Position numbers and translations under genes: made by a program. The notes beneath the pieces were generated by a model. It worked only from the letters and a program-made list of their open reading frames with translations, was not told the DNA's origin and searched no databases. Below are positions 1-64,000 of a stretch of 64,000 nt of DNA, piece after piece (the stretch's first letter is position 1; each line of letters opens with the position of its first letter). This DNA is from an uncultured Bacteroidales bacterium (GTDB taxonomy: Bacteria > Bacteroidota > Bacteroidia > Bacteroidales > CAYVNP01). The stretch is from contig CAYVNP010000002.1 in assembly GCA_964452905.1 (NCBI GenBank), positions 53,357 to 117,356 of the forward strand, given 5' to 3'.

Positions 1-1
1 T

Positions 2-193
2 ACCGGAGATGTTATTACCATGAAGGATGGGGAAATTGATAAACCTATTGATTTTTTTAACATGGATTCAAAAGCAGCAAATAAATCAGTGAAGTTATTG
101 ACTAAAATTCCCGGAGTTGAATATATATTTACTGCACATACCGGTTTTACAGGCAATTATAATGATGCAGTAAAAAATTGGAGTGAAAAATAA
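2..193 (+). CDS. 3' end of a CDS entering from upstream, possibly the C-terminus of an MBL-fold hydrolase
   Basis: Frame 2 is open from the window edge and ends at TAA 191-193. The tail ...GVEYIFTAHTGFTGNYNDAVKNWSEK resembles the last His-motif region of MBL-fold enzymes. The product call is tentative. Confidence 0.35.
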   Translation, partial: TGDVITMKDGEIDKPIDFFNMDSKAANKSVKLLTKIPGVEYIFTAHTGFTGNYNDAVKNWSEK

Positions 194-243
194 AAAATCT
201 TTATCTACACTGAAACTGCTTAACACATTTAATCAATTAAAAT

Positions 244-2208
244 ATGAAAATTATTAACGATTATATTTATTCGGTTATTACTTTCTGTTTAGGTCTGTTT
301 ATTTGGGGTAATGTATGCAGTCAAAATCCTGTGATTACGATAGATGTGAATCCACAAAAAAAGTTAGCCGAAATGAATCCTGATATGTTTGGAATATTTT
401 TCGAAGATATTAATCTGGCTGCAGACGGCGGTCTATATGCCGAAATGATTGAGAATCGTTCATTTGATTTTCCTCAGACACCCTTCATGGGTTGGACCAC
501 TTATGGGGATGTAACACCAATGAAAAAACAACCTGCATTTGACCGCAATCCGACATATATGCGAATTAGCAATACGTTTCCTCGCAAAGGCGCAGGACTT
601 ATCAGTTCCGGTTACAGAGGTGGGCTTGCGTTCAAATCAGACGAAGCTTATATTTTAATGTTTTACGCTCGTACTATTGATATTCCTGAAGTCAAACTAC
701 ATGTTGAAATTATTAATGGTACCGGTGAACGGATCAAAGAATATCCTGTCATTCTCAATTCAAATCAATGGACTAAATATACTGTGAATATTAAAACAGA
801 AATAACAGATGCAAAATGCAAACTAAGATTAAACCTTGACAGCATAGGAGCTATTGATATTGACCACGTTTCTTTATTCCCTAAAAATACATTTAAAGGA
901 CGTGAGAATGGATTACGAAATGATCTGGCAAAAGCACTCGAAGATCTTAAACCGGGTGTCATGCGATTTCCCGGAGGTTGTATAGTTGAAGGCAATTCAT
1001 TAGCTACACGTTATAATTGGAAAAATTCAGTAGGTCAGGTTGAAAACCGTCCAATCAATGAAAATCGATGGAACTACACATTTCAAAATCGTTTTACACC
1101 TGACTACTGGCAGAGCTACGGACTTGGTTTTTACGAATTCTTTTTATTGTGCGAAGATATAGGTGCTTCTCCCCTCCCTATCATAAGCTGCGGAATGGCT
1201 TGCAACTTTGAATCAAAAGAAAAATTAGCTTTAGACAGTCTTACACCATTTATTCAGGATGCTCTTGACTTGATTGAATTTGCTAACGGTTCAACAACAA
1301 CAAAATGGGGAAAATTGCGTAATGACATGGGACATCCAACACCATTTAACCTTAAATATCTGGGAATCGGAAATGAACAATTTGATTATGATTATCCAAA
1401 GTATTTGGACCAATTTATTAAAGCAATTCATTCCAAATATCCCAATATTCAAATTGTCGGCTCTGCAGGTCCGTGGCCTCAAGGTAAAGAATTTGATTTT
1501 CTATGGCCGGAAATGACAAGAGTTCATGCTGATCTCGTTGATGAACATTATTACAGGGAACCGGAATGGTTTCTTAATTCAGTTACCCGTTATGATTCTT
1601 ACAAACGTAAAGGACCCAAAGTATTTGCTGGTGAATATGCTTGTCATGTGCCAGATCGCAAAAACAGTTTTTATTCTGCATTATGTGAAGCAGCATTCAT
1701 GACTGGTCTGGAACGTAATTCTGATATAGTTCGCCTTGCAACATATGCTCCGCTGTTCGCTCATGTAGACGGATGGCAATGGAAACCGGATATGATCTGG
1801 TATGATAACATGCGCTTAGTTAAATCTGCTAACTATTATGTACAGCAACTTTATGGTAATTATCATGGTTCTTCAGTTATTGCTTCAATGATTGACGGCA
1901 AACCAATAACCGGTCAACACAATATATTTGCAAGTGCATCCATTGATGAGAAAAAAAATGAACTGTTCATTAAGGTAGCTTTTCTAGGTGAACAGAAACA
2001 AAAAATAAACATTAACATCGCTAACATTCCTTCTACTGCTAACTTTGATGTAAAACACATTATGTTAAAAGGTCCGTTAAATGAAGAAAACACATTAGAC
2101 GAACCTTTAAAAATAGCACCTATAGAAACGTTGATAAAACGAAGCAAACAAGAATTAACAATTGATCTGATACCAAAATCTTTTAATGTTTTTATTATTA
2201 AACTATAA
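244..2208 (+). CDS. Secreted alpha-L-arabinofuranosidase, GH51-like
   Basis: 654-aa ORF with an N-terminal signal peptide. Motifs RFPGGCIVEGN and YLGIGNEQ (acid/base Glu context), plus a C-terminal beta-sandwich-length tail, are typical of GH51. Confidence 0.85.
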   Translation: MKIINDYIYSVITFCLGLFIWGNVCSQNPVITIDVNPQKKLAEMNPDMFGIFFEDINLAADGGLYAEMIENRSFDFPQTPFMGWTTYGDVTPMKKQPAFDRNPTYMRISNTFPRKGAGLISSGYRGGLAFKSDEAYILMFYARTIDIPEVKLHVEIINGTGERIKEYPVILNSNQWTKYTVNIKTEITDAKCKLRLNLDSIGAIDIDHVSLFPKNTFKGRENGLRNDLAKALEDLKPGVMRFPGGCIVEGNSLATRYNWKNSVGQVENRPINENRWNYTFQNRFTPDYWQSYGLGFYEFFLLCEDIGASPLPIISCGMACNFESKEKLALDSLTPFIQDALDLIEFANGSTTTKWGKLRNDMGHPTPFNLKYLGIGNEQFDYDYPKYLDQFIKAIHSKYPNIQIVGSAGPWPQGKEFDFLWPEMTRVHADLVDEHYYREPEWFLNSVTRYDSYKRKGPKVFAGEYACHVPDRKNSFYSALCEAAFMTGLERNSDIVRLATYAPLFAHVDGWQWKPDMIWYDNMRLVKSANYYVQQLYGNYHGSSVIASMIDGKPITGQHNIFASASIDEKKNELFIKVAFLGEQKQKININIANIPSTANFDVKHIMLKGPLNEENTLDEPLKIAPIETLIKRSKQELTIDLIPKSFNVFIIKL

Positions 2209-2220
2209 ATAAAAAGTGCA

Positions 2221-2574
2221 ATGAACATTGAAGAATTCAGGCAGTTTTGCTTGTCCCTAAAAAGTACAAAAGAAGGATTACCCTTTGATGAAAGTACGCT
2301 GGTCTTTACAGTCTGCGGTAAAATATTTTGCCTGACAGATATTGACACATTTAAATCAATAAATCTTAAGTGTATTCCTGAAGAAGCCATAGAATTGCGG
2401 GAAAAATATTCGTCAGTTATTCCAGGATATCACATGAATAAAAAACACTGGAATACAGTTTTATTGGATGGAAGCATTCCCGATTCATTACTAAAGGAAT
2501 GGATTATCACATCATACAATTTAGTCGTTAAAAGTCTTACAAAGAAGGAACAGATTGAACTCCAGAAGAAATAA
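2221..2574 (+). CDS. MmcQ/YjbR family DNA-binding protein
   Basis: 117 aa. The N-terminus MNIEEFRQFCLSL...EGLPFDE and the overall size are typical of the YjbR family. Confidence 0.7.
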   Translation: MNIEEFRQFCLSLKSTKEGLPFDESTLVFTVCGKIFCLTDIDTFKSINLKCIPEEAIELREKYSSVIPGYHMNKKHWNTVLLDGSIPDSLLKEWIITSYNLVVKSLTKKEQIELQKK

Positions 2575-2610
2575 TAATTTCAGCAATAAAAAATTACAAT
2601 ATATTTTAAA

Positions 2611-3183
2611 ATGCAGGAAACATTTTTCGAACATCAAACATTTGAAAAAATAGACCTTAATGAAAACACATTACAAAAAGGCGAATATGATAATTGTATT
2701 TTTAACAAATGTAACTTTTCAAATACGAATTTTTCAGAAATAAAATTTATTGAATGTACTTTTATTGAATGCGATTTGAGTTTAGCAAAACTTAACAAAA
2801 CAGGATTCAGGGATGTAACATTCAAAGATTCTAAGATGCTTGGTTTGCGCTTTGACACATGTAACCCCATTGGTTTATCATTCCGTTTTGAACATTGCAC
2901 TCTCAATCATTCAATATTTTTTCAACTTAAAATAAAGAATACTATTTTTAATGAATCACAGCTTATTGAAACGGATTTCACAGAATGTGATTTGACAGGT
3001 GCCGTATTTAATCTTTGCGATTTATCCCTTTCTACTTTTGAGAATACAATCATTGAGAAAGCAGATTTCCGTACTGCATTTAATTTCAATATTGACCCCG
3101 ACCTGAACAGAATCAAAAAAGCAAAATTCTCATCACAGGGAATCATAGGTCTACTTAACAAGTATGATATCGAGATAGAATAA
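2611..3183 (+). CDS. Pentapeptide-repeat protein
   Basis: 190 aa with tandem A(D/N)LXX-like pentapeptides (CNFSNTNFSEIKFIECTFIECDLSLAKLNKTGFRDVTFKDS...). Confidence 0.85.
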   Translation: MQETFFEHQTFEKIDLNENTLQKGEYDNCIFNKCNFSNTNFSEIKFIECTFIECDLSLAKLNKTGFRDVTFKDSKMLGLRFDTCNPIGLSFRFEHCTLNHSIFFQLKIKNTIFNESQLIETDFTECDLTGAVFNLCDLSLSTFENTIIEKADFRTAFNFNIDPDLNRIKKAKFSSQGIIGLLNKYDIEIE

Positions 3184-3187
3184 ACAA

Positions 3188-3673
3188 ATGAATCAACAAC
3201 CAATTATCAAGTTTTTCCAAGAAAATAAATTGATCGGCAAACATATCCAAATGTCTCTAACCGACAATAAAACAGTTGAACTTTGGTAAAATTTTATGCC
3301 GAGAAGAAAAGAAATTAAAAACCGCATTGGTAGTGAATTATATTCTATCGAAATATTTGACACCTTTTATTTTACTCATTTTAAACCTGAGAATATCTTT
3401 GACAAATGGGCTGCAATAGAAGTATCTGAATTTGAATCACTCCCTAATGGCATGGAAAAAATTATTATTCCTGCAGGACTCTACGCTGTCTTTCAGTATA
3501 AAAGTTCTGCTAACCCGGGAGCAATCTTTTATGAATATATTTTTAATGCTTGGATACCTGATTCTGATTACACAATAGACAACAGACCTCACTTTGCAAT
3601 TATGGGTGAGAAATACAAAAATAACGATCCTGATTCAGAAGAAGAAATCTGGATCCCCGTTATTTCAAAATAA
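3188..3673 (+). pseudogene. GyrI-like / AraC effector-binding-domain protein interrupted by an in-frame TAA
   Basis: ATG at 3188 opens MNQQPIIKFFQENKLIGKHIQMSLTDNKTVELW, then TAA at 3287-3289. The same frame continues NFMPRRKEIKNRIG... into the 3296..3673 ORF. The two parts together look like one GyrI-like small-molecule-binding domain. Confidence 0.6.
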
Positions 3674-3751
3674 ATTCTCTGATTATAAATCCAACGAAAA
3701 CCGTTATTAACTTAAATTATATATATTAAGATTCAATTCGTTGAAATGAAT

Positions 3752-4795
3752 TTAATTCCCCATCTGATCTGATAATCTGGAAGCATCATTCTGCCGATGT
3801 TTTAATGTATTCAAATAAGTTCCATCATTTTTGATATTATAGGTATGATATGCTTTCCCTGCCCATTCTATGGCTGCTTCTAATTTTCCTTCCACTTCAC
3901 AGGCAACAGCCATGTTATGACAAGCGCGACCGGCAATTTTACTATCAGCGTCATTGGTATACTTTTTCCAAATACCGGCTGCTTCTTTCCAATCATTTGT
4001 TTTCACATATCTAGCTGCCTGTTTGAAATCATCTGACCCTTTAATAAAATAATACCTGCTCACCCATCTCCAGTTAGGTGATATCCGAACACCATACCGT
4101 TGACCGGCAAAATAACCTGCATCATTGATAGCATTGCGCTTCATAGGCATTCTGTTGCGGGCTTCATGGGGTGAAGTACCAGTTGAATTCCATGTTTTCT
4201 GATCAGCAAAAGTACTCTCATCAATGATCTGTTTATTTACAAAATCATAAATTCTCCAGGTTGCATTTACATTAATGGTTAAGTCAGATAAAAATTCAGG
4301 AACAATTCTCTCAACATTGTTTATCACTTTTTTAACATTGCGTGTCCCCTCTTTTACTCCTGTATTTGAATCAAATGTTTCCAATACAATCAGTCCATCT
4401 ACATTATGTTCTTTACATAAATGCTCAACTGTTTCCCATGATAAGGGAGTTGGCAGTTGGCGTGTTCCTGTTCCACCTTTTATTTCAATATTTGCCAAAG
4501 ATTGGGCTTCAAAGCGTGGACCGTTGTTCAGTTTATTAACCAGTCCATTGATACAATTAATTGAACCATCGCGATCAGCAAAAATGGATTCCCCTGTAAT
4601 AAAACCTTCAATAAAATTCCAAGCCAACTGCTCTTTATCAGGAAGAGAATGATTAATAACTGCAATCTTTTTAATGTGTGGAGGAACATTTATTTGCGCT
4701 GGCTCCAATACGGAAATTGAAAGTGAAGAGGTCTTACATGATGAAAACAAAAAGAGTATAGACACTACTAAAATTATTTGTTTAATTGATTTCAT
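3752..4795 (-). CDS. Lipoprotein with a C-terminal TPR-like region, function unknown
   Basis: Lipoprotein signal MKSIKQIILVVSILFLFSSC. The C-terminus has TPR-like helices (AARYVKTNDWKEAAGIWKKY...GRACHNMAVACEVEGKLEAAIEWAGKA). Confidence 0.6.
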   Translation of the reverse strand: MKSIKQIILVVSILFLFSSCKTSSLSISVLEPAQINVPPHIKKIAVINHSLPDKEQLAWNFIEGFITGESIFADRDGSINCINGLVNKLNNGPRFEAQSLANIEIKGGTGTRQLPTPLSWETVEHLCKEHNVDGLIVLETFDSNTGVKEGTRNVKKVINNVERIVPEFLSDLTINVNATWRIYDFVNKQIIDESTFADQKTWNSTGTSPHEARNRMPMKRNAINDAGYFAGQRYGVRISPNWRWVSRYYFIKGSDDFKQAARYVKTNDWKEAAGIWKKYTNDADSKIAGRACHNMAVACEVEGKLEAAIEWAGKAYHTYNIKNDGTYLNTLKHRQNDASRLSDQMGN

Positions 4796-4857
4796 AAAAT
4801 TGAATTTTTATTTTCAAATACAAATAATGAGCCAAAAAAAATATTATTTTACAACAT

Positions 4858-5475
4858 TTATTTTCCTGATCGGGACAACGTACCGAGATAACCGCCATGG
4901 TGACGTTTGGCGTATTCTTCTTTAGTAAAGCCAAGTTTTTTCATCAGTTGTACGACAAGAATATCTCCAATCACGGTCATGACTGTCGTTGAAGTAGTAG
5001 GTGTCAATCCCAACGGACATACTTCTTTGGGACTACCGGTATAAATAATAATGTCAGCTGTTTTTGCTAATGACGATTGTTGATTCCCTGTAATAATAAT
5101 CATAGGAATTTTTTTATCGTATAGTTTTTCGGCAAGGATTGTAAGTTCGATAATCTCCCGTGTTTCACCCGAATTAGAAATAAGCAATAAAGTATCATTT
5201 GGTTGTATAACACCAAGATCGCCATGTTGAGCTTCAGCCGGATGAAGAAAAACGGCAGGCGAACCGGTAGAACTGAAAGTTGTAGCCATGTTGATACCTA
5301 TCTGTCCTGCTTTGCCAAGACCGGAAACCACAATTTTTCCAAGTTTAACATGCACTGTTTCATACAGTAATTCAACTGCTTCATACAGTCCGTTTCCAGC
5401 AAGCGGGATCTGATCCAAAGCATTGATTTCGTTTTTTAAAATCACTTTTATTTCAGATAAAAAGTCTTCGGTCAT
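4858..5475 (-). CDS. kdsD: SIS-domain arabinose-5-phosphate isomerase (KdsD/KpsF-like, no CBS domains)
   Basis: SIS motifs VVSGLGKAGQIG and LLISNSGET. The start is taken at ATG 5475, giving MTEDFLSEIK, and it overlaps the kdsA stop as ATGA. The gene sits directly downstream of kdsA. Confidence 0.75.
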   Translation of the reverse strand: MTEDFLSEIKVILKNEINALDQIPLAGNGLYEAVELLYETVHVKLGKIVVSGLGKAGQIGINMATTFSSTGSPAVFLHPAEAQHGDLGVIQPNDTLLLISNSGETREIIELTILAEKLYDKKIPMIIITGNQQSSLAKTADIIIYTGSPKEVCPLGLTPTTSTTVMTVIGDILVVQLMKKLGFTKEEYAKRHHGGYLGTLSRSGK

Positions 5476-6239
5476 TTGTTTATGGCATTTGTTATTGACA
5501 AACATTTATAAATAATATCTTCAAGTTGATTGATCTGCAACATAGATGCCGCATCACTCATAGCGTTTTTCGGATCAGGATGCACCTCGAAAAACAAACC
5601 GTCAGCGCCCACAGCAGATGCAGCTTTGGCAATGGTTTCGATCATGGATGGATCTCCACCGGTAGTCAAACCGGTGTTTGGTTTTTGGACAGAGTGTGTA
5701 CAATCAACTATTACTTTATCACATATTTTTTTCATTCTTGGTATTGAAGTAAAATCAACGATCAGATCATTGTAACCAAATATACTTCCACGTTCAGTGA
5801 GCCAAATCTCTGAATATTTCGGGGATCGTGCTTTTTCAACAGCCATTTGCATTGATTCGGGGGACATCCATTGACCTTTCTTGATATTAACTGTTTTACC
5901 TGTTTTTCCTGCCTCAAGCAATAATTCCGTTTGCCTGCAAAGAAATGCCGGTATCTGTAAATAATCTACAAAATCAACAGCTATGGCAACTTCTGATTTA
6001 TCATGTACATCCGTAATAACGGGAATATTAAATTTATTTTTTACCTGTCCCAGTATTTTCAGGGCATTCAGGTCTACGATACCGGTAAAAGAATTTAAAC
6101 TCGATCTGTTTGCTTTTTTATAGGATGCTTTAAAAATCAATTGAAAATTATATTTTTCTTTTAGCATGCAAAGATGTTCAGCAATCTCAAAGATCATTTT
6201 TTCATTTTCAACAACGCATGGACCGGCAATTATTATCAT
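5472..6239 (-). CDS. kdsA: 3-deoxy-8-phosphooctulonate (KDO-8-P) synthase
   Basis: 255 aa with MIIIAGPCVVENE..., FKASYKKANRSS, LQIPAFLCRQTELL and VIVDCTHSVQ, which are typical KdsA blocks. Confidence 0.9.
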   Translation of the reverse strand: MIIIAGPCVVENEKMIFEIAEHLCMLKEKYNFQLIFKASYKKANRSSLNSFTGIVDLNALKILGQVKNKFNIPVITDVHDKSEVAIAVDFVDYLQIPAFLCRQTELLLEAGKTGKTVNIKKGQWMSPESMQMAVEKARSPKYSEIWLTERGSIFGYNDLIVDFTSIPRMKKICDKVIVDCTHSVQKPNTGLTTGGDPSMIETIAKAASAVGADGLFFEVHPDPKNAMSDAASMLQINQLEDIIYKCLSITNAINK

Positions 6240-6250
6240 TGGTTTTAAAT

Positions 6251-8323
6251 TTATTTAATACAACTTCCATTCATAGTTTTATCAGAAGGCACAGTGAATA
6301 CTAACTTTCCGTCTTTATCTTCAGCCATTAGGATCATTCCGTTTGAGGTAATGCCTTTCAATTCACGTGGAGCAAGATTAACCAAGATACTCACCTGTTT
6401 TCCGATAATGTCTTTCGGCTCATAATATTCAGCAATTCCGGAAACAACAGTACGTTTATCAATGCCTGTATCTATGAGTAGTTTCATCAGTTTTTTAGTC
6501 TTTGCCACCTTTTCCGCTTCCAGTATGGTTCCTACGCGAATATCCATTTTTTCAAAATCAGCAAATTCAATCAATGACTTGGATGGTTTTACATCCAGTT
6601 GTGTTGACTCATTTGTTTTTTTTGTGTCAGCTAATTTTTGAATTTGAGATTCAATTGCCTCATCTTCTATCTTATCAAACAATAATTCAGGTTGTTTTAT
6701 TTGATGACCTGCTTCCAATAAATCCAAAGGTGTTAAATCATTCCAACTTAAATTTTCAACATTTAGAAGTTTCTTTAATTTTTTGGATGTAAAAGGTAAA
6801 AACGGTTCAGATAAAATAGCAAGCGCAGCAGAAATCTGTAATGAAAGATTCAATATTGTTTTCACACGATCTTCATCCGTCTTTATTAATTTCCATGGTT
6901 CGGTTTGAGCCAGATATTCATTTCCGGTTCTTGATAAGTTTATCAATGTTTTTAATGCTTCCCTGAACTGAAATTTTTCAAGTTTGTCTTCAATATTAGA
7001 CTTACACTGAAAAATATGTGATCTTATTTGTTGGTCTATTTTTTCTTCTGTTTTTATTTCAGGTACTATTCCATTAAAATAATTCTGTGTAAGCACCAAT
7101 GTACGATTAATGAAATTGCCAAAGATAGCAACAAGTTCGCTGTTGTTGCGTGTTTGAAAATCTTTCCATGTAAAATCATTATCCTTTGTTTCAGGGGCAT
7201 TGGCGGTTAGTACATAACGGAGTACATCCTGTTTGCCAGGGAAATCTTTTAAATATTCATGCAACCAAACAGCCCAATTACGAGAGGTGGAAATTTTATC
7301 ACCTTCCAGATTTAAAAATTCATTGGCAGGCACATTATCGGGAAGTATATATGTTCCTTCTGCTTTCAGGATAGAAGGAAAAATAATGCAATGAAAAACA
7401 ATATTATCTTTTCCAATAAAATGCACCAACTTTGATTCCTGATCTTTCCACCATATTTTCCAGTCTTTATTATTTTTCTTTGCCCACTCCTTTGTTGCAG
7501 AGATATAACCGATAGGTGCATCAAACCAGACGTAGAGAACTTTTTTATCTGCATCCGATAAGGGTACTTTTATTCCCCAATCAAGATCACGTGTCACCGC
7601 ACGCGGTTGTAAACCGCCATCAATCCATGATTTACATTGTCCATACACATTCACTTTCCAGTCATCTTTGTGTCCATCAATCCATTCTTTTAACCATGAT
7701 GAATATTTATCCAAAGGGAGAAACCAATGTTTTGTTTCTTTCAGCACAGGAGTATTACCACTCAAAGTAGAGCGTGGATTAATCAAATCAGTAGCATTTA
7801 ATGATGAGCCACAACTTTCACACTGATCGCCGTATGCTTTATCAAAACTGCATTTGGGGCAAATGCCTGTAATATAACGGTCTGCAAGGAACTGCCTTGC
7901 TTCTTCATCATAATATTGTTCAGTTATTTTCTCAATAAATTCACCTTTATCGTAAAGTGTCTTAAAAATCTCCGAAGCTGTTTCATGATGCACAGGCAGG
8001 GAAGTCCGGGAATAAACATTAAATGAAATTCCAAACTCTTGGAAAGAATCTTGAATGATCTTGTGATATTTATCTACCACCTGTTGAGGTGTTACACCTT
8101 CATTCTTCGCTTTAATGGTAATAGGCACACCATGTTCATCCGAACCACCAATGAACAAAACATCTTCGCTTCCAAATTTCAATCGCAAATAACGTGCATA
8201 TATGTCTGCCGGAACATAAACACCTGCCAAATGTCCAATGTGTACAGGACCATTCGCATAAGGCAATGCTGAAGTAATCGTATATCGTTTAAATGTACTT
8301 ATATTTTGGGTTGGATCAGCCAT
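6251..8323 (-). CDS. metG: Methionine--tRNA ligase
   Basis: HIGH motif [11 protein letters not shown], Zn knuckle CPKC...CESCG, KMSKS-like KISTSRN, and a C-terminal EMAP/tRNA-binding domain. The start is moved to ATG 8323 (MADPTQNIS) rather than the ORF-track start at 8398. Confidence 0.95.
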
Positions 8324-8488
8324 ATCGCTCTGTTTAAAATCAATGCAAAGATAAAAATAAATAAACGTATTTTTAACTCTTGTATAAACATAACACATGT
8401 ATATTTGTTGATTAGTAAAAATTTGAGTTGACCTTTACTTTTCTTAAAAAACTTTTATTAATTTTATTCCTAATAAAATCAAAAGAAC

Positions 8489-9301
8489 ATGAAACCATTT
8501 AAACCCATCAACTTTAACATTTTAATTTCAATATTATTTTTATTTGTTGCTCAAAACCTTTCAGCACAAGGGTATTGTGTTCCAAAACTCCAATGCAATC
8601 CACCATTTAACAATGTTGATTCGGTTATATTTGCTGGCATTACTAATGCATCTTCAGGTTGTGGATATAATGATTTTACATCCAGTGTTTCTGCTGGAAC
8701 TATCAATCTCGGCGATTCTTGCAAAGGGAAAATAGTCTGTTCACTTAGTTCATGGCCCGGACATCTCAGCATTTGGATAGACTGGAATAATGATTCAATT
8801 TTCGATGAAACGGGGATTGAAAAAATTATTAATAATATCACTACACCCGGTAATTGCATTAACAACTGTAGTATCCCGATTAATATTCTGCCTCCAACAG
8901 ATGCATATATTGGGAATATAAGAATGAGAATCGTCTGTGCTTATACTGCAAATCCAATAGCTTGTTATACTGGTAGCGAATGGGCTGATGCTGAAGATTA
9001 TCTCATCACCATTTATCCGGCTACTTCAACTAAATCTTTTTCCAAAACAAATTATGTTTTAACATTATATCCTAATCCTGTTGCAGGTAACGAATTTTCG
9101 ATTGAAGTAACAGGATTTGAAAATGAAACAAATTTACGTTTGATCATTGAAGATATCAGCGGAAGAAAAATGTATGATCAGAATTATTCCCGCATCACTA
9201 AGCTAAACCTCAACACTGACGGACTTTTACAAAAGGGAATTTATTTTGTGAGTATTTGCAGGCAGCAAACAACCCTGGTAAAAAAACTTATTGTAAATTA
9301 A
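8489..9301 (+). CDS. Secreted GEVED-domain protein with a T9SS C-terminal sorting domain
   Basis: Signal peptide, a GEVED-like WADAEDYLITIY motif, and a C-terminal ~80 aa YPNPV...IYFVSI...KKLIVN that is typical of type A T9SS sorting domains. Confidence 0.7.
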   Translation: MKPFKPINFNILISILFLFVAQNLSAQGYCVPKLQCNPPFNNVDSVIFAGITNASSGCGYNDFTSSVSAGTINLGDSCKGKIVCSLSSWPGHLSIWIDWNNDSIFDETGIEKIINNITTPGNCINNCSIPINILPPTDAYIGNIRMRIVCAYTANPIACYTGSEWADAEDYLITIYPATSTKSFSKTNYVLTLYPNPVAGNEFSIEVTGFENETNLRLIIEDISGRKMYDQNYSRITKLNLNTDGLLQKGIYFVSICRQQTTLVKKLIVN

Positions 9302-9320
9302 AATTTAATCGTTAACCATT

Positions 9321-9950
9321 TTAATTAACATTTAAAATAGTCGTAATTTCCTGACCATTCTTAAGCCAGTAGCCATTAATTCCAAGACGATTAGCTGCTA
9401 AGATATTTTCTTCAATATCGTCAATAAAGAGAGTTTCCGAAGGATTTAATTTTTCTGCATTTAAAATATATTCATAAATCTCCCGATCGGGTTTACGTAC
9501 GTTTATTTCGTGTGAATAATACGCCTTATGTAAAAGCATTCCTAAATTATCAATACCCGAATCTCTTTTTAATAAATTATTATAATACCTGCAATGCATC
9601 TCATTGGTATTACTGAGTAAAAATAACTTATACTGGGATTTCAATACTCTCAGCATTTCTATTCTGTTTTCGGGTATGTTTATCAACATAATGTTCCAGG
9701 CAAAATCCAACTCATCATCAGAAACATTTTTTGAACAATATTTTTTTAATTCATTCCTGAAATCAACATATGAAATGATTCCTTTTTCAAGCTCGTCAAA
9801 TATTTTCGACTTAACAAGATCAGCAAAAACCTGATCGAAATTTTTAAAGCCAATTTTTTTAAACTCATTAAATGAAAGCCGATAGTCAATGTTCAATAAC
9901 ACACCCCCTAAATCAAAAATGATATTTTTAATATTTTTCAAGTTCAACAT
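9321..9950 (-). CDS. HAD-superfamily hydrolase (subfamily IA-like)
   Basis: Motif I IIFDLGGVL, motif II LLSNTN, and motif III/IV K...FIDDIEENI. Confidence 0.8.
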   Translation of the reverse strand: MLNLKNIKNIIFDLGGVLLNIDYRLSFNEFKKIGFKNFDQVFADLVKSKIFDELEKGIISYVDFRNELKKYCSKNVSDDELDFAWNIMLINIPENRIEMLRVLKSQYKLFLLSNTNEMHCRYYNNLLKRDSGIDNLGMLLHKAYYSHEINVRKPDREIYEYILNAEKLNPSETLFIDDIEENILAANRLGINGYWLKNGQEITTILNVN

Positions 9951-10044
9951 ACGTATATTTTTCTAAATAAAAAAAAACATGTTTTGTAGGCATAAAAGCC
10001 TTGATTATCGGGCAAAATTAAGAATAATTTCTACAACTATTTAA

Positions 10045-10078
10045 TTTGTTTTGAAATTTAAAAAATTGATTATATTTG
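10045..10078 (+). promoter_or_regulatory. Candidate Bacteroidota sigma-A promoter for ssb
   Basis: TATATTTG at 10071-10078 matches the -7 consensus TAnnTTTG. TTTG occurs at 10045-10048 and 10050-10053 in the -33 position. The element lies about 40 nt upstream of the ssb ATG. Chance matches are expected in AT-rich DNA. Confidence 0.3.
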
Positions 10079-10116
10079 TATGAAACAACTTATTTAATAA
10101 TTTAAAAACAAACAAG

Positions 10117-10539
10117 ATGGCTGGAATTAATAAAGTAATCCTCGTAGGAAATCTAGGTAAAGACCCTGAAGTAAAACACCTTGATAGCGGCACAACAGTT
10201 GCAAGTTTTTCACTTGCCACTACCGAAACATATAAAGACAAAGAAGGAAAACGCGCTCAGCAAACCGAATGGCATAATATTGTTGTTTGGCGAAAATTAG
10301 CTGAAGTAGCTGAAAAATATCTGACCAAAGGAAGTAAAATTTATCTTGAAGGTAAAATCAGAACTCGTTCATGGGAAGACAAAGAAGGAAATAAAAGATA
10401 TACGACAGAAATCATTGCCGATAACTTCACCATGCTGGATGGCAAGAAAGATGATGTTACCCTTGACACGTCTGTATCTGATATGCCTGCTTCTAACGGC
10501 AATATTCAGGATGCTCCAACAGATGATTTACCTTTTTAG
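10117..10539 (+). CDS. ssb: Single-stranded DNA-binding protein
   Basis: OB-fold N-terminus MAGINKVILVGNLGKDPE...TEWHNIVVW and an acidic C-terminal tip DDLPF. Confidence 0.95.
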   Translation: MAGINKVILVGNLGKDPEVKHLDSGTTVASFSLATTETYKDKEGKRAQQTEWHNIVVWRKLAEVAEKYLTKGSKIYLEGKIRTRSWEDKEGNKRYTTEIIADNFTMLDGKKDDVTLDTSVSDMPASNGNIQDAPTDDLPF

Positions 10540-10564
10540 TTAGTTTGATGCATTATTAATTCTT

Positions 10565-10598
10565 ATCCCGAATATATTTAATGTTCGGGATTTTTTTA
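10565..10598 (+). terminator. Rho-independent terminator after ssb
   Basis: The ATCCCGAA (10565-10572) / TTCGGGAT (10584-10591) stem is followed by a T-run. Confidence 0.7.
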
Positions 10599-10625
10599 TT
10601 TTTGCATTGACTTAAATTTATTTAC

Positions 10626-11216
10626 TTGAAAAATTTTCGCTTCGCACAACGCTCCGGAATTATTGTACTTGCGTGCTTTCTTCTCATTTGCTGTGATGAG
10701 AATTATTACCCAAAACAAAAAGGGTATTTCAGAATACAACTCCCTGTTAAAAAATATATTCATTTAGACTCAATATACCCTTTTATTATTGATTATCCGG
10801 CCTATTCGAGAATCATTGCTGACACATCAAACAACAAAGAGAAATACTGGATCAATATTGAATTCCCCCAATTCAAAGGTCGGATATATATCAGTTATAA
10901 GCATATACAAAATAACCTTTCGCAATATCTTGAAGATAGCAGGAACCTCGTTAATAAACATATTCCAAAAGCCAGTCAAATCGAAAGCACTTCTTATGTC
11001 AATGATGCTGAACGGGTATATGGACTGATTTACGATATCAAAGGAATTGGCGCTGCTTCGCCATTTCAGTTCTATGTAACCGATAGTACCACTCATTTTG
11101 TAAGAGGATCTCTTTATTTTGATGTAGCCCCCAACAATGATTCTCTTCAGCCCGTGATTGATTTTATAAAAAAAGACATCATACACATGATCAATACATT
11201 TAAATGGAAAAAATAA
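10626..11216 (+). CDS. gldD: Gliding-motility lipoprotein GldD-like
   Basis: 196 aa with an apparent TTG start and a lipoprotein-like N-terminus ...LACFLLICC. The PKQKGYFRIQLP block and the size match my memory of GldD. Confidence 0.65.
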   Translation: MKNFRFAQRSGIIVLACFLLICCDENYYPKQKGYFRIQLPVKKYIHLDSIYPFIIDYPAYSRIIADTSNNKEKYWINIEFPQFKGRIYISYKHIQNNLSQYLEDSRNLVNKHIPKASQIESTSYVNDAERVYGLIYDIKGIGAASPFQFYVTDSTTHFVRGSLYFDVAPNNDSLQPVIDFIKKDIIHMINTFKWKK

Positions 11217-11986
11217 AACATAAGGAATTATCTGCATTTGAACATTTGCTTGTAATAATGGACGAACTCCGCGCTAAGTGTCCATGGGATAAAGAACAAA
11301 CCATTGACAGTCTCCGCCATTTAACTATTGAAGAGACGTATGAACTATCAGATGCAATACTTAAAAATAATATTGATGAAATAAAAAAAGAACTCGGTGA
11401 TTTATTATTACATATCGTTTTTTATGCAAAAGTAGCTTCTGAATCCAATCATTTTTCAATTACAGAAGTAATAACCTCTTTGAATGAAAAACTGATCCGT
11501 CGTCATCCGCATGTATTCGGAAATGTAAAAGCAAATACCGCCGAAGAAGTTAAAGATAATTGGGAAAATATAAAATTACAGGTTGAAAAAAAAACCACGT
11601 TGGGGGGTGTTCCTGATTCTTTACCCGCATTGATTAAAGCTCACCGAATACAGGAAAAAGCCCGTGGAGTCGGATTTGATTGGGAAGAACCACATCAGGT
11701 GCTTGACAAAGTGATGGAAGAACTGAATGAATTAAAAAAAGAAGTGGATGAGAATGCTGATCATTCAAGAATTGAAGATGAGTTCGGAGATCTGTTGTTT
11801 GCCCTGATCAATTATGCTCGGTTCATTCATGTCAATCCTGAAGATGCATTATCCAAAACAAATTTAAAATTTATTCGTCGTTTTAATTATCTTGAAGAAC
11901 AGGCAGCAAAATCTGGGAAAATGCTTAAAGATATGACTCTTGCTGAAATGGATGTTTTTTGGAATGAAGCAAAAAGTTTTGAATGA
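11204..11986 (+). CDS. mazG: Nucleoside triphosphate pyrophosphohydrolase MazG
   Basis: Two MazG EExxE/D blocks (LTIEETYELSDAI and EDEFGDLLFALINYARF) and KCPWDKEQT near the N-terminus. Confidence 0.9.
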   Translation: MEKIKHKELSAFEHLLVIMDELRAKCPWDKEQTIDSLRHLTIEETYELSDAILKNNIDEIKKELGDLLLHIVFYAKVASESNHFSITEVITSLNEKLIRRHPHVFGNVKANTAEEVKDNWENIKLQVEKKTTLGGVPDSLPALIKAHRIQEKARGVGFDWEEPHQVLDKVMEELNELKKEVDENADHSRIEDEFGDLLFALINYARFIHVNPEDALSKTNLKFIRRFNYLEEQAAKSGKMLKDMTLAEMDVFWNEAKSFE

Positions 11987-12003
11987 ACTTTATAAAATTC
12001 CTG

Positions 12004-13476
12004 TTATCTCGAATGACTTTCATCCGCTAAATCCTCGTCGTCAATTGTTATTCGTGGAGAGATGTGATTGATTAGATTTAGTAAGGGCCCTGTCATAAAT
12101 GTAGTAGCTAAAGCCATTAGAATCATAATAGCAAAAATCTCGGGAGAAAGAATCCCAAGGTCATACCCTATATTCAAAACGACGAGTTCCATCAATCCGC
12201 GCGTATTCATCAAGACTCCAAGCGATAGAGCATCTCGCCAGGATTGTCCAACAAATCGGGCACTTAAAGAACTCCCAATAAGTTTTCCGGAAACTGCAAC
12301 TAAAAAAACAATTCCACACGTAATCCACAAATGTCTTTCATTCAATAACCCTATTTGTGTTCGTAATCCGGTAAAAGCAAAAAAAATTGGTAATAAAATC
12401 ATCACACTTAAATCTTCAATTTTTACAGAAAGATTCTTTTTAAAATTAACATTTTGCGGCATGATAACTCCCGCAATAAATGCACCAAAAAGTGCATGAA
12501 TACCTATCAATTCGGCGATATAGGCAGATAATAGAAGAACAATAAAAGAAATGGCAACTATCGATTTTTTTAATACTGAACCATTAACATGTTTAGAACT
12601 TATTTTATACATCCAGGGTCGTATAACATAAAACATAAACACCACAAAGACAATAGCTAATCCGATTGTAAACAATGCACTGGTAATATTCCCTGCTTTT
12701 ACAATAGCAATAACAGCTGCAAGAATACACCATGCTGTAATATCATCAGCTGCAGCACACGTAATAGCAAGTGTCCCCAATGTGGTTCGCGTCAATCCTT
12801 TTTCCTGAATAATCCGCGCTAATACAGGAAATGCTGTGATGCTCATTGAAATACCAATAAATAAAGCAAATGACAAAAAATTAACATTTTCCGGTGCAAA
12901 AGTTGAATATAAATAGTATGCTAGCAATACACCTAAAAAATATGGAAATAATATACTGACATGACTAATAATAACCGCCTCACGTGTTTTCTTTTTAATT
13001 TTACTAATATCCAATTCCATCCCAATGCTGAACATAAAAAAAGTCAGACCAATCTGACTTAAATATTGTAAACTACGTAAAGAATCTTTAGGAAAAAGAA
13101 ATTCGAAAAACGTAGGAGAAACCAATCCTAAAATAGAAGGTCCAAGCAAAATCCCTGCAACGATCTCCCCTATCACCATGGGTTGACCAATTCTAGTAAA
13201 CATAACTCCGAATAAACGGGAAACCAATAAAATCATGATGACCTGTAAAAGCAATAAGCTCAAAGGATTTTTAATATTATGTAAAAACTGATCTGCTACA
13301 CTTTCATTTGAATTAATTTTAAAAGGAACAGATTTATCAATGTATTTGTTATTTAATGATACACCCTGATTAGCTATACTTTTTGCGGGTTTGAGTTGCT
13401 GTCCTTTTTCAATTACATACCACATTAAACCGATAAAAAGGACAGTTAAAATCAAATAAAAGTATATATTTTTCAT
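12004..13476 (-). CDS. Cation:proton antiporter (CPA2/Kef-like)
   Basis: 490 aa and polytopic (about 12 TM), with Na+/H+ exchanger-family blocks (GEIVAGILLGPSILG, ...AADDITAW...). Confidence 0.85.
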   Translation of the reverse strand: MKNIYFYLILTVLFIGLMWYVIEKGQQLKPAKSIANQGVSLNNKYIDKSVPFKINSNESVADQFLHNIKNPLSLLLLQVIMILLVSRLFGVMFTRIGQPMVIGEIVAGILLGPSILGLVSPTFFEFLFPKDSLRSLQYLSQIGLTFFMFSIGMELDISKIKKKTREAVIISHVSILFPYFLGVLLAYYLYSTFAPENVNFLSFALFIGISMSITAFPVLARIIQEKGLTRTTLGTLAITCAAADDITAWCILAAVIAIVKAGNITSALFTIGLAIVFVVFMFYVIRPWMYKISSKHVNGSVLKKSIVAISFIVLLLSAYIAELIGIHALFGAFIAGVIMPQNVNFKKNLSVKIEDLSVMILLPIFFAFTGLRTQIGLLNERHLWITCGIVFLVAVSGKLIGSSLSARFVGQSWRDALSLGVLMNTRGLMELVVLNIGYDLGILSPEIFAIMILMALATTFMTGPLLNLINHISPRITIDDEDLADESHSR

Positions 13477-13709
13477 CTATGCAGAGTGAAATTATCGGTA
13501 TACAAACTTATTAAAAATTTTAAATGTATACGTTGAAAAATATAAAAAGTTACCAAACTGACCCAAAAACATGCAAAAATACTAAATATAAAATACCTCT
13601 TTTAATGATTTATCTTAAATTTATATTATTTTTTTGACATGATACATTTGATTTATTATATTTGTGATTCAACTATTAATTTATAATTAAAAATTAAACA
13701 TATACAATT

Positions 13710-14144
13710 ATGATTACTGTAAAACAAATTTTAGATCAGAAAGGGAGTCAAACTTTTTCAGTTTCTCCACAGACAAGTGTGAAATCTGCATTAAAAATAA
13801 TGTCTGATAAAAATTGCGGCGCTTTATTGGTATTGGAAAATGATAAACCTACCGGTATTTTTTCAGAAAGAGATTTTGCCCGAAAAAGTGTTACTTTTGG
13901 TGACGCTGCTTTGAGCAAATCAGTAAAAGATTTTATGTCAACAACTATTTTTGTAATAAGCTCGGAACAAACGATACATGAATGTATGGCATTAATGACT
14001 GAAAAACATATTCGTCACTTACCAGTCATGGAAAACGATGAACTTATCGGAGTTTTATCTATCGGTGATATCGTAAACGGAGTTATCAATGATCAAAACA
14101 TTACCATCCAAAATCTCGAAAACTACATTTACGGTAATTCGTAA
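13710..14144 (+). CDS. CBS-domain pair protein
   Basis: 144 aa with two CBS repeats (GALLVLENDKPTGIFSERD and HLPVMENDELIGVLSIGD). Confidence 0.85.
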   Translation: MITVKQILDQKGSQTFSVSPQTSVKSALKIMSDKNCGALLVLENDKPTGIFSERDFARKSVTFGDAALSKSVKDFMSTTIFVISSEQTIHECMALMTEKHIRHLPVMENDELIGVLSIGDIVNGVINDQNITIQNLENYIYGNS

Positions 14145-14152
14145 TCAGTAAC

Positions 14153-14205
14153 AACCTGTTGTATTAGATTTATCCTTCCATCCAAATTAATACAACAGGT
14201 TTTTC
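14153..14205 (+). terminator. Hairpin terminator after the CBS gene
   Basis: 14-bp perfect stem AACCTGTTGTATTA (14153-14166) / TAATACAACAGGTT (14188-14201) followed by TTT. The loop is long, about 21 nt. Confidence 0.55.
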
Positions 14206-14335
14206 AATCCTTTCTAAATATTTCTATTCATTTCCTTTTTAAATCAAGTACATTCTTTTCATTTCTTAAAAATATATGTAAGTTTGTAGACTTTAATATT
14301 TTATTATCTTTTCAACATATATTAATTTTATATCT

Positions 14336-16570
14336 ATGAATAAAGCCATAAAAAAAATTATTCAGTTATGTTTATACATAACCCCTTTTGTTGTTTTTAG
14401 CCAAAAAATTGATTTGGGTTCAAATTGGAAATTCAAAACAGGTGATAATATTCAATGGGCTATCCCCGGATTTGATGATTCAAGCTGGAAAAATATTCAG
14501 ACAGGAAAAATCTGGGAATTGACGGGATACGATAATTATGACGGCTATGCATGGTATAGAACGAAATTTACTATCCCAAAATCAATCCTGAAAAATGCTT
14601 TTTTAAAAGAAAATGTAAAAATAGAATTAGGAAAAATTGATGATTGCGATCAGGTATTCTTAAATGGAGTTATGATAGGACAGAATGCCGGAATTATCAG
14701 CCCTCTATTTGAATTAGCTGACTCATGGAATGTGGAAAGAACATACATTATTCCTGTTAACCATCCTGCATTGTTATGGGATAAAGAAAATATAATTGCA
14801 ATAAGAGTTTGGGACAGAGGTGGTGGCGGTGGATTATATAGCGGGAAACAAACTGTTAGTATGTGTGATATCACTGATTATATACATTTCGACAAAGAAC
14901 ATTTTGAATTTGGTTTTAAACAAGAAAATAAAATTGAAAATAAATTCAAAATTGACAACACATCACCTCAGTTTGTCTTTAAAGGCACACTTAATATAAA
15001 AGTGATGAATTATTATATGCCAAAATCAATTCTTACTAAAAATATTGATGTTATTATTGAACCAAATAAATCTTTTAATTCAACAATAACCTTTGATCAT
15101 TTAGAAGGAACATATGTTATTTACTCATTAACTTCAACCAACAATAAGTATTTCTCTCTACAACAAACACTTGAAGTTCCTTTTATTCTTACTCCATCAG
15201 TTGGTCAAACTCCTCGTATTAATGGTGCGAAAATTTTTGGTGTTCGCCCCGGTTCTCCATTTCTATTTACAATTGCAGCGACAGGTGAACGACCTTTAAT
15301 TTTTTCAACCTCAAATCTACCTGAAGGATTACACCTTGATAAAAATACCGGACTAATAACAGGGAAATTATCATCAGAAGGTGATTACATTGTTAAGATT
15401 ACTGCAGAAAACAAATTTGGTAAAACGACTCGTGAATTAAAAATTGTTTGTGGAAATAAAATTGCGCTCACACCGCCTATGGGATGGAACAGCTGGAATT
15501 GCTGGGGATTAAGTGTCAGTAAAGATCGAATCATTCAATCAGCCAATGCCATGAAATCTTCAGGATTGATCAATCATGGTTGGACATATATTAATATTGA
15601 TGATGGATGGGAATTAGTTCACAAAGAAAATAAAATGACCACCAATGAAAAATTTCCGGACATGAAAGGTCTTACTGATTATGTTCACTCACTGGGTCTG
15701 AAAATGGGTATTTATTCCTCTCCCGGCCCAAAGACCTGTGGTGGTTATGAAGGAAGTTTTATGTATGAATTTGCTGATGCGCAAACGTTTGATGAATGGG
15801 GAATTGATTATTTAAAATACGATTGGTGTTCGTATGGCAGATTATTCAAGAATCCTACACTGGAAGAAATGAAAGAACCTTATCGTGTGATGCAGAAAGC
15901 TCTATCATTGACCAAACGTGATATAGTTTATAGTCTTTGTCAATATGGAATGGGCGATGTTTGGAAATGGGGAAATGAAGTGAATGGTAATTTATGGCGT
16001 ACTACGGGTGATATTGAAGACACATGGGAAAGCATGTCCGGTATTGGTTTCAACCAAAATAAATGTGCTCCATATTCCAAACAGGGTGGTTGGAATGATC
16101 CTGATATGCTTGTTGTCGGTAAGGTTGGCTGGGGACCCAGTCTGCATAAAACAAGATTAACAGTGAATGAACAGTATACCCATATCAGTCTGTGGGCTTT
16201 ACTCTCAGCTCCTCTCTTGATTGGTTGTGATATGGAACAATTGGATGAATTCACAATTAATTTATTATCAAATGATGAAGTAATAGATATAAACCAAGAC
16301 CCATTAGCAAAACCTGCAGTTCAATTAATTAAAACAGATGATTATGAAATCTGGACCAAAGAACTTGAAAATGGTGAAATAGCTGTTGGATTATTTAATA
16401 AATCTTTACTTGTTAAAAAAATTTCACTAAACTGGTCAGACTTAAAAATTAATGGAAAATATACAATCCGAAATGTATGGAAACAAATGGATATGGGATA
16501 TTCCGATAAAAATTTCGAAACTCAAGTTTTACCTCATGGAGTAGTTCTTGTGAAGATTCTCAAAAATTAA
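14336..16570 (+). CDS. Secreted alpha-galactosidase (GH27) with N-terminal galactose-binding-like and Ig-like domains
   Basis: GH27 blocks PPMGWNSWNCWG, INIDDGW and DYLKYDWC. An upstream putative Ig domain carries LPEGLHLDKNTGLITGK. A signal peptide is present. Confidence 0.85.
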   Translation: MNKAIKKIIQLCLYITPFVVFSQKIDLGSNWKFKTGDNIQWAIPGFDDSSWKNIQTGKIWELTGYDNYDGYAWYRTKFTIPKSILKNAFLKENVKIELGKIDDCDQVFLNGVMIGQNAGIISPLFELADSWNVERTYIIPVNHPALLWDKENIIAIRVWDRGGGGGLYSGKQTVSMCDITDYIHFDKEHFEFGFKQENKIENKFKIDNTSPQFVFKGTLNIKVMNYYMPKSILTKNIDVIIEPNKSFNSTITFDHLEGTYVIYSLTSTNNKYFSLQQTLEVPFILTPSVGQTPRINGAKIFGVRPGSPFLFTIAATGERPLIFSTSNLPEGLHLDKNTGLITGKLSSEGDYIVKITAENKFGKTTRELKIVCGNKIALTPPMGWNSWNCWGLSVSKDRIIQSANAMKSSGLINHGWTYINIDDGWELVHKENKMTTNEKFPDMKGLTDYVHSLGLKMGIYSSPGPKTCGGYEGSFMYEFADAQTFDEWGIDYLKYDWCSYGRLFKNPTLEEMKEPYRVMQKALSLTKRDIVYSLCQYGMGDVWKWGNEVNGNLWRTTGDIEDTWESMSGIGFNQNKCAPYSKQGGWNDPDMLVVGKVGWGPSLHKTRLTVNEQYTHISLWALLSAPLLIGCDMEQLDEFTINLLSNDEVIDINQDPLAKPAVQLIKTDDYEIWTKELENGEIAVGLFNKSLLVKKISLNWSDLKINGKYTIRNVWKQMDMGYSDKNFETQVLPHGVVLVKILKN

Positions 16571-16602
16571 AAATAAGATTTTTCCATTTAAAAATATTTT
16601 GA

Positions 16603-18285
16603 ATGAGGTTTAGAAGCTATTTCATTTCTAAAATTGACACCTCTGATAAATTAAGATTTACCGTTCAACTGATTTGCTTATTAATCTTTTTTATCACATT
16701 CATTTCTCCACAATTACTTTATCTGTCTTATAAAAACTATCAATTTCAGGATTACTTCATACAGATTATCCTTTCCCCTTGTACTTTGTACCTCCTTTTT
16801 TTTATTTTTCTTAGCCCTCGTTTTGCCTTAATCATTATTACGATTTTAATTTCTTTCTATCCCTTTGAATTGGTTCATCTTTATATGACTCAAAACTTAA
16901 TACATGAAGGAAGTTTAAATATTATGTTTTTTGAAACGGCAAACACAGAAGCAACTGAATATGTAAGATTATATATTCCGATGATCATATTCATCAGCAT
17001 ACTTTTCACTCTTTATGGTGCAGGTATTTTTTTAATACGACTACCATCATCTTTAACCAAAAAAACAAAAGGTGTTTTTGTTTTCATTATCCTGTTCTCC
17101 TTCTTATTACAGGAATTTGTTTACTTTCAAATTCATAAAAAAAATGAAACGCCTTACACATTTGGAAAAAATACAATCAACAGTTATTTTCATAACCCTC
17201 CAATCAATTTCTTGTTTGAACTTTATTTAACTTTAAAACATAAAAATATTTTTTTATCAAAGAATAAAAAAATAGCACCTGTATCTTTTCATGCAGTAAA
17301 AAAAGATCATCTCACAGAAAATGAAACCTATGTTCTGATTATTGGAGAATCTGCAAGGTATAAAAACTTCGGGTTCAATGGTTATTCCAGAAATACAACT
17401 CCATTACTTTCAAAAATGTCGGATTTAATCATATATAACGATTATTATTCAACTTGCAATACAACATGGAATTCCGTTCAAAGTATACTGACAGGAATAC
17501 CTTTAGAAAAATTTTCATATTCAATTGAGCAACCTTCCATATACTCTCTGTTTAAAGAAACAGGTTTTAGTACCATTTGGATTTCAAACCAAGGTCCACA
17601 ATTAATAAATTATAAAAATATTAAAAAAAATGTTGATCGTTTTTTTGAATTACCCTCCTCTGTGTACCTTGATAGTTCATTATTTCCACTCATCTCACAA
17701 ACACTAAAATCAAAAGCCAAGAAAAAATTCATTGTCATTCAGCTCAATGGAAATCATTATCTGTATCATAAAAGGCATCCCAAAGATTATGATATCTATA
17801 AGCCCAACATGAATGATATTTCAATCCGTGTAGCCGTTAAAAACAAACCTTTTTTTATCAACAGCTACGATAATTCTGTTGTCTATGAAGATTATATTTT
17901 AACAACCATCATCCATAAAATCCAACAACAAAACGACATTTCTTTTGTAATCTTTTGTTCGGATCATGCAGAAAGTTTGTTTGACGATGACAGAAATATT
18001 TTCGGACATGGTTATGTTTTACCTGTCAAAGAACAATTGCATACTCCTTTCTTTATTTGGACTTCAGAAAAATATAAGATTAATTATCCGGAAAAAGCAT
18101 TTGCACTCAAAAAGAATATTCATTCAAAAACCTCACATGAAAATTTATTTAATACGATCGCAGATATGACGAACATTCATTTTGACCAGTATGACAGTAT
18201 AAAAAGTTTTGCGTGCATTCACTACACACCTCCAAAATTAAGGAGAATGATAAATACTTCAGGTAAAATATTTAATATCCCTTAA
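16603..18285 (+). CDS. Phosphoethanolamine transferase (EptA/sulfatase-like membrane enzyme)
   Basis: N-terminal multi-TM region followed by a sulfatase-type domain with LIIGESARY and FCSDHAESL. Confidence 0.8.
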   Translation: MRFRSYFISKIDTSDKLRFTVQLICLLIFFITFISPQLLYLSYKNYQFQDYFIQIILSPCTLYLLFFIFLSPRFALIIITILISFYPFELVHLYMTQNLIHEGSLNIMFFETANTEATEYVRLYIPMIIFISILFTLYGAGIFLIRLPSSLTKKTKGVFVFIILFSFLLQEFVYFQIHKKNETPYTFGKNTINSYFHNPPINFLFELYLTLKHKNIFLSKNKKIAPVSFHAVKKDHLTENETYVLIIGESARYKNFGFNGYSRNTTPLLSKMSDLIIYNDYYSTCNTTWNSVQSILTGIPLEKFSYSIEQPSIYSLFKETGFSTIWISNQGPQLINYKNIKKNVDRFFELPSSVYLDSSLFPLISQTLKSKAKKKFIVIQLNGNHYLYHKRHPKDYDIYKPNMNDISIRVAVKNKPFFINSYDNSVVYEDYILTTIIHKIQQQNDISFVIFCSDHAESLFDDDRNIFGHGYVLPVKEQLHTPFFIWTSEKYKINYPEKAFALKKNIHSKTSHENLFNTIADMTNIHFDQYDSIKSFACIHYTPPKLRRMINTSGKIFNIP

Positions 18286-18526
18286 AACCTTCTTTATTCA
18301 GAATGTTATGGATTTAAAATGCAATGGAATAATTTTTGAAGGATAAATAGTCTTCTTGAATGAAATTTAGAAAAATTCTCGAACTCTCTTTAAAATCAAC
18401 TGTTTTGAAATTTAATCTATTTTTACAATATTTAAACAATATAAAATTCTGTCATATTGACACGAAAATTACATTAAAGAATCAAAATGTTTTTTATTAA
18501 AATCATTTTGACAAAAAACACGAATT

Positions 18527-20947
18527 ATGGAAAATACAAAAAATGATATACAAATACTACTTTCTAACATGATGGATGGTGAAGCCGAATTTATTCCTTT
18601 GCTTAGTCTTGATGATGAAAAAAAAATTGAGCAGGAAGAAATTCCTGAAATACTACCAATACTCCCTTTGCGAAATACAGTTTTGTTTCCTGGTGTTGTT
18701 ATTCCTATTACTGTTGGACGAGATAAATCCATTAAGTTAGTGAAAGACGCTTATTCCGAAAAAAAATTCATTGGCGTTACATCCCAGAAAGACACAGAAA
18801 TTGAGGATCCCAAATCTGAAGACCTGAATCCAATCGGAACAGTTGCATATATTATTAAAATATTACAGATGCCTGATGGTAGTACGACGGTTATCATTCA
18901 AGGGAGAAGACGGTTTGAGATCAAACAGATTGTTGAAATAGAACCCTATTTTAAAGCACAGGTCGTTGCCTTTTCAGAAAAAGAAATTATTCCAAAAGAT
19001 AAAAAATTTGAAGCACTGATTGATTCCATCAAAGATCTGGCTTTGCATATTATCAAAGAATCTCCCAACATCCCTTCAGAAGCCGGTTTTGCAATCAAAA
19101 ATATTGAAAGCCCCGGTTTTCTGATAAATTTCACTTCATCCAATTTGAATATTTCTGTTGGAGAAAAACAAAAATTATTGCAAATATCCGACCTACGTGA
19201 AAGAGCTAATGAAGTGTTAACTTATCTCACCAAAGAATTACAAATGCTGGAACTTAAAAATCAGATCCAGAGAAAAGTTAAAACGGATATTGATAAACAA
19301 CAGAGAGATTATATGCTTGGTATGCAACTCAAAACTATTCAGCAAGAACTGGGTGGTAATCCAAGTGAGCAGGAAATCAATGAACTGAAAGAAAAAGCAA
19401 AAAACAAAAAATGGTCAAAAGAAATTGCGGAAATTTTTGACAAAGAAATGATCAAACTTAACCGGATGAATCCTGCTGCAGCCGAGTATTCCGTTCAAAT
19501 GAATTATCTGGACACTCTGGTTGAACTCCCTTGGAATGAATATACCAAAGATAATTTTGATTTAAAAAGAGCACAAAAAATTCTTGACCGAGATCATTTC
19601 GGATTGGAAAAAATAAAAGAACGTATTATTGAATACCTTGCTGTTCTTAAGCTTAAAGGGGATATGAAATCACCAATCCTTTGTTTGGTTGGTCCTCCGG
19701 GGGTTGGAAAAACATCTTTGGGCAAATCTATTGCCGAATCTTTAAAAAGAAAATATGTTCGCATCTCATTAGGTGGACTTCGTGATGAAGCTGAGATCAG
19801 AGGACATAGAAAAACATATATTGGTGCGATGCCCGGACGAATTATTCAAAATATTAAAAAAGCAAAATCGTCAAATCCTGTTTTCATCCTTGATGAAATT
19901 GATAAAGTGAGTGGGAACACATTTCAGGGGGATCCTGCCGCAGCATTGCTTGAAGTACTAGACCCTGAACAAAACATTGCTTTTTATGATAATTTTCTTG
20001 AGATTGATTATGATCTATCTAAAATCATGTTTATTGCAACAGCAAATTCAATGAGTTCTATTCATCCGGCTTTGATTGACCGTATGGAGATTGTTGATAT
20101 CAGCGGCTATCTGCTTGAGGAAAAAATTGAAATTGCAAAAAAACATCTTATCCCAAAACAATTAAATCAACACGGCGTAAACCAGAAACAAGTTACCATA
20201 GGTGTTGATATACTTAAAAATCTGATTGAGGAATACACTCGCGAATCAGGTGTTCGACAGTTAGAGAAAGGGATAGCCAAAGTGATTCGAAACAGAGCAA
20301 GATATATTGCTGCAAAAGAAAAATACAACACAACGGTTTCGGATCATGATCTTTTAAAAATAATGGGACCTCCCGTCTTTCAACGTGAAAAAAACATCAA
20401 TCATCAGGTCCCCGGCGTTGTTACCGGACTGGCATGGACTTCTGTTGGTGGTGAAATACTTTTCATTGAAGTAAGTTTAAGCAAAGGAAAAGGAAATCTC
20501 ACGCTAACTGGTAATCTGGGAGATGTCATGAAAGAGTCTGCTACATTGGCATTAGAATATCTTAAATCACATGCAACCGATTTTACATTAAAACAAGATA
20601 TATTTGACAAATACAATGTACATCTGCATGTGCCTGAAGGAGCTACCCCAAAAGATGGACCATCAGCTGGAATTACTATGTTTTCTGCTTTAACATCTGC
20701 TTTTACTCAACGCAAATCTAAAAGCAATATAGCTATGACAGGTGAGATTACCTTGCGTGGGAAAGTGTTACCTGTTGGAGGAATCAAAGAAAAAATTCTT
20801 GCAGCAAAACGTGCAAATATTTCAGACATTATCCTTTGTCAGGAAAACAAAAAGGATGTAGATGATATCAAACCTCTTTACCTTGAAGGGTTAAAATTTC
20901 ATTATGTTAAAGAAATGAAAGAAGTCATCAAACTTGCATTAAAATAA
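18527..20947 (+). CDS. lon: ATP-dependent Lon protease
   Basis: LON N-domain, Walker [10 protein letters not shown], and protease active-site block [11 protein letters not shown]...K. Confidence 0.95.
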
Positions 20948-21078
20948 TCAAAGTCTATATATTTGTTTATAAATAATGCTTTGTCAAGGTAGATTTTGAT
21001 TTTTAAGAAAATAAATTTGTTAATAAAATTCAAATTTAAATTTTCCGACTATTCACGATTTAATTAATTTTGTCGCTG

Positions 21079-21254
21079 TTAATGGTAAATGGATTTCCAT
21101 TTTGAAATCAATTGAAAGGGAATCAGGTGAAAAACCTGAACAGTACCCGCTGCTGTAAGCTCTTTTACTTGGTGAACAATCTCAAGCCACTGCCCCGACT
21201 TAATGGGATGGGAAGGCGTTCATCACAGGAGTAAGTCAGAAGACCTGCCATAAA
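21079..21254 (+). promoter_or_regulatory. Cobalamin (B12) riboswitch
   Basis: Conserved core strings appear in the canonical order: AAAGGGAATCAGGTGAAAAACCTGA, CAGTACCCGCTGCTGTAAG, GCCACTG, GGGAAGGC, and the B12 box AGTCAGAAGACCTGCC. The element lies about 125 nt upstream of a TonB-dependent receptor gene. Confidence 0.85.
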
Positions 21255-21380
21255 ACATAATATTTGCTGCTTTCGGGGAAAAAAGCGAAAAAATAAATTA
21301 CATGAAATAATTTATTTTCAGTTAAAAATTTTCACCGTTTGTTGCAAATGATTTAAGTGTTATACTTTAAATTATTTGTA

Positions 21381-23282
21381 ATGAATCTTTGTAAACTGTT
21401 GTTATTCTTAACAACATATATCATATGGACAACCGTAATTGCCCAAAAAAAATCTTTGGCAGATACGATTTTTCAAATGAAAGAAATTTCAATCATTGGG
21501 AATAAACCGCTTCAACTGTCTCCGGGAAACCATATACAGGAAGTTGATTCATCAAATCTGGTAAAATATTCAAACGGTAATTTGGGTGATCTTCTTAGCC
21601 AACATGCAAATTTACAAGTGAATGATCAGGGTGGTGGATTGTCCACTATCTCCATGAGGGGCACAGGACCCAGTCATACCGCATTCATCTGGAATGGTTT
21701 TAATCTTCAGGATATTTTAAACGGATTGGTCAATTTATATTTGATGCCGGTTGATCTTTTTGAAGATGTAAAAATTCAATATGGCGGCAGTGGGGCCTTA
21801 TATGGCAGTGGAGCGATTGGTGGCTCAATTCATTTGAATTCCAAACAACCATTAACACATTCAATACATGCAGATGCTTCTTTTTCTGCAGGTAGTTTCT
21901 CCAATTATTTTAAAGGATGCGGTTTTAATATCAATACGAATAAATATTCAGGTAATATTAAATTTTATAATCAATCAGCCAAAAATGATTATCCTTATCG
22001 TGTTATAGGATTCCCTGACAGTTTGCCAAAACTCAAGAATGCCAATACAAATAATACCGGCTTATTGATTGATCAATTATTTAAATTAACGAATAAACAA
22101 AAAGTAAGTCTTCATTTTTGGTATCAACAGAACAATAATGAAGTCCCAGCCCCCAGAGGTAGTTTCAGTACGGCACTTAAAAATGACAAATCATATCGCA
22201 TAACTGCTGATTGGAGTAGAATCACAAGAACAAATGAATTGTATTTAAGAACCGCATTATTCAACACCCTCCTTAATTATTCCGATGTCCAAAAAAACGA
22301 AAATGATTTGCATCAGTCGTTGATTTCGGTAACTGAAATAGAAAATTATTTTAAGCTCAATAAATCAAATAAAATCAATATCGGTTTGAACTATACAAAT
22401 GAAACGGGTATTTCAACAAGTTTCCCTGAACATAAAAATCGTGAACGAACCAGTTTCTTTGGATCCTATAAATATTCATCAAAAAAAATTAAAACTGTAC
22501 TGAGCATTCGTGATGAAATGATTAATTATAAGAACTCTACACCTACCTTTTCATTTGGCTTTGATGTATCCTTATCAAAATCTTTCACTCTTCGCGGTAA
22601 TGTTTCACGTAATTATAGAATTCCTACTTTTAATGATCTTTACTGGACCTCATGGGGTAATCCAAATCTTGTACCTGAACATGGTTGGGGTGAAGAACTG
22701 GGATTAAATATACATTTGGGACAAAAAAATATTCCAACATTCAGTTTAACCTTTTTCAATAATAATATTAAAGACTGGATCATCTGGCTTCCGGATTCTA
22801 CATGGCATCCGCATAATTTAAATATTGTCTGGTCAAGAGGCATTGAAAGCAATCTGGATTATTCTTTTCATCTCAATAAAATAACATTCAATTTTTCTGC
22901 ATATTATACGTATACATTGACCACCAATGAAACAAAAAATAATCGAAATGTCGATGAATTACATAAACAACTGATCAATATTCCAAAACATAAATTCAAT
23001 GCAAATCTTGTTTGCTTGTATAAAAATTTTTCATTGACGATGACTGAATTGTATTTAGGAATTAGATATTCAGATGCAGCCAATGAATTTCCTACTGATC
23101 CATATTCAGTGAGTAATATCATTATTGAACAAAAAATTAACTGTAAAAACTTCATTTTATGTCTGAACGCCCGAATGAATAATATGTTCAATCAGAGCTA
23201 TGATATTATTAAAAATTATCCAATGCCCATGCGTAATTTTCAGGCAGGTATTAAAATCATATTTAAGAAAAACATTAACTAA
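21381..23282 (+). CDS. btuB: TonB-dependent outer-membrane receptor, BtuB-like
   Basis: Signal peptide, plug-domain blocks (ISIIGNKP..., LSTISMRGTG, QDILNG), and a beta-barrel-length C-terminus. It lies downstream of the B12 riboswitch. The start is taken at ATG 21381 (MNLCKLL). Confidence 0.8.
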   Translation: MNLCKLLLFLTTYIIWTTVIAQKKSLADTIFQMKEISIIGNKPLQLSPGNHIQEVDSSNLVKYSNGNLGDLLSQHANLQVNDQGGGLSTISMRGTGPSHTAFIWNGFNLQDILNGLVNLYLMPVDLFEDVKIQYGGSGALYGSGAIGGSIHLNSKQPLTHSIHADASFSAGSFSNYFKGCGFNINTNKYSGNIKFYNQSAKNDYPYRVIGFPDSLPKLKNANTNNTGLLIDQLFKLTNKQKVSLHFWYQQNNNEVPAPRGSFSTALKNDKSYRITADWSRITRTNELYLRTALFNTLLNYSDVQKNENDLHQSLISVTEIENYFKLNKSNKINIGLNYTNETGISTSFPEHKNRERTSFFGSYKYSSKKIKTVLSIRDEMINYKNSTPTFSFGFDVSLSKSFTLRGNVSRNYRIPTFNDLYWTSWGNPNLVPEHGWGEELGLNIHLGQKNIPTFSLTFFNNNIKDWIIWLPDSTWHPHNLNIVWSRGIESNLDYSFHLNKITFNFSAYYTYTLTTNETKNNRNVDELHKQLINIPKHKFNANLVCLYKNFSLTMTELYLGIRYSDAANEFPTDPYSVSNIIIEQKINCKNFILCLNARMNNMFNQSYDIIKNYPMPMRNFQAGIKIIFKKNIN

Positions 23283-23300
23283 CCCATTAAATTACAAATC

Positions 23301-24377
23301 ATGAAAACAAAAAAAACATGTTTCTACTTTCTTACAGTTGCAATATCTGTATCAATATTGCTTTCTTCATGCAAAAAAGATAAAAGCACAACTGAATTTT
23401 CCGGCTCAAGTAAAGGTATTTTTATCGTTGATCAGGGAGGATTTATGAAAGTCAATGCTGATATCAGTTATCTGGATTTAACAAAAAACCGTATATCAAA
23501 CAATATATTTAAATCAACGAACGGACGGGATATGGGCGATGTAGCTCAGTCAATGGGTGAAGCAAACAACAACTATTATATCATAGTGAATAATTCAAAT
23601 GTTATTGAAAGAGTTGATAAAACGACATTTAAATCAAACGGTACCATCCAGAATTTAAAATCACCGCGGTATTTTCTCACCATCAATCAATCCAAGGCAT
23701 ATGTTACTGAATGGGGCAATGGCGACGGAGGTAAAATAAATGTAATCAATCTAACGACAAACACTGTCTCAAAAACAATTCCTGCAGATAACGGTGCTGA
23801 AAAATTAATTCTGTTTAACAATAAAGTCTATGTTGCTAATTCCGGTGGATTTAGTAATTCAAAAAAAATAACGGTAATCAACTCACTTACGGACCAGGTA
23901 GACACTACGTTTGAAGTGGGTGATAACCCGAACAGTATTGTCGTTGATAAAAACAATAAACTGTGGGTGCTTTGTGGCGGCAAAATGAAATCAGACTGGA
24001 GTGGCTTTGAAACAAGTGGTTCTCTGGTAAGAATCAACCCAACAACAAATGCAATTGAAAAATATTTAATATTAAAAATGCCTAATATGTCAACCAATAA
24101 CCTGATTATCTCTTTAACAGGGGATATGCTTTATTACTGTATTGATGGAAAAGTTTATTCACAAAATATTTCATCTACAACAACAGATAATACATTGAAA
24201 CTTAACAAGAATATTAACTGTATTTATGCAGATAATGGCTCAAACTATATCTACGCTGCAGATGCAAAAGGTTTTACAGGGAACGGAATGGTATTCAGGT
24301 ATACATCTAATTTTGCACCGGTAGATTCATTTGAAGTGGGCGTAGCACCTAGTTTCTTTTATCCGAATAAAAATTAA
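23301..24377 (+). CDS. Surface lipoprotein, YncE-like beta-propeller (possible BtuG-like B12-capture protein)
   Basis: Lipobox LLSSC and repeated beta-propeller-like blades (YVANSGG, NKLWVLCGG, YIYAADA). It starts 18 nt after btuB in the same orientation. Confidence 0.55.
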   Translation: MKTKKTCFYFLTVAISVSILLSSCKKDKSTTEFSGSSKGIFIVDQGGFMKVNADISYLDLTKNRISNNIFKSTNGRDMGDVAQSMGEANNNYYIIVNNSNVIERVDKTTFKSNGTIQNLKSPRYFLTINQSKAYVTEWGNGDGGKINVINLTTNTVSKTIPADNGAEKLILFNNKVYVANSGGFSNSKKITVINSLTDQVDTTFEVGDNPNSIVVDKNNKLWVLCGGKMKSDWSGFETSGSLVRINPTTNAIEKYLILKMPNMSTNNLIISLTGDMLYYCIDGKVYSQNISSTTTDNTLKLNKNINCIYADNGSNYIYAADAKGFTGNGMVFRYTSNFAPVDSFEVGVAPSFFYPNKN

Positions 24378-24490
24378 CACACATAAAAAAATATTAAATT
24401 CATTTGACATATATATTTTTCATTTATTTTTGTTAATTCTGAAATATTTAACTGTTTTCTTGTTTCAATTATTACATTAGAGTTTCAACT

Positions 24491-25396
24491 ATGGGTTTTG
24501 TGTACAATTACGGTATGATTACTGCAAGCACAGTTTATGTATTAGATACATCATTTGATTTCCCTCAACCAAATCAATATGCGGAAATAAGTGAAACCTT
24601 ATCTTCTGTTGGCGGTGAAGCCGCAAATACAGCTATCATGCTTTCAAAACTTGGTATAAAAACTAAATTAGACGGGAACTGGTTAAATAAAAAAAACGCA
24701 AAACAAATTCTGGATTTATTAAAAACCTTTGATATTGATACGACCCAACTCACTATTGATTCAAATTTCGGCACTGAAGAAATTGTTATAGTTGATAAAA
24801 ACAATAGAACAATTTTCGGGAATTTTGCTCAGATGCACAAAGGAAAAAAACTATGGAATCCACCATACGAAAATTTTGTAAAGCAATGTTCAATGGTTGC
24901 TCTTGATCCCTATTTTCATGAGGATTCGGAACAAATGGCAAAATTATGCATTCAACATCGTAAACCTTACGTAACTTTTGATTGTACTTACACCGGTTTA
25001 TTGGCTCAAAAAGCCGAATCCATTATCATTTCACATGAGCTGCGTGATAGAGTTTACATAGATGATAATCCAACAACTATTTTCTATGAATACCTGAATC
25101 ATTGTCAAGGTCTGGTCATTTTTACTTTTGGAAGTGAACCGCTCTGGTATGGAAGAAAAGGAGGACCTTTACGAACTTTTACCCCATATCAAATAACACC
25201 CATAGATACAACAGGTGCAGGTGATTCGTTCCGCGCCGGAATCATCTTTGGATTATTGCATAAATGGGATGATAAAAAAACGATTGAGTTTGCTTCAGCT
25301 GTTGCAGCGAATGTTTGTCTGACTCGCCCCCATACACTGAATGCTCCTGATTTAAATTCAATTCTGGAATTCATATTACAGCACAAAAAAAAATAA
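24491..25396 (+). CDS. PfkB-family carbohydrate kinase
   Basis: GGEAANTA near the N-terminus and the PfkB signature DTTGAGDSFRAG near the C-terminus. Confidence 0.8.
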   Translation: MGFVYNYGMITASTVYVLDTSFDFPQPNQYAEISETLSSVGGEAANTAIMLSKLGIKTKLDGNWLNKKNAKQILDLLKTFDIDTTQLTIDSNFGTEEIVIVDKNNRTIFGNFAQMHKGKKLWNPPYENFVKQCSMVALDPYFHEDSEQMAKLCIQHRKPYVTFDCTYTGLLAQKAESIIISHELRDRVYIDDNPTTIFYEYLNHCQGLVIFTFGSEPLWYGRKGGPLRTFTPYQITPIDTTGAGDSFRAGIIFGLLHKWDDKKTIEFASAVAANVCLTRPHTLNAPDLNSILEFILQHKKK

Positions 25397-26142
25397 TCAG
25401 TTCTCCCTTTTTCAATGTTATTGTTTGCATCCATTAAACATAATATTGGTATATACAAAAAATAAATATATCAATATTCTTATCATCAAAAATTAATATT
25501 CTATATTCAGATATAAAATATATCTTTTGCTGATACAACAAATAATAATTACCCCCAAAAAATATATCATATTATTAACTACATCATCAACTTTTTAATA
25601 ACATAGTAAATCATGAAACCATGATAAATAAACTAATTTAATATTATTAAAATTTACACTTTTTTCAAGAAGTAAAAAACTTAAATTACAACAATTTGTA
25701 TTTAAACTCTCAAATTTTATTATTAAAACTGTTTTATATCAGTTTGTATAAAAAAAAATTAAAAGTTCATTGACAACCTTATTCCATTTAATTAAATTTG
25801 TAACACATCAATTAATCTACAAAAATTTAATTTTCGTATATAAAATAGCAATTTTTAACTGAAAAATTAGATTATTAGTTCTTTGTTAGATATATTCATT
25901 TACTCCCATAATGGGAGGACTGTTCTATATAACGGAAATAGAATCAAGCTAAGAACAACATAACTAACTAATTTTTAGAATGTTATGTTTAATTAATTAA
26001 AATGGCATGTAATTGGTAATTAAATATAGAACTAATAAATATTAATGATTAAATTATACTTTTTAATTTATCCTTTTAAAAACTTACACCTGTTTTTGCT
26101 TTTCCCAATTCGATTTAAAATTTTACTTAAAAATCAATCTAT

Positions 26143-29100
26143 ATGAAAAACAAATTTTTAAATTATAAAACAATAGTATTTATTGCATTACTCTTGAATA
26201 TTCATTCATTCCTGTATGCAACAAATTATTATTCTGGAGGCAATAATGCCCCAAACCTAACAGCGAGTTGGTGGACCAATACCAATGGAACAGGATCACA
26301 TCCGGCTAATTTTACTACTAACGGAAATGTGTTCATTATTCAAAATGGACATACCATGACAACAACTGCAAACTGGACAGTTTCCGGTACAAATTCAACT
26401 ATACAAATCAATGCGAGTGGAATACTTGTCGCATCAAATGCTGTGACTGCAACTGTTATGACTGTTAATGGCACCTATCGTCATAATCAAAATGGAGGAA
26501 GAATTCCTGATGCAACATGGGCAACTGCTTCCACTTGCGAGGTTACCGGAATAACTGACAACAGCGGTGCTTTCAATAGAGCCGGCTTGACACAGGCATT
26601 CGGAAATTTCACATGGAATTGTACTAATCAAACAGCAGTAGTTAGTTTTGCGGCTCGACTCAGTTCCTACTGGGGAGGAAGTGTTACTGGTAATTTCACC
26701 GTTACAAGTACAGGAACGGGTTCAATCAAACTGGTTGACGGCAATATAAATGGAAACAGAACTTTGACTGTCAGTGGTAATTATTCACAAGGCGGAGGTA
26801 CTGTATATGTTATGGGTTCCAGTACACGAGGTGGAGTTCATTCAATGATTGTTAATGTAAATGGTGATTTCTCTTTAACCGGAGGTTTGTTAAACTTAAG
26901 TGATAATGATTGTCCGGGTGTTATCAATGCTGCAAAAAACTTTACTTGTACAGGTAGCACAATTACTGAAACAGGTACAAACTCTGGTGCAATTAATTTC
27001 AATGGAGCCGGAACAATGCAAACATTCACATCGGGTGCAACAATAAGTAATACCGTTAACTTCACCGTTAACAGTTCGGCATATTTACAAATGGCATCAG
27101 CCGGAACAACACTCTCAGGCGGTGGATCATTTACATTGTCAAGCGGTTCAACACTTGGTATCACTTCTACTTCAGGTATTACAACTTCTGGAGCCACCGG
27201 AAATATTCAGGTTACAGGAACAAGAACTTATAATGCAGGAGGTAAATATACATATAATGGTACTTCTGCCCAAGTTACCGGTAATGGACTTACCAATGCT
27301 AATACGTTAACCATCAATAACAGCGCTGGTGTAACACTATCCAATAATGTTACAACTTCAGGTACCTTAACACTTACCAGTGGTACTTTGACCACTTCAA
27401 ACTCAAGTCTTTTATCAATAACTAATACCTTAACTTCTGCAATATCAGGTGGATCAACCACCTCATTTATTAATGGACCGGTGAAATGGACATTACCTGC
27501 CAGTTTAGTATCTGGTTCAACCTATAATTTTCCAGTAGGAAAAAGCACGACCTATCTCCCCTTTTCATTAGTCAACCCAACTACAGGAGCAGGAACTGTC
27601 ACTGCTCAAGTTGAAGCATTCGCTTCAAATTCAGGTGGATCAGCAAATGGCACAACTCTTTATAGTATAAGTAATACCGAATATTGGGCACTTTCTTCAA
27701 CAGGGAATTTTACAAACAGCTCTGTTTCGTTAACCCGTCAATCTGCTATTTCACCATTAGATGCAGTTGGTGGTTCTACAACAGCTAATGGGGCTTATGC
27801 ATCTTTAGTCGGTACAGCCGGCACTTACGGAGTAACCAATTCTAATTCTATTGGGAGTTACAGATATTTTGTTTTAGCAGGAAAATTAAAAATTATGACA
27901 GGTACAATTACAGGTTCCCCTTTATGTGCTGGTTCAAGTGTGAATGTGCCTTATACCATAACAGGAACATATATATCAGGAAATACTTTTACTGCACAAT
28001 TATCAAATGCAAGTGGTAGTTTTGCATCACCAGTAAATATTGGTTCGGTGACTTCAACGACTGCTGTTACCATCACTGCAACTATTCCTTTAATTACGTC
28101 TTCGGGAACTGGATATCGAATTCGTGTTATTAGCAGTAACCCATCTATTACCGGTACAGACAATGGGACAAATTTTACAATAAATGCTGCCCCAACAGTA
28201 ACTGCAGGAGGTGGGACAATTTGCAGGGGTTCTTCAACAAATGTTACAGCCGGTGGAGCAAGCACTTATACATGGAGTAATGGATTAGGTAATGGAACTC
28301 CTAAATCAGTTTCGCCAACCACAACTACAACTTATACAGTTACAGGCACTGATGCCAATAGTTGTACAAATACGGCAACAGCAATAGTAACCGTGAATGC
28401 ATTACCCACTGTAACTGCAGGAGGTGGTACAATATGTATCGGTGCTTCAACAAATATAACTGCTGGCGGAGCAAGCACATATACTTGGAGCAATGGATTA
28501 GGAAATGGAACACCTAAATCAGTTTCACCAACTTTAACTACGACTTATACTGTTACAGGTACGGATATTAATAACTGTACAAATACAGCAACTGCTGTTG
28601 TTAACGTCAATGCACTCCCAACAGTTACTGCTGGTGGTGGAACAATTTGCAGAGGGTCATCAACCAATATAACAGCCGGTGGAGCAAGTACGTATACTTG
28701 GAGTAATGGATTAGGTAACGGAACTCCTAAAACCGTTAATCCAACCATTACAACTACTTATACTGTTACCGGTACTGATGTCAATAGTTGTACAAATACT
28801 GCAACTGCAGTGGTTACTGTTAATGCACCAAATGTTACTGCTGGCGGAGGAACTATATGTAGAGGTTCATCCATTAATTTAACGGCAGGAGGAGCCAGTA
28901 CATATACATGGAGCAATGGATTAGGAAATGGGACTCCTAAATCTGTTTCACCAACCATCACTACAACTTATACTGTTACAGGCACTGATGCCACCAGTTG
29001 TACTAACACTGCAAATGCAATTGTTATTGTTAATGCAATACCAACTGTTACAGCAACAGGTGGGACAATATATATAGGTAATTCTATTAATATTTCGGCT

Positions 29101-32100
29101 GGAGGTGCCAGCACATATACTTGGAGCAATGGTTTAGGTAATGGAACACCAAAAACAGTCAACCCTACAACTTCAACAACCTATACCGTTACCGGTACTG
29201 ATGCCAACAGTTGTACCAACTCGGCAAATGCGGTAGTTATTGTAACTACATTACATCTTGATTGTTGGCACTACAGGAAAAGTCATGTAATCAATCCTGC
29301 AACGGATGCCGGTACAAACTACCAAGTGCAAGTGACTGTTCATTATGGATCAGGAACCGATGGAAGTGGTGATGTTTATTGCAATAGCCAAAGCAATGCG
29401 GATTTCAGTGATATTCGTTTTACAACTTCTGATGGAACCACATTACTATCTCACTGGAAACAATCATATACTTCATCATCCATTGCTGTATTTTGGGTTA
29501 AAATTCCTTCTGACTTAAGTAGTTCGTCACAAACAATTTATATTTATTATGGTAATGCAGCAGCAACTGATATAAGTAGTGGCACAAATACTTTTATCAA
29601 TTATGATGATGGTTCATCCACATCTGGATGGACAACGGTTGGTACAGTTGGATCATCTGCAACAGTTGGTAATCCGGTTAATTCATTGTATGCTCAAACC
29701 AAAACAGGTTCAGGTACTGGTGGAGATGGTCAATATTATATGTACAAAAATATTTCCGGCTTTGGACCAAATACTTTTACATTTTTCAATGTACGGACTG
29801 AAACAGGAAATCTTGGTAATTTTTATTTTCAATGCAATTCATCAGGGGCAGGACAAATGTATCGTTTAGATTCCAGAGGTTCTACAAATTATACTGGGTT
29901 TGCTACAACAACTGCATGGAATACTTGGGCACCCCCTGCAGGTACTCAGACCTCATCGGCAAACACATGGTATCAGTTTGGTATTGCAATAAATTCTACA
30001 GGGACATCTACAAAATTATACTACAATTCAGGAACAAGCACAAATCCTGTTCTTGGTACACTTTTAGGAACTTATACAAGTGTAAATAATGGCTCCTATG
30101 TTGCTCTTGGAGGTGATGCAGTCGGCGGTACAATGAATACTTATTGGGATAATATCATCACACGAAAATATGTAAATCCTGAACCATCCCATTCAACATG
30201 GGGTTCAGAGGAATATCTTGGTGTTTACACATGGAATGGAACAACATCAGACTGGCAAGTTGCAACGAATTGGACCCCTTCACGAACCGACCCTGCATCT
30301 TGCGATATTCTTCAATTTAATGGTGGTGTGGGTGGTACAATTACTAACGTTCCTACTCAAACTATTGCCGAATTAAATATTTCGGGTAATACTACTGTAA
30401 ATTTACAATCAGCATCTTCGTCTAACAACTTAACAATAACCGAAGCATTAACTACAACTGCAAATGATGTTCTCAATTTTGGTTCAGGAGTAATTTTAGC
30501 AGGTACACTAACAACCCTTACAAATAGTGGCACAATTCAAACCGCTGTTCCAACAGCTTCCAGCGCTACTCCTTTATCTTCAGGTAAAATATGGGGTGGA
30601 ACTGTAGAATTTAATAATTCTTCAGCAAATCAAACAATTGTTGCAGGAACATATAACAATCTAACTATTTCAGGCAACAGCATAAAAACGTTAGCTACTT
30701 CAACTACTATAAATGCAGCATTATCAGTAAAAGCAGGAGCAACACTGAATTTATCTACTTTTAATTTAGGCACACCTACAAGTGTTGTTTTAGAAACCGG
30801 AACAACAGGTGCAACAATATCAGGAACAGGCACCTTAACTCTTGGAGGAAATGTGACAGTTAATGCTACAACTGGAAACAGTGGCGTTACGATTTCTACT
30901 CCTATTGCCTTGAATGGAACAACACGCACCTTTACTGTTGCTGATGAAGGTACCTCTGCCAATGACTTAACTATAAGTGGCATCATAAGTGGAACAGTCG
31001 GTATTACAAAAGCAGGTGCAGGAACACTTTTACTTTCAAATTCTAATACATATTCAGGATTAACAACCATTAATGCCGGAATCATCAAGCTTGGAACAGC
31101 TGGCGGAGGAACAAATACACCATTAGGAACAACTGGTGCTGGGACTACTGTTACAGCAGGGGCTCTTGACCTTAACGGTTTTACATTAGGAACTGCTGAA
31201 GCATTAACATTGAACGGAACCGGAATTTCAAATGGTGGAGCTTTGACTAACAGTTCTGCAACGAATGTAAATTACAGTGGTTTAATATCACTTGGGAGTG
31301 CAAGCCGCATAATTACTAATGCAGGTGATATTAATTTAACAAATACAGGCAATATTACAGGTAATACATTTGGATTGACATTTGGAGGAAGTGGAAATGG
31401 AAGTATTGCAAGTAATATTAATACCACTACCGGTACTATTACAAAAATTGGTACTGGAACATGGACAATTTCAGGTAACAGTAACTACACAGGTCTTACC
31501 ACTATCAGTGAAGGTACTCTTAAACTGGGTGCAGCAGGTGGAGGTACAAATACACCTTTGGGAACAACCGGTTCTGGCACTTCTGTTACTTCTGGCGCTG
31601 CTCTTGATTTGAACGGATTTACTTTAGGAACAGCTGAAGCTCTTTCTTTAAATGGTACCGGGATTTCCAATAGAGGCGCTTTAACCAATAGTTCTGTTAC
31701 AGCAGCAACCTACAGTGGCGTGATAACTTTTGCAACTGATGCTAGTATTGTTGGTGATGCAGGAACTATTGCCATAACAGGCACTCCCGTCTCAGGCACA
31801 ACTGATATTACATTAGGAGGAACTGCCGGCGGTAGTATTTCAACAGTTGTTGCTGGAGCACGAACAATGATAAAAGAAGGTTCAGGTACATGGACATTAT
31901 CAGGAAATAATACATTTAGCGGTGGCTTAATAATAAATGAAGGCACTATTCAATTAGGTAATAATAATCGTTTAGCAGGTACATTACCCTTTACAATGAA
32001 TGGTGGTACTTTCAAAACAGGTGCAACAACAGGATATGATGAAACAACCGGTACGCTTACATTGACTGACAATTCAACTATTGCATTTGGAACAGGTAAA

Positions 32101-35100
32101 CATCAACTGCATTTTGCAGCGAGTAATGGAACACCATGGACAACAGGGAAAGCACTCACAATTATAGGATGGACTGGTAATTGGAATGGGACATCAGGTA
32201 CTGCAGGTGAACTCTATTTTGGTAACTCAACCAGTGGTTTAACTGCTTCACAATTGACTCAAATTAGGTTTTATAATGGAAGTGCTTATTTCCCTGCAAT
32301 TATTTTATCAACAGGGGAAGTAGTTCCTACCGGAAACTATATTACGACAAGGACTATCTCCGGCTCACCTTTCTGTGCCGGGACATCAGGGATAAATGTA
32401 CCTTTCACTTATGCATTGGCAAGTAATTATCCTGTTGGAACTACTACTTTTACTGCTCAACTTTCAAGTTCAACAGGATCATTTACATCTCCAACCAATT
32501 TACAAAGTATAACGTCTGATATTAGTGGAAGCCAAAGTATCAGTGTCACCATACCAATCGGAACGGCTACCGGTACCGGTTATAGAATCAGAATTGTTAG
32601 TAATAATCCGGCTATCAACGGAACAGATAATGGAACGAACCTGACAATCAATGCAGCTCCAACTGTTACTGCAGGTGGTGGTGGTGCAATCTGTAGAGGA
32701 TCTTCTACAAACATAAGTGCAAGTGGTGCTAGTACCTATACATGGAGCAATGGATTAGGTAGTGGAACACCTAAAACTGTGAATCCAACTATTTCTACTA
32801 CCTATACTGTAACAGGTACAAATGCCAGTAGTTGTACAAATACGGCTTCGGTTATTGTTACAGTTAACGCCCCCAATGTTACTGCAGGTGGAGCCACGAT
32901 TTGTAATGGCTCATCTGCTAATCTCACTGCAGGTGGTGCCTCCACATATACATGGAGTAATGGATTAGGAAATGGCACACCTAAAACTGTAAATCCAACT
33001 ATTTCTACAACTTATACTGTAACCGGTACAGATGCCAGTAGTTGTACAAACACAGCTACAGCTGTCGTTACAGTTAATTCTTTACCAACAGTCACAGCCG
33101 GAGGAGGTACAATCTGTAATGGTTCTTCAACTAATATTACAGCAGGCGGAGCAAGCACCTATGCATGGAGCAATGGATTGGGAAGTGGTACACCAAAAAC
33201 AGTAAACCCAACTGTTTCTACTACTTATACAGTCACAGGTACAGATGGAAATAATTGTTCAAATACAGCAAATGCAGTGGTTACGGTCAACGCTTTACCC
33301 GCTGTCACAGCAGGAGGTGGAACAATCTGTAATGGTGCTTCACAAAACATCACTGCAGGCGGAGCAAGCACCTATACTTGGAGTAACGGGCTGGGAAGCG
33401 GTACACCTAAAACTGTTAATCCTACTGTTTCAACAACATATACTGTCACTGGTACAGATGGAAATAATTGTTCGAATACTGCTAACGCAGTGGTTATTGT
33501 CAATGCATTACCTACTGTTACTGCTGGTGGTGGAACTATCTGCAATGGTGCTTCACAAACTCTTACTGCTGGCGGTGCCAACACTTATGCATGGAGTAAC
33601 GGGCTGGGAAGCGGTACACCTAAAACTGTTAATCCTACTGTTTCTTCAACATATACAGTTACAGGTACAGATGGAAATAATTGTTCCAACACTGCAAATG
33701 CAGTGGTTACGGTCAATGATGTACCTACTGCCAATGCAGGAAATAAACAAATAACATGCTCTGGTGTCAATGTCACTTTAAATGCTTCAGGAGGAGGTTC
33801 TTATTCTTGGAGTTCAGGGAGTACATCTTCATCGACAACAGTTTCCCCTGCAGTTACAACAACTTACACCGTTACAGTTAGTAATGGTTATAGTTGTACA
33901 GCATCAAGTAGTGTACTCGTAGTTGTGGCTTCAACAGTTTATAGTAATAATTCCGGAAGTTGGGCAGACAATAACAGTTGGGATCAAACGATTGTTCCTG
34001 CACCTTGCAATGATGTCATCATTAGCAATGGACATGTTATAGATATCACCAGTTTGGCCGGTAGTTGTAATAACCTGACTGTACTTGGAACATTGAACAT
34101 TGATGGAGCATCATCACTAACCAGTACCGGAAAAATCACCAATGGTAGTACTGGTATAATTAATATAACAGGAAGTATCAGCGGTTCTTCTTACAATTTT
34201 TCGACATCCGGAAACACAATTGTATATAATAATACTACCGATGACCAAGCTGTAATACCTGTAAAATATTATAATCTGACTATTGATAAGCCGGGCTATA
34301 CTGCAACCATGTCAAGCAATGATACAGTGAATGGAAATCTAACAATTAACGGGAGCTTACAAAGTACTACGCAAAATTTATTTATCGGAGGAGATTTTAC
34401 GAATAATGGAACTTTTAACCATAATAACGGAAAAGTCATATTTAATGGTGCTTCTGTTTATAATGGCTCATCCATTACTACATTTAACAATGTTGATATT
34501 GCACCAGGAAAATTGTTTACCATTCAAGGGGGAGGTAAAACAATGCGTGTATTAAACAAATTAATATTAATGGCATCAGGTCCTTCAAATATGGCCCAGT
34601 TAGCGATTGAAGATAATGATTCACAATTAACCGGTGCAGGTGGAAATGACTCTGTATTCGTTCAAATCTATGACACTTTAGATAACTGGCACTATGTATC
34701 TGCACCAATAGACTCAGGTTACATGGGTGCAATGGTTTACAAATATTTTTATGGGAAATTATATAATGAAACCAAAAACATATACGAATGGTACAATGGA
34801 AAATTCCCATTGGTTGCGGGTAGAGGATTTACCATTAAATGGAATTCTTCTTATATAAATCCAAATACAGGGTTACCTGTACGTCCATCAGATCGTTTAG
34901 TAACTATTCCTGCAAAAATTTCAAAACTGCACACAGGTACAATTGCTTATCCAATAACTTATACAAGCGGATTTGGTGACGGATGGAATTTAGTTGGCAA
35001 TCCATATCCTTGTTCAATTGACTGGGAAGCAACCGAAGGATGGGACAATACTAATATTGAACCAACCATATATGTTTATGATGCTCAACACTATCGTTAT

Positions 35101-35970
35101 GCAACCTATAATTCAAACACCCATGTTGGTACTAACGGTGGTACACGCTACATCCCATCGCAGCAAGGATTATACATTCATTGTACAGACGATGCTGTCT
35201 GGAGCATGGATAACCGTGTACGTATTGCCTATAATCAACCTTTCTGGAAAGGTGCAAACACTAATCAAACCAATCAACTGACTGAAAACATGTTTAATAT
35301 TATGATCTCAGGAAATGGTTATACAGATGAATCAATGATTGGATTTAAAACAGATGCAGGTAAGGGGTTTGACAAGAATTTTGACGCATATAAATTATTA
35401 AGTCCTGAAGAAATTATTCCTCAGATCAACACCACTACATTGGATGGGAATAATGTGAAAGTAGCTGTCAACTTCCTGCCACAGGAATTAATCAACAAAT
35501 CAACGGTTCCTTTACAATTCAACGTTGGACAGGCAGGTACTTTTACCATTACAGCCAATAACGGAATGTTTGACCCAACTGTTAATGTCACGCTTGAAGA
35601 TATTAGAACTGGTAAAATGACTGATTTGCGTACATCAACTTATACCTTCTCTTCTGAAGCTGTGTCAAATGATAACAGGTTCCTGATTCATTTCGGTGAT
35701 GCTCCAACATCAATAAAAGAAAGCAACTTGAATGAAATGATAAAAATATATTCAAATCAGAATTATATTTTCATTCAAAACTCATTAACCAATAATGAAA
35801 AAGGCACAATTACAATCTTTGATATGGTTGGAAAAGAAATCAATTCACGAGAGCTAACACCTAATTCATTAATATCAATTGAAATGAATGATGAAGCCGG
35901 ATCAATTTATTTGGTTAGGATAGTTCAGGGGAATAAAACATTTACTAAAAAACTTTGTATAACAAAGTAA
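26143..35970 (+). CDS. Giant (3275 aa) T9SS-sorted surface protein/adhesin with Ig-like repeat arrays, DUF2341/LamG-like and autotransporter-type beta-strand repeats
   Basis: Signal peptide, then two arrays of ~71-aa Cys-containing Ig-like repeats. A DUF2341-like block (HYRKSHVINPA...DIRFTTSDGTTLLSHW...VFWVKIP) sits at ~29260-30210. G/T/N-rich passenger-type repeats (TYSGLTTINAG..KLG..GGTNTPLGTTG...LDLNGFTLGTAEAL.LNGTGISN.GALTNSS, twice) span ~30600-32000. The C-terminal ~77 aa (35737-35967) resemble a T9SS sorting domain. Confidence 0.85.
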   Translation: MKNKFLNYKTIVFIALLLNIHSFLYATNYYSGGNNAPNLTASWWTNTNGTGSHPANFTTNGNVFIIQNGHTMTTTANWTVSGTNSTIQINASGILVASNAVTATVMTVNGTYRHNQNGGRIPDATWATASTCEVTGITDNSGAFNRAGLTQAFGNFTWNCTNQTAVVSFAARLSSYWGGSVTGNFTVTSTGTGSIKLVDGNINGNRTLTVSGNYSQGGGTVYVMGSSTRGGVHSMIVNVNGDFSLTGGLLNLSDNDCPGVINAAKNFTCTGSTITETGTNSGAINFNGAGTMQTFTSGATISNTVNFTVNSSAYLQMASAGTTLSGGGSFTLSSGSTLGITSTSGITTSGATGNIQVTGTRTYNAGGKYTYNGTSAQVTGNGLTNANTLTINNSAGVTLSNNVTTSGTLTLTSGTLTTSNSSLLSITNTLTSAISGGSTTSFINGPVKWTLPASLVSGSTYNFPVGKSTTYLPFSLVNPTTGAGTVTAQVEAFASNSGGSANGTTLYSISNTEYWALSSTGNFTNSSVSLTRQSAISPLDAVGGSTTANGAYASLVGTAGTYGVTNSNSIGSYRYFVLAGKLKIMTGTITGSPLCAGSSVNVPYTITGTYISGNTFTAQLSNASGSFASPVNIGSVTSTTAVTITATIPLITSSGTGYRIRVISSNPSITGTDNGTNFTINAAPTVTAGGGTICRGSSTNVTAGGASTYTWSNGLGNGTPKSVSPTTTTTYTVTGTDANSCTNTATAIVTVNALPTVTAGGGTICIGASTNITAGGASTYTWSNGLGNGTPKSVSPTLTTTYTVTGTDINNCTNTATAVVNVNALPTVTAGGGTICRGSSTNITAGGASTYTWSNGLGNGTPKTVNPTITTTYTVTGTDVNSCTNTATAVVTVNAPNVTAGGGTICRGSSINLTAGGASTYTWSNGLGNGTPKSVSPTITTTYTVTGTDATSCTNTANAIVIVNAIPTVTATGGTIYIGNSINISAGGASTYTWSNGLGNGTPKTVNPTTSTTYTVTGTDANSCTNSANAVVIVTTLHLDCWHYRKSHVINPATDAGTNYQVQVTVHYGSGTDGSGDVYCNSQSNADFSDIRFTTSDGTTLLSHWKQSYTSSSIAVFWVKIPSDLSSSSQTIYIYYGNAAATDISSGTNTFINYDDGSSTSGWTTVGTVGSSATVGNPVNSLYAQTKTGSGTGGDGQYYMYKNISGFGPNTFTFFNVRTETGNLGNFYFQCNSSGAGQMYRLDSRGSTNYTGFATTTAWNTWAPPAGTQTSSANTWYQFGIAINSTGTSTKLYYNSGTSTNPVLGTLLGTYTSVNNGSYVALGGDAVGGTMNTYWDNIITRKYVNPEPSHSTWGSEEYLGVYTWNGTTSDWQVATNWTPSRTDPASCDILQFNGGVGGTITNVPTQTIAELNISGNTTVNLQSASSSNNLTITEALTTTANDVLNFGSGVILAGTLTTLTNSGTIQTAVPTASSATPLSSGKIWGGTVEFNNSSANQTIVAGTYNNLTISGNSIKTLATSTTINAALSVKAGATLNLSTFNLGTPTSVVLETGTTGATISGTGTLTLGGNVTVNATTGNSGVTISTPIALNGTTRTFTVADEGTSANDLTISGIISGTVGITKAGAGTLLLSNSNTYSGLTTINAGIIKLGTAGGGTNTPLGTTGAGTTVTAGALDLNGFTLGTAEALTLNGTGISNGGALTNSSATNVNYSGLISLGSASRIITNAGDINLTNTGNITGNTFGLTFGGSGNGSIASNINTTTGTITKIGTGTWTISGNSNYTGLTTISEGTLKLGAAGGGTNTPLGTTGSGTSVTSGAALDLNGFTLGTAEALSLNGTGISNRGALTNSSVTAATYSGVITFATDASIVGDAGTIAITGTPVSGTTDITLGGTAGGSISTVVAGARTMIKEGSGTWTLSGNNTFSGGLIINEGTIQLGNNNRLAGTLPFTMNGGTFKTGATTGYDETTGTLTLTDNSTIAFGTGKHQLHFAASNGTPWTTGKALTIIGWTGNWNGTSGTAGELYFGNSTSGLTASQLTQIRFYNGSAYFPAIILSTGEVVPTGNYITTRTISGSPFCAGTSGINVPFTYALASNYPVGTTTFTAQLSSSTGSFTSPTNLQSITSDISGSQSISVTIPIGTATGTGYRIRIVSNNPAINGTDNGTNLTINAAPTVTAGGGGAICRGSSTNISASGASTYTWSNGLGSGTPKTVNPTISTTYTVTGTNASSCTNTASVIVTVNAPNVTAGGATICNGSSANLTAGGASTYTWSNGLGNGTPKTVNPTISTTYTVTGTDASSCTNTATAVVTVNSLPTVTAGGGTICNGSSTNITAGGASTYAWSNGLGSGTPKTVNPTVSTTYTVTGTDGNNCSNTANAVVTVNALPAVTAGGGTICNGASQNITAGGASTYTWSNGLGSGTPKTVNPTVSTTYTVTGTDGNNCSNTANAVVIVNALPTVTAGGGTICNGASQTLTAGGANTYAWSNGLGSGTPKTVNPTVSSTYTVTGTDGNNCSNTANAVVTVNDVPTANAGNKQITCSGVNVTLNASGGGSYSWSSGSTSSSTTVSPAVTTTYTVTVSNGYSCTASSSVLVVVASTVYSNNSGSWADNNSWDQTIVPAPCNDVIISNGHVIDITSLAGSCNNLTVLGTLNIDGASSLTSTGKITNGSTGIINITGSISGSSYNFSTSGNTIVYNNTTDDQAVIPVKYYNLTIDKPGYTATMSSNDTVNGNLTINGSLQSTTQNLFIGGDFTNNGTFNHNNGKVIFNGASVYNGSSITTFNNVDIAPGKLFTIQGGGKTMRVLNKLILMASGPSNMAQLAIEDNDSQLTGAGGNDSVFVQIYDTLDNWHYVSAPIDSGYMGAMVYKYFYGKLYNETKNIYEWYNGKFPLVAGRGFTIKWNSSYINPNTGLPVRPSDRLVTIPAKISKLHTGTIAYPITYTSGFGDGWNLVGNPYPCSIDWEATEGWDNTNIEPTIYVYDAQHYRYATYNSNTHVGTNGGTRYIPSQQGLYIHCTDDAVWSMDNRVRIAYNQPFWKGANTNQTNQLTENMFNIMISGNGYTDESMIGFKTDAGKGFDKNFDAYKLLSPEEIIPQINTTTLDGNNVKVAVNFLPQELINKSTVPLQFNVGQAGTFTITANNGMFDPTVNVTLEDIRTGKMTDLRTSTYTFSSEAVSNDNRFLIHFGDAPTSIKESNLNEMIKIYSNQNYIFIQNSLTNNEKGTITIFDMVGKEINSRELTPNSLISIEMNDEAGSIYLVRIVQGNKTFTKKLCITK
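28192..29253 (+). repeat. Tandem coding repeat array 1: five units of 70-71 codons (210-213 nt period)
   Basis: The unit PTVTAGGGTICRGSSTN.TAGGASTYTWSNGLGNGTPK.V.PT..TTYTVTGTD.NSCTNTA.A.V.VNAL occurs 5 times. The fifth copy has Y in place of the first Cys (TIYIG). Confidence 0.9.
32659..33927 (+). repeat. Tandem coding repeat array 2: five close units plus one divergent unit of the same ~71-codon repeat
   Basis: Same unit as array 1. An identical 53-nt run occurs at 33379-33431 and 33592-33644, offset by 213 nt. The last unit (PTANAGNKQITCSG...) is divergent. Confidence 0.9.
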
Positions 35971-35985
35971 CTTGATTTTTAAATT

Positions 35986-36025
35986 TTAAAAAAAGCCCTT
36001 CGGTTAATAAGCGAAGGGCTTTTCT
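35986..36025. terminator. Bidirectional hairpin terminator between the giant gene and the hdr/metFV operon
   Basis: 11-bp stem AAAGCCCTTCG (35992-36002) / CGAAGGGCTTT (36012-36022). An A-run lies on the left and a T-run on the right, so it can serve both convergent transcription units. Confidence 0.75.
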
Positions 36026-36211
36026 GATACTAGACACTTAAGGAAATAGAGTCAAAAATAATATAACGATAAAAAATAATTGCTAAAATCTCAATAGCAC
36101 TTTAAAACCATAGAATTAATAAAAAAATATAAATCAATTCTATTTTATTAATAATACCGATTAGGTTGTCAATCCAATAAACTCAAAACGCTGAATCAAT
36201 TTGATCAACAA

Positions 36212-36880
36212 TTAAATCCTGTGATCTTCACGGATTATAGTCCTACATCCACCATCAATACTGGTTTCCCAGTTTTTCAAGGAATGTATTTCTTTCAACC
36301 GGTCAAGCTGTCCGATATTTTTTAAACGTGTATAAATCAACTGCCAGGCACAAGGTTGTTTTGCATCAATCTCACAACGATCTTCACGTGAGCCGCCACA
36401 AGGACCGTTCAGCATATGTTTTGCACAACGTGTCACAGGGCATATCCCTCCAAAGTCAGCAAGTACACAAGCTCCGCATTGCGCACACTTTTCTGTCCAC
36501 ACACCGCGTTCTTCGAGAATACCGAGGAAAGCGGTATCCAGACCTGCATATACCGGTTTATCTGGATATCGTTCAGCAATGGCTTGCACACCGGCGCCAC
36601 AGCCAAGAGAGAGTACTGCATCATGATTCTTGATGGCTTCAGCTGCGCCTTCAATGAAAACATTATCACATTGTCTTTCAATTGTGAACTCATTCACGTT
36701 TATAGGATTTCCTGCTTTTTTAGAAGCGATTCTCAAAGCGGAAGAAATAATGGATACTTCGCGCTCACCACCGGCAAGGCATACAGTAACACAAGTACCG
36801 CAACCAAGAACAAGTATTCTTTTATGCGTTTTAATGATATCGTATAATTCAGGTATTTTTTTTCTTTCAGCAACTATCAT
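36212..36880 (-). CDS. metV: MetV-like protein (methylene-THF reductase C-terminal-domain/zinc-ribbon family)
   Basis: Cys-rich blocks LGCGTCVTVC and CAQCGACVLADFGGICPVTRCAKHMLNGPCGGS are typical of the small MetV partner of acetogen-type MetF. Its start overlaps the upstream stop as ATGA (36877-36880). Confidence 0.8.
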   Translation of the reverse strand: MIVAERKKIPELYDIIKTHKRILVLGCGTCVTVCLAGGEREVSIISSALRIASKKAGNPINVNEFTIERQCDNVFIEGAAEAIKNHDAVLSLGCGAGVQAIAERYPDKPVYAGLDTAFLGILEERGVWTEKCAQCGACVLADFGGICPVTRCAKHMLNGPCGGSREDRCEIDAKQPCAWQLIYTRLKNIGQLDRLKEIHSLKNWETSIDGGCRTIIREDHRI

Positions 36881-37326
36881 TTGATGGTCTCCTCTTTTAT
36901 TTTAATATTATTTTTTTTTATTGGATTAGTTCCTATTTTTTTAATGGTATCAACCATTTCACGAATTACATTCACTAAATTATTTGCCATGGCCGCTGAA
37001 TTGTTGATCATGCGGAGACGATCTTTTTCCAAACCCATTTCTTCGAGCAGGTCACGGGTTGCATTCACACGTTTTTTTGCAAAAAGATTTCCGTCAATAA
37101 AATGACAGCCCCCTTCAAGACAGCCGGCAACAAGAACTCCATCAGCTCCGTTTTCAAACGCGCGTAAATAATAATCAACTTCCAACCGTCCTGTACAGGG
37201 TGTACGGATAATGCGAACATTCGGAGGATATTGCAATCGCATGGAACCGGACAGATCCGCTGCTGCATACGCACAGTAATGACAACAGAAGGCAACGATC
37301 TTCGGTTCGAAATTTTTATCAGTCAT
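36877..37326 (-). CDS. mvhD: MvhD/FlpD-like hydrogenase iron-sulfur (delta) subunit
   Basis: PKIVAFCCHYCAYAAAD, RTPCTGRLE and GVLVAGCLEGGCHFIDGN form the typical MvhD Cys pattern. Confidence 0.85.
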   Translation of the reverse strand: MTDKNFEPKIVAFCCHYCAYAAADLSGSMRLQYPPNVRIIRTPCTGRLEVDYYLRAFENGADGVLVAGCLEGGCHFIDGNLFAKKRVNATRDLLEEMGLEKDRLRMINNSAAMANNLVNVIREMVDTIKKIGTNPIKKNNIKIKEETIK

Positions 37327-37329
37327 AGT

Positions 37330-40300
37330 TTAAATAGTTACTGTTTCTTCTATATTAAAAAGTTTATCAATCATGATCTTAAAATGATCGGAACGGAAAT
37401 GACTAACCTGTATAGCTCTGGCAGGACACTCAGAAGCGCATATACCACAACCCATACATTTAGCGCTTGCCACTTCGGCTTTGTGATCGTAGTTACAAAA
37501 TGGTGCACCATATGGACATGCTTTAACACAAGTCATACATGAAATACATTTATCCTGATTCACTGTAGATACCTGCACTCCTACTTCCAGATGTGTTTTG
37601 GAAAGTATGGTTGCTGCACGTGCCGCTGCTGCTCTACCTTGCGAAATATTTTCATCAATCATTTTCGGTGAATGAGCCAACCCGCATAAAAACAATCCTT
37701 CGGTAGCAAAGTCAACAGGTCGCAATTTCATATGTGCTTCAACATAATACCCATTAGCATTCAAAGGCACTTTCAACATATTCGAAATTTTCGCATTATC
37801 TTCATTCGCATCAATACCGGTGCTAAGAACAAGATGATCTGTTTCAATGATGATCGGTTCAGGAAAATCAGGACTATTCACTGTCACAGAACTTAACACG
37901 CCATCCATATCTGATACCACAGGTGGTTGATCTTTTTCATACCTGATAAAAACAACCCCTGCCTCACGTGCTTGTTTATAATATAATTCACGGAAACCGT
38001 ATGTCCTGATATCTCTGTTAAGAATATAAACAGTTGCATCCGGATTCAACGCTTTAATTTTTAACGCATTATTTACGGCCATCGAACAACAAATCCTGCT
38101 GCAATAGGGCTTTTCATCATTCCTTGATCCAACGCATTGAATCATGACATAGGATTGATCTTTTTTTGCAGGTTTATTTTCTGACAATTTTCTTTCCAGT
38201 TCAACCTGTGTCATTATATTTTTAACCGTACCATATGAAAAATCTTTTGCCACTGCCGGCTTACCACCTGTAGCAATGATGATAGCTCCACAACTGAATT
38301 CCTTCTTTTTATTTTCCTTTAATGTTTTTAAAGTAAAATGACCGATATGCCCGGAAACACCTTCCAAAGTCGTATTCAGGTGTACATCAATATTCCTGTG
38401 AGTTTTTACTTTTTCAATTAATTCAGTTTTAAATACAGACAGATCTGATGTTTCAAGAGTGCTGTCAATAAGATCAAGATTTCCGCCAAGTTTATCTGAT
38501 TTTTCAATCAGTTCAACATCAAACCCTTGTTCTGCGAGTGAAAGTGCAGCAGTCATCCCGCTAACACCACCACCAATCACAATCCCATTTTGTAAAATAG
38601 GGATCCGTTCTCCTTCAAGAGGTGATAAATTCCGTGCACGGGCAATAGACATCTTAACCAATTCGGTCGCTTTCTCCGTTGCCTTTTCAGGTTCAGAAGA
38701 ATGCACCCATGAACACTGGTCCCTGATATTAGCAAGATCAAACAAATAGGGATTCAATCCTGCTTCACGCAATGTATCACGGAAAATAGGTTCGTGGGTT
38801 CGCGGTGTACAGGATGCAACCACTACGCGATTCAGACGATGTTGTATGATCTGATCTTTAATATTTGACAAACTCGCATCCGCACAGGTGTACATGGTAT
38901 GGGATGCCAGAACAACACCTTTTTCATTTCGGATACTTTCAGTAACCTTTTCCACATCAACAGTTCCGGCAATATTAATCCCACAATGACAAACAAATAC
39001 ACCTACCCGTGCTTCTTCATCACTCACATCATGTTCATTCGGATATTCTTTGGAAGTGATCATTGTATTTTTAACGGAAGCTAAAAGCTCCATAGACATT
39101 GAGGCAGCTGCACTTGCCTGCATCACTGTTTCAGGAATATCCTTTGGTTCCTGAAAAGCGCCACCAACATAAATACCTTCACGGGAAGTTGCGAGTGGAT
39201 TCAATCTATTGGTATCAGCAAAACCAAAACGATTTGTTTGTATGCCTAATTTTTTAATGCTATCCGTAACGGAAATTTTAGGATCCAATCCAACAGCCAA
39301 TACAACCAAATCAAATTCCTGTTCCATATAACGACCGCCCGGTTTAATAAATCCCACTTTCAAATCATTGGATGAAGGCATTTGAATGATACGCGACGGA
39401 ATGCTTTTAATAAATTCAATATTATCCATGGCTCTCGCCCGTTCGTAATATTGATCAAAATCTTTACCATGTGCACGAATATCCATATTAAATATTGTCC
39501 CCTGCATTCCATGTAAATGTTCGGATGCGATCATTGCCTGTTTGGTAGTAGCCATACAGCAGATCGAAGAGCAATAATCATTGCCGCATTTTGAATCACG
39601 TGAACCAACACATTGTATCCATGCTATGCGTTTAGCTTCTTTTCCATCATCTCTCCTCACCACATGCCCACTGTAAGGACCGGCAGCAGATAGCATACGT
39701 TCAAACTGAACACTGGTCATTACATTCTTATATCTGTTAAATCCATATTCCCCTTTTTCTTCTGCATCAAATTCATCAAAACCGGGTGTAAGAATAACAG
39801 ACCCAACTTCCAATTCAACAAATTGTTCTTTCATGGAATGATCAATTGCTTTCTTTTCGCATGCAGTAACACATTCCATACACTCCGAACATTGAGCACA
39901 GTTCATACAACGTTCGGCTTCAGCAATGGCATCTTCTAATGAAAAAGGAAATTCTATTTCATTAAAATTATTGACACGTTCGTTTGCAGTCAATTCGTTG
40001 GCTTTAGCTCTTTTTTTCTTCTCAACATTTTTTACTGAAGGAAGTAATTCTTCCGGAACTGGATTGATGCTTGATTCAAATCGGTCTGCAAGCATATCTT
40101 CCCCTTTCAGGTATTTCTCAATGGATTCGGCTGCTCGTTTCCCTGCTGCAACCGCTTCAATTACGCTGGATGGACCGGAGGCATTATCACCACCAGCAAA
40201 TATATTTTTATCTGATGTTTGCAACGTTATTTTATCCGCTTTAAAACAACCTCTTTCAATATCAATTCCTAAATGTTTTGTCAGTTCAACATCCACCATC

Positions 40301-41793
40301 TGACCAATTGCAACGATGATCTGATCAGCATCAATTTTTGTTAAATTGTTTGAATCATATTTTGGATTGAATCTTCCATTTTCATCAAAAACAGAAACAC
40401 ATTGTTTCAGTTCAATACCTTTAACAGAGCCATTTCCAAGAATTTTATTCGGACCCCATCCATTACGAATTGTTATGCCTTCTTTTTGTGTAGCTTCAAT
40501 TTCATCATCGTAAGCAGGCATTTCATTGAATTTTTCGAGTGAGATCAATTCCACTTTTTTCGCACCGAGACGGAGAGCAGTTCTCGCAACATCAACAGCC
40601 ACATTGCCTCCACCGATCACAATCACATTTCCATTTACCTTTGGTTTGTTTGTTTCTTCAACGGACTGTCGTAAAAACTCAACACCATAAAGTACTCCTG
40701 TCTTATCTTCGCCCTCAATACCAAGCTTTCTGCTAACATGAGCGCCTGCACTGACAAATAAAATATCATTTTCTTTTTTAAGATCATCAATCGTTTTATC
40801 CTTACCAATTGCATAATTATATAAGAAAGTAACACCTTTGCGACGTATCAGTTCAACTTCAAAATCAAGAATTTCTTTTGGCAATCTGTATTGTGGTATT
40901 CCATAAAGCAGCATCCCGCCAGCTGACGGGCGCGATTCATATACAGTAACAGCAAACCCTTTCTCTGCCAGATCACCAGCAGCAGTAAGACCTGCAGGAC
41001 CGGCTCCAATAATTGCAATTTTTTTGGCATTGGAAGCAGGTATTTTTTCTTCAGGTAATTTTAATTCGCCTGATTTATAAAGTTTCATTTCTTCATCCGA
41101 TGCAAAACGTTTTAGTTGACGAATCGCTACTGAAGAATCAACTTTATCACGTGTACAAACTGTTTCACAGGGAGCAGGACAAACACGTCCACAAATGGCT
41201 GACAGCGGATTCCGTTCCCTGATCAGATTCACCGCTTTAACATATTCACCTTTTTTAATTAATTGAATATATCCCTGTATATTGATGTTTGCAGGACATG
41301 TAACCTTGCAGGGTGCATGACCATTCTTGATTAGGTTAGGCATATTGGGAATCGCCTGTGCATAATATTTCTGTACAACTTTTCGTTTTCCTAGATCACG
41401 GTTAAATTTATCATCAATTTCAACAGGACAAGCTTTAGTGCAATCCCCGCAATCATTACAAATTTTTTCATTGATGTAGCGCGGAGATTTTTTAATTGTG
41501 ACTTTAAAATTACCAGGATCTCCTTCAATTTTTTCAACTTCTGAAAGGGTATGAATTTCAACATTCAGATTTCGTGCACATTCAACAAGCTTTGGAGAGA
41601 TAACACATATGGCACAGTCGCCTGTGGGAAAGGTTTTATCGAGGTGCGACATCATACCGCCGATAGTAGCCGAACGGTTGACCAGATGAACTTTATACCC
41701 TGAATTGGCAAGATCAATTGATGCCTGAACACCGGCAATACCACCACCCTGAACCAAAACAGCGCCTGTCATTTTTTTCTTATTCGAACTCAT
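37330..41793 (-). CDS. hdrA: 1487-aa HdrA-like fusion: HdrA copy 1 carrying an inserted GltD/NfnB-like NAD(P)H module, followed by a second HdrA-like copy
   Basis: aa 1-150 carry VQGGGIAGVQASIDLA and KTFPTGDCAICV plus the CNDCGDCTKACP cluster. aa ~155-565 are GltD-like (CPAPCETVC, IAIIGAGPAGLTAAGDL, GGMLLYGIPQYRLPK, VIGGGNVAVD, FAGGD). aa ~625-900 are the HdrA remainder (CMNCAQCSECMECVTAC, IQCVGSRD...YCSSICC). aa ~928-1487 form a second HdrA (VFVCHCGINIAG, VIGGGVSGMTAAL, IQCVGSRNDEKPYCSRICC, C-terminal 2x CxxCxxCxxxCP). Confidence 0.85.
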   Translation of the reverse strand: MSSNKKKMTGAVLVQGGGIAGVQASIDLANSGYKVHLVNRSATIGGMMSHLDKTFPTGDCAICVISPKLVECARNLNVEIHTLSEVEKIEGDPGNFKVTIKKSPRYINEKICNDCGDCTKACPVEIDDKFNRDLGKRKVVQKYYAQAIPNMPNLIKNGHAPCKVTCPANINIQGYIQLIKKGEYVKAVNLIRERNPLSAICGRVCPAPCETVCTRDKVDSSVAIRQLKRFASDEEMKLYKSGELKLPEEKIPASNAKKIAIIGAGPAGLTAAGDLAEKGFAVTVYESRPSAGGMLLYGIPQYRLPKEILDFEVELIRRKGVTFLYNYAIGKDKTIDDLKKENDILFVSAGAHVSRKLGIEGEDKTGVLYGVEFLRQSVEETNKPKVNGNVIVIGGGNVAVDVARTALRLGAKKVELISLEKFNEMPAYDDEIEATQKEGITIRNGWGPNKILGNGSVKGIELKQCVSVFDENGRFNPKYDSNNLTKIDADQIIVAIGQMVDVELTKHLGIDIERGCFKADKITLQTSDKNIFAGGDNASGPSSVIEAVAAGKRAAESIEKYLKGEDMLADRFESSINPVPEELLPSVKNVEKKKRAKANELTANERVNNFNEIEFPFSLEDAIAEAERCMNCAQCSECMECVTACEKKAIDHSMKEQFVELEVGSVILTPGFDEFDAEEKGEYGFNRYKNVMTSVQFERMLSAAGPYSGHVVRRDDGKEAKRIAWIQCVGSRDSKCGNDYCSSICCMATTKQAMIASEHLHGMQGTIFNMDIRAHGKDFDQYYERARAMDNIEFIKSIPSRIIQMPSSNDLKVGFIKPGGRYMEQEFDLVVLAVGLDPKISVTDSIKKLGIQTNRFGFADTNRLNPLATSREGIYVGGAFQEPKDIPETVMQASAAASMSMELLASVKNTMITSKEYPNEHDVSDEEARVGVFVCHCGINIAGTVDVEKVTESIRNEKGVVLASHTMYTCADASLSNIKDQIIQHRLNRVVVASCTPRTHEPIFRDTLREAGLNPYLFDLANIRDQCSWVHSSEPEKATEKATELVKMSIARARNLSPLEGERIPILQNGIVIGGGVSGMTAALSLAEQGFDVELIEKSDKLGGNLDLIDSTLETSDLSVFKTELIEKVKTHRNIDVHLNTTLEGVSGHIGHFTLKTLKENKKKEFSCGAIIIATGGKPAVAKDFSYGTVKNIMTQVELERKLSENKPAKKDQSYVMIQCVGSRNDEKPYCSRICCSMAVNNALKIKALNPDATVYILNRDIRTYGFRELYYKQAREAGVVFIRYEKDQPPVVSDMDGVLSSVTVNSPDFPEPIIIETDHLVLSTGIDANEDNAKISNMLKVPLNANGYYVEAHMKLRPVDFATEGLFLCGLAHSPKMIDENISQGRAAAARAATILSKTHLEVGVQVSTVNQDKCISCMTCVKACPYGAPFCNYDHKAEVASAKCMGCGICASECPARAIQVSHFRSDHFKIMIDKLFNIEETVTI

Positions 41794-41811
41794 AACTATT
41801 TTAAGCTTAAA

Positions 41812-42684
41812 TTAAACAGTCTTTTTAACAAAATCAATGATAGGTTTTGGAGAGATCACACATTTATCCATACCTAATTTTTCTGGAGATATGCCGAGAC
41901 ATAAACCTAACAACTGCGTGATATATACAATCGGTAATTGATGCGCAGTTCCTTTGACCTTATTGATATCACTCTGACGCATATCGAGATTTATCTGGCA
42001 CATCGGGCAGGCAACTGCAATGCATTGCGCTCCGGACTCTTCAGCCATATCCATGATTGAATTGGAAAGTTCAACAACAATATCCGTTCTCGAAAGCGCG
42101 AATCCACCACCGCAGCATTCTGTTTTATGAGGCCAGTCGAGACTTTCACCACCCATGATGGTAACCAGACTATCCATGATGGTTGGATTTTCAGGATTAT
42201 CAAAGTTCGTTACATCTGCCGGACGTACCAATAAACAACCATAGTAATTAGCTACTTTCAGCCCATCCAACGTATGCGTAAAAGATTCATGTAATTTTTT
42301 GATACCGATTTTTTTGATCAACACTTCAACAAAATGAAGTACATTCACGGAGCCGTCATAATCTTCACCCAATGCATCAGCTACTTCTTTACGGATTGCA
42401 GGATTCGTTCGTATTTCATGATTAGCCACTTTCATCCGATTATAGCAGGCAGCACAAAAAACGACCATATCCTGTCCTGTTTTTTTCACCATCAGCAAAT
42501 TAGCTGCAGGTAAAGCAATAGAAAGCAACCGGTCAGTATGGTGTGCCGGTGTTGAACCACAGCAAGTCCATCCTTTCGGTTCAATCAACTCGATGCCAAG
42601 CGCTTTTGCAACCTCAACTGTGGACATGTGCTGATCCTGAGCGGTTGATTCGGCTGAACATCCCGGGAAATATGCGTATTTCAT
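41812..42684 (-). CDS. hdrB: HdrB-like heterodisulfide reductase subunit B (two CCG domains)
   Basis: MKYAYFPGCS with CCG motifs WTCCGS and TECCGGG. The start is taken at ATG 42684. The ORF-track start at 42690 is a TTG. Confidence 0.9.
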   Translation of the reverse strand: MKYAYFPGCSAESTAQDQHMSTVEVAKALGIELIEPKGWTCCGSTPAHHTDRLLSIALPAANLLMVKKTGQDMVVFCAACYNRMKVANHEIRTNPAIRKEVADALGEDYDGSVNVLHFVEVLIKKIGIKKLHESFTHTLDGLKVANYYGCLLVRPADVTNFDNPENPTIMDSLVTIMGGESLDWPHKTECCGGGFALSRTDIVVELSNSIMDMAEESGAQCIAVACPMCQINLDMRQSDINKVKGTAHQLPIVYITQLLGLCLGISPEKLGMDKCVISPKPIIDFVKKTV

Positions 42685-42686
42685 AA

Positions 42687-43247
42687 TCAATTTACTTTGT
42701 GATTAACTTTATCAAATATTCTTTTTATATATGTTTTATCTGCTTTCATTGTGGGAATCAAAGCAATCTTTCCTTTTTTCAACATCATCGGAAATTTATC
42801 CGTATCCTGTAGATACGATGAAGTACCAACTTTATAAGCTGCAATCATTCCCAAATCATATGTTCGACCGAACATCTGTACTGTTTTCAAAAATGATTTA
42901 TTGAATAATGGAACATTTCCTTTTTGTGGCTTGGCTTTTTTCAACAAAGCCATTTTACGAAGTGCATCCATCACTGCAGCCATGTCAATCTTCATCGGAC
43001 AACGTGAATAACAAGTTTCGCAGGATGCACACATCCAGATCAGATCAGCATTGAAAATGGTATCATGGGTATTGAATTGTATTCTTCGAATAACTTCGGC
43101 CGGATGAATCTTTGCAAGAGCAGTTACAGGGCATCCGTTGGAGCATTTTTTACATTGTAAACAAGCGCTGACATCCACTCCCGAAATTTTCTTAACAGTG
43201 TTAAGCAATGTTTCAACTTGCCTGTTTTTTCTAACAATTATCGACAT
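42687..43247 (-). CDS. hdrC: HdrC-like 4Fe-4S dicluster subunit
   Basis: Two ferredoxin motifs, CLQCKKCSNGCP and CASCETCYSRCP. The size and the position before hdrB fit HdrC. Confidence 0.85.
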   Translation of the reverse strand: MSIIVRKNRQVETLLNTVKKISGVDVSACLQCKKCSNGCPVTALAKIHPAEVIRRIQFNTHDTIFNADLIWMCASCETCYSRCPMKIDMAAVMDALRKMALLKKAKPQKGNVPLFNKSFLKTVQMFGRTYDLGMIAAYKVGTSSYLQDTDKFPMMLKKGKIALIPTMKADKTYIKRIFDKVNHKVN

Positions 43248-43264
43248 ATGTTATAAATATAGAA

Positions 43265-45928
43265 TTATAATTTTGTTTCTTCTTCAGCCAATTCCTTGAT
43301 GGCATTGTCTTCATCAAATACTTCTTCTTCTGGAGTAGCATGAGCGCCTTCCACGATCGGAGCAACTTTACGGTATACCTTCAACGGATTCATTTTAACA
43401 CCATCCACTGTCAACAGTTCATCAACGGTTATCCCAAAAAGTTTTTCATTCTCTTTCAGGTATGGTAGGATCAACTCCCAGTCTTTTTCTGTTAAAGGAT
43501 AGAATTTACAGCCGTTCAATTGTTGTGAAACCATGGTACGATGAGGATCCCTGATAAATGCAGCACCCCCTGAAGCCAACGAAAACAGGTTACTGCCGGG
43601 ATATGGCTCTGATAATGGAACGACCTGACCTTCTTCATTAATTCTAATACCATTCACTACTACGAAACCGCCTTTATTATGCGGATCACCAGCCATGAAT
43701 GACTCACCGAGAAAATCAAGTGCTGTACCATTGATAATAATCTTTGGTTTACCAACGGAATTGATCATCGGACGACCGGCTGCATTTCCTTTGACAAAGA
43801 TAGAACCGCCTTTCGCACCATATAAAAAGGTTTGCCCAACATCACCATGAATGACCAGCTTACCATCTTTAATAATCTGCCCTAACTGATCCTGTGCATT
43901 GCCATGAACAGTTATATTTATTCCATCAATTCCAGAACCAAGATAATCACCAGCGCTATCATATACATCAATTACAACATCTTTTGTCCCAGGACCTAAA
44001 CCACAACCCACATAACGTTGACCAGCACAATTAAAAACAATAAAATTTTTCCAGCCCAGATGAAATGCTTTGACTAAATACGTTGCATCACATTCATCTC
44101 CTTCAGGAGGGAACAAACCTGCATCAATGACCAGAATTTTTTCATTTTCTTCAGGTTTGCGTAAACTCTTTCTGGTTTCAAAATCTATTAAACGATAAAA
44201 TCCATCAGGTATTGAAGGAGAATTCAGTTTATAAATTTGTTTAAAAAGTTTATTTAATTCCATCCGAATAATATGCAGAATATGACTTCTTCTTTTTAAT
44301 CCGGTAGGGTAATGCATATCATTCAGTAATGTAAGTGCATTAATTGCATAGGCTGTTAGCTCTGTGTTTTTTGCTAATTCAGCAATCTTTCTGCATGAAA
44401 TAATTAGTTCGTCAAAAGACCATGAAGGAATATTATTTTTAACATAGTCAAAAAGAGATTTCTTTTCATCTGCCAGTGTCAAAATATTTTTTTCTATTTC
44501 ATCTTTTTTTGAAGATGTACTATTTTCTTTTGAAAAATCACAACTCTCTTTTTTATCGGTAATATGAACTGCTGCACCAAATTTATCTTTACATTCCAAA
44601 TGATAGTTTCCGTTTGTATCCGGTACAATATCAAACAGGAATGAACCTCCATCGGAATGGCTTCCACCGCGGGCATTCCAATATTTATCAGCTACAGGGC
44701 AAATTCGTTTGTCGTCTTTTGCCAGACTGAACAAAGTTGCATCAATAGCTTGTTTTTCCGACCCGATCAACCCTACCTGCACCTCACCATCAACAAAAGC
44801 AAAGACTTGCGGGCGTAACATGGCTGTATCTGTAATTCCCAATAATTGGAACTTACCGTTTTCAATCAAGTTACGTGCAATTATAAAAAACCAGGGACCA
44901 TCAGGTGAACCATGAATATGGGTTGCCTGAATGGCGCGATATATTTTTTGTTTCTCCTCAGGCAACCTGTCAAAATCAAGTTCAGTCGTTGGTGCAAGAG
45001 CTTCAATAATATATTCAAGAGGATATTTATAATTTCTTGAAAGAAGATCGAACATCAATGCAGATACTTCGGTATCTGTAATGAATTGAGGAAATATATT
45101 CCGTTGTTTTAAATATTCAGAAACAGAATGATAATTAGCAAAGTCGCCGTTGTGCACTAAAGCCATATTCATAGACGTGAACGGATGTGCACCACCGGGA
45201 TGCCACACACGTCCGCGGGTAGGATATCGTTGATGTGCAATCCACACATGTGCACAAAGATCATTTATTTTATAATATTGAGTAACTGCTTCGGCAAAGC
45301 CGACCACTTTTAAAATCATAATATTTCGTCCGTGCGACATCACGAAAGCCATTTGTTTCGGTGGGGCAACATAAAATTCATGATTTAAACGAATACTGTT
45401 CTGATTGACAAATTCATCTTCTGCATCTCTTTTATCAAGAGATTCAAAACCATGTTCAGAGACAAATTTGTCGAGTATATTTTTTTTCACCCTTACAAAA
45501 TACCGGAACACATCAGGTGGTTTAACGGCAAGACCGGGGACAGAAGTCCAATCGTCAACCGTATCCAGTTTCGTGGTTTTATGAACATCAAAAAATGAAA
45601 GGATAAACTTTTCTTCAACCTTTGAACGGCTATCAGGATCAAGATAGGCAATATGCAGCATATAATGATCTTCAAGAATTTCTTTGGTAACTCCGAGTTG
45701 TTCGGGAATAAAACCGACGGCAGCAATACCACCTCCTTTACCGTTCCCACGATTATGCATCAAACGGGACGGTTCATAAATATGTTTTCCGGGAACCGGC
45801 TTGGTACAACAAAATCCGATCACACCGCAACCGCCTTCAGCTTCCATACCTTTGGAGCTAATGGTCATAGCAGTTTCATCTGCTAATTTTCTTTTTGATT
45901 TTACAATATTTTCTATTGGATTGTTCAT
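43265..45928 (-). CDS. Glutamate-synthase-like fusion: class-II (Ntn) glutamine amidotransferase domain plus C-terminal GXGXG domain (GltB domains 1 and 3)
   Basis: GGCGVIGF with the nucleophile Cys at residue 34, HNRGNGKGGGIA and HQRYPTRG (GATase-II blocks). The C-terminus has GXGXG repeats: SAGDYLGSGIDG..ITVHGNAQDQLGQIIKDGKLVIHGDVGQTFLYGAKGGSIFVKGNAAGRP. The true start may be an internal Met at residue 21 or 28. Confidence 0.8.
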   Translation of the reverse strand: MNNPIENIVKSKRKLADETAMTISSKGMEAEGGCGVIGFCCTKPVPGKHIYEPSRLMHNRGNGKGGGIAAVGFIPEQLGVTKEILEDHYMLHIAYLDPDSRSKVEEKFILSFFDVHKTTKLDTVDDWTSVPGLAVKPPDVFRYFVRVKKNILDKFVSEHGFESLDKRDAEDEFVNQNSIRLNHEFYVAPPKQMAFVMSHGRNIMILKVVGFAEAVTQYYKINDLCAHVWIAHQRYPTRGRVWHPGGAHPFTSMNMALVHNGDFANYHSVSEYLKQRNIFPQFITDTEVSALMFDLLSRNYKYPLEYIIEALAPTTELDFDRLPEEKQKIYRAIQATHIHGSPDGPWFFIIARNLIENGKFQLLGITDTAMLRPQVFAFVDGEVQVGLIGSEKQAIDATLFSLAKDDKRICPVADKYWNARGGSHSDGGSFLFDIVPDTNGNYHLECKDKFGAAVHITDKKESCDFSKENSTSSKKDEIEKNILTLADEKKSLFDYVKNNIPSWSFDELIISCRKIAELAKNTELTAYAINALTLLNDMHYPTGLKRRSHILHIIRMELNKLFKQIYKLNSPSIPDGFYRLIDFETRKSLRKPEENEKILVIDAGLFPPEGDECDATYLVKAFHLGWKNFIVFNCAGQRYVGCGLGPGTKDVVIDVYDSAGDYLGSGIDGINITVHGNAQDQLGQIIKDGKLVIHGDVGQTFLYGAKGGSIFVKGNAAGRPMINSVGKPKIIINGTALDFLGESFMAGDPHNKGGFVVVNGIRINEEGQVVPLSEPYPGSNLFSLASGGAAFIRDPHRTMVSQQLNGCKFYPLTEKDWELILPYLKENEKLFGITVDELLTVDGVKMNPLKVYRKVAPIVEGAHATPEEEVFDEDNAIKELAEEETKL

Positions 45929-45936
45929 GCAAACAA

Positions 45937-47502
45937 TTACTTTTTTGAAATGTCTAAATGGATCAATAAATCATGACGTCCGCGTAAATCTTTAATACTT
46001 TTCAAACCCAGACGTTTAAGTATATCTTTTATACCTATAGCCCAAGCATTATACATGTTGATCAATCGCTGTGTACCCCAATCAAGATTCATTTGGGTAA
46101 TCAATCCCTGATCCGTTGTTGCAATACCTCTTGGGCAGCCGCGGCCACTCGAACAACGACTGCAGCGCAAACAACTGAGAGCGATCATTTCGGCAGTGCC
46201 AATGACAACACCGTCAGCGCCTAAAGCAATTGCTTTAGCTATATCAAAATAATTACGAATGCCGCCGCTGGCAATGAGTGTAACCGTATCACGCGCTCCT
46301 TCGGTAACAAGGAAATTATGCACTTTCGGAATTGCGTAATCAATCGGCATTGCTATATTCTTCTTGGCAATGTCCGGTGCTGCACCAGTACCGCCATATC
46401 CACCGTCAATATGAATAATGTGTGTACCTGCATAATAACTTCCCACTGCAACCATATCTACATCCGTGGGTGTAGAAACCTTTGTAGAAACCAATGTTCT
46501 GGGATTAATATGTTTGATCCAGTCAATATGTTTCATATGATCTTCAATTGAATATACACTATGAAACGGGAAAGGAGAAAACAACGGAATACCTTGAACA
46601 GCTTCACGCATTTTAGAAACAGCAGACGTATTTTTGGAACCAAGCAAGTGCCCGCCCAGACCGGGTTTAGCGCCTTGTGCATATTTAAATTCAACGATCG
46701 GAACACGTTGAATAGTTTCTTCACGCACACCGAAAAGACCTGTGGCTACCTGTGTTATCATATGATCATCATAAGGTCTCAATCGTTCCATATAACCGCC
46801 TTCACCTGAACAGGAAAAAGTATTCCATGCCGTAGCTGCACGAACTTTTGAAAGCTGTGTTACATTGCTGATGGAGCCGAACGACATTCCCCCACCATAC
46901 CAGGGTACATCAATTTTAATATTTGGTCTGCCGTCATTTCTTTTATTCAGATCCAAGCTGATATCAATTTCATCATCTGAAACTTTTTGTGGATTATCCG
47001 GAAATACAAAACGGATGCGGTCAAAACCACCACCTGAATTTCCGGTTTCATATTCAAAATCATAATCATCAGGAACGGTATTACCTGTTTCAGCCATGTA
47101 CCATGTTGCAAGCATCATATCGGAAGGCCAGCGGTTATCACCCAGTGCTTCCATCATCGGGTTCTTAACCATACGCAATGCACCGGACGGACATTTTGTT
47201 ACACAAAAACATTCTGTCTTTTCACATATAGCGCCATTGCATTTATAACTCAAGGGGGAAGCAAAAAGTTTATATCCCGGCTTCATCACATGAACTCCTT
47301 TCGGGCAGGTCTTCACACAATTACCGCAGAGTGTGCATTTTTCCTCATCACGGTAGATCATGTATTTTGCAATTTCATTGCGATACCTTGACGGAGCTTC
47401 AATAATCGTACGTTCAACAATAGTTTGCGGAACACGTGTCTTCATTGTGTTCGCAGGAAGAATACCTTCCAGATTCATTTTATTTTCCAAAGATTGGCTC
47501 AT
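45937..47502 (-). CDS. Glutamate-synthase FMN-binding domain protein (GltB domain 2) with an N-terminal ferredoxin-like region
   Basis: CTLCGNCVKTCP, then canonical GltB FMN-domain blocks GGGMSFGSIS, SGEGG, KYAQGAKPGLGGHL, IDGGYGGTGAAP, ASGGIRN, and the cluster region LSCLRCSRCSSGRGCPRGIATTD. The start is uncertain (ATG 47502 or 47478). The ORF-track start at 47586 would overlap the upstream gene by 107 nt. Confidence 0.85.
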   Translation of the reverse strand: MSQSLENKMNLEGILPANTMKTRVPQTIVERTIIEAPSRYRNEIAKYMIYRDEEKCTLCGNCVKTCPKGVHVMKPGYKLFASPLSYKCNGAICEKTECFCVTKCPSGALRMVKNPMMEALGDNRWPSDMMLATWYMAETGNTVPDDYDFEYETGNSGGGFDRIRFVFPDNPQKVSDDEIDISLDLNKRNDGRPNIKIDVPWYGGGMSFGSISNVTQLSKVRAATAWNTFSCSGEGGYMERLRPYDDHMITQVATGLFGVREETIQRVPIVEFKYAQGAKPGLGGHLLGSKNTSAVSKMREAVQGIPLFSPFPFHSVYSIEDHMKHIDWIKHINPRTLVSTKVSTPTDVDMVAVGSYYAGTHIIHIDGGYGGTGAAPDIAKKNIAMPIDYAIPKVHNFLVTEGARDTVTLIASGGIRNYFDIAKAIALGADGVVIGTAEMIALSCLRCSRCSSGRGCPRGIATTDQGLITQMNLDWGTQRLINMYNAWAIGIKDILKRLGLKSIKDLRGRHDLLIHLDISKK

Positions 47503-48883
47503 ATATTTCTTTCTCAAGTTCGTCATTAAACATCGCACGTCCAACATCACCACGTAAACGCCTTGCTTCACGCATTCCCATAGCACCCATTAATTCTACC
47601 ATTTGAAGATGCCATGAACTCATCAGATTAACCATGCGTCCGACAGCATATTTGAAATCAAGCGGTTTGTCAAGCATTACAGGACAATAATCACCCGGTT
47701 TACATGTACCACACAATTTACATTCAACAGCGATCATCATGGGGATGTCAACAGACACAAGGTCAGTACCACAAATAATCGCTTTGGCAACATGTTCAGA
47801 TAAACCAATCCCACCGCCAGCAATCAACGTGATAAGATCTCGTTTTTCATTCCTGATCAGGTTCCCATGTATTTCACGAATTATATCTTTTATAAAACGT
47901 GGATTGTTTGTACCTATCTCATTCCCATTTTTATCAGCAACAATATGGATGACTTCAATATTATTGATACGTGAAAGTATATCAACACGATTAGGTCCTT
48001 CTGAATTCAACGAAACTCTCACAGAAATTATCAAATCAGGATGAGCTTTTTTTAAATAATTTATTTTTTGTTCAACATTGACACCGTCAGGAATTTCAAC
48101 CATTCTGGTTTTTTTCAGTGTTTCTTTATCAATTTCTGGTCCATCCGGATTGAGATAAAAAATTATACTATTCAAATAATTTTCTTTATGATCAACTTTT
48201 AATTCCTTCCATTTTTTTGAATCAATGATTGCCATTAATCCAGTTTGTTTAGCGGTTTCGAGAATATATGGTTCTAAAAATGGAAGTAAGTGTTCCTGTG
48301 ACTGCATATCAAAAATTACCGGAAAAGGAAGTGAAATTAAAGGAGGCAGAACAGTATCCAATGTATTATTCTTAATTGTCAGGTAAGATGGTTTACGACC
48401 GATATCCACTGAAGTACTAATATATTCACGACCATGAATACCATCCCTTGTAGGACGAACTATCTCTGACATATCCGTCCACATGGAATCAAATCCATGA
48501 CCGGAAAATTTACCTCTATACCCTGCGCCTGAGACCGGCACTTTGCCTGTTTCAGCTTCAAGCCATGTTGTTCTAAAAATGGGCGGAGTCCAGTATTCAT
48601 TTCCAAGATTAAGGTATTCGGAATTAACTGACATCGTTAAAAGATTTTTAGTACAATTCTGAACACAGGAAAAACAGCCCATACATTCATAATATAATGT
48701 ATGAACACTGTCTAAATCTCGAATAAATGAATTCTCTTCTCTGTAACGGTCGTATATACAAGATTTTTTAACACAGTTGTGACAACGTGCACAATCCTCA
48801 CGCCAATCAACAACACCGTATTTGCCTATTTGCGGCAATCTGGATTTAACCTGGGAAGATTTAATATGATATTTTTCGGGCAT
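47480..48883 (-). CDS. Divergent paralog of the GltB FMN-domain protein with an N-terminal 2x[4Fe-4S]-like motif
   Basis: CARCHNCVKKSC and CMGCFSCVQNC lie at the N-terminus. The C-terminus LIAGGGIGLSEHVAKAIICGTDLVSVD...CKLCGTCKPGDYCP aligns by eye with the ASGGIRN...CLRCSRC...CP end of the neighbouring ORF. The GGMSFGS, GEGG, QGAKPGxGG and DGGxGGTGA blocks are absent. Confidence 0.6.
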   Translation of the reverse strand: MPEKYHIKSSQVKSRLPQIGKYGVVDWREDCARCHNCVKKSCIYDRYREENSFIRDLDSVHTLYYECMGCFSCVQNCTKNLLTMSVNSEYLNLGNEYWTPPIFRTTWLEAETGKVPVSGAGYRGKFSGHGFDSMWTDMSEIVRPTRDGIHGREYISTSVDIGRKPSYLTIKNNTLDTVLPPLISLPFPVIFDMQSQEHLLPFLEPYILETAKQTGLMAIIDSKKWKELKVDHKENYLNSIIFYLNPDGPEIDKETLKKTRMVEIPDGVNVEQKINYLKKAHPDLIISVRVSLNSEGPNRVDILSRINNIEVIHIVADKNGNEIGTNNPRFIKDIIREIHGNLIRNEKRDLITLIAGGGIGLSEHVAKAIICGTDLVSVDIPMMIAVECKLCGTCKPGDYCPVMLDKPLDFKYAVGRMVNLMSSWHLQMVELMGAMGMREARRLRGDVGRAMFNDELEKEIYEPIFGK

Positions 48884-48894
48884 AAATATTTTTT

Positions 48895-49788
48895 TTATAA
48901 ACCAGCTTCAGTAATAATTTCTTTGATCAATTCTTCTTTTCCACCGGAAATAATATGTATTCCGCTGACACCTTTCATTCCTTTTATTTTTTTTATGGTA
49001 TCTGCACAGATAGCTATTCCGGCTTTCTTCTGATCTTCTAAGTTTCCTGCATCTTTAATTCGTTGAATGTGGGATTTGGGAATATAAAAATCTGTATGTT
49101 TATCCAGCAAACTAATTGCTTCTTCATAACTTTCAATCGGATAAATACCTGCTATAATTGCTGCTTTCTTGGTGATACCTTCTTTATTCGCCGCATCGAG
49201 CCATTCCTGAAAATCAGTTGTATTAAAAACAGCTTGTGTTTGAATAAACTTAGCTCCCGCATTCACTTTTTTCATCAGGCGGATAATATTCAATTCTAAT
49301 GGGCGCAGATATGGATTGGCTACAGCTCCCACCAACATTGAAAAATCACCTTTGATCTCCATACCATTTAACATCTTTTTTTCCAAATTCATCTGATTAA
49401 TAATTTGAATCAGCTGGATGGAATCAATATCATACACATGTGCAGACTGTGGAGAATCAGTAAGTGTCTGATGATATCCGGACAAACAGAGGATATTCTT
49501 GATTCCCAAAGAAGCAGCACCAAGCACATCCGACTGTAAAGCGATCCGGTTTCTGTCGCGTGTAACCAATTGATAAATTGGCTCAATACCTTCCTGTTTC
49601 AGTTGAACAGATGATGCCAAACTTGATTTAACAGGTCCGTATGGATTATCCGCTGTATTCACAGCTACCATCCCATTATTTTTTAATTCTGGCAATGAAG
49701 CAATCTCCATATCTGTTCCGGGTAAATATTCCGCAGTAATTATAAAATCTCCTGCCTCAATGCGTTTTGCTAATAAACTCGTATTCAT
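48895..49788 (-). CDS. metF: Methylenetetrahydrofolate reductase, acetogen-type MetF
   Basis: 297 aa with MTHFR-family blocks FIITAEY, LVTRDRNR, ILCLSGY and AKFIQTQAVF. It lacks the long C-terminal extension of eukaryotic-type enzymes. Confidence 0.85.
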   Translation of the reverse strand: MNTSLLAKRIEAGDFIITAEYLPGTDMEIASLPELKNNGMVAVNTADNPYGPVKSSLASSVQLKQEGIEPIYQLVTRDRNRIALQSDVLGAASLGIKNILCLSGYHQTLTDSPQSAHVYDIDSIQLIQIINQMNLEKKMLNGMEIKGDFSMLVGAVANPYLRPLELNIIRLMKKVNAGAKFIQTQAVFNTTDFQEWLDAANKEGITKKAAIIAGIYPIESYEEAISLLDKHTDFYIPKSHIQRIKDAGNLEDQKKAGIAICADTIKKIKGMKGVSGIHIISGGKEELIKEIITEAGL

Positions 49789-49806
49789 TTTATTTTAATA
49801 TTATTT

Positions 49807-50223
49807 CTAAATTTTTACATTGACCAATTGAACATCATTTTTTAACACCTCAGCAAACTGATTGATTTCATGAAGAATCATTTCAGTTTTCATATCTTTT
49901 AATTCGATGAATCGGATTCGTTGATTCCCTATACCTGTTTCATCCAGCAAATGATTCACAGCTTCAACGCGCTTTTTTGCACGTAAATTCCCTTGAAGAA
50001 ATTTACATTCACCAATTTTGCATGTGATTAGAATCACGCCATCTGATCCATTTTCTACTGACTTAAGAAGATATAACAAATTAAGTTTTCCTGAACAGGG
50101 CAGACTGACCGGATGAAAATCAATGTCCTTTGATATCTTAGCACTGCACTGGGAAATTTCAAGATTATCAATCGAATTGGAACAATAAAACAAAGAAATC
50201 TTAATCGGTTGACTCATATTCAA
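49807..50223 (-). CDS. MvhD/FlpD-like protein, divergent paralog with a reduced Cys set
   Basis: It aligns by eye with the 36877..37326 product (SLPCSGKLN vs RTPCTGRLE, and VILITCKIGECKFLQGN vs VLVAGCLEGGCHFIDGN). Its N-terminal motif is LFYCSNS instead of AFCCHYCAY. Confidence 0.7.
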   Translation of the reverse strand: MNMSQPIKISLFYCSNSIDNLEISQCSAKISKDIDFHPVSLPCSGKLNLLYLLKSVENGSDGVILITCKIGECKFLQGNLRAKKRVEAVNHLLDETGIGNQRIRFIELKDMKTEMILHEINQFAEVLKNDVQLVNVKI

Positions 50224-51324
50224 ATTATTAAAATTTAAGTAAAATTCTTAAAAAAATTAGGTGTTTTACGTAATATTAGGACATAAAAAAACTCCTTTAC
50301 AGGAGAATTACTTTAAACTACTCAAAACGTATTCAATTTTAGAATTCAAAATAATTGAAACAAAAATAAATATTTTTTTTAACCCTGAATAATTTTTATG
50401 AATTTTTTATTAAACATTAAAATTAATAGATTTATAGAGAATTCTTATAAATTATTTTAATAACACCTAAAAATACATTATGCATTTTAATAATAGATAA
50501 ATCTTACCACCATAAAATCCCTACAAAAAATATTAATTTTTATTACAACTTGTTATTATTTTACTGATTAAATAAAACAAAAAATTATGTTTGTTAAAAA
50601 AAATGAAATAAATAATTAAAAATGAAATAAAAATCTTTTTTAACTATTTAAATTTATCAGAATTATAAAAAATTGTTTTATTAAATTCAAACAAAAATGA
50701 ATAATCAAATTCATATTATTATAAAAAATAATTTTGTTAATAAAATTTAATAAAGAATTTATTTTTTTTTTTTTTTTAAATAAATTTTATATTTTTACGT
50801 TTTATGATATATGTAAATATTCAAATATGTCATGAAGGAATTAAGTACTTGAACTTATTCTATAAAAACAAGTTGATTGATAAACAAAAAATACAAAATC
50901 AATTTTAAATATGTATCTGAATGGATATGAGTTAAAAGAGAAATATTAGAAAAATATGATTACTGATAATAAAACCACTAATATGAATATGTGATTCCGC
51001 ATTATCTTTAAACTGAGCAATGTCGGTATAACTGAATAATTATTTGTGAAAAAAATCTTGAAACAACAAGTTCCTACATATTTATGATAAAAAAACACTT
51101 CATCATTTGTTCAAACATCAACATGACTATTAATGTTTCAATCCTTTTATCAGAAATTATGAATCCGTTCAAAATTATCTTTTAGAAACAGTCTAAAACA
51201 TTCACCGGAACAATTGTCTGAAGTTTGATAAATAAAACCTCACCAGAATATTCATCAATAACACTAAACGGAGTGGTTAATAATAAATCACAGATCAAAA
51301 TTCATTTAAAGCAAAACTTAATAA

Positions 51325-51483
51325 TTATGCTTTTTTTTGTGGTTTTCTGGATAAATAACGACTTCTGGCTTCAATAGGGTCAGCGTTAAGAGGAATATAT
51401 ATTTTAGTTTTGTTGTCAATGACAACAGCTTGTAATTTACTTAAATCAGGTGATTCAAATTTTACCTGTTTTTTTTCATACAT
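51325..51483 (-). CDS. Possible 52-aa small protein in the AT-rich region
   Basis: ATG 51483 to TAA 51325 gives MYEKKQVKFESPDLSKLQAVVIDNKTKIYIPLNADPIEARSRYLSRKPQKKA. It falls below the ORF-track length cutoff. Its composition is less AT-skewed than its surroundings. I recognised no homolog. Confidence 0.25.
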   Translation of the reverse strand: MYEKKQVKFESPDLSKLQAVVIDNKTKIYIPLNADPIEARSRYLSRKPQKKA

Positions 51484-51909
51484 AATTTTGTTCCTTTAAA
51501 TAAAATTTTTCGTATTTGTTACAATTTTTAAATCAAATTTTGGAACAATTTTGTATGCAATAATAAATTCAACAACTGATTTTATTGTTCTACTATAATC
51601 AATTAAATTAAATATAGTTAAATTTAATATAAAACATATTTCGTTAACCAAACTTCTATTTAAAAAAATAGCAAACAGAGGTTTTTTTCAAAGATACATA
51701 ATAAAAATGACATTCTATTAAATTTGAGCCACATATTTAAAATCCAAACCACTTTATTAAATTTTCTATTTTAACATATATTAACATTATTAAATTGTAA
51801 TTATTTACATAAATTGATATTTATCAATTATTTCATTTTATATATATTAATTTTATATTTTTATATTTTATTTCAAAATCGATTATTTTAACTAAATAAC
51901 TTAAAAACT

Positions 51910-52206
51910 ATGAAAAAATCATCAATTGACCAAAAACAGTTAATAGCATCAGCTATTAAATTACGTGCAATCGCTCATCCAATGAGAATAGCTATTGTAA
52001 ATCTTCTTGAAGAACATAAAAAATTAAATGTCACACAAATTCATACTAAAATGAAAATTGAACAGGCAACTGCTTCACATCATTTAGGATTATTGAAAAC
52101 CAATGGTATTCTTAATTCGAAAAAGAATGGTAAGGAAATTATTTATTCCATAAAAGAAGGTTCATTAAAAAAATTAGCAGATTGCATCGATGCATGTAGT
52201 TTTTAA
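51910..52206 (+). CDS. ArsR/SmtB-family winged-helix transcriptional regulator
   Basis: 98 aa with LRAIAHPMRIAIVNLLEE...LNVTQI...QATASHHLGLLKTNGIL..KKNGKEIIYS, a typical ArsR HTH. Confidence 0.8.
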   Translation: MKKSSIDQKQLIASAIKLRAIAHPMRIAIVNLLEEHKKLNVTQIHTKMKIEQATASHHLGLLKTNGILNSKKNGKEIIYSIKEGSLKKLADCIDACSF

Positions 52207-52223
52207 TTTCTAAAATTGAATAT

Positions 52224-52263
52224 AAAAAAAAATCCTTATCAATCTTGATAAGGATTTTTTTTT
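52224..52263. terminator. Bidirectional terminator between the ArsR gene and the AMMECR1 gene
   Basis: Stem ATCCTTATCA (52232-52241) / TGATAAGGAT (52246-52255) is flanked by an A-run and a T-run, between convergent genes. Confidence 0.8.
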
Positions 52264-52285
52264 ATTCAAACCAATAAAACTAAAA

Positions 52286-52858
52286 TCATTTATACTCTTT
52301 CTCACTAAAAACAATGGCTTCATAAATGAAGATTTCGGCTGTTTTCCATTCATTCCATAATAAGCCAGCTTTATCACGAGCACAATGACCAAGAAATTCA
52401 TCAATTCCCCAACCGGTTTCAATTGCAACCTGAGGGAGAAAAGTTCCGGAATGAAATCCCTTTTTAATATAGATTCCATGTTTGCCTAATTCTATTTCAT
52501 TAATAGAATTAATTTTACACATGGGTGAAAGAACTGAAATTTCAATCAAAATAAAAGCCAATTCTACTTTAGTAACAGGAGAAAACCTATGATCTTCAAA
52601 TGAAGCTGCATGTGCCATCTGTTGAACAACTTTATACAATGGTATTTTAGGATCAAACATACCGATACATCCTCTCAACTCCCCTTTTAAATGTAAAGAC
52701 ACAAAAGCCCCACAGTAAGCAGATAATGCAGGAGAATATTGATGTGGATCAAATGTTGTATTAACATTTAAAACTTTTCCTTCGATCTCACTTCGGGCAA
52801 TTTCAAGTAAATTTCTTTTATCGGTATCACTTAAAAAAAAATCTTTTTTTTGTTGCAT
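52286..52858 (-). CDS. AMMECR1-domain protein (AmmeMemoRadiSam system protein A)
   Basis: GAFVSLHLKGELRGCIG and DHRF are typical AMMECR1 blocks. The gene is adjacent to a Memo-like gene. Confidence 0.85.
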   Translation of the reverse strand: MQQKKDFFLSDTDKRNLLEIARSEIEGKVLNVNTTFDPHQYSPALSAYCGAFVSLHLKGELRGCIGMFDPKIPLYKVVQQMAHAASFEDHRFSPVTKVELAFILIEISVLSPMCKINSINEIELGKHGIYIKKGFHSGTFLPQVAIETGWGIDEFLGHCARDKAGLLWNEWKTAEIFIYEAIVFSEKEYK

Positions 52859-52864
52859 GGTAAA

Positions 52865-53713
52865 TTATTTACAAACAGCAATGGCATTGTATCCAACAAC
52901 CCTTTCTTTATCTCCAAAAAGTGAATCACCTGAATTTTTATAATCAATCAACGTGTAGGTAATCGTTTTATTCTTTTCTGTAATATAAAGTAATGTTAAT
53001 ACGGATGTCCAGCCACAAAGACTCGTTGCCAGATCGGGAATCATTTTCAATTTAGGACTCTTCAAAGCGATTAATAAGGAGTCTGATGAATTTGTCAGGA
53101 TCGTTTCAGCAGTCAATTTGTCTAATTGAACTGCATCATGATAGGAAGGATAATGCGAAAAATCTGTGCTAACAATAAAAAGGGTTTCATCATTAAAATA
53201 TGGCATGAGAGCTGAAGCAATTTCCTTGCATGTGTTTTCACTATCAGTACCAATAATTATCGGAACTAATAAAATTTCATTTTTTAATACATATTGAAGA
53301 AATGGCAATTGGACTTCCAACGAATGTTCAGAGATATGTGAATTCGAATCAAATTTAAAACAATTATGAGCATGAATTAATTTATCTGCGAGTTCCAGAT
53401 CAACTTTAATTTCTCCAAGTGGAGTTAAATAATTTCCTATATTATAAATGGATGCCCCATTAAAATGAAACCTATGACTGGATGCAAGAATAAATATATT
53501 TTTGTATTTTTTTTCAGGATCAATCTGATTAAAAGCAGAAGCAGCAACAGTTCCGGAAAACATATACCCTGCATGAGGAGTAATGACAGCAATTACATTT
53601 TTCATTTTACAGGGAACTGCTCTTTCAAACAATCCTTCCAGTTCAATTTTTAATTCAACCGGATTTGACTGATAGAATTGTCCTGCAACAAACGGTAGAC
53701 GATTCTTAATCAT
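52865..53713 (-). CDS. Memo-like protein (AmmeMemoRadiSam system protein B)
   Basis: PFVAGQFY, ITPHAGY, SSH...H and VSTDFSHY blocks. The start is taken at ATG 53713 (MIKNRLPF). Confidence 0.85.
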   Translation of the reverse strand: MIKNRLPFVAGQFYQSNPVELKIELEGLFERAVPCKMKNVIAVITPHAGYMFSGTVAASAFNQIDPEKKYKNIFILASSHRFHFNGASIYNIGNYLTPLGEIKVDLELADKLIHAHNCFKFDSNSHISEHSLEVQLPFLQYVLKNEILLVPIIIGTDSENTCKEIASALMPYFNDETLFIVSTDFSHYPSYHDAVQLDKLTAETILTNSSDSLLIALKSPKLKMIPDLATSLCGWTSVLTLLYITEKNKTITYTLIDYKNSGDSLFGDKERVVGYNAIAVCK

Positions 53714-53872
53714 AAATGCTTCATTTAAGTTAAATGACTTAAAGATTAACAAATATAATTAAACTTATTCAATATGTACTATTTTTATTAATATTAACAA
53801 GTTGATATTTAATTTCAATATTTAACTTTTCATTTTAAGAATAAGAATATTTTTGTGTATACATTTAGTAAA

Positions 53873-55738
53873 ATGGTTCAAAAGATATCGGTCAAAGAGC
53901 TTAATGATATAGTCATCAAATTTGCAGGTGATTCAGGTGATGGGATGCAAATGACAGGATCACAATTTACTGATTTTGCTGCATCCATTGGTGTGGATTT
54001 ATCAACCCTGCGCGATTTCCCTGCTGAAATCAGAGCGCCTCAAGGAACAGTCAGTGGTGTATCAGGATTTCAAATTCATGTTGGTTATGAAAATATACAA
54101 ACACCGGGAGATAAAGCGGATGTGTTGATCGCAATGAATCCGGCAGCTCTCAAAACAAATTTGAAATGGGTTAAACATGGAGCTGTCATTATTGTTGACA
54201 ATGATACATTTGACACAGCACATTTCATAAAAGCGGGGTATGTTAAAAATCCTTTAACGGATGAAGACCTACATTTAGAATACACCTATCAACTCATTAA
54301 AATCCCTATTACTTCACAAACCAAAGCAACGCTCATAAACACTGAATTTGACTCTAAAACGATTGATAAAATAAAAAACCAGTTCATTCTCGGAATTATT
54401 CTTTGGCTATTTAACAGAGATCTTGATTATGCTGAAAAATATTTAAAAACTAAATATAAAAACTTTACCGAAATTCTTGAAGCCAACCTGAAAGTGTTAA
54501 ATGCAGGTTTTCATTATGCTGAAACCGTTGAAGTTGCTACAACAACTTTTTCAATTAAACCTTCACAAACACAAAAAGGGACTTATCGAAATATAACAGG
54601 GAACATCGCTCTTGCATGGGGACTTCTGGCAGCAGCTGAACGCAGTAAGCTTCCCCTGTATATTAGTTCTTACCCCATCACACCTGCATCAGAAATATTT
54701 CAGGAATTATTGCTTCGTAAATCGATGAATGTAAAAGCTTTTCAAGCGGAAGATGAAATAGCAGCAATCTGTTCAGCTATTGGTGCCAGTTTTGCAGGTA
54801 ATCTTGCAGTTACAGCTACTTCAGGACCGGGATTATCCTTAAAATCAGAAGCCATCGGATTAGCGGTTATGACTGAACTTCCCATTGTAATTATTGATGT
54901 TCAACGAGGAGGTCCGTCAACAGGGCTACCTACCAAAACAGAGCAGTCAGATCTGATGCAAGCATTATATGGTCGTAATGGGGAAAGCCCTTGTATTGTT
55001 ATGGCTGCTACTTCACCGGCACAATGTTTTGAAAGTGTATATTGGGGTGCTAAACTATCCCTTGAACATATGACACCGGTTATATTTTTAAGCGACAATT
55101 ACCTAGCGAATGGGTCTGAACTGTGGATGATTCCTGATATTGATCAACTTCCTGAAATTAATCCTCCTTTTGTAAATGAAAATGATCCCAACTATCAGCC
55201 ATATGCTCGAAATGAAACGAATCTTTCTCGCTTTTGGGCTGTTCCGGGACAAAAAGGATTAAGGCATCATATCGGTAGTCTTGAAAAAACAGATATAACA
55301 GGTGAAGTATCCTATGATGCTTATAATCATGAAAAAATGGTTAAGTTCAGAGAAGAAAAAGTTCAACGGATTAATCATGTAATTCCATTTTTAGAGATTT
55401 TCGGAAAAGATTCTGGTGATCTACTTGTAGTCGGATGGGGCGGTACTTACGGAGCTTTAATATCAGCAGTGACTGAATTACAAAAAGAAGGACTAAAAAT
55501 TAGTTTGGCGCAATTTGAATACATTAAACCCCTTCCTCAAAATACTAAAAATATATTTGCCCAATATAAAAAAATTGTAGTCTGCGAATTAAATCTTGGC
55601 CAATTTGCAAATTATTTACGTGCTCAGTTTCCACAGTTTGATTACATTCAATTTAATAAAATACAAGGTGTTCCTTTCCTGATTTCCGAATTGACAAATC
55701 ATTTTAAACATATTATTGAAGAAATGAAAAATGAATAA
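53873..55738 (+). CDS. korA: 2-oxoglutarate/2-oxoacid:ferredoxin oxidoreductase subunit alpha (fused alpha/gamma type)
   Basis: FAGDSGDGMQ..G and FPAEIRAP in the N-terminal gamma-like part, followed by YPITPASE. The length of about 620 aa fits KorA of the KorAB type. Confidence 0.9.
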   Translation: MVQKISVKELNDIVIKFAGDSGDGMQMTGSQFTDFAASIGVDLSTLRDFPAEIRAPQGTVSGVSGFQIHVGYENIQTPGDKADVLIAMNPAALKTNLKWVKHGAVIIVDNDTFDTAHFIKAGYVKNPLTDEDLHLEYTYQLIKIPITSQTKATLINTEFDSKTIDKIKNQFILGIILWLFNRDLDYAEKYLKTKYKNFTEILEANLKVLNAGFHYAETVEVATTTFSIKPSQTQKGTYRNITGNIALAWGLLAAAERSKLPLYISSYPITPASEIFQELLLRKSMNVKAFQAEDEIAAICSAIGASFAGNLAVTATSGPGLSLKSEAIGLAVMTELPIVIIDVQRGGPSTGLPTKTEQSDLMQALYGRNGESPCIVMAATSPAQCFESVYWGAKLSLEHMTPVIFLSDNYLANGSELWMIPDIDQLPEINPPFVNENDPNYQPYARNETNLSRFWAVPGQKGLRHHIGSLEKTDITGEVSYDAYNHEKMVKFREEKVQRINHVIPFLEIFGKDSGDLLVVGWGGTYGALISAVTELQKEGLKISLAQFEYIKPLPQNTKNIFAQYKKIVVCELNLGQFANYLRAQFPQFDYIQFNKIQGVPFLISELTNHFKHIIEEMKNE

Positions 55739-56750
55739 ACCTGATCATTTATCTGGATTTACTAAAGATGATTTGAAAGTATCATCTCCTGTCAGATGGT
55801 GCGCCGGATGTGGGAACTACTCTATCCTGTCTGCTGTTAAAAATGCATTGCCGGAAACAGGAATCAACCTTGAGAATATTGTTTTTGTTTCAGGTATTGG
55901 TTGTTCATCCCGCTTTCCTTATTATATCAACACTTACGGATTCCACGGACTCCATGGGAGAGGAGCTGCAATTGCAACAGGAATAAAGCTGGCTAATCCT
56001 GAACTTAGCGTTTGGCTTACAACCGGTGATGGGGATTCACTTGCAATCGGTATTAATCATCTTATTCATTTAATCAGAAGAAATATCAATATCAATATTT
56101 TATTATTTAACAATAAAATTTATGCGTTAACCAAAGGACAATCTTCTCCTACAACTCCTACTGGATATAAAACCAAAACATCACCTGAAGGTGTTATTGA
56201 AAAACCTTTCTTGCCGGGAGAACTAACAATAGGGATTGAAGGAAGTTTTTTTGCACGTGTCATCGACACAGATCCACTCATGATGAAGAATGTATTCATT
56301 GAAGCTGCTGCACATCAAGGCACTTCTGTTATTGAAGTATTACAGAATTGTGTAATTTTTGCTGATAAAATTCATGACGACATTACAAATAAAAAAAATA
56401 TTCAAAACCAAACCATAAAACTGGAACATGGTCAACCGATGCTGTTTGGAGAGAATAAAGGATTAATTCTGAATCAAGCCCAAATTGAAATTGCAACAAT
56501 TGGTGAAAATGGAATTACTCTCAACGATATATTGATTCATGATAAAACCACAAAAAATAATTACACACATTATGCACTTTCCAAAATGAATTTACCTGAT
56601 TATCCAATTGCATTGGGCATCATCAGATCATATCAAAAACAAACTTATGATTCACTCATAGAAGAGCAAATAAAATCGGCTAAATCAACTGATCCCATTC
56701 AATCTATCAGAACATTATTGAAAAGTGGAAATATTTTTATCAATCCCTGA
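55731..56750 (+). CDS. korB: 2-oxoacid:ferredoxin oxidoreductase subunit beta (TPP-binding)
   Basis: WCAGCGNYSIL, SGIGCSSR and GDGDSLAIG TPP-binding blocks. It overlaps korA by 8 nt. Confidence 0.9.
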   Translation: MNKPDHLSGFTKDDLKVSSPVRWCAGCGNYSILSAVKNALPETGINLENIVFVSGIGCSSRFPYYINTYGFHGLHGRGAAIATGIKLANPELSVWLTTGDGDSLAIGINHLIHLIRRNININILLFNNKIYALTKGQSSPTTPTGYKTKTSPEGVIEKPFLPGELTIGIEGSFFARVIDTDPLMMKNVFIEAAAHQGTSVIEVLQNCVIFADKIHDDITNKKNIQNQTIKLEHGQPMLFGENKGLILNQAQIEIATIGENGITLNDILIHDKTTKNNYTHYALSKMNLPDYPIALGIIRSYQKQTYDSLIEEQIKSAKSTDPIQSIRTLLKSGNIFINP

Positions 56751-56920
56751 CCAAAAGTTGTAAGTTTTTTTACTTTTGCATTTTTTATAAAAATATTATT
56801 TTTCGCTTAAACTTTAAATCAATAAACCCAACTTAAATATATTTATTTAAAAATATTTTTTAATTCTAAAAATTTAATTATAACTTTACAATTCGTTTGA
56901 ATTTTTAAAAAAATAATATA

Positions 56921-59137
56921 ATGGCAATTAAAGCAGATGAAAAATATCTTTATGATGCACTAAAGAAAGTTTTTGGATTTGACCAGTTTAAAGGGAATCA
57001 AAAAGATGTTATTAAAAGTTTATTAGCAGGCAATGACACATTCGTCATCATGCCGACAGGTGGAGGAAAATCTTTATGTTATCAATTACCAGCACTCATT
57101 AAAGAAGGTACCGCAATTATCATTTCTCCTCTTATTTCACTCATGAAAAATCAGGTTGATGCTATACGTAATTTTGGCACGGAACAGGGTATCGCTTATT
57201 TTCTCAACTCCTCTCTTACAAAAGCAGAAATCAAACAAGTTAAAAGTCATTTGGTCAATGGAAAGACTAAATTACTTTATGTTGCGCCTGAATCACTTAC
57301 AAAAGAAGAAAATATTGATTTTTTCAAAGATATTAATATTTCATTTTTCGCAATTGATGAAGCTCATTGCATCTCTGAATGGGGACATGATTTCAGACCT
57401 GAATATCGTCGTTTGCGCCCAATCATTCAACAGATTGACAAAGATATCCCTATCATCGCTTTAACCGCTACTGCCACACCGAAGGTTCAACAGGATATCT
57501 TGAAAAACCTCAAGATGCACAAAGCAAAAGTTTTTATTTCTTCCTTTAACAGACCCAATCTGTATTACGAAATACGACCCAAAACCAAAAATATCAACAA
57601 AGAAATCATAAAATTTATTAAGGAAAATTCGGGTAAGTCAGGTATCATCTATTGCATGAGCCGTAAAACAGTTGAAGAATTTGCCGAAACACTGAAAGTG
57701 AATGGAATCAAAGCAGAACCTTATCATGCCGGACTTGATTCCCAAACACGTGTCCGTAATCAGGATAAGTTTTTAATGGAAGAAATTGATGTTATTGTTG
57801 CTACAATTGCTTTTGGAATGGGCATTGACAAGCCGGATGTCCGTTTTGTGATCCATTACGACATGCCTAAAAGTCTTGAAAGTTATTATCAGGAAACCGG
57901 TCGATCAGGCAGAGATGATGGTGAGGGCAACTGTATTGCCTTTTATAATTATGAAGATATAGCCAAGCTTGAAAAATTCATGAAAGGGAAACCGGTAGCT
58001 GAACAGGAAATATTTCAACAGTTATTATTTGAAACAATTTCGTATGTTGAATCATCTCAATGCCGCCGAGTATATTTATTGCATTATTTTGGTGAAGATT
58101 ATCCCAAAGGACAATGTAATAATTGTGACAACTGCCTGCATCCAAAAAATAAATTTGACGGGAAAGATTATATGAAAATTCTTCTCGAAGCAATTATTGA
58201 AGTCAAACAACAATGTAAAACCAAACATCTTATAAATCTGATCATGGGTAAACATTCAGCCACCATGAAACAGATGCGCCATGATAAAACTAAATCTTTT
58301 GGAAAAGGTGCTTATGCTGATGAAAAAATCTGGAACTCTGTAGTTCGTCAGGCACTTATCAATCATTTGATCACAAAAGATATAGAAAATTACGGCATAC
58401 TTAAAATTGCTAAAAAGGGTCAGGAATTTATTTCCAAACCCTATCCGATCATGTTAACGCAGGATCATGATTATGAAAAACAACAACAAGAAGAAGCCGA
58501 TGATTTCTTTGACAAAGAAGCCGGCGGTACAACGACCAGTTCTGTTGATAAAGCTCTTTTTACTTTACTGAAAGACCTTCGAAAAAAAATATCAAAAAAA
58601 GAAAATCTACCACCTTTCGTAATTTTTCAGGACCCATCCCTTGAAGATATGTGTATTCAATACCCCATTACAGTTGATGAATTGAAGAACATCACCGGAG
58701 TTGGAACAGGAAAGGCACAAAAATACGGTCAACCTTTTGTTGAACTGATAAAAAAATATGTTGAAGAAAATGAAATTGAACGTCCGATTGATATGGTCGT
58801 TAAATCAACTGTTAATAAATCAGGGTTGAAGGTGTATATTATTCAAAACATTGACCGAAAAATAGATCTTGAAGATATTGCCTATAACAAAGGAATTAAC
58901 ATTGAAGAACTTCTGACCGAGATTGAACGTATCGTCGCCTCAGGAACAAAAATTGATTTGAACTATTATATCAATCATTACATTGATCTGAATCACCAGG
59001 AAGAAATTATGGATTATTTTCACGCTGCACAGTCTGACTCTTTGAAAGACGCTTTGAATGAGCTTGGGGAAAACGAATTCACGGAAGAAGAAATCAGATT
59101 GGTAAGAATAAAATTCATGTCGGAAATTGGCAATTAA
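56921..59137 (+). CDS. recQ: ATP-dependent DNA helicase RecQ
   Basis: GFDQFKGNQ, PTGGGKSLCYQ, DEAHCISEWGHDFRPEY, a Zn-binding CRR...CNNCDNC, and a C-terminal HRDC-like region. Confidence 0.95.
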   Translation: MAIKADEKYLYDALKKVFGFDQFKGNQKDVIKSLLAGNDTFVIMPTGGGKSLCYQLPALIKEGTAIIISPLISLMKNQVDAIRNFGTEQGIAYFLNSSLTKAEIKQVKSHLVNGKTKLLYVAPESLTKEENIDFFKDINISFFAIDEAHCISEWGHDFRPEYRRLRPIIQQIDKDIPIIALTATATPKVQQDILKNLKMHKAKVFISSFNRPNLYYEIRPKTKNINKEIIKFIKENSGKSGIIYCMSRKTVEEFAETLKVNGIKAEPYHAGLDSQTRVRNQDKFLMEEIDVIVATIAFGMGIDKPDVRFVIHYDMPKSLESYYQETGRSGRDDGEGNCIAFYNYEDIAKLEKFMKGKPVAEQEIFQQLLFETISYVESSQCRRVYLLHYFGEDYPKGQCNNCDNCLHPKNKFDGKDYMKILLEAIIEVKQQCKTKHLINLIMGKHSATMKQMRHDKTKSFGKGAYADEKIWNSVVRQALINHLITKDIENYGILKIAKKGQEFISKPYPIMLTQDHDYEKQQQEEADDFFDKEAGGTTTSSVDKALFTLLKDLRKKISKKENLPPFVIFQDPSLEDMCIQYPITVDELKNITGVGTGKAQKYGQPFVELIKKYVEENEIERPIDMVVKSTVNKSGLKVYIIQNIDRKIDLEDIAYNKGINIEELLTEIERIVASGTKIDLNYYINHYIDLNHQEEIMDYFHAAQSDSLKDALNELGENEFTEEEIRLVRIKFMSEIGN

Positions 59138-59166
59138 ATATTCATCTTTTTTAAATTTATCTTTTT

Positions 59167-59841
59167 ATGACTGACGAGAACTTAAATTCTTCAATGAACA
59201 ATGCATCTGTAAAAGATTCATCCAAAACAAAATTCTTGCTATTATTTATTTCCAATGGCATTTTGATAGTTGCACTTGCTGTCATTGTTATTTTTTATTT
59301 CAAACACAAAAAACAATGTAGCAATTCAAATGATATTAGCATCATGACTCCTAAATCAAAACCGTCATCCATCGTATTTATTAATATTGACAGCGTGATT
59401 AACAATTATGATCTGACGAAAGAACTTCATCGCAAACTGGAACTTGAAAGAAACAAACTGGAAAATGATTTTAATAACAAAAAATCTTCATTTGATAAAG
59501 AAGTACAAACATTTCAAAAAAGAATTGAAACTAACACAATCAAATCAGAAGAAGCACAATTAACTGAAAAAAAATTACAAGAAAAAGAACGTCAGCTTTA
59601 TGAATTGAATGAAACGTATACCGGGCAATTCTCAAAATTAGAACTGGAAACCAACATTGCGATCAAAGACAGTATTACTAATTTTTTAAACAGATATTAT
59701 AAAAATAAATATGATTATATAATGGCATATACACCTGGAAGTAGTGTTCTTTTTGCCGATACCAAAAATGAAATTACTATTGAGGTATTAAACGCATTGA
59801 ATGCCGAATACAAAAACAAAAAAGTTCCAAATAAAAAATGA
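59167..59841 (+). CDS. OmpH/Skp-like periplasmic chaperone
   Basis: An N-terminal TM/signal anchor followed by a long coiled-coil Lys/Glu-rich region, typical of the OmpH family. Confidence 0.7.
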   Translation: MTDENLNSSMNNASVKDSSKTKFLLLFISNGILIVALAVIVIFYFKHKKQCSNSNDISIMTPKSKPSSIVFINIDSVINNYDLTKELHRKLELERNKLENDFNNKKSSFDKEVQTFQKRIETNTIKSEEAQLTEKKLQEKERQLYELNETYTGQFSKLELETNIAIKDSITNFLNRYYKNKYDYIMAYTPGSSVLFADTKNEITIEVLNALNAEYKNKKVPNKK

Positions 59842-60272
59842 AAAAAGGTTGGTTAATCACAGGAATATTTTTTTTCTTCCTGATTGCCTGCAAAGAAAAA
59901 ATAGAAAAAAAAATTGAACTATCATATAATGATCATTCACCAAAACTGATTCGTTACTATAAAAAAAATAAAGGGTTATCCATTCTCATTAAAGAAACTT
60001 CATTCTACCCTAATAAAAATATATTATTTGAAGGAGAATATAATCAAAACAAACGAAATGGGAAATGGACTTCATGGTACGAGAATGGAAAAAAATGGAG
60101 TGAAATGAATTATAAAAATGATGTTAGAGAGGGTAAAAACACAACCTGGTATGAAAATGGACTGAAAAGATATGAAGGCAATTACGCCAATGACCGTAAA
60201 ATCGGCACATGGATGTTTTGGGATGAAAAAGGCAAACTGATAAATGAAATTAATTATAATATAAATTTTTAA
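59838..60272 (+). CDS. MORN-repeat-variant (YwqK-like) lipoprotein
   Basis: Lipobox FLIAC, with repeated G.W..WYENG motifs (GKWTSWYENGKK, GKNTTWYENGLK, GTWMFWDEKGK). Confidence 0.7.
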   Translation: MKKGWLITGIFFFFLIACKEKIEKKIELSYNDHSPKLIRYYKKNKGLSILIKETSFYPNKNILFEGEYNQNKRNGKWTSWYENGKKWSEMNYKNDVREGKNTTWYENGLKRYEGNYANDRKIGTWMFWDEKGKLINEINYNINF

Positions 60273-60305
60273 TCAATATTATTTACTGATTAATTATTCA
60301 AACCG

Positions 60306-60476
60306 ATGAAAAATAAATTTTATTTACTTATAGTGGTCTTGAGTCTGACCCTCTTCATCGTTTCATGTTCCTCATATCATACTGTCTCAGGGGCTGGTAT
60401 AAGGAATAAGCACACTGGAAAACGATCAACCCATTTCAGACTTCCTAATCATTATGATAACCGGACAATCTGGTAA
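60306..60476 (+). CDS. Possible 56-aa small lipoprotein
   Basis: ATG 60306 to TAA 60474-60476 gives MKNKFYLLIVVLSLTLFIVSCSSYHTVSGAGIRNKHTGKRSTHFRLPNHYDNRTIW, with a clear signal plus lipobox (FIVSC). It falls below the ORF-track cutoff. Confidence 0.35.
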   Translation: MKNKFYLLIVVLSLTLFIVSCSSYHTVSGAGIRNKHTGKRSTHFRLPNHYDNRTIW

Positions 60477-60486
60477 AAAATAAATT

Positions 60487-61026
60487 ATGGCTTTACATTT
60501 TTTTGAAGAAATAAAAAAAAACACACTGCTTGCTATTGCACAACAAATGCTGATAGCAGCCAAGACTGCACCCAAAGCCAGAGGTATGGATAACCTTTCC
60601 TATGCAATTATTGACGGAAAAGAAATTGAACTCATAGCTCAAAAAATGATTGAGATAGGAAAGAAAAAGAACGGTCCTGGTTTTATCAGAGATGCCGAAA
60701 ATATCATGGCAGCAAACGTCATTGTTTTAATTGGTACAAAAATTAAATCCATTGGCTTAAATGAAAGGTGCCAGTTATGCAGTTTTGATAACTGTTCTGA
60801 ACGTGAAAAACATCCAGGTATTCCTTGTATCTATAATACAGGGGATTTAGGTATTGCAGTCGGTTCAGCTGTTAATGTTGCCATGGATCACAAAGTAGAC
60901 AATCGTATCATGTACTCGATTGGGCAGGCAGTAAAGGAATTAAAATGGATGGATGATGATGTAAAAATTATTTTCGGCATTCCTCTTAGCGCTACTGAAA
61001 AAAATATTTTCTTTGATAGAAAATAA
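60487..61026 (+). CDS. DUF2148-like ferredoxin-domain protein
   Basis: 179 aa with ...AAKTAPKARGMDN... and a Cys cluster CQLCSFDNC...C. The family assignment is from memory. Confidence 0.6.
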   Translation: MALHFFEEIKKNTLLAIAQQMLIAAKTAPKARGMDNLSYAIIDGKEIELIAQKMIEIGKKKNGPGFIRDAENIMAANVIVLIGTKIKSIGLNERCQLCSFDNCSEREKHPGIPCIYNTGDLGIAVGSAVNVAMDHKVDNRIMYSIGQAVKELKWMDDDVKIIFGIPLSATEKNIFFDRK

Positions 61027-61076
61027 TATACTTTCAACAAATTTTTGCGATTACTGACCTTGCTTGAAGTTCAACT

Positions 61077-62603
61077 TCACTCCCACCTGAAAATATCTTT
61101 TTTATCTTTCGGGCGGCGGGCTTGCTCCCACGAGAATCCTCTTAAGATCCTATCTTCAGTTGTGAGTTCTTTGATCGGGTTAATCAACGCATCGGGTTGG
61201 TCAAGCAGAACGATTTGTTCCATCTGATTTTTTTTCAGGTAAAGCATTAACTTGGAAGATGCGGATTTATTGGCGCCAATCATGGAACTATCATCTTCAC
61301 ACATATAATAAATCGTTTCGGCATTCCCCTGAACGAACAATTTATAAATTTCGTTATCTCGGAAATAAGCTGTCATCTCTTTCCCTTTTATCTGATTATA
61401 ATGTGAAGAATCAAATTGTGATACGACAAAACAAAGGTCAGTAAAATAAATTTTATCAATTTTATTGTTACTGATTTGCATTTTTATCAATTCGGCTCTC
61501 ATCTGATTTTCCTTTGACCAAAGAACAGGTTTATAATATAATGTGATCATTGAGTCTTTATAAGTATAAACAATTGAATCACTCATTCCCTGCAGATCAT
61601 CCCTGAAGAATTTTGCTTTATGATAAGCAAACATCGTTCTATTTTGCTTTGCACTGTCGGAAATGGTTTTCAATGTATCAGCGTGCAAGAACAAAGTATC
61701 ATTCTTCTTCTGATCTATCATCAGTAATACTGCATTTTGTGTTACTAAAGAATTTTCAGTCAACTCATCAAATTCGCCATAATCCCCTTTAACAATAACA
61801 TGACGAATAGTATCTGTTAATACTATATTTCCGAAAGCTTTACCGGTTCTTTTATTCCGATCATAAATCAGACTGTCACCGGTAAGTTTTTGTTTTCGGT
61901 TGGTCATGAATGCGTTTTTACTAAACCGAGCAATATCTTTTTTTGTATGATACCAGCCATTTTCACAATAAATATAATTATCCTTTTGTTCAATGATAGA
62001 TGGACCAAGGAAATAAGCAATTTCAGTAGCTGTATTGAACTTCATGGTATCAGAACGGATCACATATTTAGGATTTGTAAGTAGCACATCATTTTTAAAA
62101 ATAAATTCATTCTTTACTGTATAATAATATCCTATCCGACTTGTCAGTATATTTTCAGAACGAATAATCTTAGCACCTGTATTGTATTGAGCTACATCCG
62201 TCTCAAGATTATAAATAATAAAGTCCGAAGACATTCGCATATGTTTATCATTCAGGCGTGTGTTTTTATTCAGCTCGGCAATACGTGTATCCCCATTATA
62301 GTGCAGCATATCACCATATGCATGAGTAGAATCATTCACCCGGATATGAACATGTCCATAAGCATCAACTACATTGATATTGGTATATAACAATGCACTG
62401 TCACAATACAAATAGGCATTTTTATGTTTAAACACAACATTACCTATCAGTCGTCTGGCTTCTTTATTTTCCTTTTCATCAAACTTCAATACATCCGCCT
62501 GAATCAACTCAATCTTTGAAATTTTTTGTGCAAAAGAAGTAAAAGAGTTCAGTACGATTAATAAAATGAAACAACCGGTGATTTTTATTTTAATATAATT
62601 CAA
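61077..62603 (-). CDS. OstA/LptD-N-like envelope protein
   Basis: Signal peptide, then repeated OstA-like beta-jellyroll segments (GNVVFKHKNAYLYCDSA...GHVHI..., FGNIVLTD...). Confidence 0.65.
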   Translation of the reverse strand: MNYIKIKITGCFILLIVLNSFTSFAQKISKIELIQADVLKFDEKENKEARRLIGNVVFKHKNAYLYCDSALLYTNINVVDAYGHVHIRVNDSTHAYGDMLHYNGDTRIAELNKNTRLNDKHMRMSSDFIIYNLETDVAQYNTGAKIIRSENILTSRIGYYYTVKNEFIFKNDVLLTNPKYVIRSDTMKFNTATEIAYFLGPSIIEQKDNYIYCENGWYHTKKDIARFSKNAFMTNRKQKLTGDSLIYDRNKRTGKAFGNIVLTDTIRHVIVKGDYGEFDELTENSLVTQNAVLLMIDQKKNDTLFLHADTLKTISDSAKQNRTMFAYHKAKFFRDDLQGMSDSIVYTYKDSMITLYYKPVLWSKENQMRAELIKMQISNNKIDKIYFTDLCFVVSQFDSSHYNQIKGKEMTAYFRDNEIYKLFVQGNAETIYYMCEDDSSMIGANKSASSKLMLYLKKNQMEQIVLLDQPDALINPIKELTTEDRILRGFSWEQARRPKDKKDIFRWE

Positions 62604-62691
62604 GTAAATATGTTTGATAAAAAATTATGAACGAACAAAATTAATCAATAGTTCATCATGTGAAAAAAATAATTCTAAAATAATACAATAC

Positions 62692-64000
62692 TCATCTTTC
62701 GTTTTGAGATGGAGGTGTTTGTATTGAAAAGATTTTAAACGTATTTTCAATATTTTCACTAGGCATCCGAGCAGGATAATTTAAGATATCCCCATTTTCA
62801 TCAATTAAAATAAACAATGGAAGCACCTTGGCTTCATAGTTTTCAATCAATGTTTTATCTCCGTTGTAAAAAAGCACTTTCCAAGTGAAACTATTCTTCT
62901 TTAAAAAATTTACAACCGTTTCTTTTTTCCGATCAAGTGAAATCCCAATGAACTCAAACTTTTTACCATATTTAGTTGCATACTGATTGATCAGTTTTAA
63001 TTCAGCAATACACGAAAGACAATTCGTTTTCCAGAAAAAAAGATAAACAAATTTACCTTTGGCATCCGACAGCGAATAGGTTTTCCCATTCATATCCTTC
63101 AATGAAAACGCAGGAGCAGGTGAAGTAACCTTTAACTTCATTAGAGCAGCAATAATATTTTTTGCAATGATGCGATGCCGTTCAAATTTGGTTTTTTGAA
63201 TCATCGTTTCTAACAGTTTAAAAATATTTTCTTTAGCAAAATCTTTTGAAGAAAGGAAATCCTGCAGATTCTTCAACAACACCAATTCACGAAAGACTTC
63301 GTTTTTCAAAATTGAATCTTTACCAAGTGTATCAAGCAACGCAGAATAATTACATTTATAATTAATCGTTGTTTCAATATCTTTATACTTGATGTTTTTT
63401 GTGCCAGAAATTAAATAATTTGAAAAAAGATTATTGAATAAATCCATATACTCCGTATTCTCATATAATATTGACTGATTGAAAAAATAATTTTTTATTA
63501 GCTCATCCTTACTCTTTAAGCGTGATACAAAATAAAGAGATGCAAGTTTATAACGAAGAACTGATCTGAAATACGAATTGGTAAAGGATGAAAACGCTTT
63601 TTCCGTGCTATGTATAAATGTTTCGACTCTTTTACGTGAAGGATTCATATAAATAGTATCCGCATATGAAACCAAAAAACGATTTATAGTTGAATTCAGT
63701 TTACCCATCAACGAATTTAAACAGGTATCATTTGTATTTAAAAGTTCTGTCTTAAGATACTGCTGCTCAAGGAAAGGATTGACTTTTTCATAAATAGAAT
63801 CGTAATTCAGCCGATGAATTTTTAGTTCGTACGTTGTATTCGGTTCAATATAAAGTTCAGCGCTATGATATTCGATCGTAATAAAAGTATATAACGGTTG
63901 CTTAACAGACAAGGTTAAATTAAAACGTCCAATGCTGTCAATCGGAACAGATATTATTTTTTTTTCTTTATAGGTAATCTGATCGTCATACGTGCTCAGT
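62692..64000 (-). CDS. TlpA/thioredoxin-like thiol-disulfide oxidoreductase with a long N-terminal domain (5' end outside the window)
   Basis: The C-terminal thioredoxin fold carries LFFWKTNCLSCIAEL (CxxC). The reading frame stays open past the ORF-track TTG at 63912 all the way to the window edge. Confidence 0.7.
   Translation of the reverse strand, partial: LSTYDDQITYKEKKIISVPIDSIGRFNLTLSVKQPLYTFITIEYHSAELYIEPNTTYELKIHRLNYDSIYEKVNPFLEQQYLKTELLNTNDTCLNSLMGKLNSTINRFLVSYADTIYMNPSRKRVETFIHSTEKAFSSFTNSYFRSVLRYKLASLYFVSRLKSKDELIKNYFFNQSILYENTEYMDLFNNLFSNYLISGTKNIKYKDIETTINYKCNYSALLDTLGKDSILKNEVFRELVLLKNLQDFLSSKDFAKENIFKLLETMIQKTKFERHRIIAKNIIAALMKLKVTSPAPAFSLKDMNGKTYSLSDAKGKFVYLFFWKTNCLSCIAELKLINQYATKYGKKFEFIGISLDRKKETVVNFLKKNSFTWKVLFYNGDKTLIENYEAKVLPLFILIDENGDILNYPARMPSENIENTFKIFSIQTPPSQNER

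What the first reader, a model, noticed from the sequence alone, without database searches (positions are those of the whole stretch)
36212..50223. Ten-gene operon joining MetFV-HdrABC-MvhD with a split glutamate-synthase module: candidate new electron-bifurcating complex
Seen in the sequence: ten minus-strand ORFs are packed with gaps of 18 nt or less, including one ATGA stop/start overlap at 36877-36880. The order is MvhD-like, MetF, degenerate GltB-FMN paralog, GltB-FMN domain, GATase-II+GXGXG, HdrC, HdrB, 1487-aa HdrA/GltD fusion, MvhD, MetV. A 1.7 kb ORF-free AT-rich region precedes the operon and a strong hairpin region follows it. Established knowledge: MetF-MetV-HdrABC-MvhD forms the methylene-THF reductase complex described for Moorella thermoacetica. 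GltB domains encoded as separate ORFs are the archaeal-type glutamate synthase. GltD is the NAD(P)H/FAD/[4Fe-4S] electron-input subunit of GOGAT and a homolog of NfnB. Inference: the GOGAT large-subunit domains sit between metF and hdrCBA, while the only GltD-like module is embedded inside HdrA. This suggests one flavin-based bifurcating or confurcating machine in which NAD(P)H, ferredoxin, methylene-THF reduction and glutamine-dependent 2-oxoglutarate amination are coupled. I do not recall a characterised complex with this composition, and the MetFV-Hdr type is unexpected in a Bacteroidota-like background.
Basis: partly seen in the sequence, partly recalled or inferred. Interest (0 to 1): 0.88.

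Follow-up and report, generated by a model that had tools for sequence, protein, structure and literature searches.

The report
Glutamate synthase wired to Hdr and MetFV
A tightly packed ten-gene operon, conserved in hundreds of uncultured anaerobic bacteria from about a dozen phyla, joins the ammonia-assimilating enzyme glutamate synthase to a heterodisulfide-reductase-type electron-splitting module and a folate-reductase-like enzyme, and I found no paper that describes or tests this combination.

Summary
Ten minus-strand genes (36212-50223) lie 18 nt or less apart or overlap, and every domain call was confirmed.

The arrangement is not chance. A genome scan for the 467-aa paralog found at least 596 species-genomes. 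In all 77 judgeable loci of the 80 closest, the order FlpD-MetF-paralog-FMN domain-GATase/GXGXG-HdrC-HdrB-HdrA/GltD recurs. These loci span Bacteroidales, Planctomycetota, Verrucomicrobiota, Desulfobacterota, Chloroflexota, Spirochaetota and others.

The three Glt genes are an invariant unit that rebuilds a GltB large subunit. Glutaminase and 2-oxoglutarate residues are conserved. Relatives sit beside glnA, amt, PII, glnD, nrpR and gdh, so the module is most likely a real glutamate synthase. It has no GltD of its own. Its electron-input partner is modular: FlpD+MetVF, a GlcD-like dehydrogenase (sometimes fused), NfnAB-like proteins, or, as here, a tandem HdrA carrying a GltD insert.

Three corrections apply:
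- The "degenerate" paralog is highly conserved.
- The cluster is common in Bacteroidales.
- MetF here lacks the folate-binding Asp.

Physical coupling is strongly supported. Electron bifurcation remains inference. No description was found in the literature searched. I rate it a new variant of Hdr-type complexes, of high interest.

The parts
49807..50223 (-). FlpD1: MvhD-like [2Fe-2S] adaptor, 138 aa (TTG start; alternative ATG at 50217). It is the proposed wire between HdrA and the glutamate-synthase core.
   Evidence: Pfam FlpD 2.5e-23. Aligns to MvhD chains of Hdr complexes 7bkb_F and 5odc_D. Four Cys (C14, C43, C68, C73) are conserved in 55 homologues. In variant loci an FlpD/MvhD gene directly precedes the Glt trio even when MetF is absent.
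48895..49788 (-). MetF-like flavoprotein (MTHFR fold), 297 aa, with an altered folate site.
   Evidence: Pfam MTHFR 4.6e-30. The catalytic Glu (E20, equivalent to E. coli E28) and TRDRNR are invariant. The 'RGD' Asp (E. coli D120) is replaced by Y; across 75 homologues the position is Y46/F11/T11 and never among the top residues as D. MetF of the simpler FlpD-MetV-MetF-Glt operons keeps 'SGDHQ'.
47480..48883 (-). GluSp: conserved paralog of the GltB FMN barrel, 467 aa. It has an N-terminal 2x[4Fe-4S] domain, an invariant motif at aa 116-153 and a C-terminal 4-Cys motif. It is the proposed central-domain-like, electron-entry subunit.
   Evidence: 25% identical over its full length to the FMN-domain protein. 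The AF2 model (pTM 0.83) best matches the GltS alpha chain, 2vdc/1ea0, at about 9e-10. The motif PVSGAGY..WTDMSEIVRPTRDGIHGRE is invariant in 19 diverse members. About 8000 clusters at 90% identity and 224 clusters at 50% identity with E<=1e-30. Fusions exist to GlcD-like dehydrogenases and to GluS.
45937..47502 (-). GluS: glutamate-synthase FMN/2-oxoglutarate domain with an N-terminal 2x[4Fe-4S] ferredoxin domain, 521 aa from the ATG at 47502.
   Evidence: Pfam Glu_synthase 1.5e-84. Aligns to A. brasilense GltB 857-1169, E 7e-48. KYAQGAKPGLGGHLLG is invariant: K279 matches K972, R299 matches R992, and H285 replaces Q978. The Cys motif C444-x2-C-x2-C-x5-C456 has four Cys where GltB has three.
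43265..45928 (-). GATase(Ntn)-GXGXG fusion, 887 aa: a glutaminase domain with a 33-residue propeptide (nucleophile Cys34), a linker of about 170 aa, and a C-terminal beta-helix domain.
   Evidence: Pfam GATase_6 and GXGXG. The following are conserved at 98% or more in 57 homologues: EGG|CG, HNRGNGKGGGIA, QRYPTRG, VHNGDFANY and TDTE. These match the Cys1, Arg73, Asn98-Gly99 and Asp123 positions of GlmS (my mapping). The GXGXG part is closest to FwdC in the PDB.
42687..43247 (-). HdrC-like 2x[4Fe-4S] protein, 186 aa.
   Evidence: NCBIfam CoB_CoM_SS_C 1.3e-17. Two CxxCxxCxxxCP motifs are conserved.
41812..42690 (-). HdrB-like protein with two CCG domains, 292 aa.
   Evidence: Pfam CCG, two stretches, 1.2e-23. 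NCBIfam HdrB 2.4e-60. The Cys of both CCG motifs are conserved in 51 homologues.
37330..41793 (-). HdrL: tandem HdrA, 1487 aa. Unit 1 is a TrxR-FAD domain with the insert. It is followed by the HdrA N-domain, a second and divergent TrxR-FAD domain, and a C-terminal 2x[4Fe-4S] domain.
   Evidence: Maps on M. wolfeii HdrA 5odc_A in four pieces: aa 12-151 to 146-285, aa 632-852 to 290-511, aa 926-1104 to 2-180, and aa 1339-1479 to 507-650. Pfam and NCBIfam hits.
39901..41340 (-). GltD/NfnB-like NAD(P)H-FAD-2x[4Fe-4S] module (about aa 152-631 of HdrL), inserted inside HdrA's 'inserted ferredoxin domain'.
   Evidence: Fer4_20 plus Pyr_redox_2. PRK12771 2e-164 and gltA/GltD models. PDB hits NfnA 9n5u, 9bov, 8oh5_C, NfnB 4ylf_B and GltD 6s6s_G. 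The second Rossmann motif is GGGNVA (GxGxxA). At the same position the Geobacter-type locus L066 carries NuoE/NuoF/NuoG-N-like modules instead.
36877..37326 (-). MvhD, the canonical [2Fe-2S] adaptor, 149 aa.
   Evidence: Pfam FlpD 7.5e-49, full length. NCBIfam VhuD 1.1e-46.
36212..36880 (-). MetV, the Fe-S/Zn partner of MetF, 222 aa. Its start overlaps the mvhD stop (ATGA).
   Evidence: Pfam DUF5981/MTHFR_C 2.5e-36. It carries the NGPCGG signature named in PMC8515935.
35991..36023 (.). Bidirectional intrinsic-terminator hairpin between metV and the convergent 3275-aa gene.
   Evidence: 16-nt arms, 94% complementary, flanked by A- and T-runs.
50224..51909 (.). AT-rich (15-27% GC) spacer upstream of the operon, presumably holding the promoter. 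It is not conserved in relatives.
   Evidence: Composition and sequence. No Rfam match and no sigma-54 consensus site. In L001 the equivalent spacer is only about 330 nt.

Best explanation
Proposal: the ten genes encode one multi-subunit iron-sulfur flavoprotein assembly whose main job is nitrogen assimilation.

The catalytic core (shown by sequence):
- Three genes together supply the GltB amidotransferase, FMN and GXGXG domains: the GATase-GXGXG fusion, the FMN/2-oxoglutarate barrel GluS, and the paralog GluSp.
- That GluSp takes the place of the GltB central domain is inference.
- The core has no GltD reductase subunit of its own.

The wiring (inferred):
- The core receives electrons through GluSp's ferredoxin domain and the MvhD-like adaptor FlpD1.
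- FlpD1 connects it to a tandem HdrA protein (HdrL), which carries a GltD/NfnB-type NAD(P)H module inserted into its ferredoxin-interacting domain.
- The second adaptor, MvhD, wires the same HdrL to MetV-MetF.
- HdrBC hangs on HdrL as in methanogen Hdr.

Proposed electron flow (inferred):
- NAD(P)H enters at the GltD insert.
- The HdrA flavins distribute electrons to the strongly exergonic reductive amination of 2-oxoglutarate by glutamine-derived ammonia.
- Electrons also go to the MetF site. Its substrate would be methylene-THF if the altered folate site still binds it.
- The surplus driving force may be used to reduce ferredoxin or the HdrB substrate by flavin-based bifurcation.
For: Real operon: gaps of 18 nt or less or overlaps, and one terminator.

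Conserved as a unit:
- All 77 judgeable loci of the 80 closest carry MetF next to the Glt trio.
- 57 loci show HdrA, and 54 of these also show HdrB, in the same order. They come from about 12 phyla.
- The same ten genes occur in a rotated order in L030.
- MvhD and MetV follow HdrL wherever the contig continues: L020, L030, L052, L139, L148, L160.

The core is a glutamate synthase:
- The glutaminase Cys and the glutamine-binding motifs are invariant. The QGAKPG Lys and the Arg equivalent to R992 are also invariant.
- Neighbours in relatives include glnA, amt, PII, glnD, glnE, nrpR, gdh, carAB and a sigma-54 activator.

The electron-input module is interchangeable, so the Hdr/FlpD part is the reductase:
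- Alternative partners are GlcD-like+Fer4, which is fused to GluSp in P0152 and P0159, NfnAB-like, FlpD+MetVF, and HdrA without the insert.
- A NuoEFG-like NADH module replaces GltD at the same site in L066.

Two adaptors for two HdrA units: wherever Hdr accompanies both modules there are two FlpD/MvhD genes and a two-TrxR HdrA. The Hdr-less variant has one FlpD.

Cofactor sites are intact in 51-57 homologues (HdrL judged over its first ~1400 residues, because most loci end there): HdrB CCG cysteines, HdrC cysteines, and the FAD motifs of both HdrA units.

Established knowledge: in Mvh-Hdr, MvhD bridges the partner enzyme to HdrA (5ODC). GltD is the NADPH input of GOGAT. A GltD insert in HdrA is proposed to replace the ferredoxin site with an NAD(P)H site (PMC12054007).
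Against: - No transcript, protein or activity data exist, and every organism carrying the cluster that I saw is an uncultured MAG.
- The Glt trio also occurs without MetF or Hdr in about 25 of 59 judgeable distant loci. MetFV-HdrABC-MvhD exists without Glt genes in acetogens. The modules can therefore work separately.
- MetF here lacks the Asp that binds the pterin in E. coli MTHFR, so its substrate is uncertain.
- Bifurcation has not been demonstrated even for the closest characterised complex. In S. ovata that complex is membrane-linked (PMC9430772), and the Moorella complex has an unknown second acceptor.
- A bacterial substrate for HdrB is unknown.
- No subunit-interface prediction could be run.
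- The invariant GluSp motif is disordered in the single-chain model, so its role is unknown.
Confidence: 0.55

Rival explanations
1. Plain shared-reductase model. The complex is real but does not bifurcate. HdrL acts only as an NAD(P)H dehydrogenase and Fe-S scaffold that feeds two biosynthetic reductases (GOGAT and MetFV). No ferredoxin is reduced and no energy is conserved. HdrBC is a structural or regulatory remnant.
For: GOGAT and MTHFR are both ordinary NAD(P)H consumers. The GltD insert sits exactly where ferredoxin is thought to dock on HdrA, and PMC12054007 suggests it may block that site. Bifurcation is unproven for 6S-type MTHFR (PMC9430772). The context is nitrogen assimilation, not catabolism.
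Against: All HdrB and HdrC cluster cysteines, two HdrA FAD sites and the C-terminal ferredoxin domain of unit 2 are kept under strong selection across phyla. That is costly for a mere wire. Simple GltD or NfnAB partners exist in the same family, so the elaborate Hdr version probably adds a function.
Confidence: 0.22
2. MetFV is an electron donor rather than a second acceptor. Methyl-THF (E0' about -200 mV) is oxidised by MetF. Its electrons drive the more positive glutamine-dependent amination of 2-oxoglutarate. This pulls the otherwise unfavourable methyl-THF oxidation, for example in organisms that demethylate methoxylated or methylated compounds.
For: In the Hdr-less variant, a single FlpD plus MetV-MetF occupies the same position as substrate dehydrogenases (GlcD-like) or NfnAB in other variants. 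MetFV enzymes are routinely assayed as methyl-THF:viologen oxidoreductases (methods list of PMC9430772). By my calculation from textbook potentials the reaction is exergonic by about 20 kJ/mol. Many of the titled loci come from peat-bog and fen MAGs (SPRUCE and bog_/fen_ isolates).
Against: Nitrogen assimilation would need a stoichiometric methyl-THF supply, which is implausible for polysaccharide-degrading Bacteroidales. The window-type MetF has lost the folate-binding Asp. No methyltransferase or corrinoid genes lie in the operon. An NAD(P)H module is present anyway.
Confidence: 0.1
3. The operon holds two independent enzymes that are merely co-transcribed: a Moorella-type MetFV-HdrABC-MvhD reductase and a separate ferredoxin-dependent split GOGAT.
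For: Each module exists alone elsewhere (PMC8515935). GluS and GluSp have their own ferredoxin-like domains that could accept electrons from free ferredoxin.
Against: The genes are interleaved, not juxtaposed: metF lies at the 5' end, metV at the 3' end, and glt between metF and hdrCBA. This interleaving is conserved across about 12 phyla, with cross-phylum identities of about 55-86% for the Glt and HdrL proteins (about 35-80% across all eight proteins scored). An extra FlpD adaptor travels with the Glt trio. The number of adaptors tracks the number of HdrA units. The fusions show that GluSp is a docking subunit for reductase modules.
Confidence: 0.08
4. The Glt-like module is not a glutamate synthase. 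It would be a related amidotransferase/FMN enzyme, for example of the N-methylglutamate-synthase type, which is also built from GltB-like domains and is linked to methylene-THF metabolism. Alternatively it could be a reductive aminase for another 2-oxoacid.
For: Differences from Azospirillum/Synechocystis GltS: Q978 is H and E975 is L, and there is an extra invariant GluSp motif of unknown role. From my own knowledge, N-methylglutamate synthase MgsABC is homologous to GltB domains, and its pathway feeds methylene-THF.
Against: The neighbours are general ammonium-assimilation genes (glnA, amt, PII, glnD, glnE, nrpR, gdh). No gmaS or mgdABCD homologue was seen among the neighbour families I annotated; I did not search for them directly. 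The Lys and Arg that bind 2-oxoglutarate are kept. NCBIfam's best hit is the gltB large subunit.
Confidence: 0.05

Closest known systems
Hexaheteromeric (6S-type) methylene-THF reductase MetFV-HdrABC-MvhD of Moorella thermoacetica and Sporomusa ovata (Mock et al. 2014, as cited in PMC8515935; PMC9430772)
   Same: It has MetF, MetV (NGPCGG), HdrC, HdrB (2 CCG), an HdrA-family flavoprotein and MvhD, all encoded together.
   Different: Here metF and metV sit at opposite ends of the operon. Three glutamate-synthase genes and a second FlpD lie between them. HdrA is a tandem, two-TrxR protein with a GltD insert. MetF lacks the folate-binding Asp. The genomic context in relatives is nitrogen assimilation, not the Wood-Ljungdahl pathway.
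HdrL of Desulfobacterium autotrophicum (PMC2702500) and type III / 'A9-TRX-C' HdrA of ANME-1 and Bathyarchaeota (PMC12054007)
   Same: An HdrA with a GltD (glutamate-synthase small-subunit-like) NAD(P)H module inserted in the inserted ferredoxin domain, followed by an mvhD gene. A9-TRX-C also has a second TrxR domain.
   Different: Those proteins were found next to dsr, mvhADG or only other hdrA genes. No GltB-type or MetFV partner was reported. Here the partner genes are defined and conserved.
Bacterial NADPH-glutamate synthase GltBD (Azospirillum brasilense, PDB 1EA0/2VDC/6S6S) and archaeal-type split GltS
   Same: An Ntn glutaminase, an FMN/2-oxoglutarate barrel with the QGAKPG motif, an Fe-S cluster after the barrel, a GXGXG beta-helix, and a GltD-type NAD(P)H/FAD/2x[4Fe-4S] module.
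   Different: The domains are spread over three polypeptides in a different order (GATase fused to GXGXG). A paralog of the barrel with its own 2x[4Fe-4S] domain stands in for the central domain. The cluster motif has 4 Cys instead of 3. GltD is not a subunit but an insert in HdrA, reached through an MvhD-like protein.
MvhAGD-HdrABC of Methanothermobacter wolfeii (PDB 5ODC) and Fdh-Hdr-Fmd of Methanospirillum (7BKB)
   Same: The HdrA/B/C/MvhD architecture. HdrL aligns to 5odc_A over all HdrA domains, and FlpD1 and MvhD align to MvhD chains. From my own knowledge of 5ODC, MvhD acts as the bridge to a partner enzyme.
   Different: The partners are GOGAT and MetFV instead of hydrogenase or formate dehydrogenase. 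The HdrA homodimer is replaced by a fused, asymmetric tandem. A CoM-S-S-CoB substrate is not expected in these bacteria.
'X-type' NuoEFG-MetFV reductase predicted for Desulfobacterales/Chloroflexi (PMC8515935)
   Same: The Geobacter-type variant of this operon (L066) carries NuoE/F/G-like modules together with MetF.
   Different: In L066 the Nuo-like modules are inserted in HdrA and accompany the Glt trio.

Membership tests
Glutamate synthase (GltS/GOGAT) catalytic subunit | Ntn (class II) glutaminase with an N-terminal nucleophile Cys and glutamine-binding Arg, Asn-Gly and Asp | tested here: met
   Cys34 follows a conserved EGG propeptide junction. HNRGNGKGGGIA, QRYPTRG, VHNGDFANY and TDTE are at least 98% conserved in 57 homologues and align to GlmS 33-130.
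Glutamate synthase (GltS/GOGAT) catalytic subunit | FMN (beta/alpha)8 synthase domain with the 2-oxoglutarate-binding Lys and Arg | tested here: met
   Glu_synthase 1.5e-84. Aligns to A. brasilense GltB 857-1169. K279 and R299 are invariant, while the Q978 position is His throughout this subfamily.
Glutamate synthase (GltS/GOGAT) catalytic subunit | Fe-S cluster (3Fe-4S) ligated by three Cys after the barrel | tested here: inconclusive
   The motif is present at the aligned position but has four Cys (C444, C447, C450, C456), which suggests a [4Fe-4S] cluster. The cluster type cannot be determined from sequence.
Glutamate synthase (GltS/GOGAT) catalytic subunit | C-terminal GXGXG beta-helix domain and a central domain | tested here: inconclusive
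   GXGXG is met (Pfam 1.1e-14). A central domain in the strict sense is absent. GluSp is a barrel paralog, and only in fusion protein P0160 does its part hit Glu_syn_central weakly.
Glutamate synthase (GltS/GOGAT) catalytic subunit | Separate GltD small subunit as NAD(P)H input | tested here: not met
   There is no free gltD in the operon or in the window. The only GltD-like module is aa ~152-631 of HdrL.
Glutamate synthase (GltS/GOGAT) catalytic subunit | Role in ammonium assimilation (genomic association with GS and nitrogen regulators) | tested here: met
   glnA, amt, PII, glnD, glnE, nrpR, gdh or carA lie within 10 kb in 16 of 79 close loci and 25 of 80 distant loci. The window itself shows none of these.
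Glutamate synthase (GltS/GOGAT) catalytic subunit | Glutamine + 2-oxoglutarate + 2e- gives 2 glutamate (enzyme activity) | not testable with these tools
   This needs biochemistry.
MetFV-type methylene-THF reductase (6S type) | MetF with the MTHFR fold and the catalytic Glu (E. coli E28) | tested here: met
   Pfam MTHFR 4.6e-30. E20 is present in 74 of 75 homologues.
MetFV-type methylene-THF reductase (6S type) | Folate (pterin)-binding Asp (E. coli D120, the 'GD' motif) | tested here: not met
   The window has SGYHQ. In 75 homologues the position is Y46/F11/T11/A3/H2. MetF in the simpler variants has SGDHQ.
MetFV-type methylene-THF reductase (6S type) | MetV with the NGPCGG signature and Fe-S cysteines | tested here: met
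   DUF5981 2.5e-36. NGPCGG is present in the sequence. The signature is as defined in PMC8515935.
MetFV-type methylene-THF reductase (6S type) | metV immediately upstream of, or overlapping, metF, with hdrCBA and mvhD adjacent | tested here: inconclusive
   hdrCBA and mvhD are adjacent to metV. However, metF lies 12 kb away at the other end of the operon, next to FlpD1. The canonical metV-metF order is seen in variants B, D and E.
HdrABC-MvhD flavin-based electron-bifurcating module | HdrA with TrxR-type FAD site(s) and multiple [4Fe-4S] clusters; HdrB with two CCG domains; HdrC with 2x[4Fe-4S]; MvhD | tested here: met
HdrABC-MvhD flavin-based electron-bifurcating module | Bifurcation: coupled reduction of ferredoxin and a high-potential acceptor | not testable with these tools
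   Inference only. It is unsettled even for 6S-type MTHFR (PMC9430772).
HdrL / type III HdrA | GltD module inserted within the inserted ferredoxin domain of HdrA, with an mvhD gene downstream | tested here: met
   The insert lies between HdrA positions 285 and 290 of 5odc_A. mvhD follows after 3 nt. The definitions come from PMC2702500 and PMC12054007.

The most novel reading that the evidence does not exclude
This would be an electron-bifurcating (energy-recycling) glutamate synthase. NAD(P)H enters through the GltD insert. The large free-energy drop of glutamine-dependent 2-oxoglutarate amination, and perhaps of the MetF reaction, is used by the HdrA flavins to reduce ferredoxin or an HdrB-bound disulfide. 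Energy-starved anaerobes in about a dozen phyla would then recover low-potential reducing power from nitrogen assimilation. The tandem HdrA with two different MvhD-type adaptors would be the first asymmetric Hdr core serving two different acceptor enzymes.
Probability: 0.3. Interest if true: 0.9.

Novelty: new variant of a known kind. Interest (0 to 1): 0.78.

Why it matters
- Glutamate synthase is the gateway of ammonium into biomass. Its known electron donors are NAD(P)H via GltD, ferredoxin and F420. An Hdr/MvhD-wired form would be a further class.
- If it bifurcates, it would be the first case where a core biosynthetic reaction drives ferredoxin reduction.
- The operon is not a curiosity. 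It occurs in at least 596 species-level genomes and about 8000 protein clusters. Among the loci fetched, many are from peat-bog and fen MAGs, and they include Bacteroidales, Planctomycetota, Verrucomicrobiota, Syntrophales and Dehalococcoidia.
- It gives defined partner enzymes to the GltD-inserted tandem HdrA proteins (HdrL, type III), whose function has been open since 2009.
- It offers a tractable system for asking what HdrBC and MvhD do in bacteria.
- It also flags a MetF clade that has lost the folate-binding Asp.

Tried and rejected
- Regulatory RNA upstream: Rfam at gathering score and at E<=1 on 50150-52300 found nothing relevant.
- Sigma-54 promoter, suggested by sigma-54 activators next to relatives: no consensus site in the spacer, and the window-wide count equals chance.
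- Simple terminator scan: found nothing, but inverted-repeat search and reading the sequence showed the hairpin.
- Solved structures for MetV: none. For MetF only distant E. coli and human MTHFR were found, so there is no structural template for the MetFV-Hdr interface.
- Exact-sequence lookup of the window's MetV: not on record.
- Bertsch 2015 and Mock 2014 could not be read because they are not held. The MetF motif was therefore compared only with MetF of the variant loci and with E. coli and human MTHFR.
- Clustering of upstream neighbours: no single universally conserved flanking gene, only recurrent nitrogen-related ones.
- The idea that the 467-aa protein is a decaying pseudo-enzyme: rejected because of its extreme conservation.
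- The idea that the cluster is a Wood-Ljungdahl remnant: nothing supports it. No WL genes are in the window, which otherwise encodes polysaccharide degradation, T9SS and gliding genes.
- Composition gives no sign of recent transfer into this genome: the operon is 35-44% GC, like its flanks.
- One Pfam call failed on a frame with a stop codon and was repeated.

Full report
**Observation**

The region 36212-50223 holds ten co-directional minus-strand ORFs. Successive gaps are 18, 11, 8, 17, 18 and 3 nt. There are three overlaps: 23 nt between the two Glu_synthase genes when the homologue-supported ATG at 47502 is used, 4 nt between hdrC and hdrB, and the ATGA at 36877-36880.

In gene order these are:
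- FlpD
- MTHFR
- Fer4 plus a weak Glu_synthase match
- Fer4 plus a strong Glu_synthase match
- GATase_6 plus GXGXG
- HdrC-type 2x[4Fe-4S]
- HdrB with two CCG domains
- a 1487-aa HdrA with a GltD-type insert
- FlpD
- MetV (DUF5981, with NGPCGG)

A 1.7-kb spacer of 15-27% GC precedes the operon. A bidirectional terminator hairpin at 35991-36023 follows it. The host is a Bacteroidota organism: the rest of the window encodes T9SS-sorted proteins, GldD, TonB receptors and glycoside hydrolases.

**Is the arrangement meaningful?**

The 467-aa 'degenerate' paralog (here called GluSp) has about 8000 relatives among the 90%-identity clusters. The best 120 are 69-86% identical, and those that carry a name are Bacteroidota/Bacteroidales MAG proteins. 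At 50% clustering the family has 224 clusters with E<=1e-30.

An alignment of 19 diverse members shows an invariant motif, PVSGAGY.G.F.G.GFD.MWTDMSEIVRPTRDGIHGRE. The 80 closest loci come from:
- Bacteroidales
- Ignavibacteriota
- Planctomycetota (Sedimentisphaerales, Phycisphaerales, Pirellulales)
- Verrucomicrobiota
- Desulfobacterota (Syntrophales, Smithella, Syntrophorhabdus, Geobacter)
- Dehalococcoidia
- Spirochaetota
- Fibrobacterota
- Omnitrophota
- Sumerlaeota
- Latescibacterota
- FCPU426

I ran tblastn with the ten window proteins against these loci.
- The order FlpD-MetF-GluSp-GluS-GATase/GXGXG-HdrC-HdrB-HdrL is the same in essentially all of them. MetF is present in all 77 judgeable loci. 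HdrA is seen in 57, and 54 of these also show HdrB.
- Cross-phylum identities are about 55-86% for the Glt and HdrL proteins.
- Where contigs continue, mvhD and metV follow hdrL.
- L030 has the same ten genes in a rotated order.

The ten genes therefore behave as one inherited and transferred unit.

**What the Glt genes are**

GluS aligns to the FMN/2-oxoglutarate domain of Azospirillum GltB at E 7e-48.
- It keeps the QGAKPG Lys (K279) and the Arg equivalent to R992 (R299).
- It has His at the Q978 position.
- It has a four-Cys rather than a three-Cys cluster motif.

The 887-aa protein is a GATase-GXGXG fusion.
- Its nucleophile, Cys34, follows a conserved EGG junction.
- The motifs I map to Arg73, Asn98-Gly99 and Asp123 of GlmS are at least 98% conserved in 57 homologues.
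- An active glutaminase is therefore expected.

GluSp is a full-length paralog of GluS.
- The two are 25% identical, and both have an N-terminal 2x[4Fe-4S] domain.
- Its AF2 model (pTM 0.83) best matches the GltS alpha chain.
- It lacks the QGAKPG substrate motif.
- Its invariant motif is a low-confidence loop in the single-chain model. I read that as an interface or a gating element.

Fusion proteins exist in other lineages. These are GluSp-GluS (P0123, P0160) and a GlcD-like FAD/Fe-S dehydrogenase fused to GluSp (P0152, P0159). In P0160 the GluSp part hits the GltB central-domain model weakly. I infer that the three genes rebuild the GltB large subunit, with GluSp as the central-domain-like, electron-entry subunit.

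**Context in relatives**

A second scan, seeded with distant GluSp members, fetched 80 metagenome loci. The trio GluSp-GluS-GATase/GXGXG is always together, but its partners vary:
- FlpD-MetV-MetF-trio without Hdr. These are followed by PII, GlnD and CarAB and preceded by GlnE.
- MvhD-trio-MetV-MetF.
- MvhD-trio-HdrC-HdrB-tandem HdrA without a GltD insert-MvhD-MetV-MetF.
- GlcD-like+Fer4 upstream (21 loci), with NfnA/NfnB-like genes downstream in some.

Nitrogen-assimilation genes (glnA, amt, PII, glnD, glnE, nrpR, gdh, carA) lie within 10 kb in 16 of 79 close loci and 25 of 80 distant loci. A sigma-54 activator is found in 12 close loci.

This places the trio in ammonium assimilation. It also shows that what varies is the reductase module. 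The window's own flanks show no such genes, but a KorAB-type 2-oxoacid:ferredoxin oxidoreductase lies 3.6 kb upstream.

**HdrL**

The 1487-aa protein maps on M. wolfeii HdrA in four pieces:

| HdrL residues | HdrA residues | HdrA region |
|---|---|---|
| 12-151 | 146-285 | FAD domain and first half of the inserted ferredoxin domain |
| 632-852 | 290-511 | second half of the inserted ferredoxin domain and TrxR domain |
| 926-1104 | 2-180 | N-terminal domain and start of the FAD domain |
| 1339-1479 | 507-650 | end of the TrxR domain and C-terminal ferredoxin domain |

A divergent second TrxR-FAD domain lies between the last two pieces.

Residues ~152-631 are a GltD/NfnB-type module, with best PDB relatives NfnA 9n5u, 9bov, 8oh5_C, NfnB and GltD. 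It is inserted inside the inserted ferredoxin domain. Its second Rossmann motif is GGGNVA. In the Geobacter-type locus L066 the same site carries NuoE-, NuoF- and NuoG-N-like modules instead. This supports a pyridine nucleotide as the redox partner.

GltD-inserted HdrA is already known as HdrL (PMC2702500) and as type III HdrA. A class with an extra TrxR domain occurs in ANME-1, without known partner genes (PMC12054007).

Two FlpD/MvhD genes accompany the two-unit HdrA whenever both the Glt and Met modules are present with Hdr. The Hdr-less variant has only one. FlpD1 keeps four conserved Cys and aligns to MvhD chains.

**MetF caveat**

MetF has the MTHFR fold and the catalytic Glu. At the position of E. 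coli Asp120 (human 'RGD'), however, the window has Tyr. Across 75 cluster homologues the position is Y, F, T, A or H. MetF in the simpler variants has SGDHQ. From my own knowledge, D120 binds the pterin and stabilises the iminium intermediate. Methylene-THF reduction by this clade is therefore plausible but not secure.

**Mechanism**

- Shown: gene content, conservation of cofactor and substrate residues, modular partners, fusions and nitrogen context.
- Inferred: NAD(P)H enters at the GltD insert, passes through HdrA FAD and Fe-S centres to FlpD1, then to the GluSp/GluS clusters and to FMN, which reduces 2-iminoglutarate made from glutamine-derived ammonia.
- Inferred: a second branch runs from HdrL through MvhD and MetV to MetF, and HdrBC forms a third branch.
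- By my calculation from textbook potentials, GOGAT with NAD(P)H releases about 40 kJ/mol or more. That would be enough to co-reduce ferredoxin.
- Whether the complex bifurcates cannot be decided here. It is not settled even for the closest characterised relative (PMC9430772; PMC8515935).

The rivals are a non-bifurcating shared reductase, MetFV acting as a methyl-THF-oxidising donor, mere co-transcription, and a non-GOGAT amidotransferase. They are weighed in their own section.

**Novelty**

Nine full-text searches returned no paper that describes a GltB-type module with MetFV and/or Hdr. They combined Hdr, MvhD, MetF/MetFV, glutamate synthase, HdrL, bifurcation and taxon names. Subscription-only reviews are not covered, so prior mention cannot be excluded.

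All the parts are known families. The new elements are their combination, the FlpD-wired GOGAT, the conserved GluSp subunit and the asymmetric tandem HdrA with two adaptors. I therefore rate it a new variant of a known kind, with high interest because of its breadth and the possible link between nitrogen assimilation and energy conservation.

Noticed in passing
window 21066-21266 (+): A cobalamin riboswitch (Rfam RF00174, 94.8 bits) lies directly upstream of a TonB-dependent receptor (21357-23282) and a DUF5074 protein (23301-24377). This is probably a B12-uptake operon.
   Followed up: partly
window 26143-35970 (+): A giant 3275-aa ORF with PATR repeats, DUF2341 and a T9SS C-terminal sorting domain, convergent with the operon. 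It is a secreted or surface protein of unknown function.
   Followed up: partly
window 53855-56750 (+): A two-gene KorAB-type 2-oxoacid:ferredoxin oxidoreductase (POR/POR_N and TPP_enzyme_C) lies 3.6 kb upstream of the operon start, divergently oriented. It could make or consume 2-oxoglutarate and ferredoxin, the proposed substrates of the complex. I did not check whether this linkage recurs.
   Followed up: no
window 50224-52206: The 1.7-kb spacer is extremely AT-rich (down to 15% GC). It contains a possible 52-aa ORF (51325-51482, minus strand) and is bordered by an ArsR-family regulator gene (51910-52206, plus strand). Relatives such as L001 have only about 330 nt here, so the spacer is specific to this genome. 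Its origin is unexplained.
   Followed up: partly
window 48895-49788 (MetF residue 105) and loci L003-L082: The folate-binding Asp of MTHFR is replaced by variable Y/F/T in the whole clade of Hdr-linked MetF proteins, although the neighbouring His-Gln and the catalytic Glu stay invariant. MetF of the Hdr-less FlpD-MetV-MetF-Glt operons keeps the Asp. The consequence for substrate choice is unknown.
   Followed up: partly
L066 17375-21376 (Geobacter sp. UBA9976 MAG); also L062, L077, L081, L069, L072, L073: In these loci the GltD insert of HdrA is replaced by an insert of about 3 kb. In L066 it encodes NuoE-like, NuoF-like and NuoG-N-like modules. The reading frame changes in the middle, which means either separate genes or assembly frameshifts. 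The Fibrobacterota loci also lack separate HdrC and HdrB hits.
   Followed up: partly
L001 16274-16651: A PDDEXK_3 (nuclease-like) gene is inserted between hdrC and hdrB in a 6.2-Mb Bacteroidales MAG contig. This suggests a mobile insertion that the operon tolerates.
   Followed up: no
L107, L129, L159 and 18 further metagenome loci; proteins P0152, P0159: In these loci a GlcD-like FAD-binding dehydrogenase with a C-terminal 2x[4Fe-4S] domain precedes the same Glt trio, and in P0152 and P0159 it is fused to GluSp. This would be a hydroxyacid-dehydrogenase-linked glutamate synthase (perhaps D-2-hydroxyglutarate or D-lactate as donor). It appears to be a second undescribed variant.
   Followed up: partly
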